A stretch of 64,000 bases of DNA, taken from positions 310,001-374,000 of the forward strand of contig NIVC01000217.1 of the NCBI GenBank assembly GCA_002269645.1, written 5' to 3'. The position numbers and the translations under genes are program-made. Below, piece after piece: positions 1-64,000 of the stretch; positions within the stretch are counted from its first letter, which is position 1, and every line of letters begins with the position of its first letter. Origin of the DNA: Macrostomum lignano (lineage: Eukaryota). The notes below the pieces were generated by a model. The model worked only from the letters and a program-made list of their open reading frames with translations. It was not told the DNA's origin and did no database searches.

Positions 1-109
1 TATTTTCACTGTGTCGCTATGGGAAGATCCAAAAGCACCTGCAATCTCCAGAAGAAGACCCTAAAGTCAGGAGACCGTAAAATGTAATTGCGCAATGGCG
101 ATAAATAAC

Positions 110-405
110 CGTGCTGGTAGTTCTCTCGTCGCTTACCTTGAAGGCGGCCTGCAACTGGCCAGCTTGCGCCACGTCAACTTTCTGTTCTAGCGAGTTCGGT
201 CAGCGTCCAGGTCTGTGCGGCGAAGCAGGATCGCCTCGACCACCGCCTGGAAGAACGCAACCAACTAGCGATCAGGTAGGGTCTCGGACTGCAGTGCCAC
301 CTCAAATTGAAAGGCAGGCCAGGCAAACCGCGGCCACACTGCAGATCGTCACGGACGTTGGGAACCAGACAGCAGAGGCTGACATCGCGAAAGTTCCATC
401 GCCTT
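110..405 (-). mobile_element. Decayed 3' fragment of an RTE-like non-LTR retrotransposon
   Basis: Minus-strand frames give LVPNVRDDL..RGLAW, LQSETLPDR and QTWTLT. These align with LVPDVREDLRRRRGLAW, LQSEALPDR and ETWTLT of the element at 29008-32219. Stops and frameshifts are present. Confidence 0.7.
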
Positions 406-458
406 TCGGTGTCAGGCAAACTCTCAGTACGCTCAGTACACTGAACTCTTATTAGTGC

Positions 459-504
459 ACTGGCTTTTATCCAACCAGATTGTTTTTAGAAAACCGGTAT
501 AAAA
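459..504 (+). promoter_or_regulatory. Putative core promoter of WSC-PAN copy 1
   Basis: ACTGGC..TTTTATCCAACCAG (459-478) and TATAAAA (498-504), about 80 bp upstream of the ATG. A similar block precedes copy 2 at about 3424-3475. Confidence 0.5.
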
Positions 505-581
505 GAAGAAAAGTCGTTTTCATATTTTGCTACACTCATATGAGCAGCAGCAGAACTTAAATCCCATCTGCTCAAGTAACT

Positions 582-1294
582 ATGCTGAAGAACATCGCCT
601 GCATTGTGGGTCTCGCCGTCCCGGTGCTTTGTGTTGCCGGTAGAGTAACTCAGATGTCCTACATTGGCTGCTATATAGACGGTGAGACTAGAGACATGAA
701 AGGACTCTCTGGAGTGAGCAGAATTGGACAGTTTAGCACGTCCGGCATCGCTGTGAGCAGTGCCAGTATGACGCACGAGCTCTGCAGCAGCGTCTGCTCT
801 TTGGGCGGCTTCCCGTACTTCGGTATTCAGCTCAGTGAGCAGTGCATGTGCAGCACCTCCTGCGGATCTCTGGGAGCTGCTAGCGAGACCGACTGCAACC
901 GCTTTTGCACTGGGAACGGAGCTTCTAAATGCGGAGGCCCGTGGCGCAATTCCGTATTTGCTTTGACCTATCCGAGTAAGTTTTTATTACAACGTTTTTA
1001 TTAGAGTTTTCACATGTAATTTCGGCACATTTTGTAAAAGTTTGTGTAATTCTTTTAGAGAAACAGTACTTTGAGCAGTCGCAGAGGCCCACCCAGACGG
1101 TGGAGTCCATCCACAGCACCTACTGGACCAGCGCTGCCCGAACCGACATCGAGTGCATGGGGCTGTGCGAGGCCTCAGCTGCCTGCCAGGCTGTGATTTT
1201 CTCTGGCCAGCAGCGCCTGTGCCACCTACTGAGGTTCGCCTACCCGCCTGCCAGTTTGGGCAGCACCGATGGAGACTTCTTTGCTCGTGGCTGA
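582..1294 (+). CDS. Secreted WSC + PAN/Apple domain protein, copy 1 (divergent, intact, 209 aa)
   Basis: Exon 1 582-975, donor GTAAG, phase-1 intron 976-1058 ending TTTTAG, exon 2 1059-1294, in frame to TGA. Hydrophobic N-terminus. WSC cysteine pattern YIGCY..C..VC..YFG.Q....C.C....C...C.GN...CGG. PAN core C..LC....CQA.......C. Confidence 0.9.
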
Positions 1295-2706
1295 CTGACT
1301 TTTGATTCTGGCAGCCCATGGATTGGATGTGAAAAAGAAACCAACTAATTGTTCAGTTTAGGGGAAAATAACTGTATCAAAATTGGCTTTGAAAAAAATA
1401 AGCTTCCGATTAAAAAATTGATGTAATATTTTATCAGCTTTACATAGACTGCCCTGTCCATTTTCAAAATATGTACCGTGCTTACTGCTACTAGAGACAT
1501 AATTCGAGTGTATTTCATATTTTATAACAAACTACTCTACAAGTAAGATTAAATAATAACTAGGGTTTCTTTGTTTCTAAGTTTCTTTGTTATATTCAAG
1601 TTATTTTCTCTGGTCACAATAAAGTGTACAAGCTACGATTCAACGAAGTTTTTGAACGCCTATTTAAGACTACTGTTATAAACTTCTGTTTCCGATTTGG
1701 TTTTTTTCTTTGTTCAAATTGGTGCGTGGCTGTCAGCAGACTGACGTGGCAGCGTGGCATGCACAGGGTTGAAACCGTTTTGCTTGCAAAATGCAAATGA
1801 AAATAATTGGAATGAAAGATTAGTGAGAGATGTGGCAGGGCTCCTCAGCGGCAGCTCATTAGTTCCAAGTTGGTTTGCTATTGTAAAGCAGATATTGTAA
1901 TATATTACGTCAGTTTGAGGCAGGTATCTGACTCTAACTGGTTTTAAACCCCCCCGCGCCGGCCCGGCCTCGCTTTGGTGGGTTGGTGGGGTGCTGGTGC
2001 TCTGCGTGCGTGCAGGGCTTGGGGCAGCCTCCCCCCCCGCTCTGTGCTATTTAGTCACGCGTCGCGGCCGCTGAGTCGGCGTAATTTTGGCAAAATATAT
2101 TTTTTCTCTTTTAAATTACAAAATCAATATATTTCGTCGCTTAAGGGGTTCGTTTTCCCTTTCTGGGCCGCGTCTGCCGGTCTTTTGTGCCACTTGCTTT
2201 TACTCTGCGTTAGTCTTTTTGGGGTTTAATATATTATACCATTTATATTATATTACTGTCCTAAAGACTTGCGCATTCAGGAAAATAAAATCCCTCCTCC
2301 AAAAAATTACGGTGCAAAGCAGACCAGACCCGTATTAGTAAAATCAAAAAGTTGAATGATCTCCAAATCATCTTTCAATTATTTTCCGCCACGCTGTCGA
2401 TGGAGAACAGACTCAGCTGGACTCAGCTAGGTAGTCTGGCAGTTCAGGCATCATAAATAATGAATAGGCTTCTAGGATGGGGGCTGCAGCTGAGCTCAGC
2501 ATCGCAGTTTAGCCTGTTCAGAAGTTTCAGTTGATGGATAGACCAGCAACAGAGTTCTTTTTTGCAAAGCTTTTTTCACGGGCTTATGCTTCTAGAAGTC
2601 CTAATCCAGGGACCTGACCAGTGAATGGCTCTGACGTTCTTTTTTGCGGAAAAATTACCGGCAGATTTAAAATCCAGTTCGCACTTTCGTGAGCATGCTG
2701 CTACCT

Positions 2707-2810
2707 CAGGTACTTCTGTGGGCATTGCTGTTCTCGCAGGTAATTCTGTGGGCATTGCTGTTCTCGCAGGTAATTCTGTGGGCATTGCTGTTTTTGCAGG
2801 TACTTCTGTG
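2707..2810. repeat. 30-bp tandem repeat, about 3.4 copies
   Basis: Unit CAGGTA(C/A)TTCTGTGGGCATTGCTGTTCTCG repeated with no spacers. Confidence 0.9.
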
Positions 2811-3270
2811 CTTCAGGGCTCCTGAGATACAGCAGCTTATTAATCCTTGGTATTATTATATTTTATGACATTATAATTTTCTGCTAAATCCCTAGACAGC
2901 CAGGCAAATAAAATACCTTTACGCTCGTAAATGACAGTCAAAAAAGCATGACAAGCGAGACCCAGACCAATAAAAGCAGAAAAAAAATTAATGATGACCA
3001 ATTCATTTTTCAGTTTATCCCTCTCGGACTGAATAGGTAGCCGGGTATTTCATGCAGAGGGAAGCGCCCTTACAACGGTACGCATTCGCGATGTTTTGAG
3101 TGGGGAGGCAGCCCCTGATAGGGTGCAGCCCAAAAGCGCTAAACTTGCTAGTAGCTGGTTGCTAAGGTAATCCGCTCTGCCCTAGCAGGGGTGGCGGAGT
3201 TTAGCCCATTCGTTAAGATGGATGCGGCTCTCCCCTTTCCCAAGCCTCTGTACCTCACAGTACATCGTAG

Positions 3271-3386
3271 TGCCTGGGGTGCTAAAATGAGTGCCTGGGG
3301 CGCAAAATGAGTGCCTGGGGCGCTAAAATGAGTGCATGCGGCGCTAAAATGAGTGCATGCGGCGCTAAAATGAGTGCCTGTGGCGC
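3271..3386. repeat. About 21-bp minisatellite, about 5.5 copies
   Basis: Unit GCGCTAAAATGAGTGC(C/A)TG(G/C)G. Confidence 0.9.
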
Positions 3387-3534
3387 TTTACAGAATGAGT
3401 GGTGACAAGAGTACATTGAGCTCATTAGTGCACTGGATTTTATTAAACCAGATCGTTTCTAAAAAGCCTATACAAAAACACAAAGATAAGTTTTCATCTT
3501 TTAGCAGAGCTGAATCCTATCTACCCAAGTAACT

Positions 3535-3735
3535 ATGCTCAAGACCATAGTCTGCATTGTGGGTCTCGCCGTTCCAGTGCTTTGTGCTGCCCGTAGAATA
3601 ACTCAGGTGTCCTACATTGGCTGCTATGTAGACGGTGAGGCTTGAAACATGAAAGTACTCACTGGAGTGAGCAGAATCGGACGGTTTAGCATCGACGGCC
3701 CCGATGTGGGAAGTACGAGTATGACGCTGACGCTT
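3535..3735 (+). pseudogene. WSC-PAN copy 2, truncated pseudogene
   Basis: MLKTIVCIVGLAVPVLCAARRITQVSYIGCYVDGEA* is a close paralog of copy 1. In-frame TGA at 3643-3645; homology ends near 3730, before most of the WSC domain. Confidence 0.8.
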
Positions 3736-4085
3736 GAGAAGCCACTGATACGTCTAGGGCATACGATCTGTGGTCTAAGGTAGACTTGAAGACAGTTTCA
3801 CAATATACATGTGACACTGTACTTGTACTTTGCTAAATTTAATTGTTTTAAATTTATAAAAAGTCACTCAAGATATCCCATGAATGCGATCTTCGCACTC
3901 AAAAGCCGATGCTTACTTTTTGATTGCCTGATGGAAAACTTTACATCTGTTTATGGAAATAACGATCGAAATTGAATCTTATATATTTAATGACTCAACG
4001 ACAACGACTGTGAACTACACAGTTTCTTCAACTTTTTCCAGTTGGAGCATCTTAGACTTTTAGCTTCATCAAGACTCAGTCAGCC

Positions 4086-4733
4086 TCACAGCTTCATCCA
4101 GACCCACTCAGCCTCGCTGGCCACCTCAGTGGGCACAGCGGTGAGCCTCAGCGGGTGGCATACGCGGTTCGAAGGCACGAAGGCGCAGCCCTGACAGTCC
4201 GCTATCTGGTAGCAGGCGGCAGCGCACTCGATCGCACTCATAGCAAAGACGCTGCGGTGGGTGATGAAGCTTGAGTAAGCCGTGATGGCAGGCATTGCAG
4301 CGACCTTCGTCTTCAACATCGAATGGTCAACTGCGGGTAATAGTTTTTTTCTTGGTTGCCGTTTAAAGTGTCATTTCACAGGGCATTCTGTCTGACATTC
4401 GCTGGCAGGCGCGGCACCCAGAGAGCCGTAGGCGGAGCCGCAGCTGCAGTAAATTCCGTTCTGAGCTCCGAAGTAGTGAAAGCGGCCATAGGCGCAGATC
4501 TTAGCGCACATCTGCAGCGTCATGGCGGCCTCTCTGACCACAGCTGGATAGCCAGATACCGTAGCGAACGGACCAACCGTGACAATCCCGACCAAACCGC
4601 GCAGGTCCCGGCTGTAGCCGCTGCTGTCAATAAAACAGCCGATGTGATTTATGGTCACCACATTTTGCTGTACTGCGACACCAACTCTGGTCCAAATCAG
4701 AAGGAAAATGAGTTGACCAGCTTTCGACAGCAT
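4086..4733 (-). pseudogene. WSC-PAN copy 3 (most divergent), probably disrupted
   Basis: ATG at 4733 (MLSKAGQLIFLLIW signal peptide), TATA-like motif near 4785-4791. The WSC stops at ECPVK* (4371) and lacks the GN..CGG..NSVF segment and the phase-1 donor. A phase-1 PAN exon 4330-4086 follows the acceptor CGCAG. Confidence 0.7.
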
Positions 4734-6344
4734 TTTATCTTTAAAAAGGAGGGAGCGCTTTGTGTTTAGTTGGATTGTCAATGACTTTTATATTCATCGT
4801 TGTGCCGGTAACCATGGAATTAATTTCTAGATGCATAGGTCCACTGGCCTATTTGTCCCACCATAGGGAGGCTGTTGGCTCAAGACTTTAGCACGATTTT
4901 GCTTCATGCCGTTCCTGTTGTGTAGGTCACGATTGCTTCATAATTTCCAGAAACCAGCTTCTAAACAAAGCTTGAAGCGGATTAAAACAGCAAGAGATTT
5001 TCTTCCGGTATTTTTTACTTTCAAAACAAGACCACCAGTTTTTTGCAGGTGTTTACAGGGCTTGTCCGCGTCAAACGTGAGTTTAAACGCTGCAAGATTT
5101 TATTTATTTATAGGGACTAAAACTGAAGCTGTTGTACACTGTTTTTGTGCAGTGGGTAGCACGTAAAATCTACTACTACTGCAAACCCATGCAGGTTAGA
5201 AGAAAATCCTAAGCAAATGTTGATGTCAAGCCTTGCCGATTCTATACAAAAATTCTGATCCCAGGGCACTTGCTGTATTGACTTGGTGCATTAAACCATT
5301 CACAAGACAATTACATCATAGCCCGGTCGGTAAACATACGCAAAATTGCATTGGAAGCTCGCCTCCCACCGGCTTGTCTTCTCTACCAGCCAATCGTACC
5401 AGACAGTACTCATACTCTCAAAGAGCGAGGCTAAATACTAAGATATATTGCTTGAAAATCTTCAAAGAATTCTGGCGCTCTGCTAAGAGATAATGTCTTG
5501 GAGTAAACTTCATTTAACCATTCTGGCAAATGAATTTTCAGCGCAAATTCAATTCTGCTACTCATTAGTAATATAAGGGCTCTGGAAATTTAAGAAAAGA
5601 GAAGCCGAAAATTTGAGAATCAGAGGCGCGATTAACAAGAATATAACAAGAATATTTTTATGCATCATTTGAATGTATGTGCTTTTTATAATGTATCCTG
5701 CGTCCCTTGAAACTATATATTAATTATTTCAGTCAGTGTTTATTCAGTAGTGTGTTTTCTTTTCCGCGATACTTACTGTACGTACTTTATTGCTATTGTT
5801 TTACTGTATGTTAATTCCTATTGTATTTGAAACGCGAATGCGCTGTGTTTGGTGTTCGGGTTCCTAGGCGCCGTGGTAGTTGTAGAGTAGCGTAGTCATT
5901 CCAGAATTCGAGTCCATCCAGTGTAAATAAAATATCTAATTACTTTTACTGCAAAAATAGATTAAACAAATATATATGAAATAAATAAGGGCGCATTTCA
6001 CCCACCAAGCAAGGACGCATTCATTCATTCATCTGTCATCACAACAAATATTGTTTGAATTGTTCGACTTCAAAGAAGTTTATTTTACAGAGTTACAATT
6101 CAAATTTTATTCTTCCAATGAGTTTTAGCTACTTTATCTGCTATGGTCGAATTTTTGATACGATATATATATTTACCTTTTTTAACACTGTTTGAAAAAC
6201 TTCCCACTAGTTTGTACTGACTTACGTGTATAAAATACACTAATAATCCAAATAAGGCAAATCCTGCAAACTGATAATTCAGACACTTATTGGTCCTTGA
6301 AGACAGCCATCAGAAATTATGGCGGGATATTTTCAAAGCAATTC

Positions 6345-6510
6345 CCGGCCCCATAAGCCTGAAAATCTCATCAATTACTCCCATGAGCCACAGCATTTTA
6401 ATAATTACCCAATGAACCTCGACAATTCATGAATTCCCCATGACATCTTAGCAATTCAACCCATAAGCCTTAACCACTCAGCAGCCCTAAGAAACCCAAA
6501 AATTTTATGG
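6345..6510. repeat. Degenerate ~28-30-bp repeat related to the 58690-59760 family
   Basis: Recurrent CCCATAAGCCTT..A.ATCT.AGCAATT-like units. Confidence 0.45.
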
Positions 6511-7982
6511 GGGACTGACATGGCACTTTTTAGGCTTGCCATGGCGCAGTTTTAAGAAGTAAAAATACAGAAAGCCACTGTTAATGCCGAATTCTGGGCA
6601 ATTCTGGGCAATTCCCAATTATTCTTGCGCAGAATTGTCTTTGCAAGTAGCTGCAGAAATAAAACAGTTTTAACAGAGCCTATCTGCTACAGTCATCGCT
6701 ACGAGATCGAAAAGAATGAGCCAAGAAAAGTTGTCGGCGAGAGGAAGTGGCAACAGGAGGAAATGCTGCTTTCCTGGTTCAGCCACGGCCAACAAGCGAA
6801 GATATGTACGAGTATTTTTAGCTGGGGCAAACAATGTCCGCTCCTTGTCGCACAGATCTGAAAGGAGGGAAGCCTATAGAATCGGCATCAGCTTCGCAGC
6901 TTCCTGAGAAAAAAACCTTCTCTCTCGCGGCTTAATTGTCAGAGAGACAAAGATTCGGAGCGAAGACACAAAACAATTTCCGTTGATTGTCTTGTAAGAA
7001 GCAAGAAGATGGAGCAATAATTTTTAGCTCGCAGCAGTCAGAGTGGCTGAGCTCAGGCTGAACTGCTTTGCTCAGCCCAGTGTTCAAAGTGAGTCAAAAT
7101 TCACAGTAGCTAAAACCTGAAATGAAAAATAGAAACAGGACCAAGCAATCAAGCAGTCTTATTTAAACAAAATATGTAGTTCTTAGCCTACATAACTACT
7201 TATACTATGGTAAATAAAAAGCGCGTTCTTTAAGAACTTCACAAGGGCGCTAGAATAATTCAGAGTGACGATGACGATCCTCGAATGAGCAGGCTGTCGC
7301 GATTGGAGCTGCAGTGTGAGATACTTTTTATGGGCCAATCGCTCATGAGCTCGATGATGCTCAGGTGAGAGCAGCGAAGATGAGCGAGAGGAAGGTAGAG
7401 TTTTTAGTAACCAGGAGCATGTTGAGCTGTCTGCAACTGCATAAAAGACAAAATATTAATGAAAATTCCAAGTGCGCTATTTGGATTTCGAATACCAAAA
7501 CTTTTAGAAAATTTTGAGAATCTGAACTATAGAACGGAATTTACTGATAAGTCAATTGTATTCCTGACCTGAAAACGATCGATACAATAAAATTGTTTAA
7601 TTTTTGCATCGATTTGCATATAAAACAAGCAAATTTAGCTTTTTTTGGAAGAAACGCAATGGATAGCTCATATCAAAAAGAAATTATGGTCAAGAGTTGC
7701 TCTCAAAATTTGGGATATTCTTTCTGTTTATTCATAGATGAGCGTACAGAGCATCATTTTATATCATACATAATTAGAGCTTGCTTTCAACATGCGTTTA
7801 CGAGCGTAGGCTCACACCATTCAGATATTGCTTTCAGATGAGTTTAGTCCCAATTATTCTTATCACACCCGTTATTTAAAGACTAATTGATTCCAAGGGA
7901 ATGACAAATTAATTAATTTTCCCTCCTAAAATAAAAATGTCAATCAGTCGTGTACATTTTGATGCCTTTTCAGTCTCATTCA

Positions 7983-9000
7983 ACGCTCCTTCTACCGCCC
8001 TTGAGTATTCTTGTACTGTCCCATATTATCCTACTAAGCGATGCAGTGCTTATCTTCCATTTTTATCGGCGATTGGCGGCCCGAAACTACCCGTTGCTCG
8101 ATTACGACGTTAAGTCGGTAGGACCGATCGCTTGAACGGCGCCTCGCTGAGGAAGGCTGCACCAGTGCGTCCAGTCGCGTGCTAAGTTTGTGGGTTTGCT
8201 AAGTTTGTGTCCTGGTGCATCAGATTCCGGCATTTTTGAGCACTCGCAAACAGCCGAATGCCAGCAAGGACTCCTCATGACTCAATACCGCCGCACTCTG
8301 TATTCCCTACCGCACCACTGAGCCCAAAGATTCAAGAATTCAAAATGGGGCTTTCAATGAAAATAAAGAGCCAATCAAAATAAAATTAAAAACAGAGGGC
8401 AGAAGCACGGCTGGGACATTTCAGCATTCAAGCTTCTCAGTCGGATGACGGACAAGGTGGTCCATGGTTTGAAGGCTCGAAAACTTCGACTTCAACACAA
8501 CCGCTCCAATCTATCCCGAACATTCTTTTGAAGCCATACAGTCGATATATAGCTCTAGTCGTCTCTTAGCTCTGTTAAAATACACTGATAATAATAAGAT
8601 AAAATAAGATATTAGGATAATAATAATGATAAATGATAATAATAAGTGAAACACTGAAAGACCTAGCTGATAAATATCGGCAGGTCTGTATCTAAACATC
8701 ACCATAACTTATTTATCATCCTAGAGCGACGGACACTCCTTGCATTGCACCGGACCGTCATCTTTGCTCACACCAAAGAAAAGCTAGTTGAATGAATTTA
8801 CTACAGCTACTCCAAGGCAGATGAAGAAATCTGTAGAGCATTGCATGATTTATAATGATGAGCAGCAATAAGGAGTCGAACTTTTGTTGCTCGATATCAA
8901 TTTCTACAACCGAATTCTGGTTCGAGCTTCACATCTGCTTTTTTTCTAAATCCTGATCTCCAGAGAGCATCAGTCTCCGTGCTCTGAAAATGTTGCATAT
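7983..9000. repeat. Partial copy of unidentified decayed element X (3' flank of copy 4)
   Basis: Shares CTACTAAGCGATGCA, GCACCAGTGCGTCCAGT, TCCATGGTTTGAAGGCTC and GCATTGCATGATTT with 36620-37450 and 46770-47530. Confidence 0.8.
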
Positions 9001-9492
9001 AATGGGCTCACCTTGAAAAAAATCACTTCTTTATTATGCACTGTACGTCACTCTAACTCTAAAGATTTATAGTTCAGTTCTTTTTCATCCTACATATGTT
9101 ATGAGCAACAGGCTAAGAGGAAATTTATTATTATTCACAGCAGATCTTTGAATATTTTTAGGGTTTTTCTTTGTTTAATCATTCTTCAATCATCAGTTCA
9201 AAATTGCAAAGAAGCAAAGCAATTAAAATATTTTTTCAGAGTTGCAATTTGGCTTTGTCAAAGCCAAGCCAGGCTTTCATGATAGTTTTGCAAATTCACC
9301 GTAAGGACTTACGTCTTCATGCTTTATTTCGAATAAAAGATGTTATAATAGCAACTTTAGGCTAGTAACAAGCCGCACTGTATTTTACGCACTCATTTTC
9401 AGAGGATATTAAGGTGTGAGTCAGTGTTTATTCATGGTTTTAAAATCGTCCTTGATTATCAAGAGTCGTCCAAAAAGTCATCGCGTTGTTTC

Positions 9493-10208
9493 TCAGCCAC
9501 GCTGGTAGAGAGTCCAGTCGGGTCCGGTCAGGCTGGCTGGCGGGTAGGCGAACGCCAGCAGGTGGCAGGCGAGCAGCCGCTTGGAGAAAACGGCGGCCTG
9601 GCAGTCGGCTCTGGCGCTGCACTTGGCCAGGCAGTGCATGACGGATGGGGTAGCGGCCGGCCAGAACGAGGTCTTGCTGGTCTCCACAGTGAGGGTGGAA
9701 TTCTTCAACATCTTGTAGAAATTGTTTTCTGAAATGGATTTGTTTAGAAATTTCTTTGTATTAATATTTGTGGTAAATATTTTCAATATATTTTAACATT
9801 ACTCGGGTAGGCCAAAGAGAAAATGGAGCTGGTGCCGAAACCTCCGCAAGTCTGCAGCGAGTTTCCAGCGCACTGCATGTCGCACTTGCTATCGTCAAGT
9901 TTTCCATGTAATCCATAGCTTGTGCCGCAGAAGCACTGCTCGCTGAACTGCACTCCGAAGTAGGGGAAGCCGCCCAGAGAACAGACGTCGCTGCAGAATT
10001 CGAGCGACATGTCACCGTTATTTATTATGCCGATATTAGCATCAATGGTGTACAGCCCAAGCCTGCTCACTCCTTTCAGCGCGGTCAAGTCTCTGTTAGA
10101 GTTGTCACCGTCTTGGTAGCATCCGACGTACGAGATTTGAGCAACCCTGCCTGCACCACAGGTCAGTAGAGCGCACAGCAACAGTGACTGAAACATGCAT
10201 ATGCTCAT
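9493..10208 (-). CDS. Secreted WSC + PAN/Apple domain protein, copy 4 (intact, 213 aa)
   Basis: Exon 1 10208-9803 (406 nt), 74-nt GT-AG intron 9802-9729, exon 2 9728-9493 (236 nt), in frame to TGA. Eight WSC cysteines and four PAN cysteines. Confidence 0.92.
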
Positions 10209-10275
10209 TGAGAAGAGCAACTGGCTTTAATTTTTAAGCAAAGTAGTTTAATGCATCTCAAGGCGTGTGTTACTC

Positions 10276-10334
10276 TTTTATAGTTTAGTGAGTACTGGCA
10301 GCAGTAATTAGCTGCTTAATTTTATCCAATCAGC
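10276..10334 (-). promoter_or_regulatory. TATA box plus CCAAT-containing module of copy 4
   Basis: TATAAAA on the minus strand at 10276-10282 and TTTTATCCAATCAGC at 10320-10334. Conserved at 33884-33938 and 41453-41512. Confidence 0.55.
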
Positions 10335-10992
10335 TTTAAGATCGCAGTTTTTTACAACAGATAGAAACTAGACGAAGGTATTTGCCATGTTAAGTACTGA
10401 TTATGACCTAGTTTGGTATTTGTGGCTATTTTAACAGCCAGAAAGCAGATTAACGTAAACTATAAACATCTGATCTCAGATCTGACTGCTGTTGTTGCGG
10501 TTTTTGTGGTAAAATGAGACTGAGAACTACTTTTAGATAAAACAGGCGGCATTGTAGTGTAAACTCACTATGACTTTTATTTTTTGTCCCAGAGGTCTCC
10601 ATAGTTTTGATAACTTGAGAATTTTAAGCTCTGGGGTCAATGGTGACGTTATCAAGCAGCAGCTCTCGTATTTGTGCCGTTTCGGCCCTAGGAAGCATAG
10701 ACATATTTCTATTGTGTCATACTTCGCGGGCCGCATCATTTCATTTCGGCCCGCTTCTAGATGCAGGGCTAAGCTAAATATGCAGTTTTCGATATACCAT
10801 TTTTACCATAGACTATAATCCCGGGCCGAATCGTTGTTTCTGCCCGCAGCGTGGCTGAGTGCAAAAACTGGGGTGGGGGGCTTCGCCCCTACATTTAAAC
10901 CATAGATAAAATCAACCAGAGTCTGACTACATTTAAGTAGTGGATATCAGAATTCTTTTCATTCTGAATTTAACTTCGTTTTTTGTCAACCT

Positions 10993-11290
10993 GCTGAGCT
11001 AGAGAAAAATGATCAATTTGTCAAGAATTGCGACTATACATATCTCCGGACTTGACACTCTATGGATGAAATCAAGGCTGTAACAGGTCAGTGTTCAGTT
11101 GTTTTTGTAGTGTGCTAATTTATAGATTATATAAGCATCACTCGAAAGAAACCGATTTTTTGTAGGTCATCGCTGCGATGAATCCGTCAATCGATACACC
11201 AAGCGCATCTCTGAGAAGAGAAAGATCCAGGTTCTCGCAGTCTTACGGAGGCATTGCACTCAGAGTCGAAGATTTCGAAGGTGGTTTTAA
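10993..11290 (+). mobile_element. Spliced remnant of a Crypton-type tyrosine recombinase C-terminus
   Basis: Joining across a 79-nt GT-AG intron (11087-11165) gives HSMDEIKAVTG|HRCDESVNRYTKRISEKRK, matching the I.A.TGH....S...Y motif of Crypton/DUF3504-type recombinases. One in-frame stop lies upstream and the HxxR motif is decayed. Confidence 0.55.
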
Positions 11291-13009
11291 TGGAGTACCG
11301 CCAGACGGAGTACAATGAGCCTGGTTCGTCGCGCAACCCAATAGCTACTCTGGATAAGGATGGAGCTAAAATTAGCTTTTTTCTTTTATAGAGGCAAGCG
11401 GTGAATGGAAGCAAGATGTGAACCTGAAACGGACAATTAATTTTCCTACATTGTCACATTAATTTTCTACATTTAATGGTTATTTGTTACAACTTTTAAG
11501 TATACGTTAATTACGAGTACATATGTTATACTCAATCGTTCTGGTAAAAGTTTGGCCATAGAATAGCCTCACATATCTTCATTTCGGCCCGCGATATGGC
11601 CTGCGAAATCTAGACACAATAAACACCTAATTACATTCACACAGTTTCATCCTTGTAATTTCAGTTATTTGCTTGTAAACATTTTAGCTCGATGTATGCA
11701 GCTACGAGCAGCAGATCGAAACTACAGCAATTTTTTGCTTCCACACATCGGTAACGTTAACGTTGTCAGCAGCGTTGTCAGCAATTTATTTTGATACTTC
11801 CAGCTGCAATGCGTGCATTTTCTACAGCTAATTTTAGGACGATTCTGAATATTAACATTACTATTATAAGATGTGTATACTAAACTAGAAATTAACTAAT
11901 TGTTACAATATGCGTTGAAGATATTCAGAGTTTCAGAAAAAGCTGAAAGCGAACATCCATAGACTTTGAATTAAGCGAAAAATTCAGGCGGCTAAAATTG
12001 TGCATTGAACGAGCTAAAGACATAAGTGGACGTTGGGCTGTGGACGTTGTTAGACGTCAGTTTCCTACGTCTGACGATTTTAAACGTCAAAAATCGTTAC
12101 AACTTTCAACGCAGCTATTTGCGTGGTGCATCTGAAGGCTGCGTACGGCTGTTGTGGACCATGCCTAGGTTCCAAGCCTCCCCCCCTCAGTTTGGTTGGC
12201 TTTTTTAGCGCGAAGCGGACGGCCTTGATCACGCCAAATGGCGCAACGATTCGTAATTCAATCTGCACTAGTTTTTGCCCTGCTCGGTTATAGTGCGTTA
12301 TGCACTTGTTTTTTGCCCTCCTACCCATTGTCTCGGGTGGCCTCCCCGGTGACCAGTTCTGGCTGGTTAGGGATAAGTGCTCTGGCCCTTTGTTTGAGCC
12401 GTCTCACTCCCCCCGCGGCCTGATTGGTCGTTCGGCTGTTTTAGCTGCGCTGGGCAGCTCCGATTGGCTAGGTGAGGCTTCCCTCTCTGTCACTTACCCT
12501 TTTTTCTCTGTCCAAGCCGGTTTGGCGGTATTTATGCGTCCCATTTTACTTAGAAAAGACTCTCGCTCGCCGCTTTCGGCCATTTTCCTTGCTGCGATTG
12601 TATTCCTGTGTTTGTTAAGCGACAAAACCAAAAATAAACAGACGAAGCGCGGAGAAAGCTAGACAGAGATTAGAGAATATATTCAGATATAGATCATACA
12701 AACCTAGAGATTAGAGACTCAGCAGCTTAAAGAAACAAGCAGCAAATGAGCAAACTCGACCCGAGTTTCGCCTGATTGATTAAACTGGTAAACTGGTGAG
12801 CTGATTATTGTGCGTATTTTACTCTGGTGGCGAAGTGCCTTCAGATCAGAAGCTCCCTGATTTCCAGCCACTCAATCGGCTCGATCAGCAAAACAGATGC
12901 CAGAAGTGCCATTTTGCGCAATGGTGTCAAAATAGTGGACTGTCTGTATGCTAATTAGGATCTTAATGCTGCATGAGATTGTTGTTGCCATGCTCTGCTT
13001 ATCCTCTTT

Positions 13010-15700
13010 ATGTTGATGTAGCTATTTGCAGCTGGGTGACTCCGTCTATGGCACTGATGGCCCTTCTAAGGTACAGGCCCACCGAAGGGATGAGAAACAC
13101 GTCCTTTATTAAAAAAACAAAAAATAGCCAGAGCTAAGGCTACCTGAAAAGAAGCTAGCTCGTATTGTTCGGTTATTGGTGATGGTTCCATGAGGAGTGC
13201 CTACTTAAATGACAGTTCGGTATGATAAACAGAGTTGCAGCCGCTGTTCCAGACTGCCATGCTCATTGATGTTAGGTGTAGGATTGATGTGTGTGCTTTT
13301 CAAGTGCCTGTCGGTTACGACGTTTTCGCGGACCCGAGCTCCAAGTGCACACGGTTGACAATATGCGCGATTTTTATTCTGAGTGCATGGCACTGTAAAC
13401 TGACGTTTCAATGAGATCGTTTGGCATGCTCTCTGACCTGCTGCCTCGTTTTTCTCATTCTACAGGCCATCCGCGCCAGACTCCCGACCGTTTCAATAAG
13501 CACTCCTTCTAGATATTAGGGTAGAGTTTAACATAGGTTTAGTTCAGGGAGATTTTCAACAGCCAATTTGTGGCACCCCAGAACGGCTCGCTGGGGGAGT
13601 TGCGTGATGTGCTTTAGGGAGGTTGTAGCTTCCCCTCCTCTGTTTGCACTGCATTATTTGGGGCTTCTTGTTGCGCCCTGAAGCCTATCGATCAGGACCT
13701 TTTTCCCTTGCTGGCCCGTGTACTCATACATGTAACTGTAGTTGCGAAACCCGTGGCGGTCGGCTCTGCTGAAACTTTGCTAACTAGACTAGCTGATTTC
13801 ATACGGTAAAGGCTCGATCTACTGCATCCTACTCAAAAATTTAAAACAATCAGCCCCAAGGAAATTTGCAGCGGCCCATAATAACAGCAGCTCTTGTCTT
13901 CTGTTAACTCCTTGCGCTATTCTGTCTTAATTCTGTCGGTGATGAAGTGGACAGCAAAAACGTCCAAGTGTTTTGTGGCGCCACTAAGTTTTGTGTATTT
14001 ATTAAATGACTATATAAGTTTACTTTACGAGTACTGTACTCATAGAGTGGTGGCTTGCGTGCTACAATATAAATTGATATGATTTTCACCGGCATTTTCT
14101 GTCGTAAATCCTCCCTAATCAACTTCTTCTAATTTATAACTACGACACGACATTTTTGCCGACTCAGATTAGACTGCCAATTAATAGAGTGCTTGCTTCT
14201 ATTCAACGCTAACCTGTTCATTCCGACGACTCGCCGATGAAAGCTGTATCAAAAATGCGTCCAGACGCGGGTGAAGTCTGTGTTGGTTGCGTCCTGACGC
14301 ATCGGATTCCAGGACCCGTCTATCGTACTCAGTACTGTACCCTGTATGCCGTACCGCTACGCTTAGGTCAAGAATTCAGGGATGCAACATTTTCTGCGCA
14401 ATAAAGCCAAACGATTGTGGGTGCAGTACGAATCTGAAAGACAGCTGAAGCTCTGATGAAAATGGACTTGAGATGAAATTAAGATTCAATCAAAGCGGGA
14501 TTTTAAAATAAACAGACAGGGTAGGCGCATGGATGTGCTATTTATGCAAACAAGCTTTCTATTCCGATGATGGACACACGGAAGTGATTTTGAGTCTCAA
14601 ATGTTGCCACTACAACCCCAGATTTCCTATCAATACCATACAGTCAGTCGATATCCAGCAGTAGATTTAATATACACCTGCATTGGCATCGGCAGGTCTG
14701 CATCTAAAAGTCACAGTAATTTCGCCAACAGTGATGGAGTGACAGATACTTCTTGCATCACGCCAGGCCCTCTTTGTCTACGCCAAAGTAAACCTCGTTG
14801 AAGATTCTACAGCTACTCCAAGAAAGCTGAGTATTGCGGACATGATTTGGAATGATAAGCAGCAATAAGCTGTTCTTGAGTGGCTAAATATCAGTTTCTC
14901 CATCCGTACGTCTTCGACGCTCAGTCTGCCATGCTGCCCAATCTTGGAGTGTATTTTAGGAAATAGGAAATACTTTCTGCAGTCCCTTGAATCTGTCATG
15001 AGACAAGATTTTGGGATACTATTGTGAAAGGTGTTTTAACTTCCTCTGGCCCATAAAAAACCGAAAGAAGTTCTGCAGTAGCGCATGTCACAATCGAACT
15101 TCACATGGTCTTTATTTTTTTAATCGTCATCCTTGCAGCAGTATCTATCTTCTGAAAAGTAATATGCAGTGTGTGTATCATGGGCTAACCTAGTAAAAAT
15201 CGCTGTTCCGAACATGCTCTGTACTGACGCCATTGAAGTTTAATAGTTGAGTCCTCCTGTCACCACAAATAATTTCGACTTCACCCAACAATATATTATA
15301 AGCCACAGTCTAAAAAGCAAATTTATCGTTTTTTCTACCTATATTTTTTGCATGACGAAAATCTTACAGCTCGTAGCTTTCAATAACATATCAAATAATT
15401 TTGCTGCTCTGCCATGTGAGACAACTTTACTAGCCTGCAGACTGCCTGAAAACTCATCTTATAATATTGTGAAATAAACTTCTTACGAGACTTGAGATTT
15501 TAGTGTAGGCTCGAGATTAACGTAAAGATTTCCCGGCATCGGGATTCGCAGCAGAATCCATGACGCTAATTTCTTAGTACTGAACGCGTTACGGGAAGGC
15601 AGTAGGTAAAAAGCGTTCAATGAATTTCTTGCTTTTTACTGCATCCAATGTTTAATATAGAATATAACACACACTTTACAAATATTTTGAGGTTTACTCT
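13010..15700. repeat. About 2.7-kb copy of element X, paralog of 25765-28400
   Basis: Collinear similarity throughout, from TTGATGTAGCTAT.TGCAGCTGGG at the start to TTACTCTACCA at the end. Confidence 0.85.
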
Positions 15701-16840
15701 ACCAACGTGACTGCCATCGTCTAGGAGACAAAGCCAGTTCTTTGCTGACTCGATCAGCCGGTTGCTTCTCTGGCAGGGCAGGGCGCCGATCGACAGGTGC
15801 TCTCCGAGAGCGCAGAGCAGGCCGCGAAATGGGATCAGCAGTGCTGAGCACGGTTGGTTTCAGCCGGTGCTTTGCCCACCCAATCGCAGCGAGTGCCAAG
15901 TCAAAAAGATCAGTCTTTGCTTCTTTCTCGATCACCTAAAAGACGAACGTGCAGGAGCCGAGAGCGCCGGGCCAAGTAGATGGGGTTGACCTAGGCTGGT
16001 CCCTTTAACCGTGTCATCAAAAAGGCCTTTAACTTCCGGCGAAGCCGCTTGACCAATCCATTTTCTTGCGGGTGAACAGCCGTTGTCCAGTGAAGCTGCA
16101 TGTCGAAGAGCTGGGAACAGTTTGTCCAAAGCAACGAAGTGAACTGCAGCGAGACCTTGTCCGAGGTCGTGTTGTGTCGCTCGGTAGGTCAAAACGGGCG
16201 ATCCAGTTAATTCAAGACTGATTGATCTTAGCTGCTGAAGAGTCGGTCGCTAGGATCGACTCCGGCCACCGAATCAAACGGTCTACAGTTCTAAACAGGT
16301 GTGAGAAACCATGTAACTGCAGCTGGATGTCCTCCGATATAAAAACTAGGTGTCACTGCTGCATAGGGCCGATTGCATGAAGAAAGTATAAGTGACAAGG
16401 GAAAATTTGACAAGTTGACAAGTGACAATGATTTCGGTTTCATCCATGAGTTTTCAGCAGCGCCTTCTCAATATGACCATGGCTAATTTGGGAGTCCGAT
16501 TACTGGCTTCATATCCCACTCGCCAACCTTGTGACAATTAAAAGTTTTCCTGTGAGGACAGAAATACCTGACAGTTTTGTCCCATCGAAGCACATTGAGC
16601 TGTGTTATGAATTTCGCATAGCAGCGGCTGAGCTTCCAGTCAATTGGCAATTGAAGCTGTGAGTTGCCGTAGACAGCTGTTTCCTCCGCGTCTCTGTCGC
16701 CATGACAACCAAGTGATAGACATTGTCCATACAGCCAATCAAGGCAGCCGCTGCGGATGAGGGAGAGAGTATTAAGCCGGCTGTACTTCCCTGGGATGCC
16801 CGAACCCAGGCAAGTGCCACCGCTGCAGTTCCCAGCAAGA

Positions 16841-17599
16841 ATGACTGCCACTCACCTCCTTGCTTACCTGCTTCTGCTAGCCGGCGCGGTGCCGCAGCCG
16901 ACGGTGCGGGCTGGACTGGCCGAGCAGTTTCACAGCGTGAACGGCAGCCTCTGCATCGGCAGCCAGTTCACTGAGACCCACAGCACCAGCTCTGAGCGCG
17001 AGTGCGCCATGCTGTGCAGCGGCAGCCAGCGCTGCCAGGCCTTCACCACCGCCGATGGTCCGTGCCAGCTGTTCGTGTTCGACAAATGCAGCAAGTCGGT
17101 GCGGGACTGCGGCTGCTCCCGGAGAGACCGCCTGTTCATGAAGCGGCAGCCGGGACTCGAGCCGGGCGCGCTGTGCCCGCCTAGCTACGGAGACGAGCTG
17201 TGCGGAGTGACGTACCGCACCATCAACACCACCGCGTCCTGGTCGGCCAGCAGGCAGCTCTGTGAGTTGGAGCCGGGCCTGGTGATCATGGCTGACATTA
17301 TGGACTCAAACGAGATGGAGCACGCTGAGAGGCTGTACAAAAAGACCTACTCCGGTGGCTCGATGTGGCTGGGAGGCCACCAGCTGCCGGGCAGTTCGGA
17401 GCCAGTGGCCGGCTGGGTCTGGGAGAGCTGCGATGGCAGCCTCAGCGGCAGCCTGTGGGCTGCCGGCGAGCCAAGCAATATTGGAGACATACAGAATGTC
17501 ACAGTGAGGCACAAACTAAGAGCCGGAATCGCGGACTTCAAAGACGAAGCGGGCCTGGCAGTTGGTGTGCTCTGTGAGTGCGTGTCGCCTTTTGAGTGA
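16841..17599 (+). CDS. Intronless secreted PAN/Apple + C-type lectin-like protein (252 aa)
   Basis: Signal peptide MTATHLLAYLLLLAGA; PAN core ECAMLCSGSQRCQAF...CQL; CTLD motifs SW..SRQLC, WLGG, WVW, WAAGEPSN and a terminal LCE. Uninterrupted GC-rich ORF. Confidence 0.88.
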   Translation: MTATHLLAYLLLLAGAVPQPTVRAGLAEQFHSVNGSLCIGSQFTETHSTSSERECAMLCSGSQRCQAFTTADGPCQLFVFDKCSKSVRDCGCSRRDRLFMKRQPGLEPGALCPPSYGDELCGVTYRTINTTASWSASRQLCELEPGLVIMADIMDSNEMEHAERLYKKTYSGGSMWLGGHQLPGSSEPVAGWVWESCDGSLSGSLWAAGEPSNIGDIQNVTVRHKLRAGIADFKDEAGLAVGVLCECVSPFE

Positions 17600-18261
17600 C
17601 CAATGACTTCAATGTCATTAAATAGCACTTCTGAGACTTTAGTGCCTCGTGAACGTATAGGAACAGTTGGCATGGACAAATGAGGGGGTTGTAAACTCGA
17701 TGATATGACTGCAGTTGCTCTTGTTTTTTAAGGACTCGTAAAAAGTAAAGTCCCTTCCCCTGAAGTCTTGACAAAGTAGGAAAGCAAAAGCTGGCGCAGG
17801 TGATTAGCGCTGATTCTTATGAGGTACCTGGTATCGACCTGTTTTCTGGTTTCCAATGTTTTACTGTACTTTTAAAACCGGCCTTCACTTTTGCGAGTCG
17901 ATTGAAGTTTTCAATATGCAAGTATTTGTTTTTTTTCTTTTTTCTGTATTTTTCTGTCGCTTGCAGTGTAAACCTGCACTCACCCTTCAACTTTTCTACA
18001 TGTAAATTATAATTGTGTAATCGAATTTTCCTGCGTTTGCTAAAGCATCCGAATTTTTTAAGCCAATTTAAACCAATTAATAACTTGCCTACAGCATACC
18101 AATAATTTTTTAGCCCTTTAACTTTGCTTAATCTAGCTCGTATAATGCAAAGTAAAACCACACTACAAACAATTCTCTAAACTCAAACTGCTCTATCGAT
18201 TCTGATACCGATTATGCGAATAAATATACGCGCCTATTACTAAACAACTTAATTTTAATAA

Positions 18262-20306
18262 TCTCTACCTATAAAAATCAAAACTCTGTCTGTCTGTGTG
18301 TGGACAATTTTGATCGCTATGGACTCCCAAACCGCTCAACCAAATGACAACAAACTTTACACTCACCCTAAACTTACTACGGAGAATGTCTTAGGCTACC
18401 TTTAAATTTCCTAGACTCAAGTCTTCCTACCTAAAAGTACAAAAAACTGCTCAAAATGCGCGATTTTTTCACTTAATCCTCCATAGCGCCGCTCCACTTT
18501 TACCGATTCTCTTCAAATTTGACACAATCAATCTTCAACTATTGTGACACAATCGTGTAAAATTTCGAGTCTCAAAGTTAATCCTGAACGGCGCTGTTCA
18601 CTTCTAAAGTTAGTCTGCTTTTTTCAGCGAGACAGCCACCCCAACCTCCGCCCGCCTGCCTCTCTTTCCCAATCCGGGCCCAGATGTGTAAAAGGGTTTC
18701 AAAATTGACTAACTTTCAGCTGCCATAAGTTTGCTCCACATAAAGCGATTGACTTCAAACTTAACACAATTCTTCATTGACCCATTCTCTGTCTAAATGT
18801 AAAGTTTCAACTCTGTAACTCAACCGAAAAAGAAACTGTAAGCATGTGAAGTTTGTCTGCTTTTTCTGTTGTTTGTGCCACTCACTCACTCATTCCCCCA
18901 GAGCCAGACGAAGGGTCAGGCGATAGGACTGAATGTACATAGCAAATGTACAGTGTTTTGGAATAACTTTATTTATAGCCTTCTCTGGACCCCGAGAGTG
19001 GAGAGGCTACGTTTAGCCATGACAGTTTAGTGAGAAATTCTAACCACTGCCCTCCCCTCTGTATTGGCAAACTCTGCAGCAGTTTAACAGTGGATGGCAA
19101 TTGGCAATTGGCAAATCGAGGGAATCCACTATCCAGCATGGTTTGTAAAAGCGAAAGATTTATGAAAAGGCGATGCAATGCAATACAACCCTACTAAATT
19201 AGTCACACCATGGAAATTTTAGGTTTCTCTTAAAAGTACTTTAAATTTTAAATGTCCTAAGAAATGCTTATTTCCTTGGTTGTTAGACTGATGCAGACTG
19301 CAGTGGAGCTGAAAATACACAAATTCCTTTCAGGGCTGCGAATTGGCAAGAAAAATGACGTGATCAAAGCATGAGAACAGCCATGAGAGTAGTACGTCCC
19401 ACAAACTGCATGGCTTACCAAGCAGGAATGGGCAGACTTTTACTTCAAAAGCCAGATAAAGAATCCAGCTTATGTGCGGGCCAGATGAGAGTGGAAAGGA
19501 GAAGGAATAGACTATTAGAAGAGAGGAGAGGCGAGAGGGGGATATGAGAAAACATGGAATATAAGAAGAGAGACAAGTGGTGAGGAGAGAGCAGAGAAGA
19601 AGGGAGGAAGAAGTGAGAGGAGGGGAGAAAGGAGGGAGAGGAAAGAGTAAAGGCGAGAAGAGGGGAGAGATGAGACAGAGGATCGATGAGAGGAGAGTAG
19701 AGAAGAGTGAGAAGAGATAAGAGATGAGAGAGCAGAAAGAAGATGACAGAGGGTCAAGAGGAGATTAGAGATTAGAGAGGAGAGAGTAGAAAGGATAGAA
19801 AAGAGAGGAGATAAGAGGGGGAGAGAAGGGGTGAGAAGAGAAGAGATAGAGATAAGAGAGGGGTGTAAGAAGAGGGGAGAAAGGAGAGATGAGAGAGTAA
19901 AGGGAAGAGGAGGAGAGAGGAAAGAGATGAGATTGTAGAGATGAGACAGATCAAAGAAGAGATGAGAGATGAAAAAGGTGAGAGGAGAGTGCAGAGAGAC
20001 GAGAGAAGATAATAGAGGAGAGAGAGTATAGAAAGGGAAAAGAAAAGAAGAGAGGAGTAAGGAAAGAGAGGAGTGAGAAGAGGTGAAGAGAAGAGTACAG
20101 AGGAGATACGTGAGAGAACGTATAAGAGAGTAAAGATGACAGATGAGAGAGCAGATGAACAGACCAGAGATGGGAGAGTGGAGAGAACAGAGGAGAGATA
20201 AGAGAGAAGAGATTACAGAGACTAGAGGAGAGAGGAGAGACAGGGAGAGAGAAGAGGAAACAGGAGAATGAAGAGGGGAGAGAGTAGAGAGGAGAAGAGA
20301 GATGGG

Positions 20307-20341
<35 letters not shown>

Positions 20342-21019
20342 GAGGTGAGGGAAGAGACGAGAGAAGAGGGGAGAGAGGAGAGAGAGAGGAAAGAGTAGAG
20401 AGGAGAGATGAGAGAGTAGAGGAGAGAGTTAAGAGAAGAGAGAAAAGAATAGAGAGGAGAAGGAAGAGACGAGAGAAGAGGGGGAGAGAAGAGAGAGGAG
20501 ATGAGAGAGAAAACGAAAGAGTAGAGAGGAGAGAGGAGAGCAGAGAGAAAACGAAAAGTAGAAAGGAGAGAGGAGAGGAGAGAGAAAAGAATAGGGAAGA
20601 GATGAGAGAAGAGAGATGAAAGAGAAGAGAGATGAGGGAAGATACGAGAGAAGAGAGAGGAGAGACGAGAGACGAGGGATGAGAGAGAAGAAAGGAAACA
20701 AAAGAGACGATAGAAATTTTAAAGGATCCAAGGAACATAGGGAGAGTCAGGGACAGGCCAGAGTTTGCCAATACATGTTTTAGAGTCAGACAGACATTGC
20801 CTGGCATTCTGTGGAGTACCCCAGCATTCCAGCAAACAGTATAAACGTTTGCCTCAAACCCTAATTTTACACGAATGTGCTCCATTTTGTCTACCTCTAT
20901 CCTACTAACTATTAATTTGTTTGTGTATGGGGTATGGCCTTAGATTTCAGAATACAGGCAAAAGTAGTTCCGGGGATTGGAATTCCCCGGGTTTCAAATC
21001 CGCGGGTTTCAACAGCTTG
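18262..21019 (+). mobile_element. Non-autonomous Helitron, copy 1 (2758 bp), with internal GA-rich tract
   Basis: Preceded by A and starts TCTCTACCTATAAAAATC. Ends with GC-rich hairpins then CTTG. No TSD. Polypurine tract at about 19480-20710. Confidence 0.8.
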
Positions 21020-23061
21020 TCTCTACCTATAAAAATCAAAACTGTGTGTGTGTGTGTGTGTCTGTCTGTGTGTGGACAATTTTGATCGCTATGGACTCCC
21101 AAACCGCTCAACCAAATGACACCAAACTTTACACCCACCCTAAACTTACTACGGAGAATGTCTTAGGCTACCTTTTAATTTCCTAAACTTAAGTCTTCCT
21201 ACCTAAAAGTGCAAAAAACTGCTCAAAATGCGCAATTTTTTCACTAAATCCTTCATAGCGCCGCTCCACTTCTACCGATTCTCTTCAAATTTGACACAGG
21301 CAATTTTCAACTATTTTGTCACAATCGTATAAAATTTCAAATCTCAAAGTTAATCCTGAAAGCTGCTGTGCACTTTTAAAGTTAGGCTGTTTTTTTCAGC
21401 GTAGCAACCACCCCAACCTCCGCCCGCCTGCCTCTCTTTCCCGATCTGGGCCCAGATGTGTAAAGGGGTTTCAAAATTGACTAACTTTCAGCTGCCATAA
21501 GTTTGCTCCACGTAAAGCCTTTGACTTCAAACTTGACACAATTCTTCATTGACTCATTCTCTGTCTAAATGTAAAGTTTCAACTCTGTAACTCAACCGAA
21601 AAAGAAACTGTAAGCATGTGAAATTTGTCTGCTTTTTCTGTTGTTTGTGCCACTCACTCACTCATTGCCCCAGAGCCAGACGAAGGGTCAGGCGATAGGA
21701 CTGCATGTACATAGCAAATGTACAGTGTTTTGGAATAACTTTATTTGTAACCTTCTCTGCACCCCGAGAGTGGAGAGGCTACGTTTAGCCATAACAGTTT
21801 AGTGAGAAATTCTAACCACTGCCCTCCCCTCTGTATAGGCAAACTCTGCAGCAGTTTAACAGTGGATGGCAATTGGCAAATCGAGGCAATCCAGAATGGT
21901 TTGTAAAAGCGAAATATTTATGAAAAGGCGATGCAATGCAATGAAATACAACCCTACTAAATTAGGCACACCATGGAAATTTTAAGTTTCTCTTAAAAGT
22001 ACTTTGAAATTTAAATGGCCTAAGAAATGCGTATTTCCTTGGTTGTTAGACTGATGCAGACTGCAGTGGAGCTGAAGATACACAAATTCCTTTCAGGGCT
22101 GCAAATTGGCAAGAAAGATGACGTGATCAAAGCATGAGAATAACGATGAGAGCAGTACGTCCCACAAACTGGCTTTCGAAGCAGGGATCGGCAGACTTTT
22201 ACTTCAAAAGCCAGATAAAGAATCCGGCTTATGTGCGGGCCAGATGAGAGTGGAAAGGAGAAGGAATAGACTATTAGAAGAGAGGAGAGGCAAGACGGAG
22301 ATAAGAGAAAACATGGAAGATAAGAGGAGAGACAAGTGGTGAGGAGAAAGCAGAGAAGAAGGGAGGAAGAAGCAAGAGGAGGGGAGAAAGGAGGGAGAGG
22401 AAAGAGTAAAGGTGAGAAGAGGGGAGAGATGAGACAGAGGATCGATGAGAGGAGAGTAAAGAAGAGTGAGAAGAGAGTAGAGATGAGAGAGCAGAAAGAA
22501 GATGACAGAGGGTCAAGAGGAGAGGAGAGTGCAGAGAGACGAGAGAAGAGAGGAGATAAGAGGGGGAGAGAGGAGTGAGAAGAGAAGAGATAGAGATAAG
22601 AGAGGGGTGTAAGAAGAGGGGAGAAAGGAGAGATGAGATTGTAGAGATGAGACAAATGAAAGGAGAGATGAGAGAGTAAAGATGAGAGATGAAAAAGGTG
22701 AGAGGAGAGTGCAGAGAGACGAGAGAAGATAATAGAGGAGAGAGAGTATAGAAGAGGGAAGAGAAAAGAAGAGAGGAGTAAGGAAAGAGAGGAGTCAGAA
22801 GAGGTGAAAGAGAAGAGTACAGAGGAGATAAGTGAGAGAACGTATTAGAGAGTAAAGATGACAGATGAGAGAGCAGAGATGAGGGTGAACAGACAAGAGA
22901 TGGGAGAGTAGAGAGAACAGAGGAGAGATAAGAGAGAAGAGATTACAGAGACTAGAGGAGAGAGGAGAGACAGGGAGAGAGAAGAGGAAATAGGAGAATG
23001 AAGAGGGGAGAGAGTAGAGAGGAGAAGAGAGATGGGAGAGGAGAGATGAGAGAGAGAGAGC

Positions 23062-23106
<45 letters not shown>

Positions 23107-23953
23107 CGCAGAGCAGAGAGAAACGAGAAGAGATAAGAGAGAAAAGATAAAAGAAGAGAAAGGAGAGATAAAAACGCAGACAAGAGAGAAGAGAGGTGAG
23201 GGAAGAGACGAGTGACGAGAGAGAGAAGAGATAAAACAAGAAAAGAGATGAGAGGAAAGAGAGAGAGGAAAGAGGTGAGAGAAGAGACGAGAGAAGAGGG
23301 GAGAGAGGAGAGAGAGAGGAAAGAGGAGAGAGGAGAGAGTTAAGAGAAGAGAGAAAAGAATAGAGAGGAGAAGGAAGAGACGAGAGAAGAGGGAGAGAGA
23401 GGACAAGAGAGAAAACGAAAAAGTAGAGAGGAGAGAGGAGAGGAGAGAGAAAACGAAAGAGTAGAGAGGAGAGAGGAGAGGAGAGAGAAAACGAAAAGTA
23501 GAGAGGAGACAGGAGAGAGGAGAGAAGAGAAAAGAGACAAAAGATAAGAGAGATGAAAGAGAAGAGAGATGAGGGAAGATATGAGAGAAGAGAGGAGAGA
23601 AGAGAGAGGAGAGACAAGGGACGAGAGAGAAGAGAGGAAACAGAAGAGACGATATAAATTTTAAAGGATCCAAGGGACATAGGGAGAGTCAGGGAGAGGC
23701 CAGAGTTTGCCAATACATGTTTTAGAGTCAGACAGACATTGCCTGACATTCTGTGCAGTACCCCAGCCAACAATATCAATGTTTGCTTCAAATCCTAATT
23801 TTACACGAATGTGTCCATTTTATGTCTACCTCTATCCTACTAACTATTAACAAGTTTTTGTTTGTGTATGACCTTAGATTTCAGAATACATGCAAAAGTA
23901 GTTCCGGGGATTGGAATTCCCCGGGTTCAAAATCCGCGGGTTTCAACAGCTTG
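21020..23953 (+). mobile_element. Non-autonomous Helitron, copy 2 (2934 bp), head-to-tail with copy 1
   Basis: Junction CTTG|TCTCTACC. Ends CAGCTTG followed by T. Polypurine tract at about 22240-23660. Confidence 0.8.
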
Positions 23954-24109
23954 TTTCATCTATAAAAATTACTACAAAAGGACTTTATTTTTTACCGGTT
24001 ATATATTCATAATTTAATTTGTGTACAGTACGTGCAGGTTTTTTCTTCTACGGGTATTAGCTCTATTAATATCCGATTGGACAAAAACTGTTTGTTGTCT
24101 TATCCAAGG

Positions 24110-24944
24110 TGTGACGTTGCTAGTTTAAGGTGGTCCCGCAAAAGGGCCGTTGGACTACAATTTTCCTTACAATTTCTCATTTAAAAATTTCCAATTGTGT
24201 ATTCTCACGTTTACTTGTAGTAGCGCAACTAATCTGTATCAATTGCTAAATCACTGCGTACTTTGTAAGCTTTGCGTACGCCTGTAGGGCCTCGCGCGAT
24301 CGATAATTTCTGTTTATTATTTTTCCCTCGCCAGCCAATGATAACTCTCCGCATATATTATGCTAACCCTCCTGCGCTACTTTATTAACTCCGCCTGGCG
24401 GCGGGCTGGGGGTTTTTCACTCCCCTCTCTTTCCTTCACTTTTGTTTTGGCGTGCCTTCCTTTCCTTCTCTCTCCTTATCTCTCGCCACGGCTCCACTCT
24501 GTCTGGGCCAGCCTGTCTACGCACTCTTGCTCCACCGTGTACTGCCACGGGCTAACGCCCAATCTCGCCACTACTTGTCTGCCTGTCTACTTGCTACTCA
24601 CTGCCATCACTGTGCTCACCGCCATCACTTACCACGTTGCGTCGCCACTGCATCTTTCGTCAACTACTTGACTTCATAACTTTAGTTACATTCAAAAACA
24701 TTGTTGCAGCCGCCAGTGCCCCAGAACGCTATAAGTTTTGTATTGACATTAATCAATTATCATAATAATAACGATAATAAATTAACTTACGGCAGTCTCC
24801 TGCCTTTATACGCCAAGTGCTCCGCTACACAATCCGCTTCGCAAGAATTGACTTCACAATTACTTTGGACTACAACGACTTAACGAAAATTCTCGTCAAA
24901 ACGGCCCTTTTAAGGGTTGTAGTCACCACGCCAATAACGTGACA
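24110..24944. mobile_element. Solo LTR (835 bp)
   Basis: TGTGAC...GTGACA termini flanked by a 5-bp duplication CAAGG (24105-24109 and 24945-24949). Confidence 0.78.
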
Positions 24945-25764
24945 CAAGGAGTTCTACTCGTATAATTAGTAATCTAGACTGGAAGCGAGTTTTACCTCAT
25001 GAAGCCACGCCAATTGTAAAGATAAGGAGCCAGCACTGAATGTCTATGGCTCTGTCTGACTCTGTCTATGCTAGTCTGGCCTCATGAGGTAAAACTGAAA
25101 AACTCATTTCTACTCCAAGTTGCGAATTATAGAACTCCTTGTCTTATCGTTTCATTGGGCCGCCTCTGAGATGCCGATCGGGTGCTTTTGTTGAAGGTCC
25201 CGACAGTCGCCGCCGATTCTCCAGACGGTGATGAAGGGGACCCTGGTGCCTGGGATGCTGAGAACAAAAGCCTCTACGACTGATATGCATAGTTTGTTGA
25301 GCCGACGTCGTTTCATAATGAGATTTTGTGAGCAGAAAAAATTGCCAATGTTGGTGGTTTTTTTCCACCAGACACCCCGAGGAAAATCGTTGAATATCTT
25401 GACGATGCCGATTTTTCGTGATTCTTGAAGTTGCTTCATCGAATAGAGCGGAAAATTTTAGCCTGTGTTCTGGATTTTCATGGCAATTGGTTAAAACTTC
25501 TTGGAGATCCAGACAAAGGAAAAATATGTGTATTTGAAATACACCCCCATGGTCTTTCTATTGTTAATAGAACTTCTCATGAATTGAATAAAAAGCTACT
25601 CAATCAAACTACCATGGTAAGAATGAAACATGCACTGCAGAGACTACTGACGAAATTGAGTTCAGTAGTTGATTTTTGCGCTGTTGCGAGTTGCAATTTT
25701 TTTTACATTGGCTTCTATGGCCACATAAGTGGTTAATGAGTGGCCCATCTTGTGTAATATGATC

Positions 25765-28400
25765 TTTGATGTAGCTATATGCAGCTGGGTAACTCTGTAT
25801 ATGGCAGTGATGGCCATTCTAAGGTTCAGACCCACCCAAGGGATGCGATGCGCGAAGTCCTAGAGCGTAAGGAAATTAAGCAATCGAAAAAGAGATGGTC
25901 AGAGCTGAGGCTATTGGGCAGACCCGCAGTGTCTGCGCTTTTATTTGCCGTTAAAACTCCGCCTTTTCTTTGTTGGCAAAAGACACAACAGAATTTGAAG
26001 AAATATGCGTTATCACGTACAAAGAAGCTATTGTACAGCTATTGGCAATAGTTTGCTGGGGAGCGCCTGTTTAAATGACAGTTTGGCATGATAAATAAAG
26101 GTCGCTGCCAGTAGACTGAATTGCAGCCGCTGTTCCAGACTGCATGTCATGTTGATTGCTGTTAGACTTAATGTGAGATGGTGTGCTTTTTATGTGCCTG
26201 GTGGATACCACGCGTCATGTCTCTCTAGGCTCTAGGCTGCACGGTGCACAAGATGTGCGATTTTTTATTCTGAGTCTATGGCACTGTAAACTGCTGTTTC
26301 ATTGAGATCGTTTGCCGTTATCTGACCTTCTACCTCGTTTTTCTCCTTTTTAAGGCCCTCGCGTCAGACTCACGACTGTTTTAACAAAAGCTCGTCCTAC
26401 AATTTAGGGTAAGGGTTTATCATAGAATTAAATTAGGGATAGGTTCAACAGCCAATTTGCGGCACCCCAGACGCTCTCTGGGGTAGTGGCGTGATGGGAT
26501 TCACAGAAGGAGTGTGGCCTTTGCTGCATTATTTTGGCTTTCTCGTTGCGCCAGCTTGGGTTTTTTTCCTTGCTGGCCCGTTTACTCACAACTGTAGTTG
26601 CGAAACCTCTGGCGGGCGGCTCCATTGAAACTTTGCAAACTTGCTTGTTTCATGCGGCAAGGCTTCATCTACTGCTTTGCACTCTCCACAATATAAAACA
26701 ATCGGACCGGCCCAGTCAGAGCAACTCCTCCCGTCTGTTAATTGCTTGCGCTATTCTGTTTTACTTCTGTCGGTTCCAAAGTGGACAGCTAACGGGTCAG
26801 AGTTTTTTCACACTCAGATTAGGTTACCAAGCATGCTGTACTCGCTTTCATTGCACGCAAACCTGTGCGTTCTGACGTCTCACTGAAGACAGCTGGATCA
26901 CTGCGTCCCGATGTGGTCGAGTCTGTGCTGGTTGCGTCCTGACGCATCAGATTCCGGAACCCGTTAACCCTACTCAATACTGTAGCCTACCACTATACTT
27001 TGGTCAAGGATTCAGGAATACAACACTTTTCTGTGGATAAAAGCCAAACGATTGTGGGTACAGGATGAAGTTAAAAGAAAGCTGCACTGGGGCTCTTATA
27101 AAAACTCAACTTAAGACAATTTAGGGGGAGGCGCATAGCGGGGGGCATGGGTTATTTGTGGAAAAAAGCTTCCCATTCCGATTATTGACACATGGCAATG
27201 GTTTTGAAGCTCCAATGCTGCCACTACAACCCCAACATTCCCATCAATACCCCACAGTCGATATCCAGGAGTAGCTTTAATAAAACACCTGCATTGCCAT
27301 CGTAGGTCTGCATCTAAAAGTCGCAGTGATTTCGCCAACAGTGATGGAGTGACAGATTTGTTGACTTCTTGCATCCCGCAAAAAAGCTCGTTGAAGATAC
27401 TAAAGCTCCTCCGAGGCAGTTGAGCATTGTGGACATGATTTGGAATGATGGGCAGCAATAAGGAGTTGTTCTTGAGTGGCTAAAAATCAGGTTCTTTACC
27501 CCTACCTCTTAGACGCTAAATTTGCTATGCTGCCCACTCTTGGGGTGTGTTTAGCCATATTAAATACTTTCTTCAGTCTCTTGTCACGAGACAAGATTTA
27601 GGGATACTGTTGTGAAAGGTAGTTTATCGTCTTCTGGCTCAAAAAACAGAACGATGTTCTGCGGTAGCGCAAGTTAAAATCGAGTTTCACACAGTCTTTA
27701 TATTTCCTGAATCCTCACAATATCGTATGTTGTGTTTATCATGGGGTCACCTGAACAAAAATCTAATTTACGTATTTACGCATTTACTGGTACTGGATCT
27801 GCTTAAGTTTATTTGTTCAGTTGTCCCGACACTACGAATAATTTCTATATTGCACATCATCCTACAGATATTATGAGCCACAGTCTAAGAAGCGACTTTA
27901 TTGTTATCGATAATAATCTTCACCTATATTTTTGCGTGACAAAAATCTGTAGCTGTCAATACCTTATTGATTTATTTTGTTGCTCTGTCATGTGACACAA
28001 CTTTAAGACCGCCTGATGAATCATCTTATAACTTTATAAAAAACTTCTAACGAGAAATCTTTGTCGTGACTTGCCTCGAACAGTTAAAACTTAGTGTCAG
28101 GGGCTCGAGATTTACGCAGGGATTTCCCGACATCAAGATTTGAAACGGAATCCTGTCCGAGCCCTGCTGCCTAAATTATGTAAGCGTCTGCCGATTTCAA
28201 AATGCTGCACGGGCTACTGACCGACTGCAGGCTAGTCAATAGGGTCATAAGAAGCACCCCAGCCCCATCACGCTAACGCCTTAGTACTAAACGCCATAAG
28301 GAAAGGTAAAATGTAGAAAGCTATCAAATACTCTTGCTTTTATGCTGAGTCTTTAATTATATATAAAACACAGAAGTTAATTTTTTAGACTTACTCTACC
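25765..28400. repeat. About 2.6-kb copy of element X, paralog of 13010-15700
   Basis: Collinear with 13010-15700, with an extra ~115 bp near 28150-28265. Confidence 0.85.
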
Positions 28401-28462
28401 ACCGCGTCTTACTTACTATTCCCGCGTAGCTTCTGCGTACTACTTGCAAGTTTTGCAAGTCT

Positions 28463-28745
28463 AGAGTTGTTACCTAGTAGTTAGAGCGTCGAAATCACGA
28501 CTTGAAGGTCAGGGGTTCGATTCTTGATCCACTCGAAACAATTGTGTCCTTGAGCCAGACAACTAACTCTGCACTACTACAGTTCACTCAGCTGTAGGTG
28601 CCAGCATTAGCTGGGGTAATCGAGGGTGTGTGTATGTGTGCGTGTGTGTCGACCCCCATCCTTGGACTGAACAGCCGTGCGCAGAAATTCTGCCGCTGAG
28701 CTGTCGGTCGCACATCTGGCCTGATTAAGGCAGGTTTAATTAATT
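28463..28745 (+). mobile_element. tRNA-derived SINE with CORE-like domain
   Basis: Degenerate A box, B box GGTTCGATTCT (28514-28524), then TGTGTCCTTGAGC..ACAACTAACTCTG..CAGTTCACTCAGCTGTA. Second copy at 42421-42712. Confidence 0.75.
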
Positions 28746-29007
28746 AAATTAGTGAGCTATTATGATTATTATTAATTTTGCGATTAATAAAAACTTAAGA
28801 TTGCACCAAAATTGCGAGATCTTGCTGAAAAGTTTCTTGTAAATTGGTTAATTTTTATAAGCGCCAAAATAGATACTCTTATTACGCAATACTCTTTCCT
28901 TGAAGGTACATTCACTTGAAGGTTCTCCACGCCTAGTTTGTTATGTTTATATCATTTGCAGCAAATATAAGTACCTTTAGAGCCTGTAGGGCACTTGTTG
29001 GAGCCAG

Positions 29008-32000
29008 TTTTATGATTTATTTAGAGTCCTAATTTATTTGCACCACGGTGCAGATAAATGCCGCTACCTCCTCGTGGTCAGAGCGGAGAGCCGCGCTTAA
29101 CTGCTGCGGCGGCCAAATGCGGCAGGACCAAACGAGGGCAGCGGAGCGCGCGTCGGCGAGTCGAACGCCGTCGCGAGCGAAACTGGCGAGGTCGGCAACG
29201 TGGCGCCGCCCGCCGAGCTGCTGCTGCGCTGGCCCAATTGGATTTTCCGGGTGGCGCCGGGGACCATGAGGCTCACCAGCACCAAGCCCCAGCCGTACCA
29301 GAGGGCACGCTTCGGGTCGGGACGCTGAACTGCCGCACTCTCAAGGCCACATGGCGGAGAGGGCTGCTGGCGAGGCTAGCGCTCGACCTCAGCTGTGATG
29401 TCATCGCACTACAGGAGGTGTCTATCAGAGCCGACCCCGGACTTCACTGTGAGGACCTGGGCGCCGGTTGGACACTCTGGTACACCTCAGCGGATGAGCG
29501 AGGCCGTGGAGGAGTTGGAGCGCTGATCGGACCGAGGTTGCAGCAGAGCTGTCGCTGCGTCTCCCTGTCTTCTCGGCTGCTTCGGGTCGACGTCCGGCTT
29601 CGCAGCCGGAACGCCCGCCTGTTCTGCGCGTACGCGCCGCCTGCTACCCGCTCCGATGAGGCTCAGGCCTTCTTCGAGCAACTCTCGGTGCAGGTGGAGG
29701 AGATGGCGCAACGTGACACAGTGGTCATTCTCGGAGACCTGAATGCAGTTCTGCGTAGGTCCGAGCGATCGCTGTTCGTGACAGCGCGCGAGAACGGCAA
29801 CACCGGAGCGCTAGAGGACTTCCTGGAGAGACAGGACATGGTGTCGGCCAACACCAGATTCCGCAAGTCACCGGGCAGGCTCGCGACCTTCGTGGGCTGC
29901 AAGCGGAGGCGGCGGAACGCGCGCGGCCGGAACGCTACGCGGAGGCTGGCACAACTCGACCACGTGCTTGTGCGCTTTCGTGAGCGCCGCCGCGTCACCA
30001 ACTGCCGCACCATTACGCCGCTGGCTCTGCGGTCCGACCATCGGCTGCTCATCTGCGACCTTTGGCTTCGGGACCCGCTCTACCGTCCGCCAAAGCGGCC
30101 ACCGCGGCGCTACTACCGCGCGCTCAGGGACGCCGAGACGCGACGTCGCTTTGCCGGTGCCTTTGTCACTGCGCTGGGCGACAAGCGTGGAGGAGCCGAG
30201 TACGCGGAGGTGAGCGCTGCAGTTCGAGCCGCTGCGGAGCAAGCAGTCCCGCTGATGCTACCGGCCCAGCGCGGGCAGCCGGTCTGGCAGGACGACCCCA
30301 CGATCGACGAAGCGAGGGAAGATCTGGGAGGCTCCGTCTGAGTGGGCGGCAAACTCGCGAGGCGGAGGAGGCTCTGGCGGCTGTCTACCTGCAGCGGCAG
30401 CAGTCCGCTGTCGATGACGCCATCCAAGCCGTCTCTGCCGCAGGGCCCGATGCCAGAGGGCGCGTGGCCTGGTCCGTCATCAACACTCTGACGGGGCGAA
30501 AGCGGCGCATCGCGCTCAACCTGGCAGGCGACACTCCGGATGAGCGCAGGAACGAGCTGCGCGAGTTCTTCGCCGCCATTGTCAACGCGCCGCCCCCTCC
30601 GCTTCCAGAAAATCTGAGGCTGCCGCCGGAGACGCCGTTGCCGGCGGAGGAGAGCTTCAACGTTGCCCCAGTCAGCACAGCCGACGTTGTGAAGTTCGCT
30701 CGGCAGTCGCCGGGCGGCAAAGCGCTTGGTCCGGACGAGGTGCCCACCGAGGCGCTGCGGATCCACTGCGTGGCCACTGAGGTCGCCAGAGTGATGAACC
30801 GCGTGCTTTCTGGTGAGGTGGCGCCAAACGAATGGACCACGGCGCACATCGTCGCCATTCCAAAGAAGCCGAGCACCACCAAGCTCGAGGAGCATCGAGG
30901 CATCTGCCTACAGTCCTGCGCCGCGAAGCTGTTCAACCGCATGCTGCTATCGCGGTTACAGCCTGTGCTGGACCCGTACCTGCGGCCTGAGCAGAACAGA
31001 TTCCGGCCCCATCGCGGCACAGTGACGCAGATCCTGACTCTTCGGCGAGTCATCGAGGAGGCGCGCATCCGCCAGTTGACCCTGATCCTAATCTTCGTCG
31101 ATTTCAGGAAGGCCTTCGACTCGGTCGTGAGGGACGCGCTCCCAGAGGTGCTCCGTGCGTACAACGTGCCAGAGCTGCTGATTTCTGCTGTCATGGCGCT
31201 GTACCACGGCACGACGGCTGCTGTCTCAACACCGGACGGCCAATCGGATTTCTTCGAGACATCCTCCGGGGTGCTCCAGGGAGATACGCTAGCGCCGTTC
31301 CTATTTATTCTGGTGCTTGACTGGGTGCTACGGACTGCTCTGCCTTCCAACGACGACGGCTTCCTGCTTCGGCGACGCGTGGGTCGACGCCAACCGGAGA
31401 GACGGCTCAGCGTGCTTGGCTATGCCCATGACCTCGCCCTGCTGTCCTCGACCGTCGAGGGCGCCCAACGACAGCTGGATAGGCTGGTTGCCGTTGCGGC
31501 GAGCGTCGGCCTGGTGGTCAACACGCAGAAGACCGTCGTGCTATGCGTGCCGGACGACACCGAGGCTGCAATCTTCTGCCGAGGCGCTGACGGACAGGCG
31601 AGTGAGCTTCCAAGATGTCAGCAGTTCGTCTACCTCGGCGGTCTGGTTCCCGACGTCCGCGAGGATCTGCGGCGTCGCCGAGGACTTGCCTGGGCTGCCT
31701 TTCGTTCTATAAGGTCAGTCCTGCAGTCTGAGGCCCTACCGGACCGCCAGAGGGCGGCGCTGTTCCAGGCGGTGATCGAGACCGTCCTGTTATACAACGC
31801 CGAGACCTGGACGCTGACAGACTCGCTCGAGGCTCAAGTCGACGCGGCGCACGCTGGCCTGCTGCGCGCCGCCTTCAAGATCGGCAACGAGCGAGTTACC
31901 AACACGGCGCTCTATCATCGCGCCGGCCTGGCCCGTCCTAGCGATCTGCTGCGCCGTCGGCGACTCCAGCTGACAGGCCACGTCATCCGCGCCGAGGCCT

Positions 32001-32219
32001 ACTGCCCGGAGCCGTTGCAGGAGGTGCTGCTACTTACGTTGCAGGCACCCTACCGGCGGGGACAGGCGAGGACTCGGCGCTACGTCGACTGTCTGCTGGC
32101 TGACGCCGGCGCCCCGGACTCTGCCGGCGGTGCGGCCTTTGTTCGCGCCCAAGCTTCGAAGCGAGCCATCTGACGCTGCTTTTGCGAACTGGCAGCGTAC
32201 TCTGTTGTTGTTGTTGTTG
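29008..32219 (+). mobile_element. Full-length RTE-clade-like LINE (APE + RT), inactivated
   Basis: APE motifs GTLN, ALQEV, GDLNA, LDH and SDH; RT motifs QGDTLAPFLF and YAHD (31421-31432, instead of YADD). 1-nt frameshift near 30327, (GTT)n tail, 13-bp TSD TTGTTGGAGCCAG (28995-29007 and 32220-32232). Confidence 0.92.
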
Positions 32220-33062
32220 TTGTTGGAGCCAGAAACTGCGTTTTAGAGAGCCGCGCACTTGTTTTGTATAATGTAATAACGTTACCTACCGCTTAGCGAC
32301 CATACTGTTCGAATTATTTTTAGAGGTAGGGGCCTGTGTGTTACCCTGTCGCACAACCGGCGAGAGGCATTGCTGCCCATTCCGCCGAGTCCCCTGAGCA
32401 GGCACACAAGCGCGCGGATACTTACGCAGTCATACGCACAGGCACACACTCACACAGGAGTGTACAGCGGCCCTAACTTTATTTATCGTTAGGCATGTAC
32501 ACTTCACTGTGTCTGGGGTTTAGCCTTCTATGTTAATTGCATGAGCATGGCCAAGCCGAGATTCCAATTCAGCCCCCAAATTAATGTGACTGCACTTGAA
32601 ATCGAGCCTGGGCCGCTGGCACATCAGAGCGCCGCGCTAGACCACAAATATATCGGTATTGTCCAACACTATGGCCCTCTAGTGTTGGACCATGCATTGA
32701 GGGTACCGTTCGCATCGGCGGGAGAGCACATAGGAAAATAAGAATGCCAGAGTGCATAGTCAATTTAAAAAAGTATGTACAGGACAGGTGTTGGACAGGA
32801 CTTAACCCGCTAATTAAAAAGCTCAAGTAGTTTGTTTGTTTGCCGATAGTTTGCCATTTATTTTGCAACTTCAGTGTCAGGACTCGAGACCTCGAACTTT
32901 ATTTCGAATACAAAAAATTATAATAAAAACGTGATGTTGGTAACAAGCCGTACAGTTTTTAACGCACTCACTTTCAGTTCAGAGAATATCGGAGTTGTTA
33001 CTCAAAGTTTAAAAATCCTCATAAATAGCCAGAGGTCGTCCAAAAAGTCATCGCGTTGTTTC

Positions 33063-33817
33063 TCAGCCACGCTGGTAGAGAGTCCAGTCGGGTCCTGTCA
33101 GGTTGAATGGCGGGTAGGCGAACGCCAGCAGGTGGCAGGCGAGCAGCCGCTTGGAGAAGACGGCGGCCTGGCAGTCGGCGCTGGCGCTGCACTGGCAAGG
33201 CACTGCATGGCAGATGGGGCAGCGGCCGGCCAGAACGAGGTCTTGTTGTTCACTATAATGAGAGTGGAATGCTTCGACATCGTGTAGACATTTTTGTCTG
33301 AAATGGAAATTTTAAGCATTTTTTGTAAAACTATTTGCCGAGTTGGTCTACTCGTATTACATTTGTCCCGATTTAAGGCAAAATTACTTTTTTCGGTTTT
33401 TTCAACTTTAATCGGGTCGGCCAAAGCAAAAACGGAGTTGGTGCCAAAGCCTCCGCAAGGTTGCAGAGAGTTTCCAGCGCACTTCCTTCTGCACCTGCTC
33501 TCGCCAAGTTTCCCATGCGATCCATAGCTTGTGCCGCAGAAGCACTGCTTGCTGAACTGAACTCCGAAGTAGGGGAAGCCGCCCAGAGAGCAAACGTCGC
33601 TGCAGAATTCGAGCGACATGTCATCGTTATTTATTATGCCGATATTGGGATCGATGCTGTAAGGCCCCAGATTTTTCAATCCTTTCAGCGCGGTCAAGTC
33701 TCTGTTGGAGTTGTCACCGTCTTGGTAGCATCCGACGTACGAGATTTGAGCAACCCTGCCTGCAGCACAGGTCAGTAGAGCGCACAGCAACAGTGACTGA
33801 AACATGCATATGCTCAT
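33063..33817 (-). pseudogene. WSC-PAN copy 5, disrupted
   Basis: Exon 1 33817-33412 is intact. The donor is mutated to TT, so the 114-nt intron reads through in frame. A 1-nt deletion near 33192 frameshifts the PAN exon; the new stop is at 33098. Confidence 0.85.
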
Positions 33818-34627
33818 TGAGAAGCACTAGTGGCTTTAATTTTGAAGCAAGTATTTTAATGCATCTCAGTGCGTGCGTCACACTTTTATAGCTTCTTGAG
33901 TACTGGCAGCATTAATGAACAGCTTTCTATCCAATCAGTTTTGAGCTAGAATTTGCTAGTAGTTTGAAAGATGGAAACTATAGATGAGGGCAGATGAGCG
34001 TAAAGTAAAAACCTCTAAAGTTCCAAAGTCTATTCAGACTGCTGCTGCTTCGGCTTTGGTCTTTAGATGGGATTGAGAAGTGCTTTTAGATAATGTAGAG
34101 CGAACTAGCAACTAATTGTTACAATATTCGGGACTTCATTAAATAATAAAAACGATAAATTAAACGTCAGAGGGAATGTAAACTTGAGAGTCAAATGGAG
34201 CCTGAAGCATTGGGTCCCGATTTCTCCACGCCAATCCCTTCTTTCAAGCCAACTAGCTCCCGTTATGCCGAAAACTCGACTACTTTAGTATTTGGGGATA
34301 TCTATGGGGAGAAATGGGATAAATAGCGATTTAATGTGATCGGAAACCTTCCTGTGTTATTTTGAGTTTAATACGTTTTCATTGTGTTTTTTCCAAAACC
34401 CTCTAGTATACAGCCATTTATGAAACATTGTGCTAAAATGGCGTTAGTTACATGAGAATGATTCAGGGCATGCAAGTTTAGGAGTTACTGAAGAATGGTG
34501 AACGCTTTGAGCTGTGGTTTTACGCATATCAAAGTCTCAAATGTCTTGAGGACTTCTTTTAGTGCATTTTTTTGTCAAGAAGGTAGTCCTCCGTCTTGAA
34601 ACGTTTGGTTAACCTCCACTTCGTTGA

Positions 34628-34957
<330 letters not shown>

Positions 34958-35489
34958 GATTAAATAGAGAATAAAACTTGAGCTCTGAAGCTCACAAATT
35001 TGATAACGAACGTATGAAAAATAGATATAAAAATAGACTCGCGACTAGACTTAAAACACGTACCCTACACGACACGCTTAAAGTTTTAAAAGAATGCACA
35101 CTCATGAGAGAGTAAGTCACAGGCTCAATGAAAAATTAGTCAGTCAATAAATAAAAATGATTAGGCCAAAGTGGTAGATACTCTGAAGTGAATTTTTTGT
35201 TTTGTTCCTTCGCGATTCAAGTATATTTGTAATCAAAAATGTCGCACGCAGGTACTCTTAGCCTTAAGCTAGGCCTTGGCTTAAAAATGATCGCTTTCTA
35301 AAAACTAGGTCAACAAAAATATGAAAAATTATATTGGTAAACTTTGTCTGCATTTAATTATATAGAAAAGTCAAGAAATAGCTAGTAATATGCATTTAAT
35401 ATGGAACTATATCTAGGATGATGGCTTGAGAGTGCGTAAATGCAAAATTTTTATTACAAATATACTTGATTCATGGGGGATCAAAACAA

Positions 35490-38370
35490 ATTTAAACTGT
35501 GAGCAGGAATCAATTTAATGGAAGTGGGTCTTGTACGCTTGTGATATTGCTTGTACAATTTTGTGACATGTTGAGTTGTTCTGCTGTTTCAAGTCATCTC
35601 TCTAATTATAAGATGACCTGGCGGAGACGTGAATGCTGTCATTTCTTATGCAGTCCGATAAAAAAGCAAGTTTTGATAGATTCAGAGCCGCTATGCACAT
35701 TTCAGGCATTTCATTGCGGGTCGGGAAAATTTGCTGCATACAATCTTAAATGAGCTGTGTGGCCTGTCACATCCCAGTCAGAATTGCCTCTAAGCATAAT
35801 TTTTTTTAATCTGAGAATCGGAAAAGCAGGTGTTAATTTTTTGATAATTTATAATTAATGGAAAATAACCGCTGCTCCAAGAGGCATGGAAAGAAGAAGC
35901 TTAAGCAGAGCCTTGTCTAGAATTTGATTTGGACAACTGGGATGGAGTCTCAAGTTATTGATGTTGGCTCTGCTTTTCACCTGAAACATAATGAGCATCA
36001 GGCATTTAATAGCACAGTGTCTGCCTTGACAGTCAACAGATCCCTTTTTTGCATGCAATTTACGAGGATTTATGCCTGGCATGGCCACTTTTGAGCCACA
36101 ATAGGCGGATAAAACCCCTAGCAGTGTCGCTTCAACGAAATTCCGGCTAATCGGGGTGAAGATGCATTGTTAGCTTTAGATAAGAATCCTTAATTTTGCT
36201 GGATATGCATTGGAGTACCGCCACAGGTGCGTCTTCTCAGTGAGTTTTTTTATTTTAATGACTATTTGCTCAGCAAAAAACGGGGAATGCATTAAGTTGT
36301 GAATCTAACGAGTGCAACACATGCACAGATATGCACTTCGCTCATTCAATGGAAATCAAAGGCGTAGTTAGCAAGAGTAGTCCTTATTCAGAAGCTATTG
36401 TTTTTACAGAACAGATGAATTCGATATTGGCGAAAGCAATTGGAAAAGTTGGTTTTATAAGCAAATAGCTGCGTGAAAACTTGCTTACTTTATCCACAAT
36501 AACTGAAAAATCCACAATTTACCCAGTCTGAGCAATGTCAGACGCTCTTAATTAATACCACTCTTTGAATTACAACTTTAAACTTTCACGCGAAAGTGTT
36601 GGCCTCTCCACGCGACCACAAATGTCCTACTAAGCGATGCAAGTGTTCAGCTTCCATATTTATTGGCGATCGGCTACCCGAAACTACCAGTCGTGTACGA
36701 CGTTGAGTCGGTTGAGCCGGCAGCTGAGGACAGCTGCACCAGTGCGTCCAGTGGCATGTCAAGTCTGATGCGTCTTGGCGCATCAGATTTTGGAATCGGG
36801 AACTCGGGAGCACTGCGTCGAGGCGCAGATCAGCAAGGACCCGCGCACTCGGTTGCCGTGTATACCCTATACTGCACCGCGGTAGATTCAAGGATACAAC
36901 AAACTTTTCTGAGGATTAAAACCGCAACGAAGCTGAAGGACGGCTGGAGCTCAGAAAAGCCGGACTTGCGATGGAAATTAAAATCCAATCAAAATGAGAA
37001 TAAAACCAGAGGGCAGAAGCACGGCAAGGTTATTTGTGCCAACAAGCTGCCCAGTCGGATGAAGCACAAACCGTCCATGGTTTAAAGGCTCAAAAGCTAC
37101 AACTTCAACACAAGAGCTTTAATTTACCCTAACATTCCTGCAATACAGTGGATATGCAGTAGAATGTAGGCAGATGAATAAATCAGTAAAGCATTGCATG
37201 ATTTCGAATGAACAGCAGCAATACGAAGTCGTGCTCGAGTAGCTCGAAATCATTTTCTACACTCTAACTCTGAGTTGAGTTTCAACCATTTTTTTATCCT
37301 GAATACTGATCGCCGGAGCAGTCTCCGGGCTTTGGGATGGGCTCACCTAGATAATAACCGCTGGGTTTAACATGTATCCAAATATGCACTGTACTAACTC
37401 TATTAAAGGTTAATAATTCAGTTCTACTTTGTCGAACAGATGTTAAGAGCCACCGGCTAAAAAGCAATGCATAATTGCCTCTTGCAATTTTTACTAGTGA
37501 AAAATATTGAAATTTCAATAATATAACGATTTATTTTTCCGATCGGTTGCCTCGACAGTCGCAATATTGATGTCAGTTATACATCTCGCATATTTGCATA
37601 TTCAGCTAGCAGGGTAAATCGTATTCGAACCCCATGACAGAAGAAGCGCGTGCAATTTTTTGTGTATTGTGCATTCTACACAATTCTGAGACCGCAAGAT
37701 GATATCTTATGCCAAAAGTAAAAGACCCGCCAAAAGTCACTACAAAGAAGTTCTACTTCATTCTACGAGTACAGATGTTTTATGAGCCACAGGCTAAGGG
37801 GCAATTATTATTGTCTATAATAGTTTTCTAGAGGTCCTTGGATGTTTCTTTGTAGAATTCTTTGTTGTATCCGTAGCTACAGTAACACTCTAAATTTTTC
37901 AAAACATCTGATTAAAATATTAAAAAGTCAAAAAGATTTCTGACATGTTTTCAGAGTTAAGATTGTTTTTTTAAAGTTCCTTGCCGATACTCGTAGTATA
38001 CTCGTATAATCCTGAATGCATCTGGTTATTTTTGTTGCTTCTACAGATCGTTATCGTCATCGTTGTAAAATATGCATGCTGTCCAGCAGTTTATTTTATA
38101 TTTCTAGCTTCAATGCTTAATAATGCTTTGATAACGTTATGCTAATTACGTTGATGAATTGAGAAAGTTGCTCCTATTGTGGTTTTTTTGATTCTGAATA
38201 ATAATATTGTTGCTATTTAGATGTGAATTTATTATAGAGTAAATTAGTACCTAATTGTTACAATACTCAGGGCTTCAGTAAAGTTAAAAACTATGAATAA
38301 ACTTCAAATTTAAGCGTCTAAAATTTCAAATTTAAAAACGTTTAATTTAAAAAATTTAAAGACTTTCAAC
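35490..38370. repeat. Paralogous array unit lacking the WSC-PAN gene
   Basis: Element X block, then gene 3'-flank homology (matches 50499-50591), joined near 38000 to upstream-flank homology (matches 42018-42300). Confidence 0.7.
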
Positions 38371-38689
38371 AATGTTTTCTTTAAAGTCAGAAACCACTGA
38401 CTGCAGAAACGTCAGGGCTTGGAATTTAATGGACAATTTACTAAAGACGTGTGGCTAAGATGGTTTTTGATTTTCTTTATCGATATATAGCGACAATTCA
38501 CAACGATGCCTCCTGTATGATTCAACACTTTAAATCTACAGCAGCTTCCGTTTTTGCTTGACGGTAAGTCGTCATTATCTTGAAACGAGCTTCTTGAAAC
38601 GAGATTGGAAGTACGACCCTGACAACCGAGTGGAATGCCTTCTAGAAACATGAAGATAACAATCAGAATGGAATGGCATCGAGGCCACC

Positions 38690-38900
38690 TCAATGACGCA
38701 GCATATCGAGACAGGATTTCCGCCACTGTGTCTGCTTGGTCTACTTGGATTTGAATCTGGTCTGCTCACGTCGAGGTCCAGCTCGGGCTGCAACTGAGCT
38801 AAAAGCAGTTATCCATTTTAACCCCGTCACAGCGCAAGACTACGATCTAAAACTCGTGTGTCTGATGCTCTTCAAGCCTTGTGCCTGCTTAGGTCGACTG
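38690..38900 (+). mobile_element. Possible hAT transposase C-terminal dimerisation remnant
   Basis: HIETGFPPLCLL, PARAATE and RLRSKTRVSDALQAL occur in successive frames, resembling FP.L..LA...PASSA.SER..R.RL. Confidence 0.35.
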
Positions 38901-39049
38901 CGGCGTGGTCCATTTGTTGAGTGCCTCTTCACTGATGATTCCGTGTTTTTTTTACTCTTTAGGATGCACAATGCCTAAGCGGACGCCTTAGTTTTGTTCA
39001 GTTCAGTTCAGTTCAGTCCAAAAGATCTTTATGGCTACCCTATTTAAAT

Positions 39050-40300
39050 TATAAACCTTGACGGATTGATGAAAATTTTGATGTAAGTGGGTCCTGTGAT
39101 ATTGCTTGTACAATATTGTGACGTGTTGGGTTGTTCTGCTGCTTCAGGTCATCACTCTAATATACGATGATCTGGCGGAGAAGTTAAAGCTGCAATTTCT
39201 TGTGCAGTCCAATATAGAAAGCAATTTTCGATAGATTCAAAGCCGCTGTACGGACATTTCAGGCATTTTATTGGGGATCGGAAAGATTTATGGTTTACAA
39301 GTTTACATGAGGGAAAATTGAAAGCTGTATGGCCTGTTACATCCCAGTCACAATTGCCACTTAAAATAAAATGCTCAGAGAATCGGAACAGCTGGTTTTC
39401 ATTTTTTAGAATATTGTAATTAATGGCAAATAACCGCTGCTCCGAGAGGCATGGAAGAAGAAGCTCAAGAAGACCCTTCTTTAGAATTTGATTAGGACGA
39501 CTGGGATGCAGTTTCAAGTTATTGATGTTGGTTCTGCCTTTCACCCAAAACTTAATGAGCATCAGGCATTCAATGACACTGTGTCTGCCTTGACAGTCAA
39601 CAGATTCTTTCCTCTAGGCTTGAAATTAATGCCTCCATGGCCACTTCTTGTGCAATTACTAGTGTTTAAAACACCAGCAGTGTCGTTTCAGCGAATGCCA
39701 GCTGTATGGGAAGGAGATGCACCTGTTAGCTATGGATATGTATCCTTAATTTCTCTGGATATGCATACGAGTACCACCACAGGTGCTTCTTCTCAGGGAG
39801 TTTTTGTTAATGACTATTTGCTCAGAAAAAAACGCGGAATGCATGAAGTTGAGAATGAAACGAATGCACCGCTGAAACAAGCAAGCGCTTTGTTCATTGT
39901 AATTAAAAAGATCGAATGCTCTGAAAATCAGAAGCGTAGTTAGCAAGAATTTCGTTGTGATTCAGTAGTAGCATTTGCTTTTACAACAACACGCGCTGAG
40001 GATAGAACACATAAACCCCATTGAAATTTATTGATGTAAGGCATTGGTAAAGCTGGTGTGATTAATTGCGTGAAAACTTGCTTACAGACTGGCTGAAAAA
40101 TCCACCATTTACCCAAAAACGCTTAACTGATACCGATTTTTTAATTACAGCTTCAGGCTTTTACATGAAAGTGTTGGCCTCTCCACACGACAACACATGC
40201 ATATCCTACTCGAACCGAAACCACGGTACCCGAAACTACCCAAAAACCCGGTAATGGCGTACGACGCAGACGTGAATCCTGATCCTCACAGTAGTCTCCA
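39050..40300. repeat. Partial element X block (3' flank of copy 6)
   Basis: Collinear with 35490-36700. Confidence 0.8.
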
Positions 40301-40664
40301 TAGGCTTTGGAAAATGTATTGCATTTTATAAGCTTACCTAGAAAAAAAATCGCTTCTGCACATGCACGTATACAGTGTACTAACACTATTAAAGTTTCAT
40401 TAAATAAAGTGTTCAGTTCAATTTTTTGTCCTACAGATGTTATTGGCATATGATGAGAGGCAACTTCTTACTCTCCATAATAGCCTTCAGAAATTTTTAC
40501 TAGTGAAAAATTTTGAAACTTTAATAGTAACGATTTTTTTTTGCGGCCGGTTGCACTCATACGACGCGGAATAAATATCGGGGTCGTGATTCAGTGTGTT
40601 TATTCACGGTGATAAAAGCGTCTTTGATAGTCAAGTGTCGTCCAAAAAGTCATCGCCTTGTTTC

Positions 40665-41386
40665 TCAGCCACGCTGGTAGAGAGTCCAGTCGGGTCCGGT
40701 CAGGCTGGCTGGCGGGTAGGCGAACGCCAGCAGGTGGCAGGCGAGCAGCCGCTTGGAGAAAACGGCGGCCTGGCAGTCGGCTCTGGCGCTGCACTTGGCC
40801 AGGCAGTCCATGACGGATTGAGCAGCGGCCGGCCAGAACGAGGTCTTGCTGGTTATCACAGTGAGGGTGGAATTCTTCAACATCTTGTAGATGTTTTTGT
40901 CTAAAAATAGATATTTTTCTTTGTATTAACATTTTTGGTCGATATTTACGTGGCTATTTTTGCTGTTTATTTCAACTTACTCGGGTAGGCCAAAGCGAAA
41001 ACGGAGTTGATGGCGAAGCCTCCGCAAGTCTGCAGCGAGTTTCCAGTACACTGCTTGTTGCACTTGCTCTTGCTCAGTTTACCATGCGATCCATAGGTCG
41101 TTCCACAGAAGCAGAACCTACTGTTTTGCACTCCAAAGTAGGGGAAGCCGCCCAGAGAACAGAGGTCGCTGCAGAACTCGAGCGACATGTCATCGGTATG
41201 TATTATGCCGATATTAGCATCAATTTTGTAAGAACCCAGGCTGCTCACTCCTTTCAGCGCGGTCAAGTCTCTGTTGAAGTTGTTACCGTCTTGGTAGCAT
41301 CCGATGTACGAGATTTGAGCAACCCTTCCTGCAGCACAGGTCAGTAGAGCGCACAGCAACATTGACTGAAACATGCATATGCCCAT
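40665..41386 (-). CDS. Secreted WSC + PAN/Apple domain protein, copy 6 (intact, 213 aa)
   Basis: Exon 1 41386-40981 (406 nt), 80-nt intron GTAAG...TTTTTAG, exon 2 40900-40665 (236 nt). Confidence 0.92.
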
Positions 41387-42420
41387 TGAGAAAAGCAAGT
41401 GGTTTTAATTTTTAAACAAAGTAGTTTAATGCATCTCAAGTCGTGCGTTACTTTTTGTAGCTTTGTCAGTGCTGGCACAAATAATCAGCAGCTTGGTTTT
41501 TATCCAATCAGCTTGGATGTAGGCACTGCTAGTAGTATTTTGAAAGACGAAAACTGGATGAAATAAGATAAGTGTAAAGTAAAAACTTTTAAACTCTGAT
41601 GTGACTCGTGCTTTCTCGGTTTTGATCCTAAGATTGGCCTGAGAACTGCTTTTAGATATTAACAGGCGGCACTGCAGTGGAAACGCAATGTCTTTTCTTT
41701 GTTTGTAACGGATGTCTCCATAATTTCAAAACAATAATAATTGTCAGCTTTTAAAAATCCCCTGAAATTTAAATTGCAACAATTATGCAAATAAATAACG
41801 ATTTAAAAGCACCAGATTTGACCGCAGGTGTGTCTTCTGCCGAACTTTACAAGCACTGAGCTTTGCTCGTGGTTATTGGTGATATTCTCAAGCATTTTGG
41901 CACGGCAGCAAAAGCTTCAGGTGTTTCCAGATGATTCCCAGATGCGAATGGCGGAAAGCAATAAAAATACCCATTGCAATATATGCAACACTTGATTGCA
42001 TTTAGACAGTCGCACTTAATGCATGTAGTTAATTGGAGTTAGTTTTTTGCTTTCACAAATAACTTTAACGTTGTAAAATATGCTGTCCAGCAGCTTATTT
42101 TTATATTTCCGGCTGCAATGCTTACGTTGAAAAATAAGATTTAATAAATAAATTAAATAAAATTTATAGTTGCAATAAGATTTGAATTCGATATAGAGTA
42201 GAGCGAAGCAGCAACTAAATTTTTATAAAGTGCGTGTAAGATATTCGGAGCTTCAGTAAAAAACGATGATTTATACGTCAAATGTATGCGTCTAAAAGTG
42301 TATAGTAAAAAAATAGGGGACTTTGGTTTGTGACCTTTGTTGGACGTCAGTTTCAAAGGTTAATTAACAACTTTATATTCTAACATTATTATAATTAACA
42401 ATATAAAAGACGAAAAACGA

Positions 42421-42712
42421 TTACAGCTGCCCCAATTGAGCTAGATGTGTAATCGACAGCTCAGCCGCAGCTATTGCGCGGCGCATCTGAAGGCTGCGTA
42501 CGGCTGTTCAGTCCAAGGACTGGGTGGGGGGTGGACACACACACTCTCAATTACCCCGGCTAATGCTGGTACCCATTTTACAGCTGGGTGAACTGAAGCA
42601 ATGCAGAGTTGAGTGACTTGCTCGAGGTCACAAATTGTTCCGGGTGGATCGAGAATCGAACCTCGACCTTCAATTCGCGAGACAAAAGCTCTAACCACTA
42701 GGCTAAAAGCCC
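42421..42712 (-). mobile_element. tRNA-derived SINE with CORE-like domain
   Basis: A box TAGCCTAGTGG (42705-42695), B box GGTTCGATTCT (42662-42652), then TGTGACCTCGAGCAAGTCACTCAACTCTG..CAGTT..CTGTAAAATGGG. Confidence 0.8.
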
Positions 42713-42855
42713 CTTTTTTAACTTTTCAACAGTTAAAAAAACCACTGACTGTAAAAACGTCTGGCGGACGTTTTGCTTTGGACGCTAATAGACAGTAAAA
42801 TTTTATTGCGATTTGTGCTTCAAATTGCTTTTAATTTTTTTCGATACTTTGGGAC

Positions 42856-45345
42856 TGTTAAATAAATAATCAAGTCTAATAAATCTGAGGGTTAGACTCT
42901 AACAAAAAACAGGTAAATTAGCCCTGTGGCTAAGTTATTGCTTATGTAATAAATTAAATCGATATTCTCTCTCTCCAACTCTCTGACTCATCAACGCCTC
43001 ATCCACATCAACCCCACCCCAACACACTCTGAGACGGGGACCGCCAAGTGTATGTTGTAACCCGGGTCGGTTTGGGTGCCCAGTCCCGAGTACAATATAT
43101 ATTATATGTGATATAACAGGCGTTGTGACGCTCTGTCTGTACTTTTATGAATACGACGAGCAAGCGTGACGACGCTCTGCGATAATAGTTCGATCCCTCT
43201 GGTGTTGTGACACTCAGAGTTCACGCTGCGGCTCGAGGTGTGGTGACACTTTCGAGTGCTTCTAGTCTCTATACCGTAGGGTGTACGCAATATATAGGGT
43301 AAACGGTACAGTACTACAAAAGCTATATGATCTCCCGGCGTTATGACGCTCTGGCAAGAACTCGGCCTAGCAAGCTTCCCGAAAAGAAAGGACTCAAACA
43401 GCAGGCGGCTTACCAGTGGCCAAATGACTGTTCACCGTTGATTGCTCGTAGGTCTCAAGCGCAGGTTCGCAGGTTCGCACGTTTGTTGATTGGCTCGTAG
43501 GTGTCAAACGCGGCTTCTAACTTTTTCTCAATTCTCCAAGATTCTTTTTAAAGACTAACTTCTCAATTGAGCCCTCGGGTTTGTTTTATCGTAGGTAGCT
43601 AATGTCGCTGTTTCTTACTTAAGCAAAGTCTCGCGCTTGCAACCACGGAGCACACAAAACACAAAATAGCACAAACAGGACTAACAGAGAAACAGAGAAA
43701 CCGAGAAACAGAGCGAAGGGCGTGAGAAAGGCCTAGAGCCGCATTAAATAATACCCAAACCCTGGGGCCGATGGCCCCACCGGCTAAGCTCACCAAAACA
43801 AACCACGCCGGCCCAGCCAATCAAAACCCCGCCTAAGGGGGGAGGGGCTGCACCCGCGCCAAAGCTGGCCCGGCCGCAGCCAACCAGCCCTGAGCACGGG
43901 GCAGGGGCACGGCTGGGGAGGGGCACGCGCAAAGCCCGGCCGGCGGCCAGACCCTGCCATGCCCGCCAACCCCCCCAACCAGCCCCAAAGTGCAACGCGC
44001 CCTGCCAACTGACAAGGGCGCATGCACTACATGTACACTGGCGACGCTACACATAGCAGAGGATCGGTACGCAGGCACTCCAAATCCAACACACTCCCCC
44101 TAATGATGCTTCATCATTACTTAAAGGTTGATACGAGTATTCGAAGAGCGAAAATATTACGCAAACGAACGGCAGCAAATCGTCAACAGTTTGAATGCGA
44201 ATTCAGCAACGAAGAAGCACGTAAGTGAGGAACAAAGGGAAAACGAAACTTAAAAAAAATCCAATCAGCGCTAAGGAGCTCAAAAGGTAAGCTTGAAAGT
44301 GAGTGAAAATTACTGCGAACTAAGCTAAACAGGAACTCGAAATAACGATTAGAACAGTCATTGAAAGTCAGTTACCTAAGTTTATTCGGTCACAGCTTCC
44401 AACAAAATCAGGTTCTCCACCGGTCGGCGAATCAAGCATCTCCTGGGACCGCGGCCAGGTCTGGGCGCGACTCGAACCGTTGCAGATCTCACCGCCCCGT
44501 CTCGGCCAGGATGCACCGACTCGATGACACCGGTACACCAGGTGAGCCTCGGCTGCCCGGCTTCACCTTTCACCAGGATGATGTCGCCGGCCGTCGCTTT
44601 TCGAGTTACGCCATGCTTGGGACTTAGATTATGTTCTCGCAGGCTGGTCAGATACTGTCGCTCCCAGCAGTCCCAGAAGGCTTGCAGTCTGGCGCGCATT
44701 CGCCTCAGCAGTGTTGGCAAAGGCAGCAGGAGCTCGGGCGCACCGCTAGAAGTTGGCTCCGCCGTCAGCCGTTGCAGGACCAGAAAGTGCGCCGGCGTCA
44801 GGACTTCTCCGTTGGTCTCGGCATCCATGTAGAGTAGAGGCCGACTGTTAAGCACCGCTTCCACCTCCATTAGCACTGTCTGCAGTTCGTCCAGCGTCAG
44901 GGTTGCGTTGAGGATGGTCTTGCGCAAAGCCAGCTTGATGTCCCTCATCAGTCGCTCCCAGAAGCCTCCTTGCCATGGTGCGCGTTTGACGATGAATTGC
45001 CAGGTGATTTTCCTGGTGGCGCAGAAGTATTGAACTTGTCAACTCTCCGACGCCTGAAGTATTCTGGCAGTCTTGGTGAATGTCTTGGCGTTATCAGAAA
45101 TAATCAACTCTAATAAATCTGAGGGTTAGACTCAAACAAAAAAAACAGGTAAATGAGCCCTGTGGCTAAATTATTGCTTATATATTAAATTAAATCGATC
45201 TCTCTCTCCAACTCTCTGACTCATCAACGCCTCATGCACGCTTCAACCCCACTCCAACACACTCTGAGACGGGGACCGCCAAGTGTACACTGGCGACGCT
45301 ACACATAGCAGAGGATCGGTACGCAGGCACTCCAAATCCAACACA
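42856..45345 (-). mobile_element. Internally deleted BEL/Pao LTR retrotransposon
   Basis: TGTG...AACA termini with 5-bp TSD GGGAC (42851-42855 and 45346-45350); LTRs about 255 bp; PPT GGGGGAG at 44100-44094. Integrase motifs SDNAKTF, APWQGGFWERL, LNSRPL and LTPAHFL, plus a DUF5641-type tail ending at 44382. Confidence 0.88.
43053..44031. mobile_element. Solo LTR (979 bp) nested in the BEL 3' LTR
   Basis: TGTTG...CTACA termini with 4-bp TSD TGTA (43049-43052 and 44032-44035). The uninterrupted site is seen in the other LTR at about 45283. Confidence 0.85.
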
Positions 45346-45479
45346 GGGACAATTTATCAGACAGGCCAGAAGTGGGGTCGAGCATGCTGCTAAGTGTTGG
45401 GGTGAGTGTCCATTAGGGTCCATCATGAGGGTGAGTTTCTGGATGTGAGTGAGTGTCCATTGGTTGAGTGTACCCGGTT

Positions 45480-45615
45480 TCAAGACCCGATGTGATACAA
45501 GATCCGAATCCGTATCACCACCGAGCATTCGCAGCATTGCATCGGGCTTCTGTTCCACCAGAGGCTTCAGGTGCCGATACCACAGCTCATATATGATGAG
45601 CTTGCCTAGCACATC
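45480..45615 (-). mobile_element. Family-B DNA polymerase fragment, Polinton/Maverick-like
   Basis: LGKLIIYELWYRHLKP...LRMLGGDTDS resembles the SKL.MY.FWY..LKP...LLY.DTDS region of protein-primed PolB. Confidence 0.5.
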
Positions 45616-46539
45616 TGGCCTTTCTTAGTGCCTCAAATTACGTGCTACCCTGCGCCCTGGCCAAGGTGGCGCTGTACGCTGATTGGCTGCGGCCTCGCGC
45701 TACTGGTCTATACTCGTAAAAGTAGCGATCTACAGCAGGCACTAGTATTCTCTCGTCGATTGTCTAAAGATGGTCGCAACAATTTGCGTGAGAGGAGCCG
45801 ATCTGGCGATCCGGGTCCTGGTGAGCCAAAAGCATGGAGGAGGTTCTCGCAGAGACGGAGAAGATTGTGAAGCTGTGTGCGGACTTCTTGCGATTGACCA
45901 GTCTGCCCCAGATTCGCATCAAGACTATTACCGCTGTGACGGCCTTTCCCGCGGGTCGACATCCACTCCGGTTGGGGGAAGTCAAGTCTAAGTGGCCGCA
46001 TCGGGGCACCCACGAGCCGGAAATGTTTAACGGACTTGTGCTCGAGTTTACTGCCTCTGTAAAATGATTTTGTTTCATTCATATCGCTGTATAATAGCTG
46101 GCGCTCGCAGCATGGTTGAGGCTCAGACTGCAGCTGATGCCCTCTCCGAATTTTGCATGCAGACCAAGCATCCGAGCCTACTTTGCTGAACTCTGACTGC
46201 ACTCCTTAACGGCATAACAGTAGTAGTGAGGCATTTATCATTAAATAATACTATAAAATTCTTTTTCTGCAATATGTTTTTTGAGTTTTAAAAAAAGTAC
46301 AAGACACTGTTCATCGCCTGGTGATATTGCAATGACTGTTTTGCTTATTTATTTCTAGTGGGTAGCATTAGCATTACCATTCTTGCCTCTCTCTTGAGTC
46401 CTGCACTCCACACCTCCCTTCATAATTTGGGCTTTATTACATAAGTTAATGTCATATAAATATACTGGTTTGGGCCCTGCGCCCACTTCTGCTCCTTCTC
46501 TTAGTAGTCAATTTAACTCCAATTAAATATTCTCTAGTT

Positions 46540-46758
46540 TCATCTTATTCTTTTCTCGACATCGAGTTTCCTGTCGGCGAACTCCTCCAAGCGCTCTTTC
46601 AAGCTAGCCGGGTGTCGGAATTGATGAATAGTGAGCTCCATGCCGGGCAGACCTGGCCGATGATCCTCGCTAGACTTGAACCACTTTCTAATACTAATGG
46701 TCCGTGTGTCTGGCACCAGGCTGATGCGATAATCATATAATCGTTCCTTAAATTCCAT
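46540..46758 (-). CDS. Small ORF with a PC4-like ssDNA-binding motif (72 aa), probably mobile-element derived
   Basis: ISIRKWFK...RPGLPGMELTIHQF resembles the PC4 pattern IDIR.Y.....PG.KGISLT..Q(W/F). Confidence 0.4.
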   Translation of the reverse strand: MEFKERLYDYRISLVPDTRTISIRKWFKSSEDHRPGLPGMELTIHQFRHPASLKERLEEFADRKLDVEKRIR

Positions 46759-47539
46759 CAAAAATTTATTTATTTATTAAAAAATGCCCTACTAAGCGAT
46801 GCATATGTACAGCATTCATTTTTATTGGCGATCGGCTACCCGAAACCACCGGTTGAATCGGCAGCTGAGGACGGTTGCACCAGCGCGTCCAGTGGCGTGT
46901 CAAGTCTGTGTGGGTGCGACTTAGGGCATCAGATTTCGGGAACTCGGGAGCATCGCGTCTAGGCACAGGCCAGCAAGTACTGTACCCTTTACGAGCGTAT
47001 ACCCTACTATACCGCACCGCTAAGGCCAGGGGTAGATTCAAGGATACAACACTCACTTTTCTGAAGATTAAAACCGCACCGAGGCTCACGAATGGACAGA
47101 AAAAGCCGGATTGCGATGAAAACTAGGAGCCAATCGAAATGAGATCAAAAACAGAGGGCAGGGGCACAACTGGGCTACCTGGTATTTGTGCTAACAAGCT
47201 GCCCAGTTGGATGAAGGACAAACCGTCCATGGTTTGAAGGCTCTAAAGCTTCAACATAACAGCTTCAATTTACCTCTTAACATTCCTAAAATACAGTGGA
47301 TATGTAGCAGAATAAAGGCAGATGAAGAAATAAGTAAATCATTGCATGATTTAGAATGAACAGCAGCAATAAGAGGTCGTGCTCGAATTCTCGATATCAT
47401 TTTCTACACTCTAATTTTGAGTTAAGCTTCAAACATTCTTTTTATCCTGAATCCTGATCCCCAGAGCAGTCTCCGGGCTTTGGGATGGGCTCACCTAGAC
47501 AATAACCCCTAGGTTTAACATGCATCCATATATGCACCG

Positions 47540-50445
47540 TATGTTGCGATTTCAGGGCCGGTTTTACCTGCCAGCCGTACACCCAGGTGGAACAAGCCAA
47601 GGACTACGCCCGGTACAAAATACAAGTGGCCGAGCTTTTTGACCGATTTCCGGTGCACCGGGTGGTCCGATTTCACCGCGACTACCACCAGCACCGCGAC
47701 GCCAACAGTCTTTTCTGGGGCAAAGACTGCTCCCAGATGTCTATTAGGCACCTGCTCAGCACCAAGACTAACCAGCAGAACCAGACAGTCAGGCGCCCCC
47801 AGCCTAACAAGAACCGCGTCGTTGGGCCGTGAACATCTTCGGGTCATAAGCTATGTCTGTCTTTCAACAGCACCAACGGATGCTCAGAGACGAACTGCCG
47901 CTTTCTGCATGCCTGCTGAGTCTGCGAGGGCAACCACTCCGAGAAGAATCACCCAAAAAACTGAGAAAGCGCGCCGATTGTGTGCACATGACCTATTTCA
48001 CGCCTTCTGATTTTAACAACCCGACGCAGCCTTCTCGGCGGCAGGCCTCTTCAGGCCGCTTACCCAAATCTCAGATCTGACCAGGCCGCTTACCCAAATC
48101 TCAGATCTGACGCGGTCGTCTGTTGATCTACGAATAGATGCCTGGCGCCTGGAGCTCGCCGGCGACCACGACGCTGATTTTATTCTTCACGGCATCGAAC
48201 ATGGCTTTCCTATCGCTGATGACCTTAATTTTGCGCCCTGTTTTCTCCGCAACTACCAATCCGCCTACCAGAAGCGCGACCAAGTCCAAGCAGCCCTAGA
48301 AGAAGAAATCCGTCTGGGCAGATACATCCCGGTGGCGGACAAGCTTACGATAGTCTGCACGCTCGGCGCGATTCCTAAGGACAGCGCCAGCATCCGGCTG
48401 ATCCACGACTGCTCCGTTCCTCACGGCCAAAGCCTGAACGACCACTAAGCCCAGCAGCGCAAGATCCGCTTCACTTCTGTCGATGAGGCCGTCGGGTTGA
48501 TGCAGCCGGGCTGGTTCATGGCGAAGGTTGACATTGCGTCCGCCTACCGTGCTGTGCCTATTTTTCCGCAGCGCTACCAAGCCACCGGGATCCACTGGGA
48601 CTTCGGTAACGGGCGCTCAGCTTGCATAGTGGACACGCGCCTGTCATTCGGCAGTCGTGCCTGTCATCATCTTCCATCGTCTCACTCAAGCGGTCCAGCG
48701 TATGGTGTGCTGCAAACCCTTCCTAGCCACCATCGTCTTCATCGATGACTTTCTTGTCAAGGCAAGGACAGAAGCTAAATGCAACCGAGCCTAATGCGAG
48801 CTGGGTAACCTGCTCACTGAGCTTGGATTCGTCATCAACGAGCGAAAATCCGTGCCGCCAACAACCAAGCTGCGGTTCCTGGGGATAGACATCGATACCG
48901 TGCAAGCGATCCTCTTTTTCCCAGCTGACAAAGCCAGGAAGCTTCAGTTCCTGCTTCGCACCTGCCTGTCGCAGCAAGATATGTCGAAGTATGAGTTGCA
49001 AAAACTGCTAGGGCATCTCAGCCATATTTGCACTACCGCTCAGCACGGTCGAACCTACCTGCGCCCGCTCATCGATTTCGCCAATAGCCTGACGCATCCG
49101 TCCGACCGTGCTCACATCACGGTGGAGCTCAGGTCTCAGCTGGAGTGGTGGACGAATCCTTTGAGCATTCTGCCGCCAAAGTCCGCTTGGCCGTCTCGTC
49201 GACCAGCCGCAGCTATCGAGTCCGATGCCTCCGACGCAGGCGGCGGTGCGGTGCTGCACTTCGAAGGAGTGCTGAGGTTGATGTGGTCGCTATCCTGAAG
49301 CATCAAGAGGCCCACCGTTGCGGTGTACAGAGACAGCACCGCTGCCTGCTGCATCATCAACTCTAGCTCGGCCAAGCACCGCGGCATCACCGACCTGCAG
49401 AGGCTCGTCACTCTGATCTACATCCAACGTGACATTATCGTGCCTGGCCGCTTTCAGCTCCTCGCGGACCCACTGTCCAGAGCTAACGACGCTAGCCAGC
49501 TTGCTAACTTTCTTTTTCGCTTCTACGGCACCTGCTACGTGCCTACCCGCTTGCTTGCATCTGCTTGCTTGAGTCCTGCCGCTGCTTCTCACCTTCTTTT
49601 TTAGGTCCACCTCCTGTGGTCTCAGTGCCTGTCCTCAGTTCGGTCGCCCGCCAACTGCTCGGCCGTGGCTTCGCAAGCTCAACCAGCGCCGCCCACGCCA
49701 CACAGTTCGCATCCTGGTTTCAGTTCTGCGATGCCCATGGAGTTCGACCACTGTCAGCGCAGCCTGCCGATGTGCGCAACTACCTGGCGGAGCTGGCCGG
49801 AAACCCACTGTTCTCCATCAGCAGCCTGTCCTGTCACCTCGCAGCCGTGTCCTGGTTCTACAAGGCGAACGGTGTGGCCGACCCTTCCAAGCAACCGCTG
49901 GTACAGCTCGCGCTGCGTGGAGCCCGACGGCTCCTTGGTGCTGCCCCAAGAGCAAGAAAGCGTTGCTGCCAGCCAACCTCCAGCGACTGTGCCGAGCACT
50001 GCGACCAGAGGAACCCAGTGTCTGCGCGTTCTGGTGCGCCTTCATTGTTGGACGGTGGGCCATGCTGCGACGGGCCAATCTGTGTGTCGCCGGTCGGTTT
50101 GACCCCCTTCGAGACCTCAGCGCGAGCTGCATCAGGCCGGCTAGTGCCGGCGCTATTCTCGTCATTCCGAGGTCGAAGACCAACCAGTTTGGTGCACGCC
50201 AGCACCGTGTCTTTTGGCCGCGGCTCCCAGCCCCCAGCGTTGGCATGCTTGGCAAATTTCTTTTCTTGTGTGCTTACCTTTACCCTCTTCAGTTCCCTTC
50301 TGCTTTTATCCCTCTGCTTTTACCCCATTGCTTGTAATACTTCAATTTCGCGTCAAATACACTCGCTCTCACTGGGCTCGTTTCGCCCGCCTTCTCGCCG
50401 TCACCTCTGTGTCTTCTTGTTCCTTTCGGTCCGGTTGGCTAACTA
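47540..50445 (+). mobile_element. Decayed DIRS-order (Ngaro-like) tyrosine-recombinase retrotransposon
   Basis: Gag-like ORF at 47587; RT motifs IPK..RLIHDCS.P.G.SLND, MAKVDIASAYRAVP, LSFG and IDDFL; RNase H ESDAS; recombinase N-terminal helical domain plus LRRAN and RSKTNQ, truncated near 50235. Interrupts the array-unit flank with no TSD. Confidence 0.85.
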
Positions 50446-50783
50446 GCTCTATTTGAGTTTATTAATTCAGTTCTATTTCAGTTCAATCGACTTTCGAGTG
50501 GTCCTTGGATATTTCTTTATTGAATAATTTTTAAAACACCTGTTAAAGATTTTTGATATACATTTGGCAGTTTTAAAAGTTCTTTGTCGATAGTCTGCAA
50601 ATTGTTTTGGACCTCTTAGTGTATTTCAAAAATAAATTTTACAGTAACAGCTAATTGATGTTAACACGCCGCTCAGTTTTTAGCGCATTTTCAAGTAATA
50701 TCATGGTCGTGTTTCAGTTTTTTCACGGTAATAAAATAGTCCTTGGTTATTAAGAGTCGTCCAAAAAGTCAACGCGTTCTCCC

Positions 50784-51503
50784 TCAGCCACGGTGGTAGA
50801 GAGTCCAGTCGGGTCCGGTCAGGCTGGCTGGCGGGTAGGCGAACGCCAGCAGGTGGCAGGCGAGCAGCCGCTTGGAGAAGACGGCGGCCTGGCAGTCGGC
50901 TCTGGCGCTGCACTTGGCCAGGCAGAACATGACGGATTGGGCAGCGGCCGGCCAGAACGAGGTCTTGCGGGTCACCACAGTGAGGGCGGAATGCTTCAAC
51001 ATCTTGTAGATGTTTTTGTCTGAAAGTTTTTTTTTGGAATTTCTGCGTATTAATCTTTGTGGTCAATATTTTCGTGGGTAGTTTATTTTGTCCATTTTGT
51101 TTTACTCCTAACTTACTCGGGTAGGTCAAAGCAAAAACTGAGTTGGTGTTCCAGCCTCCGCAAAGTTGCAGAGAGTTTCCAGTGCACTTATATCGGCACT
51201 TGCTCTCGCTAAGTTTTCCATGCGATCCATAGCTCGTGCCGCAGAAGCACTGCTTTCTGTTCTGCACTCCGAAATAGGGGAAGCCACCCAGAGAGCAGAC
51301 GTCGCTGCAGAACTCGAGCGACATGTCATTGTTATTTATTATGCCGATATTAGGATTAATGCTGTAAGGCCCGAGATTTTTCAATCCTTTCAGCGCGGTC
51401 AAGTCTCTGTCAGAGTTGCCACCGTCTTGGTAGCATCCGACGTACGAGATTTGAACAACCCTGCCTGCAGCACAGGCCAGTAGAGCGCACAGCAACAGTG
51501 ACT
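50784..51503 (-). pseudogene. WSC-PAN copy 7, 5'-truncated
   Basis: Splice sites are intact (97-nt intron 51116-51020; exon 2 51019-50784). Homology stops at about 51503, removing the ATG (MSICMF) and promoter. An in-frame TAA lies immediately upstream. Confidence 0.8.
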
Positions 51504-52639
51504 TTTATTTGTAATAAAACTCTGCAAAACCGGATGCAGGCTAATTTTGCGACAAGCAAATACGGCGACCAGTCTTTTATGTAGCTAAAGGTAAAGCAAA
51601 TTACATTTGGATGTAAGGTTTTCTAAAAATGATCGTGAAAGTTTCATTCTCGGCCAAAATTTCGCTTTGCATGTCCTAATTCTTTAAGCATAAGAAGTGC
51701 AAAGGAAGTGCATTGCTCATGTATATATAATAATGCTCATGACCTTAGATAGAAAAAATGCGTTCGATCGAAATATCGCGGATATCACACGGACCTTCGA
51801 GAATGAACGAACATTTCTAAGAAAGCACAATTTAATCAAGCAAATGATAAATACGAGCGTAATGGATAAAACAGGCTCAATTAAAAGGGAAAGTTAATTA
51901 TTTATATTGACTATAATAGCTTGTACCAAATCGTACTGGAAAAAATTAATAAAACTATACACAACTTGGTCAGCGCCCTCCGTACACATATATATGTCTT
52001 GAGTGCTGTATACGCATGTCTGAATTGTATGCAGGAATAAAAAAATTACTACGGGTCGTAGCATTATGAAGGTACTACAGAGCTTCAAAAATATTTATAC
52101 ACCTTGCAGAACCTTGAATTTTGAATCCTTGCTGTGCAAACTGTCAAATGAAATGACAGCAATACCTTGGAGGGGAGAATCTCGACTGAAAACTTTCATC
52201 TTGAAGTTGGCGAGAGAACCTCGTTGCATGCGAGGAAACTTCCAGCAGGAAGCTGTTCTACTGGAATGTTATGCTAGTTTTTTTAAATCTTCCAACAAAA
52301 CCTTTTTTGTTTGTATGAACGTTTAATGAGTCTTTTTTTAAAAGATACTATCTACACACGGTTTGATGATGGACGCAAATTTTTGTTCTGTTACAAGTGA
52401 GCGGAAAAAAACAACATGCTTTTAGAAAGCTTTTCCAAGTGAGTAACTAAAGTTGCTTTAGCCAGACACTATTAGCTGGATATTTTTCGTTTGGCTTTCA
52501 TTTTAAAGAATTTTTCTTCATGCATGTAGCCTTTTAAAGTTTCCTCAACGATCCCAAAAATCTAAAATTAAAAAATAGCATCGAAACTTCAGTCTGATTC
52601 TTTTGCTGTTACACAACAAAATAAGTTGTCAGGCATTTA

Positions 52640-53059
52640 AGTCGTGAGAGGCAAGACAGCGTCACACGGCGGGTTTAGTACCTGGGCGCGAAGGTAAGCC
52701 GCACCGCCGGCAGTGTCTGCATGGGCACCAGCATCAGCCAGCAGGCAGTCGATAAAACGCCGAGTGCTGGTAGGGTGCCTGCAGCGTCAGCAGTAGCACC
52801 ACCTGCACCGGTTGCAGCCCGTAGGGCTCTGCTCCGATGATATGGCTTGCCAGCTGGAGTCGCCGACTGCGCAACAGTTCGCTAAAACGGGACAGGCAGA
52901 TGTATTGGTGACGTGCTCGTAGCCGATCTTGAAGGTGCCATGCAGCAGGCCAGCGTGCATCGCATCGACCTGCTGTTCAAGTGAAGTGAATCTGTCAGCG
53001 TCCAGGTCTCGGTGTTGTACAACAGGACGGTCTCAAGCACCGCCTGGAACAGCGCCGCC
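52640..53059 (-). mobile_element. 5'-truncated copy of a related RTE-like LINE
   Basis: Reverse complement GCGGCGCTGTTCCAGGCGGTG...GAGACCTGGACGCTGACAGA matches about 31753-31820 and continues to DCLLADAG. Confidence 0.85.
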
Positions 53060-53085
53060 TAGAACAGCGTAACATTGTACGATAT

Positions 53086-53794
53086 TGTCATGAATGTGTT
53101 ATTGTGACTTGAGTGCAGTATTCTACGCCGGGCCAGTCTGGCCGGCCTCTCCCAGTCCTCAGATATTTTCTGACTCACCCAGCTTCACTTCTGCGCGTGC
53201 GTACCCCCCCCCAACCCCCTCTCTGCGTAGAGCCTTGTCTGTTTATTCAACCTCCCATTCTTTGCGTGCGACCCCGGCCCATTCTTTTGTAAGCCTGGCT
53301 GCCCCGCCCCTGTAGTTTGTGATTGGCTGCCAGTCCCAGTCTGCCGTGCTGCGCCCCGGCGATTGGCTGGTACGTCTCATGTTTGTCCCATGCTAAGCCC
53401 CATAAGGCCGCCTTAATCCCGCGCCCTCAACCCTCGTTTGCTGCCTATTTATTCGGACCCCCGTGAGACCCAACCCGTCGTCTTCGTGGCTCCCCGGTGA
53501 TTTGTGCCAGCGTTGGTTGCTATTACACTAAATTGTCCTTAATTGTTCTAATTTTTCTAAATAAATAGAAATACAAATAAAGAATACTAAGAAGACTCCC
53601 ACTGCTCTGTCGGCGCTGTTTCCGGGTTGAACGACTGAAATCGCGGCTGGTAAGCCTTCAACTCTGCTAGTCATTTGGGTCTGTATCTGTACTAGGCACA
53701 TCAAGTGCGTCGTACGCCGGTCCCACAACAAGCAGCTCTGCGTCGTACGCTCGAGCAGCCTGGTACCGTCGGACACCGCGTCGTACGCGTGTCA
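53086..53794 (+). mobile_element. Candidate LTR followed by PBS-like sequence
   Basis: TGTCATG...GTGTCA, then TGGAGGACC at 53796. No TSD or partner LTR found. Confidence 0.35.
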
Positions 53795-55896
53795 GTGGAG
53801 GACCGCAGCCAGGGTCAGTGCGCGAACCCGGGTCTGGAAAGGGGCACGAAGGGACCGAGCCCTTGAGCCCATCACCACAATATCCGCTCCCTGGGATTGG
53901 GAGGGACTATAGTTCGGAAAGCAAGATTCTCAGTAGTGCATTTGCATATGACACTACCTAAATGGTTCACTGGGAGCTGATAATTCTCCACTCACTTCTG
54001 AGAATGACTGAAGCCTTCATTGCACTGGATAATAAAGTTTACAGAAAAAAATTTACGGTTTTTGGTGCAACTCTTCTATGATGAGTGTATTGCAACTCTT
54101 CAATATTTTCATTAACATGCAAGTATATATATGCTCGCAATGGCGTATTCATGCAGCATGCCAGTGAAGTATGAAACAGATCAGGCCCAAGAGCTAAGGT
54201 CTGCGATGCTTCACACCTGCCCCCCATTTTTAACAGGTACATGATAAAAGCCCAGTGGGAGGGTCTGTACCCTCTATTTGCCTCTGGCAGCCGCAGAACC
54301 CCCCCCCCCCACGCTGCCTCGCAAGTCGACCCAGGGGTACCCATCCCCGCGAGTCTTCAAGGCAGACCCTTGGGCTGCTAGACAGACTGGGCTCCGACGC
54401 TGGCTACCTATTCAGAGACTTTTGCCGAACTTGGGAATCGGGTCTAGCTGACTCGCCAGACCGCAGGCCGTGGTACTGCTCAACGTACTCTCTAATGCCG
54501 ATGGGCTGGAAGGAGATGTCCGGTCGCTAGCCAGCCTGGTATCGGGCCAGCCTTAAGAGGGTTTTTTGGCCAGGTGGGTCGGGTGGGTACGGCACCCATT
54601 TGAGGGTAGCCAACCAACCTTTATCATGGCCTTCGAGCCGACTATGGATAAGCAAACTATGGGACGGGACCCTTAGCTGCTGGCGAAACTGTGGGACCTC
54701 CCTGGGCGGCGCCAACCCATCGTCCATAGCAACGCGTCGGCCGTTCAGGGATTAGCGATATGGGCGTTCGCACCTTCCCGCTGTCTCTCCGGGACAGCCC
54801 TGCAGCTCAGTCAGTTCAGCCAAGGCAAGTACAGATAATCATGTGTCTGTAACAATTCACACAAAGAGACTGAATGATGACTGCCTACCAAATTCCTGCT
54901 GTTCTCTACTCTTAAGCTATCTGTGTTTGAGCAGTGTAGTCTAGCTGAGTGGCTGAGCACTGCGTGTTCGAAATACCCCTCTAATATTCCTTAAGTATAA
55001 GCTTACATTTTGTAGTACTGCAGCAGAGTTTGGTACCATGCCACCTTTTAGGTCCTACTCCTCGACTGGTAAATACGACATATGATTCAGTCAAACAGTC
55101 TATATTCCTGTGATACGGTCACAGTGACCGCGAACTTAAAATTACCGTATAAGCTCACATTATGTCGCAGAAATACTGCAGAGTCCCTTTATACTAGCCC
55201 CTATAGTTAGGTTTATCGAGAAATGTTATTTCTAGGAATATCAACTTGCTCTCAGTTGCGCTGTGAGCTCGCACAACGATGCGTTCTGCCTTCGCGTCTG
55301 AGTCTTCATCCACTATACTATTACGCGTTTAATAGTAAAATCCGAGGTCCCTGGAGTCAATAAGAGAGTCTCAGAAGCATCACATGAGAGTCAGAGAATT
55401 GTCTAATAATATTAAAACAAGTCAGGCTTTGGGCCAGCAGAGAGAAGAAAGCTATAGGAAACATAGAGATGAAAGAAGAGAGAAGAGGGGAGAGGCAAGT
55501 TTGGAGAGATTATGTGAGATAGAATGATCAGTTTAGGAAGAAAGGAAAGACGAGAGATGAGATAAGAGAAAATAAATAAGATGAAAGACGACAGGAGAGA
55601 AGTTAAATTTGCCGATATTTCCAAATATTGTATAGATTCGGTAACGCAAGGGAGGAGAAATCGATAGAGAAGGAGAGGAATAAATATAAGCGCATATAAC
55701 GCACTACGCGAGGGGAGTGCATGTACAGTATGATGAGTCAGAGACTATAAAAAACCGATTGGTGGCTAAGTAGAGTACTATAAAGATGATGTGTGAGATA
55801 GAATTATCAGTTAATAAGAGAGAAAAGAGAGAGGGGAGATTCATGTACGAGCGTAAGATGAGATAATAAGAAGAAAGACGAAAGGAGCGAAAAGAT

Positions 55897-55997
<101 letters not shown>

Positions 55998-56667
55998 AGA
56001 GATCGAGTAGTGTGAGTGAGAAGGTGTAATCCAGTGGCTAACCTGCAATCGACTTAAAATGACTTAGCCAAAGGATGCTATGCGCATAAGAGAGATATAT
56101 AGAACTGAGAAATATATATAAAGTGAGCTCTGGCTAGAGCTTGAGCGTTAAAACATATTTTGGCGCTTGTCAGCATAATAATACAATAAACAACTGTTTA
56201 GTCTCTGTCATATCCAACGAAAGGATCAGTAAGTGTTATATAATAAAAAATCGTGTTGACAGCATTACTGTCTTAGTCTCTTATTCTCTTATTTAATTCG
56301 TCAGCTACTAATCTCTGTAAAAATTATGATTGCAGAACTTTTGTCTTTTGTGTACGGAGCAATTATTTACTTGGTTATAATGTTGTATCTGTAGTAAACA
56401 AAAAAATGGCTCAAACTTAAACTTATACGGTAATAATATTTGTAAGAAATTGCATGTTTTTTACGAGAATTGAAAATATAACTAATCAAAACCGAGTTCG
56501 AAAAGTTCGTATCTTTAAAAACTGAGTGAAAAGTAGAGGTCATTTCTAAAGCTGTCGAGTCCCTCGACAAATGAGCTGCGATTTCAGTTGCATGTAGCTC
56601 ACAAGATTGGTCTTGTATTTCTTGATAAGAACAACTAAACAACGTCAACATCTAACTTAATCGAAAA

Positions 56668-56764
56668 ATGTTTGAAAAACTTGTTGTTGATTTGATCAAT
56701 AGGGCACTTGGTGATTATGTCGAAAACCTAGATGCATCTCAACTGAATCTGTCAATCTGGAGAG
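56668..56764 (+). CDS. vps13: VPS13-family lipid transfer protein, first coding exon (chorein N-terminus); the gene continues beyond
   Basis: MFEKLVVDLINRALGDYVENLDASQLNLSIWRG, then a phase-1 donor GTAAG. This is the characteristic VPS13A/C N-terminus; no exon 2 was recognised in the window. Confidence 0.9.
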
Positions 56765-57235
56765 GTAAGACTTATAAGTTCTACCAACAAATCATATCAT
56801 TTGCTTGGCAAACTGTCTGGTTGTTCAATGACAATATTCACTGGTCAGGATAATTAATTTAATTTATTTTATATATTACAAAGCCTTATACCATTAAATA
56901 TGCAATATATATATGCAGCTAAATATGCAGTGATAGAAATACATTAATTGTAAATAGGCTTATAATACTGGTAGAACCGCACACTTGATAATGAGAAGTA
57001 AAAGAAAGGAGATTGCGAGCATTTTCATTAGAATGACATGTTTTGCCTAACTTTAGGCATCATCGGGCAGATTGGAGTTTATTTAATTTAAGTCAAAACG
57101 TAGAGTATAAATACATTTTAGTGGCAGATAGTCAATGATGCACAAAATTGTAATAACAAAACATGGGGGGAGTCAACAGATCAAAACTGAGATAGACAGA
57201 AAGAGAGAGAGAGAGAGCCGGGTAGTGGGTGTACG

Positions 57236-57998
57236 TTAGAACACTCTCAGGAGAGCACCGGCCCCAGAATAACCCAACTGTTTATTTAAAGTTGGTTGCC
57301 TGTTTTTAATGTACATAGCTTCAATAATCTTAAGGCGATGATCGATATTGCAACTGTGTATGATGGTAAACCCATCCTTTTGTTCACTGTTGGCGCATTC
57401 ACTACAGGCCATAAGAGGTGTAGGACCAAGACTGCCACACACCAAGACTGCCATACTTGGGAGAGCTAGGCTAGGAGGGAGGAATTTGGCTTGCCATGTT
57501 ATTGGATGGTGCTAAGATGGGGAGAGCCAGCAAGACAAAGCCACAGAGAGGAACTGGTGAGCAGGCCAGCCTGGCTAGGTAGGTGAGTGAGCCAGGCTCC
57601 TTGTTTTTTTCATTTAATTTGAATTGTTAAAATTGCCCTGGTTGACTTGAAATCATTTTGGGCCACTTATTTATCTTATTAGTGACCAATCTTGGGACAC
57701 TTCTTCCTCATCTAACTCCACAACCCATCATAACCAATAGCAATGCTAGAAGATTGGTAACTTCCCCTCAATTCCAATAGTCAGTAAGAGCTGTGGCGGT
57801 CTTGGTATATGGCGGTCTTGGTCATGCGCCCCATAAGATGGTCTTGCACTACTGATGGCTTTAACCAGTGTTCTCTGCCCCTAACATACAAGTGCTGTTT
57901 TGATTTACCTAGGTAGGTAACTCTCTGATCAACAGAGCACTGGAATTGGTAGACAACACCTGCATGTAGTTGCAGAGGCACTCTTGTAAAGCTTGTAA
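57236..57998 (-). mobile_element. Penelope-like element GIY-YIG endonuclease fragment
   Basis: VVYQFQC..YLGKSKQHLYVRGREH...DHLM|ACSEC..FTII..LKIIEAMYIKNRQPTLNKQ, split by a MITE. Confidence 0.85.
57417..57830. mobile_element. MITE (414 bp) inserted in the Penelope fragment
   Basis: About 38-bp imperfect TIRs GG(T/C)G(T/C)A.GACCAAGAC.GCCA.A.ACCAAGAC.GCCA and 8-bp TSD CCATAAGA (57409-57416 and 57831-57838). Confidence 0.85.
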
Positions 57999-58689
57999 GC
58001 CTAGTTGGTACTACAAGCTTTCAATTTAATCATAGGATGTAAATCAAACTCGAGAGACTAAAAATTTTCTGTCTATGCTCGATATGTGTTGGCATTGCAG
58101 AGTTCAATTTAATCCTGGGGGTATCAATTTGATCATTCTATGTTTTCAATACACATTTTCATTGTGTACTTGTTTTTCAATTGGCTTGTTTTAAGAGCAA
58201 TTTGGATGAGCTACTTGAGTAGGATGGCAGTGAGTGAAATTTTGGAGCTGTAAATAACAATATCAACTATGCAAATTATGACATTGACCATCCAGCACAA
58301 GTGCACCGCAGGTCAGTACAACCCATAGTCAGGAAGGTGTCTAGTGTATGCAGGAACTAATTCTGGGCAAAATTAAGCCTGTATGCCAATGTACGCCAAT
58401 TTTTTTAGCTTCATTTCGAACATTACACTGTACGCTGAAGTCCTTTTTCCGTATCATTTTTCCATACTTCGGCATGTAGTGACATATTCACCCTCAAAGC
58501 GCACAAGTTTTTGTATTTAAAAAAAATCATGCATAAGTTTTATTTGAATGTATATGTTTTTGAAATTGGATTTTATGAAAGAATGGACTACTTTATTGCA
58601 TGAGACAATTTGAAAAAAATTGAAAACAGAAACAAATAAAACAATTCTTTTTTCACAAAAGTGCAAAATAACAATCTTTAGAAATAGTT

Positions 58690-59760
58690 TTCCACTAGCA
58701 ATCTACGCCCCCCGTTGGGGAGCCAAAGAAATGCAATACACATTTTTTTAATAAGCTACATGTATCCTTGAAATCCTTAAAAATATCCTGTCAAACCTTG
58801 TAAGCCTTGACATGTCAGTAATCCCCCCCACAAGCTTTAACATATCAACTTCCCCCCCCCCTTGACATCTCAGCAATGCCCCAATAAGCCTTGGAAATAT
58901 AAAAATATCTGTCAACCTTCTAACCCTAACGCTAGCCTAACCCTAACCCTATAGCCTAACCCTAACCCTAACCCTAACCCTAAACCAACCCTAAAGCATT
59001 GAAATTTCAGTAATTCTCTCTAAGAGTCATCATAGCACTACTACAGCATTATAGCGATTATAAAATGAATATCTTAACTTCGACATGAAGCTTCTTTTAT
59101 TTTTTACATTATGCTTTTTTTATCAGCAATCCCTCCCCTGAGGAGGCATCAAATAATTTAATAAAAAGTTTTCAATAAACTACATGTAGCTTCTGGCTTT
59201 AGCCTTGAAATCTTATTTATACCCCCGTGAGCCTTGACATCTCAGCTATTCCCCCCGTAAGCCTTGACATGTCAGCAATGGCCCCCATAAACCTTGAAAT
59301 CTAAAAAATCCCCTGTTAACCTTGAAACCCGATAAAATATAACCCTCAACCCACACCTGACCTAAACCTAACTTTAACCCAACCTAAAGCCTTGAAATCT
59401 CAGCAATTCTTCTCCCCTAAGCCTTGACATTTTAGTGATTCCTTCTTTAAGAATCACAGCACTATAACGATTTCCACCAAGCTTTGACATCGTTGCAATT
59501 CCCAAATAAATCTTTTAACTTTGACATGACTTTTATTTTATGTATACATAGTGCTACTTTTATTTTTTACATGACTCTTCTTCTATCAGCAACCCCCCCC
59601 CGTGGCGAGCCAACAAAGAATGCAATAAAAAAATTGAGTAAAGTACATGAACTTTGAAGTAGCTTCTGACTTTTGCTTTGACATCTCAGAAACCCCCCCG
59701 TAATCTTAGTTATTCTCTGAGAGCCTTTACGTCTCAGTTTTTCTCCCCAGCACAGCATTA
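58690..59760. repeat. Composite satellite, ~430-460-bp units with telomere-like (TAACCC)n tracts
   Basis: Anchor motif at 58697, 59125 and 59588. (TAACCC)n at 58921-58995, degenerate at 59340-59390. Internal AGCCTTGACAT.TCAGC subrepeats. Confidence 0.7.
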
Positions 59761-59779
59761 TAGCTGCATTTAATTTTTA

Positions 59780-60965
59780 CATGACACCCTTCATGTCTGA
59801 CATGACGCTTCTTTTATTCTACCATGATGCTTTTTGATTTTTTAGATGACACTTTCATTAGTTTTTAAATGAGGCTCCTATGATTTTTTATGACGCTTCT
59901 ATGATTTTTACATGATGCTTCTATGATTTTTTATATGACGCTTCTATGATTGTTTATATGACGCTTCTATGCTTTTTACATGACGCTTCTATGATTTTTT
60001 ACATGACGCTTCTATGATTGTTTACATGACGCTTCTATGATTATTTCATGACGCTTCTACGATTTCTGCAGGACGCTTCAATGATTTTTACATGATGCTT
60101 CTATGATTTTTACCTGACACTTCTATGATTTTTTATATGACGCTTCTATGATTGTTTATATGACGCTTCTATGATTGTTTACATGACGCTTCTATGATTG
60201 TTTCATGACGCTTCTTTGATTGTTTACATGACGCTTCTATGATTGTTTACATGACGCTTCTATGATTGTTTATATGACGCTTCTATGATTGTTTATACGA
60301 CGCTTCTATGATTTTTACATGACGCTTCTATGCTTTTTACATGACGCTTCTATGATTATTTCATGACACTTCTACGATTTCTACAGGACGCTTCAATGAT
60401 TTTTACATGACGCTTCTATGATTTTTACATGACGCTTTGATGATTTTTTATATGACGCTTCTATGCTTTTTACATGACGCTTTTATGATTGTTTACATGA
60501 CGCTTCTATGATTGTTTATATGACGCTTCTATGATTGTTTCATGACGCTCCTATGATTTTTTCATAGAAGTCATAGAAGCGTCATGTAAACAATCATAAA
60601 AGCGTCATGTAAAAAGCATAGAAGCATAGACGCTCCTATGATTTTTTCATGACGCTTCTATGACTTTTTAGATGACGCTTCGATGATTGTTTATATGACG
60701 CTTATATGCTTCTTATATGACGCTTCTATGATTGTTTACATGACGCTTCTATGATTTTTTACATGACGCTTCTATGATTTTTTAGATGACGCTTCTATGA
60801 TTTTTTACATGACGCTTCTATGACTTTTTAGATGACGCTTCTATGATTGTTTACATGACGCTTCTAAGATTTTTTACATGACGCTTTTATGATTTTTTAC
60901 ATGACGCTTTTATGATTTTTTACATGACGCTTTTATGATTTTTTACATGACGCTTCCATGATTTT
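59780..60965. repeat. 21-23-bp minisatellite, about 50 copies
   Basis: Unit ACATGACGCTTCTATGATT(G/T)TTT, with an inverted segment at about 60562-60629. Confidence 0.95.
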
Positions 60966-62229
60966 TTAGTTTTCTTGGCGTTAAAAAGCTTTAATTAAAA
61001 AACTCCACTCTTTCAAAATTCGAACCATCGTCCCTGCATTTAGCAGTTCAGTCTGTTTACTCCAAGCATAGAGTAAATCACACGAGGCAGTTATGACATA
61101 ATCAATTTCTCAGTCAGTCAGTATCAGTTAACAATATGGTTACGCAATCTAAATCAAGTCTAGTGCTACGCTTCCACACTGCATTTTCAATACTGTGACG
61201 CAATTCAAGTCGGAGTTACAATTCAGTTATGATGCAATCTATTTCAGAATCAGAATTCAACCAGTCAGTTTTTTCTCTAGCATTCTTACAATGCATTTCA
61301 AGTCGAAAAGTTTGCTTGACCTTTGCAAAAAAGCATGTTTTTCGAATATTTAATCACTTTAAAATGGAGCAATTTCTTAGCCAAGATGCATGTACCGTCA
61401 CGGGAAAATTTCTGATCGAACAGTGCAAGTTCGAACAAAATCGGTCCAGCCATTTTTTCTCTAATCGATTGCGTACAAACAAGCAACTCATTTTTAGTAT
61501 ATAGGATTATCTGCTTACTTTTTATTATTCTTTAATTTTTTCAATGGCCATAAATCAGCAAAGACATATGATACAATGCAAATGAGATTGAATATGATTT
61601 GTAAAAAAGGTCACAGTGCTTGCTTACGTACACAGACAGTGGTTATGATGCTGCCAGTAAAATTGGTATGCCAATTTTGTTGTTCTGTTGTGTGTGTACA
61701 CAGATACGCAGATATACCAGTTTTCTAAAAATCTGTACGCCAAAACTGATTCTAATGGCCAAGTGTACGCGGGAATATTCCTGCGTACAGACACCTTCCT
61801 GACTATGTAGTAGAACAAGATTAGCAATGAGAAGTAAGGTCTGATTGTCACCACTTTATGGCGCGGCAATAGTCTGCTAAAGTTTTATTCTAGGAAAGTT
61901 TATGCTAAGGTTTATTCTAGCTTACATTGCCAAACAGCTAGTCAATCTAAAATTTTTTTGACTCAATGATATCCAGCGCTAAAGTGTTTATTTGTTTATT
62001 GTGTCATTTTGTTTTTAGTTTTTCTCAACGATAAGTAAACAATTTTTGTAAAAGCACTGGATATCTAATGTTATATGAGTAGAATGATCAAATTGATGCC
62101 CCCAGGATTAAATTAAACTGTGCTATGCCAACACATGTTGACCATCAACAAAAAAATTTCAGTCTCACAAGTCTGATTTCTGTATCTATGATTAAATTGA
62201 AAGCTTGCAGTACCAACTAGGCCGCATAA

Positions 62230-62935
62230 CCCTATTGGAATAAGTTTCAAAAACCCGCGGATGCGCAACACGGGTGCCAAAATTGTGCCCTCAAAAGTGC
62301 GACGCCACACCAAATTTGTTGACTGGGGGGCGGCAATGCAACGTCGATGTCTGATGACTGGGGGGGGGGATGCCACAGCAGCAACGTTGCAATTGACAAT
62401 TCCTGTTCTGCCATTCACTCGCGATACCGAGACCATGGGGCAAGGGACGAGAGTATTCCTTTCAATTTCGCAGAAAAAGAAATAAAATTTAAAAACAATA
62501 AACAGTAAAACAACAAAGGTACAACACTTAGAAAAACAGTGCATGCATTGTAACTAACAAGTAACATTTCTAAAAATTATATTTGAAGTATTAGTTATTT
62601 TACCTCAAAATAAAAAAGAACAATTCAAGAGCTAGTTATTATCAAACATGTTTGAAACATTTAAATACTGAGAAACAACTGTGAACACATTACAATGAAA
62701 CACAGTTTGCGAGATTTAGGCTACAGATCCAGGCTGCAACGGGACACATGACAATGCCAGCCACCAAATTGCCACACTGTCATGTTGCGCGACGCAATGC
62801 ATGATAACACCAGGTTTCCATTGTGTCGCACGACATGACACACCACTTGACACCACTGTCACGCGACGCGACACCAGGAGAATCCAAAAATGCGACAGAC
62901 AGTTGTCTGTGTTTTGTCAACTTATTCCAATAGGG
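62230..62935. mobile_element. Candidate MITE (706 bp)
   Basis: 17-bp perfect inverted repeats CCCTATTGGAATAAGTT (62230-62246 and 62919-62935). No clear TSD. Confidence 0.5.
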
Positions 62936-64000
62936 CCACAAAAAGGAATATTTTGTTAAAATGATCAACTTGATAAAACCCATAGCATTTTAACAGTATT
63001 AATCCTATTGGAATAAATATTGAAAACTTCTCTATGCTCACTTTAGAAAAAGAGTTGAAATTTTTTACTGTGCTTTAGGATTATTAGAAATCATTTTATA
63101 TTAAAATCAAAATTTGCTAACTTTCTGAAATTGTAATTGAAAAATTCTTTAAAATCAAAATTCAGAAAAACAAAGTTTGGTACAAGCTATGACCAAAACT
63201 CACCTTTTTACTCTTGATTTACTGCTTATGCAAAACAAAATACATGTATATGTAGCACAAATTAGTTTATTTTTAGCCACTCTTTTACATACTTCACTTC
63301 ACCTAGGGAAGGATATAGGTTGTACGCTTCACTCTCTGCCTCATATTATTCATGACTTACCCTCTCGCCTAAACTTGTTCACCGATTCTTGACCAATCAT
63401 GCATTGCTTCACCCCAGCCCCCAATATTAACTAATAAATATATTGAGCAAACAAAGCCACACAGAGGCCACCTTTCTCGTCACGCAAACCTAGACTTCAT
63501 ATAAACCAAGTGTAAGAATATAGCATCATATAATATCACTATAGACAATACTATTCTATACTATGAAACTCAAATTCCAACATATCAAGGCATTGAAAGT
63601 AAACGTGTTTTTTGATTTGCAATTTGTTTGATTTTATGATCTAGTAATGATTGTTATTTTAAAATATTTTCCAGTGTGAGTATAAATATGTTTTTATAAA
63701 TAAAAGCTAGTATTTAATTAATAAAACAAAATTATTCTTATAGTCTTCTTCTTAATAAATGCTATTATTGTTTGCAATTCTTTTAAAATTTAGACTTTAG
63801 ACTAAATTAGATTTAGACTTGCTACAAATATATACTCGAATTTACCATTTTCATTAAAAATGTATGATTATTTCAATTTCTAAAAGATAATAAAATGTTT
63901 CACTTTTTAACTAAGCATAAGATTAAGAACAAAATTTCGAATGTTCCTAAAGCAACACAAGTGACATAAATGTGTTTATGCATTGAATATATGCTTTCAT

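Follow-up and report, generated by a model that had tools for sequence, protein, structure and literature searches.

A birth-and-death cluster of WSC-PAN genes in Macrostomum lignano and its possible association with male reproduction

Gene copies at the locus

The window analyzed in the present study, i.e., the whole stretch of 64,000 nucleotides to which all positions below refer, belongs to the Macrostomum lignano assembly Mlig_3_7 (NIVC01000217.1, ~310–374 kb). Exactly seven loci encoding a WSC domain, with or without a PAN domain, were detected in this window by both tblastn and a six-frame scan with a family HMM (E-values of 1e-8 to 1e-58), and neither search revealed an eighth. These results agree with the initial annotation, which listed seven paralogs, three of which were intact (copies 1, 4, and 6) and four of which were broken (copies 2, 3, 5, and 7). 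The features of the locus are as follows:

582–1294, plus strand: copy 1, intact; exon 1 at 582-975, intron at 976-1058, exon 2 at 1059-1294 (PAN and stop codon); 209 aa
3535–3727, plus strand: copy 2, copy-1-type pseudogene fragment; the WSC exon is reduced to its 5' third and has an in-frame stop at 3643-3645
4086–4733, minus strand: copy 3, pseudogene of the third subfamily; PAN ORF at 4319-4086
9493–10208, minus strand: copy 4, intact; exon 1 at 10208-9803, intron at 9802-9729, exon 2 at 9728-9493; 213 aa
9494–9640, minus strand: putative conversion tract in the 3' half of the copy 4 PAN exon; homologous to ~40668-40810 in copy 6 and 50787-50930 in copy 7
10569–10736, minus strand: 5' exon belonging to copy 4 and lying upstream of it; the donor after 10569 is GTGAGT; from GenBank RNA-seq-derived models
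33066–33817, minus strand: copy 5, transcribed pseudogene (Mlig015848.g1); WSC domain intact
40665–41386, minus strand: copy 6, intact; exon 1 at 41386-40981, intron at 40980-40901, exon 2 at 40900-40665; 213 aa
50784–51503, minus strand: copy 7, damaged; WSC at 51503-51117, intron at 51116-51020, PAN at 51019-50784, all in frame

Three subfamilies are represented, one by copies 1 and 2, one by copy 3, and one by copies 4-7. The locus had been described as a tandem array; the clustering was confirmed, but a strict tandem order was not, because the copies are separated by gaps of 0.4-23 kb, lie in mixed orientations, and are interrupted by retroelements and another gene. The possibility that the seven copies are assembly duplicates of one or two loci was ruled out because they are only 70-86% identical to each other over a unit of ~1 kb, and they are regarded as true paralogs. 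An ORF with PAN and C-type-lectin-like domains is located within the cluster at 16757-17599, and nine other spacer ORFs gave no match in Pfam.

A homeologous array is present on NIVC01000622.1. This separate block is 96–97% identical to that in the window, and assembly duplication does apply to it as an account. Copies 2 and 3 carry the same lesions on this contig, including the stop codon of copy 2.

In the three intact genes, exon 1 encodes a signal peptide and the WSC domain, exon 2 encodes the PAN domain, and a phase-1 intron of 74–83 nt lies between them (83, 74, and 80 nt in copies 1, 4, and 6, respectively), giving products of 209–213 aa (209, 213, and 213 aa). As read directly from the sequence, the donors are GTAAGT or GTAATG and the acceptors are YAG, and the proposed two-exon architecture with a phase-1 intron was thereby substantiated. 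As an architecture shared by all paralogs, it holds in general, the exception being copy 2, which has no PAN exon. The product of copy 4 is 100% identical to UniProt A0A1I8FU86, a prediction that is the basis of the intact 213-aa model; no record of this exact product was found in the assemblies searched. Copy 1 carries Cys94 at a position occupied by Tyr in its homeolog (Mlig012529.g1, 96-97% identical) and in the family consensus.

The GenBank gene models in this region are derived from RNA-seq genome-guided assembly, and they show that spliced transcripts arise from copy 5 and part of copy 4 at a minimum. The model at copy 4 (Mlig005356.g1, 89 aa) joins the upstream exon to the PAN exon and skips the WSC exon. 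In the model of its homeolog (Mlig012784.g1), the upstream exon enters an internal acceptor (TTTCAG/, the slash marking the splice position) within the signal-peptide codons, such that the start is replaced by an upstream exon without an N-terminal signal peptide. Thus, neither of these two annotated models is a simple mRNA encoding a signal peptide, WSC, and PAN.

Regarding the damaged copies, the WSC domain of copy 3 lacks the last Cys block and is terminated by a stop after ECPVK, with no phase-compatible donor; its intact relatives are the proteins P0036 and P0039. In copy 5, the normal donor GT has been changed to TT at 33411-33410, the annotated model uses an alternative donor 24 nt downstream, and the PAN domain is frameshifted by a 1-nt deletion near 33196. 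In copy 7, the start ATG and ~9 initial codons are missing, and with them the beginning of the signal peptide; homology to the other copies begins exactly at the internal acceptor position (AAAAG/TCACTG). A deletion at a GTCA microhomology would be a simpler origin for copy 7 than a semi-processed retrocopy because the intron has been retained. Spliced-leader trans-splicing might rescue the copy.

Domain architecture and structural relatives

The assignment of WSC and PAN domains is supported by Pfam, an AlphaFold model, and Foldseek, which are in agreement. Against a Pfam gathering threshold of 27.8 bits, the WSC domain (PF01822) scored 41.6, 63.3, 56.1, and 37.3 bits in copies 1, 4, 6, and 3, respectively, and was above the threshold in all four copies scanned. 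The PAN_1/Apple domain (PF00024, threshold of 21.4 bits) exceeded its threshold in copy 4 (23.8 bits) and copy 6 (25.6 bits), fell just under it in copy 1 (20.5 bits), and scored 16.3 bits in copy 3. A comparison of 14 diverged paralogs with 45-84% identity to copy 4 showed that the WSC cysteines C30, C72, C76, C92, C94, C109, C113, and C121 are invariant or near-invariant, that the PAN cysteines C168, C172, C178, and C190 are invariant, and that the C-terminal motif CHLLxFAYPPASL is near-invariant.

The only hydrophobic segment is N-terminal, and a hydropathy analysis showed no transmembrane segment after residue 25. No catalytic domain or any Pfam domain other than WSC and PAN was detected in the 209-213-aa products; the initial annotation had likewise noted the lack of a transmembrane segment and a catalytic domain. 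The products are probably secreted, with the signal peptide being called from hydropathy alone.

The AlphaFold model had a pLDDT of 83.9 and pTM of 0.74. In a sequence search of the PDB, the best match was the WSC domain of Kremen (E 4e-11), and matches of the PAN domain to SML-2, HGF, and MIC4 were marginal (E 0.02-0.5). For the WSC part, Foldseek retrieved Kremen, a glyoxal oxidase, and Wsc1, the last with a TM of 0.78 by target; for the PAN part, it retrieved HGF-N, plasminogen, the FXI apple domain, and SML-2 with a probability of 0.97-1.0, and PAN matches over 72-88 aligned columns had a probability of 1.0.

Vertebrate Kremen1/2 (5FWS), yeast Wsc1 (7PZ2), and fungal glyoxal oxidase (9N3U) share the WSC fold and its eight-cysteine pattern with the flatworm proteins, but differ from them in the remainder of the polypeptide. 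Kremen combines a kringle, WSC, CUB, and transmembrane segment, whereas the flatworm proteins consist only of WSC and PAN with no second hydrophobic segment. In Wsc1, the WSC domain is followed by a Ser/Thr-rich stalk, transmembrane segment, and cytoplasmic tail, a position directly occupied by PAN in the flatworm proteins, while glyoxal oxidase carries a catalytic domain that they lack. WSCD1 and WSCD2, of about 570 aa, carry a sulfotransferase-like domain after their WSC domains, and this domain is also missing from the shorter flatworm products. The PAN fold and its core disulfides are common to the N domains of HGF and plasminogen, the apple domains of factor XI and prekallikrein, and SML-2 (2YIL) and TgMIC4 (4A5V), the latter two of which are apicomplexan galactose-binding lectins; however, these proteins pair the PAN domain with kringles, proteases, or additional apple domains, not with WSC. 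The combination of WSC and PAN in one polypeptide does occur in the metagenome proteins P0146 and P0215, although these proteins are 676-809 aa in length, with two or three WSC repeats and a PAN_4-type domain, and are not compact two-domain proteins. By analogy at the level of the folds, a lectin-like role for the WSC-PAN proteins is plausible.

Evolution and taxonomic range of the family

The dN/dS values among copies ranged between 0.58 and 1.03. dS was 0.2-0.3 in WSC versus 0-0.03 in the C-terminal half of PAN, and copies 4, 6, and 7 were 98–100% identical in nucleotide sequence over the 3' half of PAN. Since this identity extends to silent sites, the sequences indicate that the 3' half of PAN has been homogenized between copies by gene conversion, resulting in a mosaic mode of evolution. 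The identical runs between copies included those of 140 nt (P<5e-5) and 86 nt (P ~8e-4). At the protein level, the copies have diverged strongly in the center and C-terminal part of WSC and toward the N-terminus of PAN, and an identity profile showed much stronger conservation in the exons than in the intron and flanking sequence. Pairs including the pseudogene copy 5 had dN/dS values of 0.47-0.63; because these were no higher than those of intact pairs, the high dN/dS values may reflect relaxed constraint rather than diversifying selection. The expanding and decaying history previously suggested for this cluster was reproduced in the form of local duplication, pseudogenization, and retroelement invasion, i.e., birth and death.

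A stronger form of this history is that the cluster is mostly decaying and dispensable, with the intact ORFs representing young duplicates that have not yet been disabled and the transcripts being aberrant or noise. We consider this to be very unlikely. The breakage of four of the seven copies, the aberrant isoforms annotated at copies 4 and 5, dN/dS values that are near 1 for copies 4 and 7 and alike for pseudogene and intact pairs, and the odd Tyr-to-Cys change in copy 1 are consistent with such decay; however, the retention of the 12 structural cysteines and C-terminal motif across the 14 diverged paralogs argues against it, as do the excess of exon conservation over that of the intron and flanks, the dN/dS values of 0.36-0.49 for copies 1 and 4 against their own homeologs, the persistence of 38 clusters in the genome, and the presence of orthogroup members in other Macrostomum species. 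Intact, broken, and converted copies together represent a compact natural experiment on the diversification of reproductive or recognition proteins, in which copies 1, 4, and 6 are concrete targets for functional studies. Even if the family is ordinary or redundant, the cluster is a well-resolved case in which birth and death is combined with gene conversion in a genome that is rich in repeats and was recently duplicated.

The 38 clusters above are the M. lignano protein clusters that matched the family. Matches outside Macrostomum covered the WSC part only, and all five source-checked single-unit full-length hits (~177-212 aa) in an exhaustive search were from M. lignano. From these searches, the family appears to be confined to the genus Macrostomum. 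The gene models are already present in GenBank and UniProt as uncharacterized or "WSC domain-containing protein". The earlier remark that this is not a named family was fair, although these models and a published orthogroup table already include it; literature searches for WSC and PAN proteins in flatworms and for a cell atlas yielded no usable match.

Expression labels and candidate roles

The copy 1 homeolog Mlig012529.g1 and the copy-1-type genes Mlig003596.g1 and Mlig011376.g1 belong to OG0000005, a Macrostomum-specific orthogroup of M. lignano, M. hystrix, and M. spirale that is labelled Testis and germline_FACS (Brand et al., 2020, Table S1). This label applies at the orthogroup level and to the copy-1 type only, and one testis-specific member suffices for it. 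OG0000005 has no tail or ovary member and carries no Tail, OvI, or social-plasticity label, and the IDs of the copy-4-7 type are not among the Table S1 rows listed (Brand et al., 2020). The supplements of Grudniewska 2018, Wudarski 2017, and Arbore 2015 were queried with gene IDs and gave no useful entry.

Immunity or mucus is a less likely setting for these proteins than male reproduction (with a testis, sperm, or other ejaculate association) because the copy-1-type orthogroup is labelled as testis region or germline and because a lineage-specific, fast-evolving pattern with expansion and decay is typical of Macrostomum reproductive proteins. On balance, we lean toward the overall explanation that the cluster encodes a Macrostomum-restricted, disulfide-rich WSC-PAN family with diversified recognition and a male-reproductive role. 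Cleavage of the signal peptide would yield a mature protein of ~190 aa composed of two rigidly packed modules of the PAN superfamily with six disulfides (eight and four cysteines). The variable surface of WSC may provide diversified ligand recognition, most likely of glycans, and the near-invariant C-terminal face of PAN that contains the conserved motif may contact a common partner or mediate self-association.

Sexual selection and sexual conflict among hermaphrodites are studied using M. lignano as a model. A more elaborate proposal, to which we attach a low probability, is that the proteins form a modular system for the recognition of sperm and partner, or of self and non-self gametes, with a diversifying WSC head, constant PAN handle, and start supplied by a spliced leader. 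The head would diversify under sexual conflict in this simultaneous hermaphrodite, while conversion would keep the handle identical so that all variants dock to the same partner or sperm-surface anchor, and the terminal AUG of the spliced leader at the conserved in-frame acceptor TTTCAG/TCA would control the production of the signal peptide.

Fungal WSC domains bind cell-wall polysaccharides. The proteins of the cluster may accordingly be viewed as lectin effectors with an immune or mucosal function that are secreted by epidermal, gut, or gland cells and carry diversified WSC domains directed at microbial glycans. The predicted secreted, lectin-like architecture and the PAN and C-type-lectin-like ORF within the cluster are compatible with this function, and a birth-and-death pattern also suits immune families. 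Nevertheless, the sole published label for relatives is testis region or germline, and a full-text search found no Macrostomum paper that ties WSC to immunity or mucus; an immune or mucosal function is thus unlikely in our estimation. The role in immunity, mucus, or adhesion that was initially proposed gained no support: the only expression-related evidence consists of the testis/germline label and prostate WSC proteins, both for relatives.

WSC-domain proteins are prominent among the prostate secretions of M. lignano and include Mlig-pro46, described as WSCD2-like, and Mlig-pro5/RNA815_80.4, which has two WSC domains (Weber 2018, PMC5977470; Arbore 2015, PMC4490696; Weber 2019, PMC6953679). 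They recur among the seminal-fluid candidates of this species. Similar to the family examined herein, the Mlig-pro set comprises small WSC proteins of the same species, usually with a signal peptide, and multi-copy, poorly conserved gene sets linked to reproduction. These similarities in size and secretion signal raise the possibility that the proteins of the cluster are prostate-derived seminal fluid proteins of the Mlig-pro kind that are transferred at mating to manipulate the partner. We regard this as improbable based on three comparisons. The 26 primers of 13 prostate transcripts selected from the prostate-limited set Mlig-pro1-76 (11 WSC-annotated transcripts plus Mlig-pro46 and Mlig-pro63) comprised RNAi primers for Mlig-pro46 and Mlig-pro63 and 22 further in situ primers for WSC-type prostate transcripts, and every hit in the window and loci L001-L003 had at least 4 mismatches; therefore, the window genes are not any of these 13 transcripts. 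Furthermore, the complete table that maps the ISH primers lists neither the gene IDs at copies 4 and 5 nor the queried family gene IDs. Mlig-pro transcripts are also tail/prostate-specific and socially plastic, in contrast to the testis/germline label of the copy-1-type orthogroup. In addition to being different genes based on primers and IDs, Mlig-pro proteins differ in that a PAN domain has not been reported for them, and the WSC-PAN proteins represent a second, architecturally distinct WSC family in M. lignano.

Gene content and structure of the locus

The structural finding is real, and the initial annotation described it well. A tblastn search using one WSC exon and one PAN exon as queries identified exactly seven loci in the window, as did a scan of all six frames with a family HMM built from 22 members, in agreement with the seven paralogs claimed. 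Direct reading of the DNA also bore out the division into three intact and four broken copies.

582-975 / 1059-1294, plus strand: copy 1, intact, 209 aa
Copy 2: 5' fragment with an in-frame stop
Copy 3: stop inside WSC, last cysteine block absent, no phase-compatible donor
10208-9803 / 9728-9493, minus strand: copy 4, intact, 213 aa
33098-33817: copy 5, donor GT changed to TT, 1-nt deletion in PAN
41386-40981 / 40900-40665, minus strand: copy 6, intact, 213 aa
Copy 7: ATG and first ~9 codons gone

The phase-1 intron described between the WSC and PAN exons was present in copies 1, 4, and 6: it is 74-83 nt long, its donor (GTAAGT or GTAATG) follows the first base of a codon, and its YAG acceptor is pyrimidine-rich. 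The description was accurate apart from three points: the copies lie in both orientations, the distances between them are uneven (0.4-23 kb), and a PAN exon is missing from copy 2. The suggested Pfam comparison gave 37-63 bits for WSC in all copies scanned (cut-off 27.8) and placed copies 4 and 6 above the PAN_1 cut-off of 21.4 (23.8 and 25.6 bits), but copy 1 slightly under it (20.5). The only hydrophobic stretch was in the N-terminal ~20 residues. Residue 94 of copy 1 (window 861-863, plus strand) is Cys, being Tyr in its 96-97% identical homeolog and in the whole family (S-Y-G motif), and yields an unpaired ninth cysteine in the WSC domain.

Over its 213 aa, the spliced product of copy 4 showed 100% identity to UniProt A0A1I8FU86 (Macrostomum lignano), copy 5 corresponded to GenBank gene Mlig015848.g1 (database protein P0003, NIVC01000217.1:343098-343817), and GenBank Mlig005356.g1 corresponded to window 9493-10602; these matches place the window at NIVC01000217.1, ~310,001-374,000, in Mlig_3_7 (GCA_002269645.1).

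Paralog divergence and probable gene conversion

Copies 4-7 share a common unit of ~1.0-1.1 kb with a DNA identity of 80-86%, copies 1 and 2 are 77% identical, and copy 1 matches copies 4-7 at ~70% in the exons only, and copy 3 falls into a third subfamily, of which intact members lie elsewhere (database proteins P0036 and P0039). With within-window identities of ~70-86%, the possibility that the copies are assembly duplicates, named in the initial annotation as grounds for refutation, was ruled out for the seven. Window 1-11311 has a collinear counterpart on contig NIVC01000622.1 (96-97% identity), and this block is of the redundancy type that the genome paper ascribes to the duplicated large chromosome of line DV1, with 180 Mb in blocks that are at least 95% identical. 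The copy 2 stop and copy 3 truncation were both present in the homeologous block, which indicates that both copies were dead before the block duplication.

Whole-CDS dN/dS (Nei-Gojobori) was 0.58 for copies 4-6, 1.03 for 4-7, and 0.60 for 6-7. Since pairs with the pseudogene copy 5 gave similar values (0.47-0.63), high ratios alone are no proof of positive selection. dS was highly uneven, at 0.21-0.31 in WSC versus 0-0.03 in the last 41 PAN codons. The sliding identity of the genomic unit was 93-98% over the signal peptide and WSC start, 71-86% over central and C-terminal WSC, and 98-100% across the 3' half of the PAN exon up to the stop codon, with the intron and flanks scarcely alignable. 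Copies 4 and 6 share an identical run of up to 140 nt, and the pairs with copy 7 one of up to 86 nt; shuffles of variable sites reached these lengths in fewer than 1/20,000 and in ~8/10,000 cases, respectively. Because silent sites were also identical, gene conversion is the best explanation for the PAN 3' tract, to which selection may possibly add; the C-terminal PAN segment was nearly invariant in paralogs on other contigs with just 45-60% overall identity, and is therefore under strong constraint at the protein level as well. Birth and death, together with local gene conversion, has shaped the family.

Transcripts and protein structure

The Mlig_3_7 GenBank annotation is a genome-guided RNA-seq assembly according to the genome paper, and its models therefore report real transcripts. 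The model for the copy 1 homeolog reproduces the two-exon structure exactly. The copy 5 transcript starts MSICMFQ and uses an alternative GTAAT donor 24 nt past the dead one, still entering the frameshifted PAN. The copy 4 transcript joins an upstream exon (10569-10736, minus strand; ATG 10602, GTGAGT donor after 10569) to the PAN exon, omitting WSC with the phase kept, and its 89-aa product is PAN-only and lacks a signal peptide; copy 6 retains a degenerate form of this exon with the donor lost. In the homeolog of copy 4, the upstream exon is spliced to an internal acceptor, ATGTTTCAG/TCACTG, within the signal-peptide codons.

10196-10188, minus strand: internal acceptor TTTCAG/TCA of copy 4 (site at 10190), with homologous sites in copies 5 and 6

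This acceptor conforms to [T/C]TNCAG, the published motif for spliced-leader (SL) trans-splicing, and the SL of M. lignano terminates in ATG (as published); one idea is that SL addition at this site would give an in-frame start and the signal peptide MSLLLCALLTC... The homology of copy 7 starts exactly at the internal acceptor point (51503), with a poor acceptor, AAAAG/TCA.

AlphaFold2 modeling of copy 4 from a 22-sequence family alignment gave a mean pLDDT of 83.9 and pTM of 0.74, with low confidence in the signal peptide only. In Foldseek searches, the N-terminal domain matched Kremen-1, the sensor domain of yeast Wsc1 (TM 0.78 when normalised by target), and the WSC module of a Fusarium glyoxal oxidase. 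Matches for the C-terminal domain were the N domain of HGF, plasminogen, apple domains of factor XI / prekallikrein, and SML-2 and MIC4, two galactose-binding apicomplexan lectins; PDB sequence matches were concordant for both domains. Eight WSC and four PAN cysteines were invariant across 14 paralogs, and the C-terminal motif CHLLxFAYPPASL was mostly so. Three of the 15 cysteines are in the signal peptide, leaving 12 in the mature protein, enough for six disulfides.

Distribution, possible role, and neighbouring elements

A profile search of 5.8 billion proteins returned 38 M. lignano clusters, some of which are fragments, fused models, or homeologs; beyond the genus Macrostomum, it gave WSC-limited matches only (23-69% query coverage), from fungi, Mytilus, a crinoid, and metagenomes. 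Exhaustive HMMER against 1.84 billion representatives returned mostly multi-WSC repeat proteins, and all five single-unit full-length matches (~177-212 aa) whose source was looked up were from M. lignano. WSC repeats and a PAN_4 domain occur together in two long metagenomic proteins, and the domain pairing is thus not unique in nature; the compact two-domain family is. The family is uncharacterised and genus-restricted. Its gene models and orthogroup were already public, and it belongs to a known kind of system, that of secreted lectin-like multigene families and reproductive protein families.

Mlig012529.g1, the copy 1 homeolog, and two more copy-1-type genes belong to orthogroup OG0000005, whose 92 transcripts come from M. 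lignano, M. hystrix, and M. spirale, while M. pusillum contributes none (Brand et al., 2020). This orthogroup is labelled Non-Specific, Other, and Testes, summarised as Testis, and also germline_FACS, with no tail, ovary, or social labels; by the rule of Brand et al. (2020), Testis denotes that one or more members are specific to the testis region and that none conflicts. This label is the sole expression-related evidence and applies to the copy-1 type alone. Many prostate-limited seminal-fluid candidates of M. lignano have WSC-domain BLAST matches, among them the WSCD2-like Mlig-pro46, a catalogued prostate transcript, and RNA815_80.4, with two WSC domains. Identity of the window genes with known WSC-type prostate transcripts was ruled out for 13 by primer sequences, and the complete primer-mapping table contained neither the gene IDs of copies 4 and 5 nor the queried family gene IDs. 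Indirect evidence favours a male-reproductive role over immunity or mucus. The best-supported model is of a putative lectin-like kind, in which the WSC face would vary and the PAN face would stay constant.

Other elements of the window are as follows.

16757-17599, plus strand: single-exon ORF between copies 4 and 5, probable start 16841, signal-peptide-like N-terminus
19774-20696 and 22447-23649: two long blocks of degenerate simple repeats, GA/AGAGAGG-type, with extreme skew in both GC and AT
29058-32173, plus strand: non-LTR retrotransposon with endonuclease (Exo_endo_phos) and reverse-transcriptase (RVT_1) ORFs
35540-36631 and 39095-40210: direct repeat of ~1.1 kb, 73% identity, between copies 5 and 6
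44382-50446: retroelement remnants between copies 6 and 7
44382-44948, minus strand: DUF5641 integrase-tail ORF
49565-50446, plus strand: ORF with phage-integrase N-terminal SAM-like matches, ending ~340 bp from the copy 7 stop codon

The single-exon ORF showed a weak PAN/apple match (Pfam PAN_1 16.5 bits; Eimeria MIC5 E 0.001); its C-terminus is C-type-lectin-like (codakine, CD209, and mosGCTL-1 at E 0.02-0.3) and carries an EPS motif. It looks like a second lectin-like gene type inside the cluster. The ORF at 49565-50446 suggests a DIRS-like tyrosine-recombinase element. The non-LTR retrotransposon has a GC content of 65% versus ~43% around it, with related fragments at 109-378 and 52657-53059. 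The ~1.1-kb repeat has no relation to the WSC-PAN unit and probably represents a further dispersed repeat. A local segmental duplication is suggested by an identical short sequence (20763-20783 and 23705-23725) that flanks the two GA/AGAGAGG blocks.
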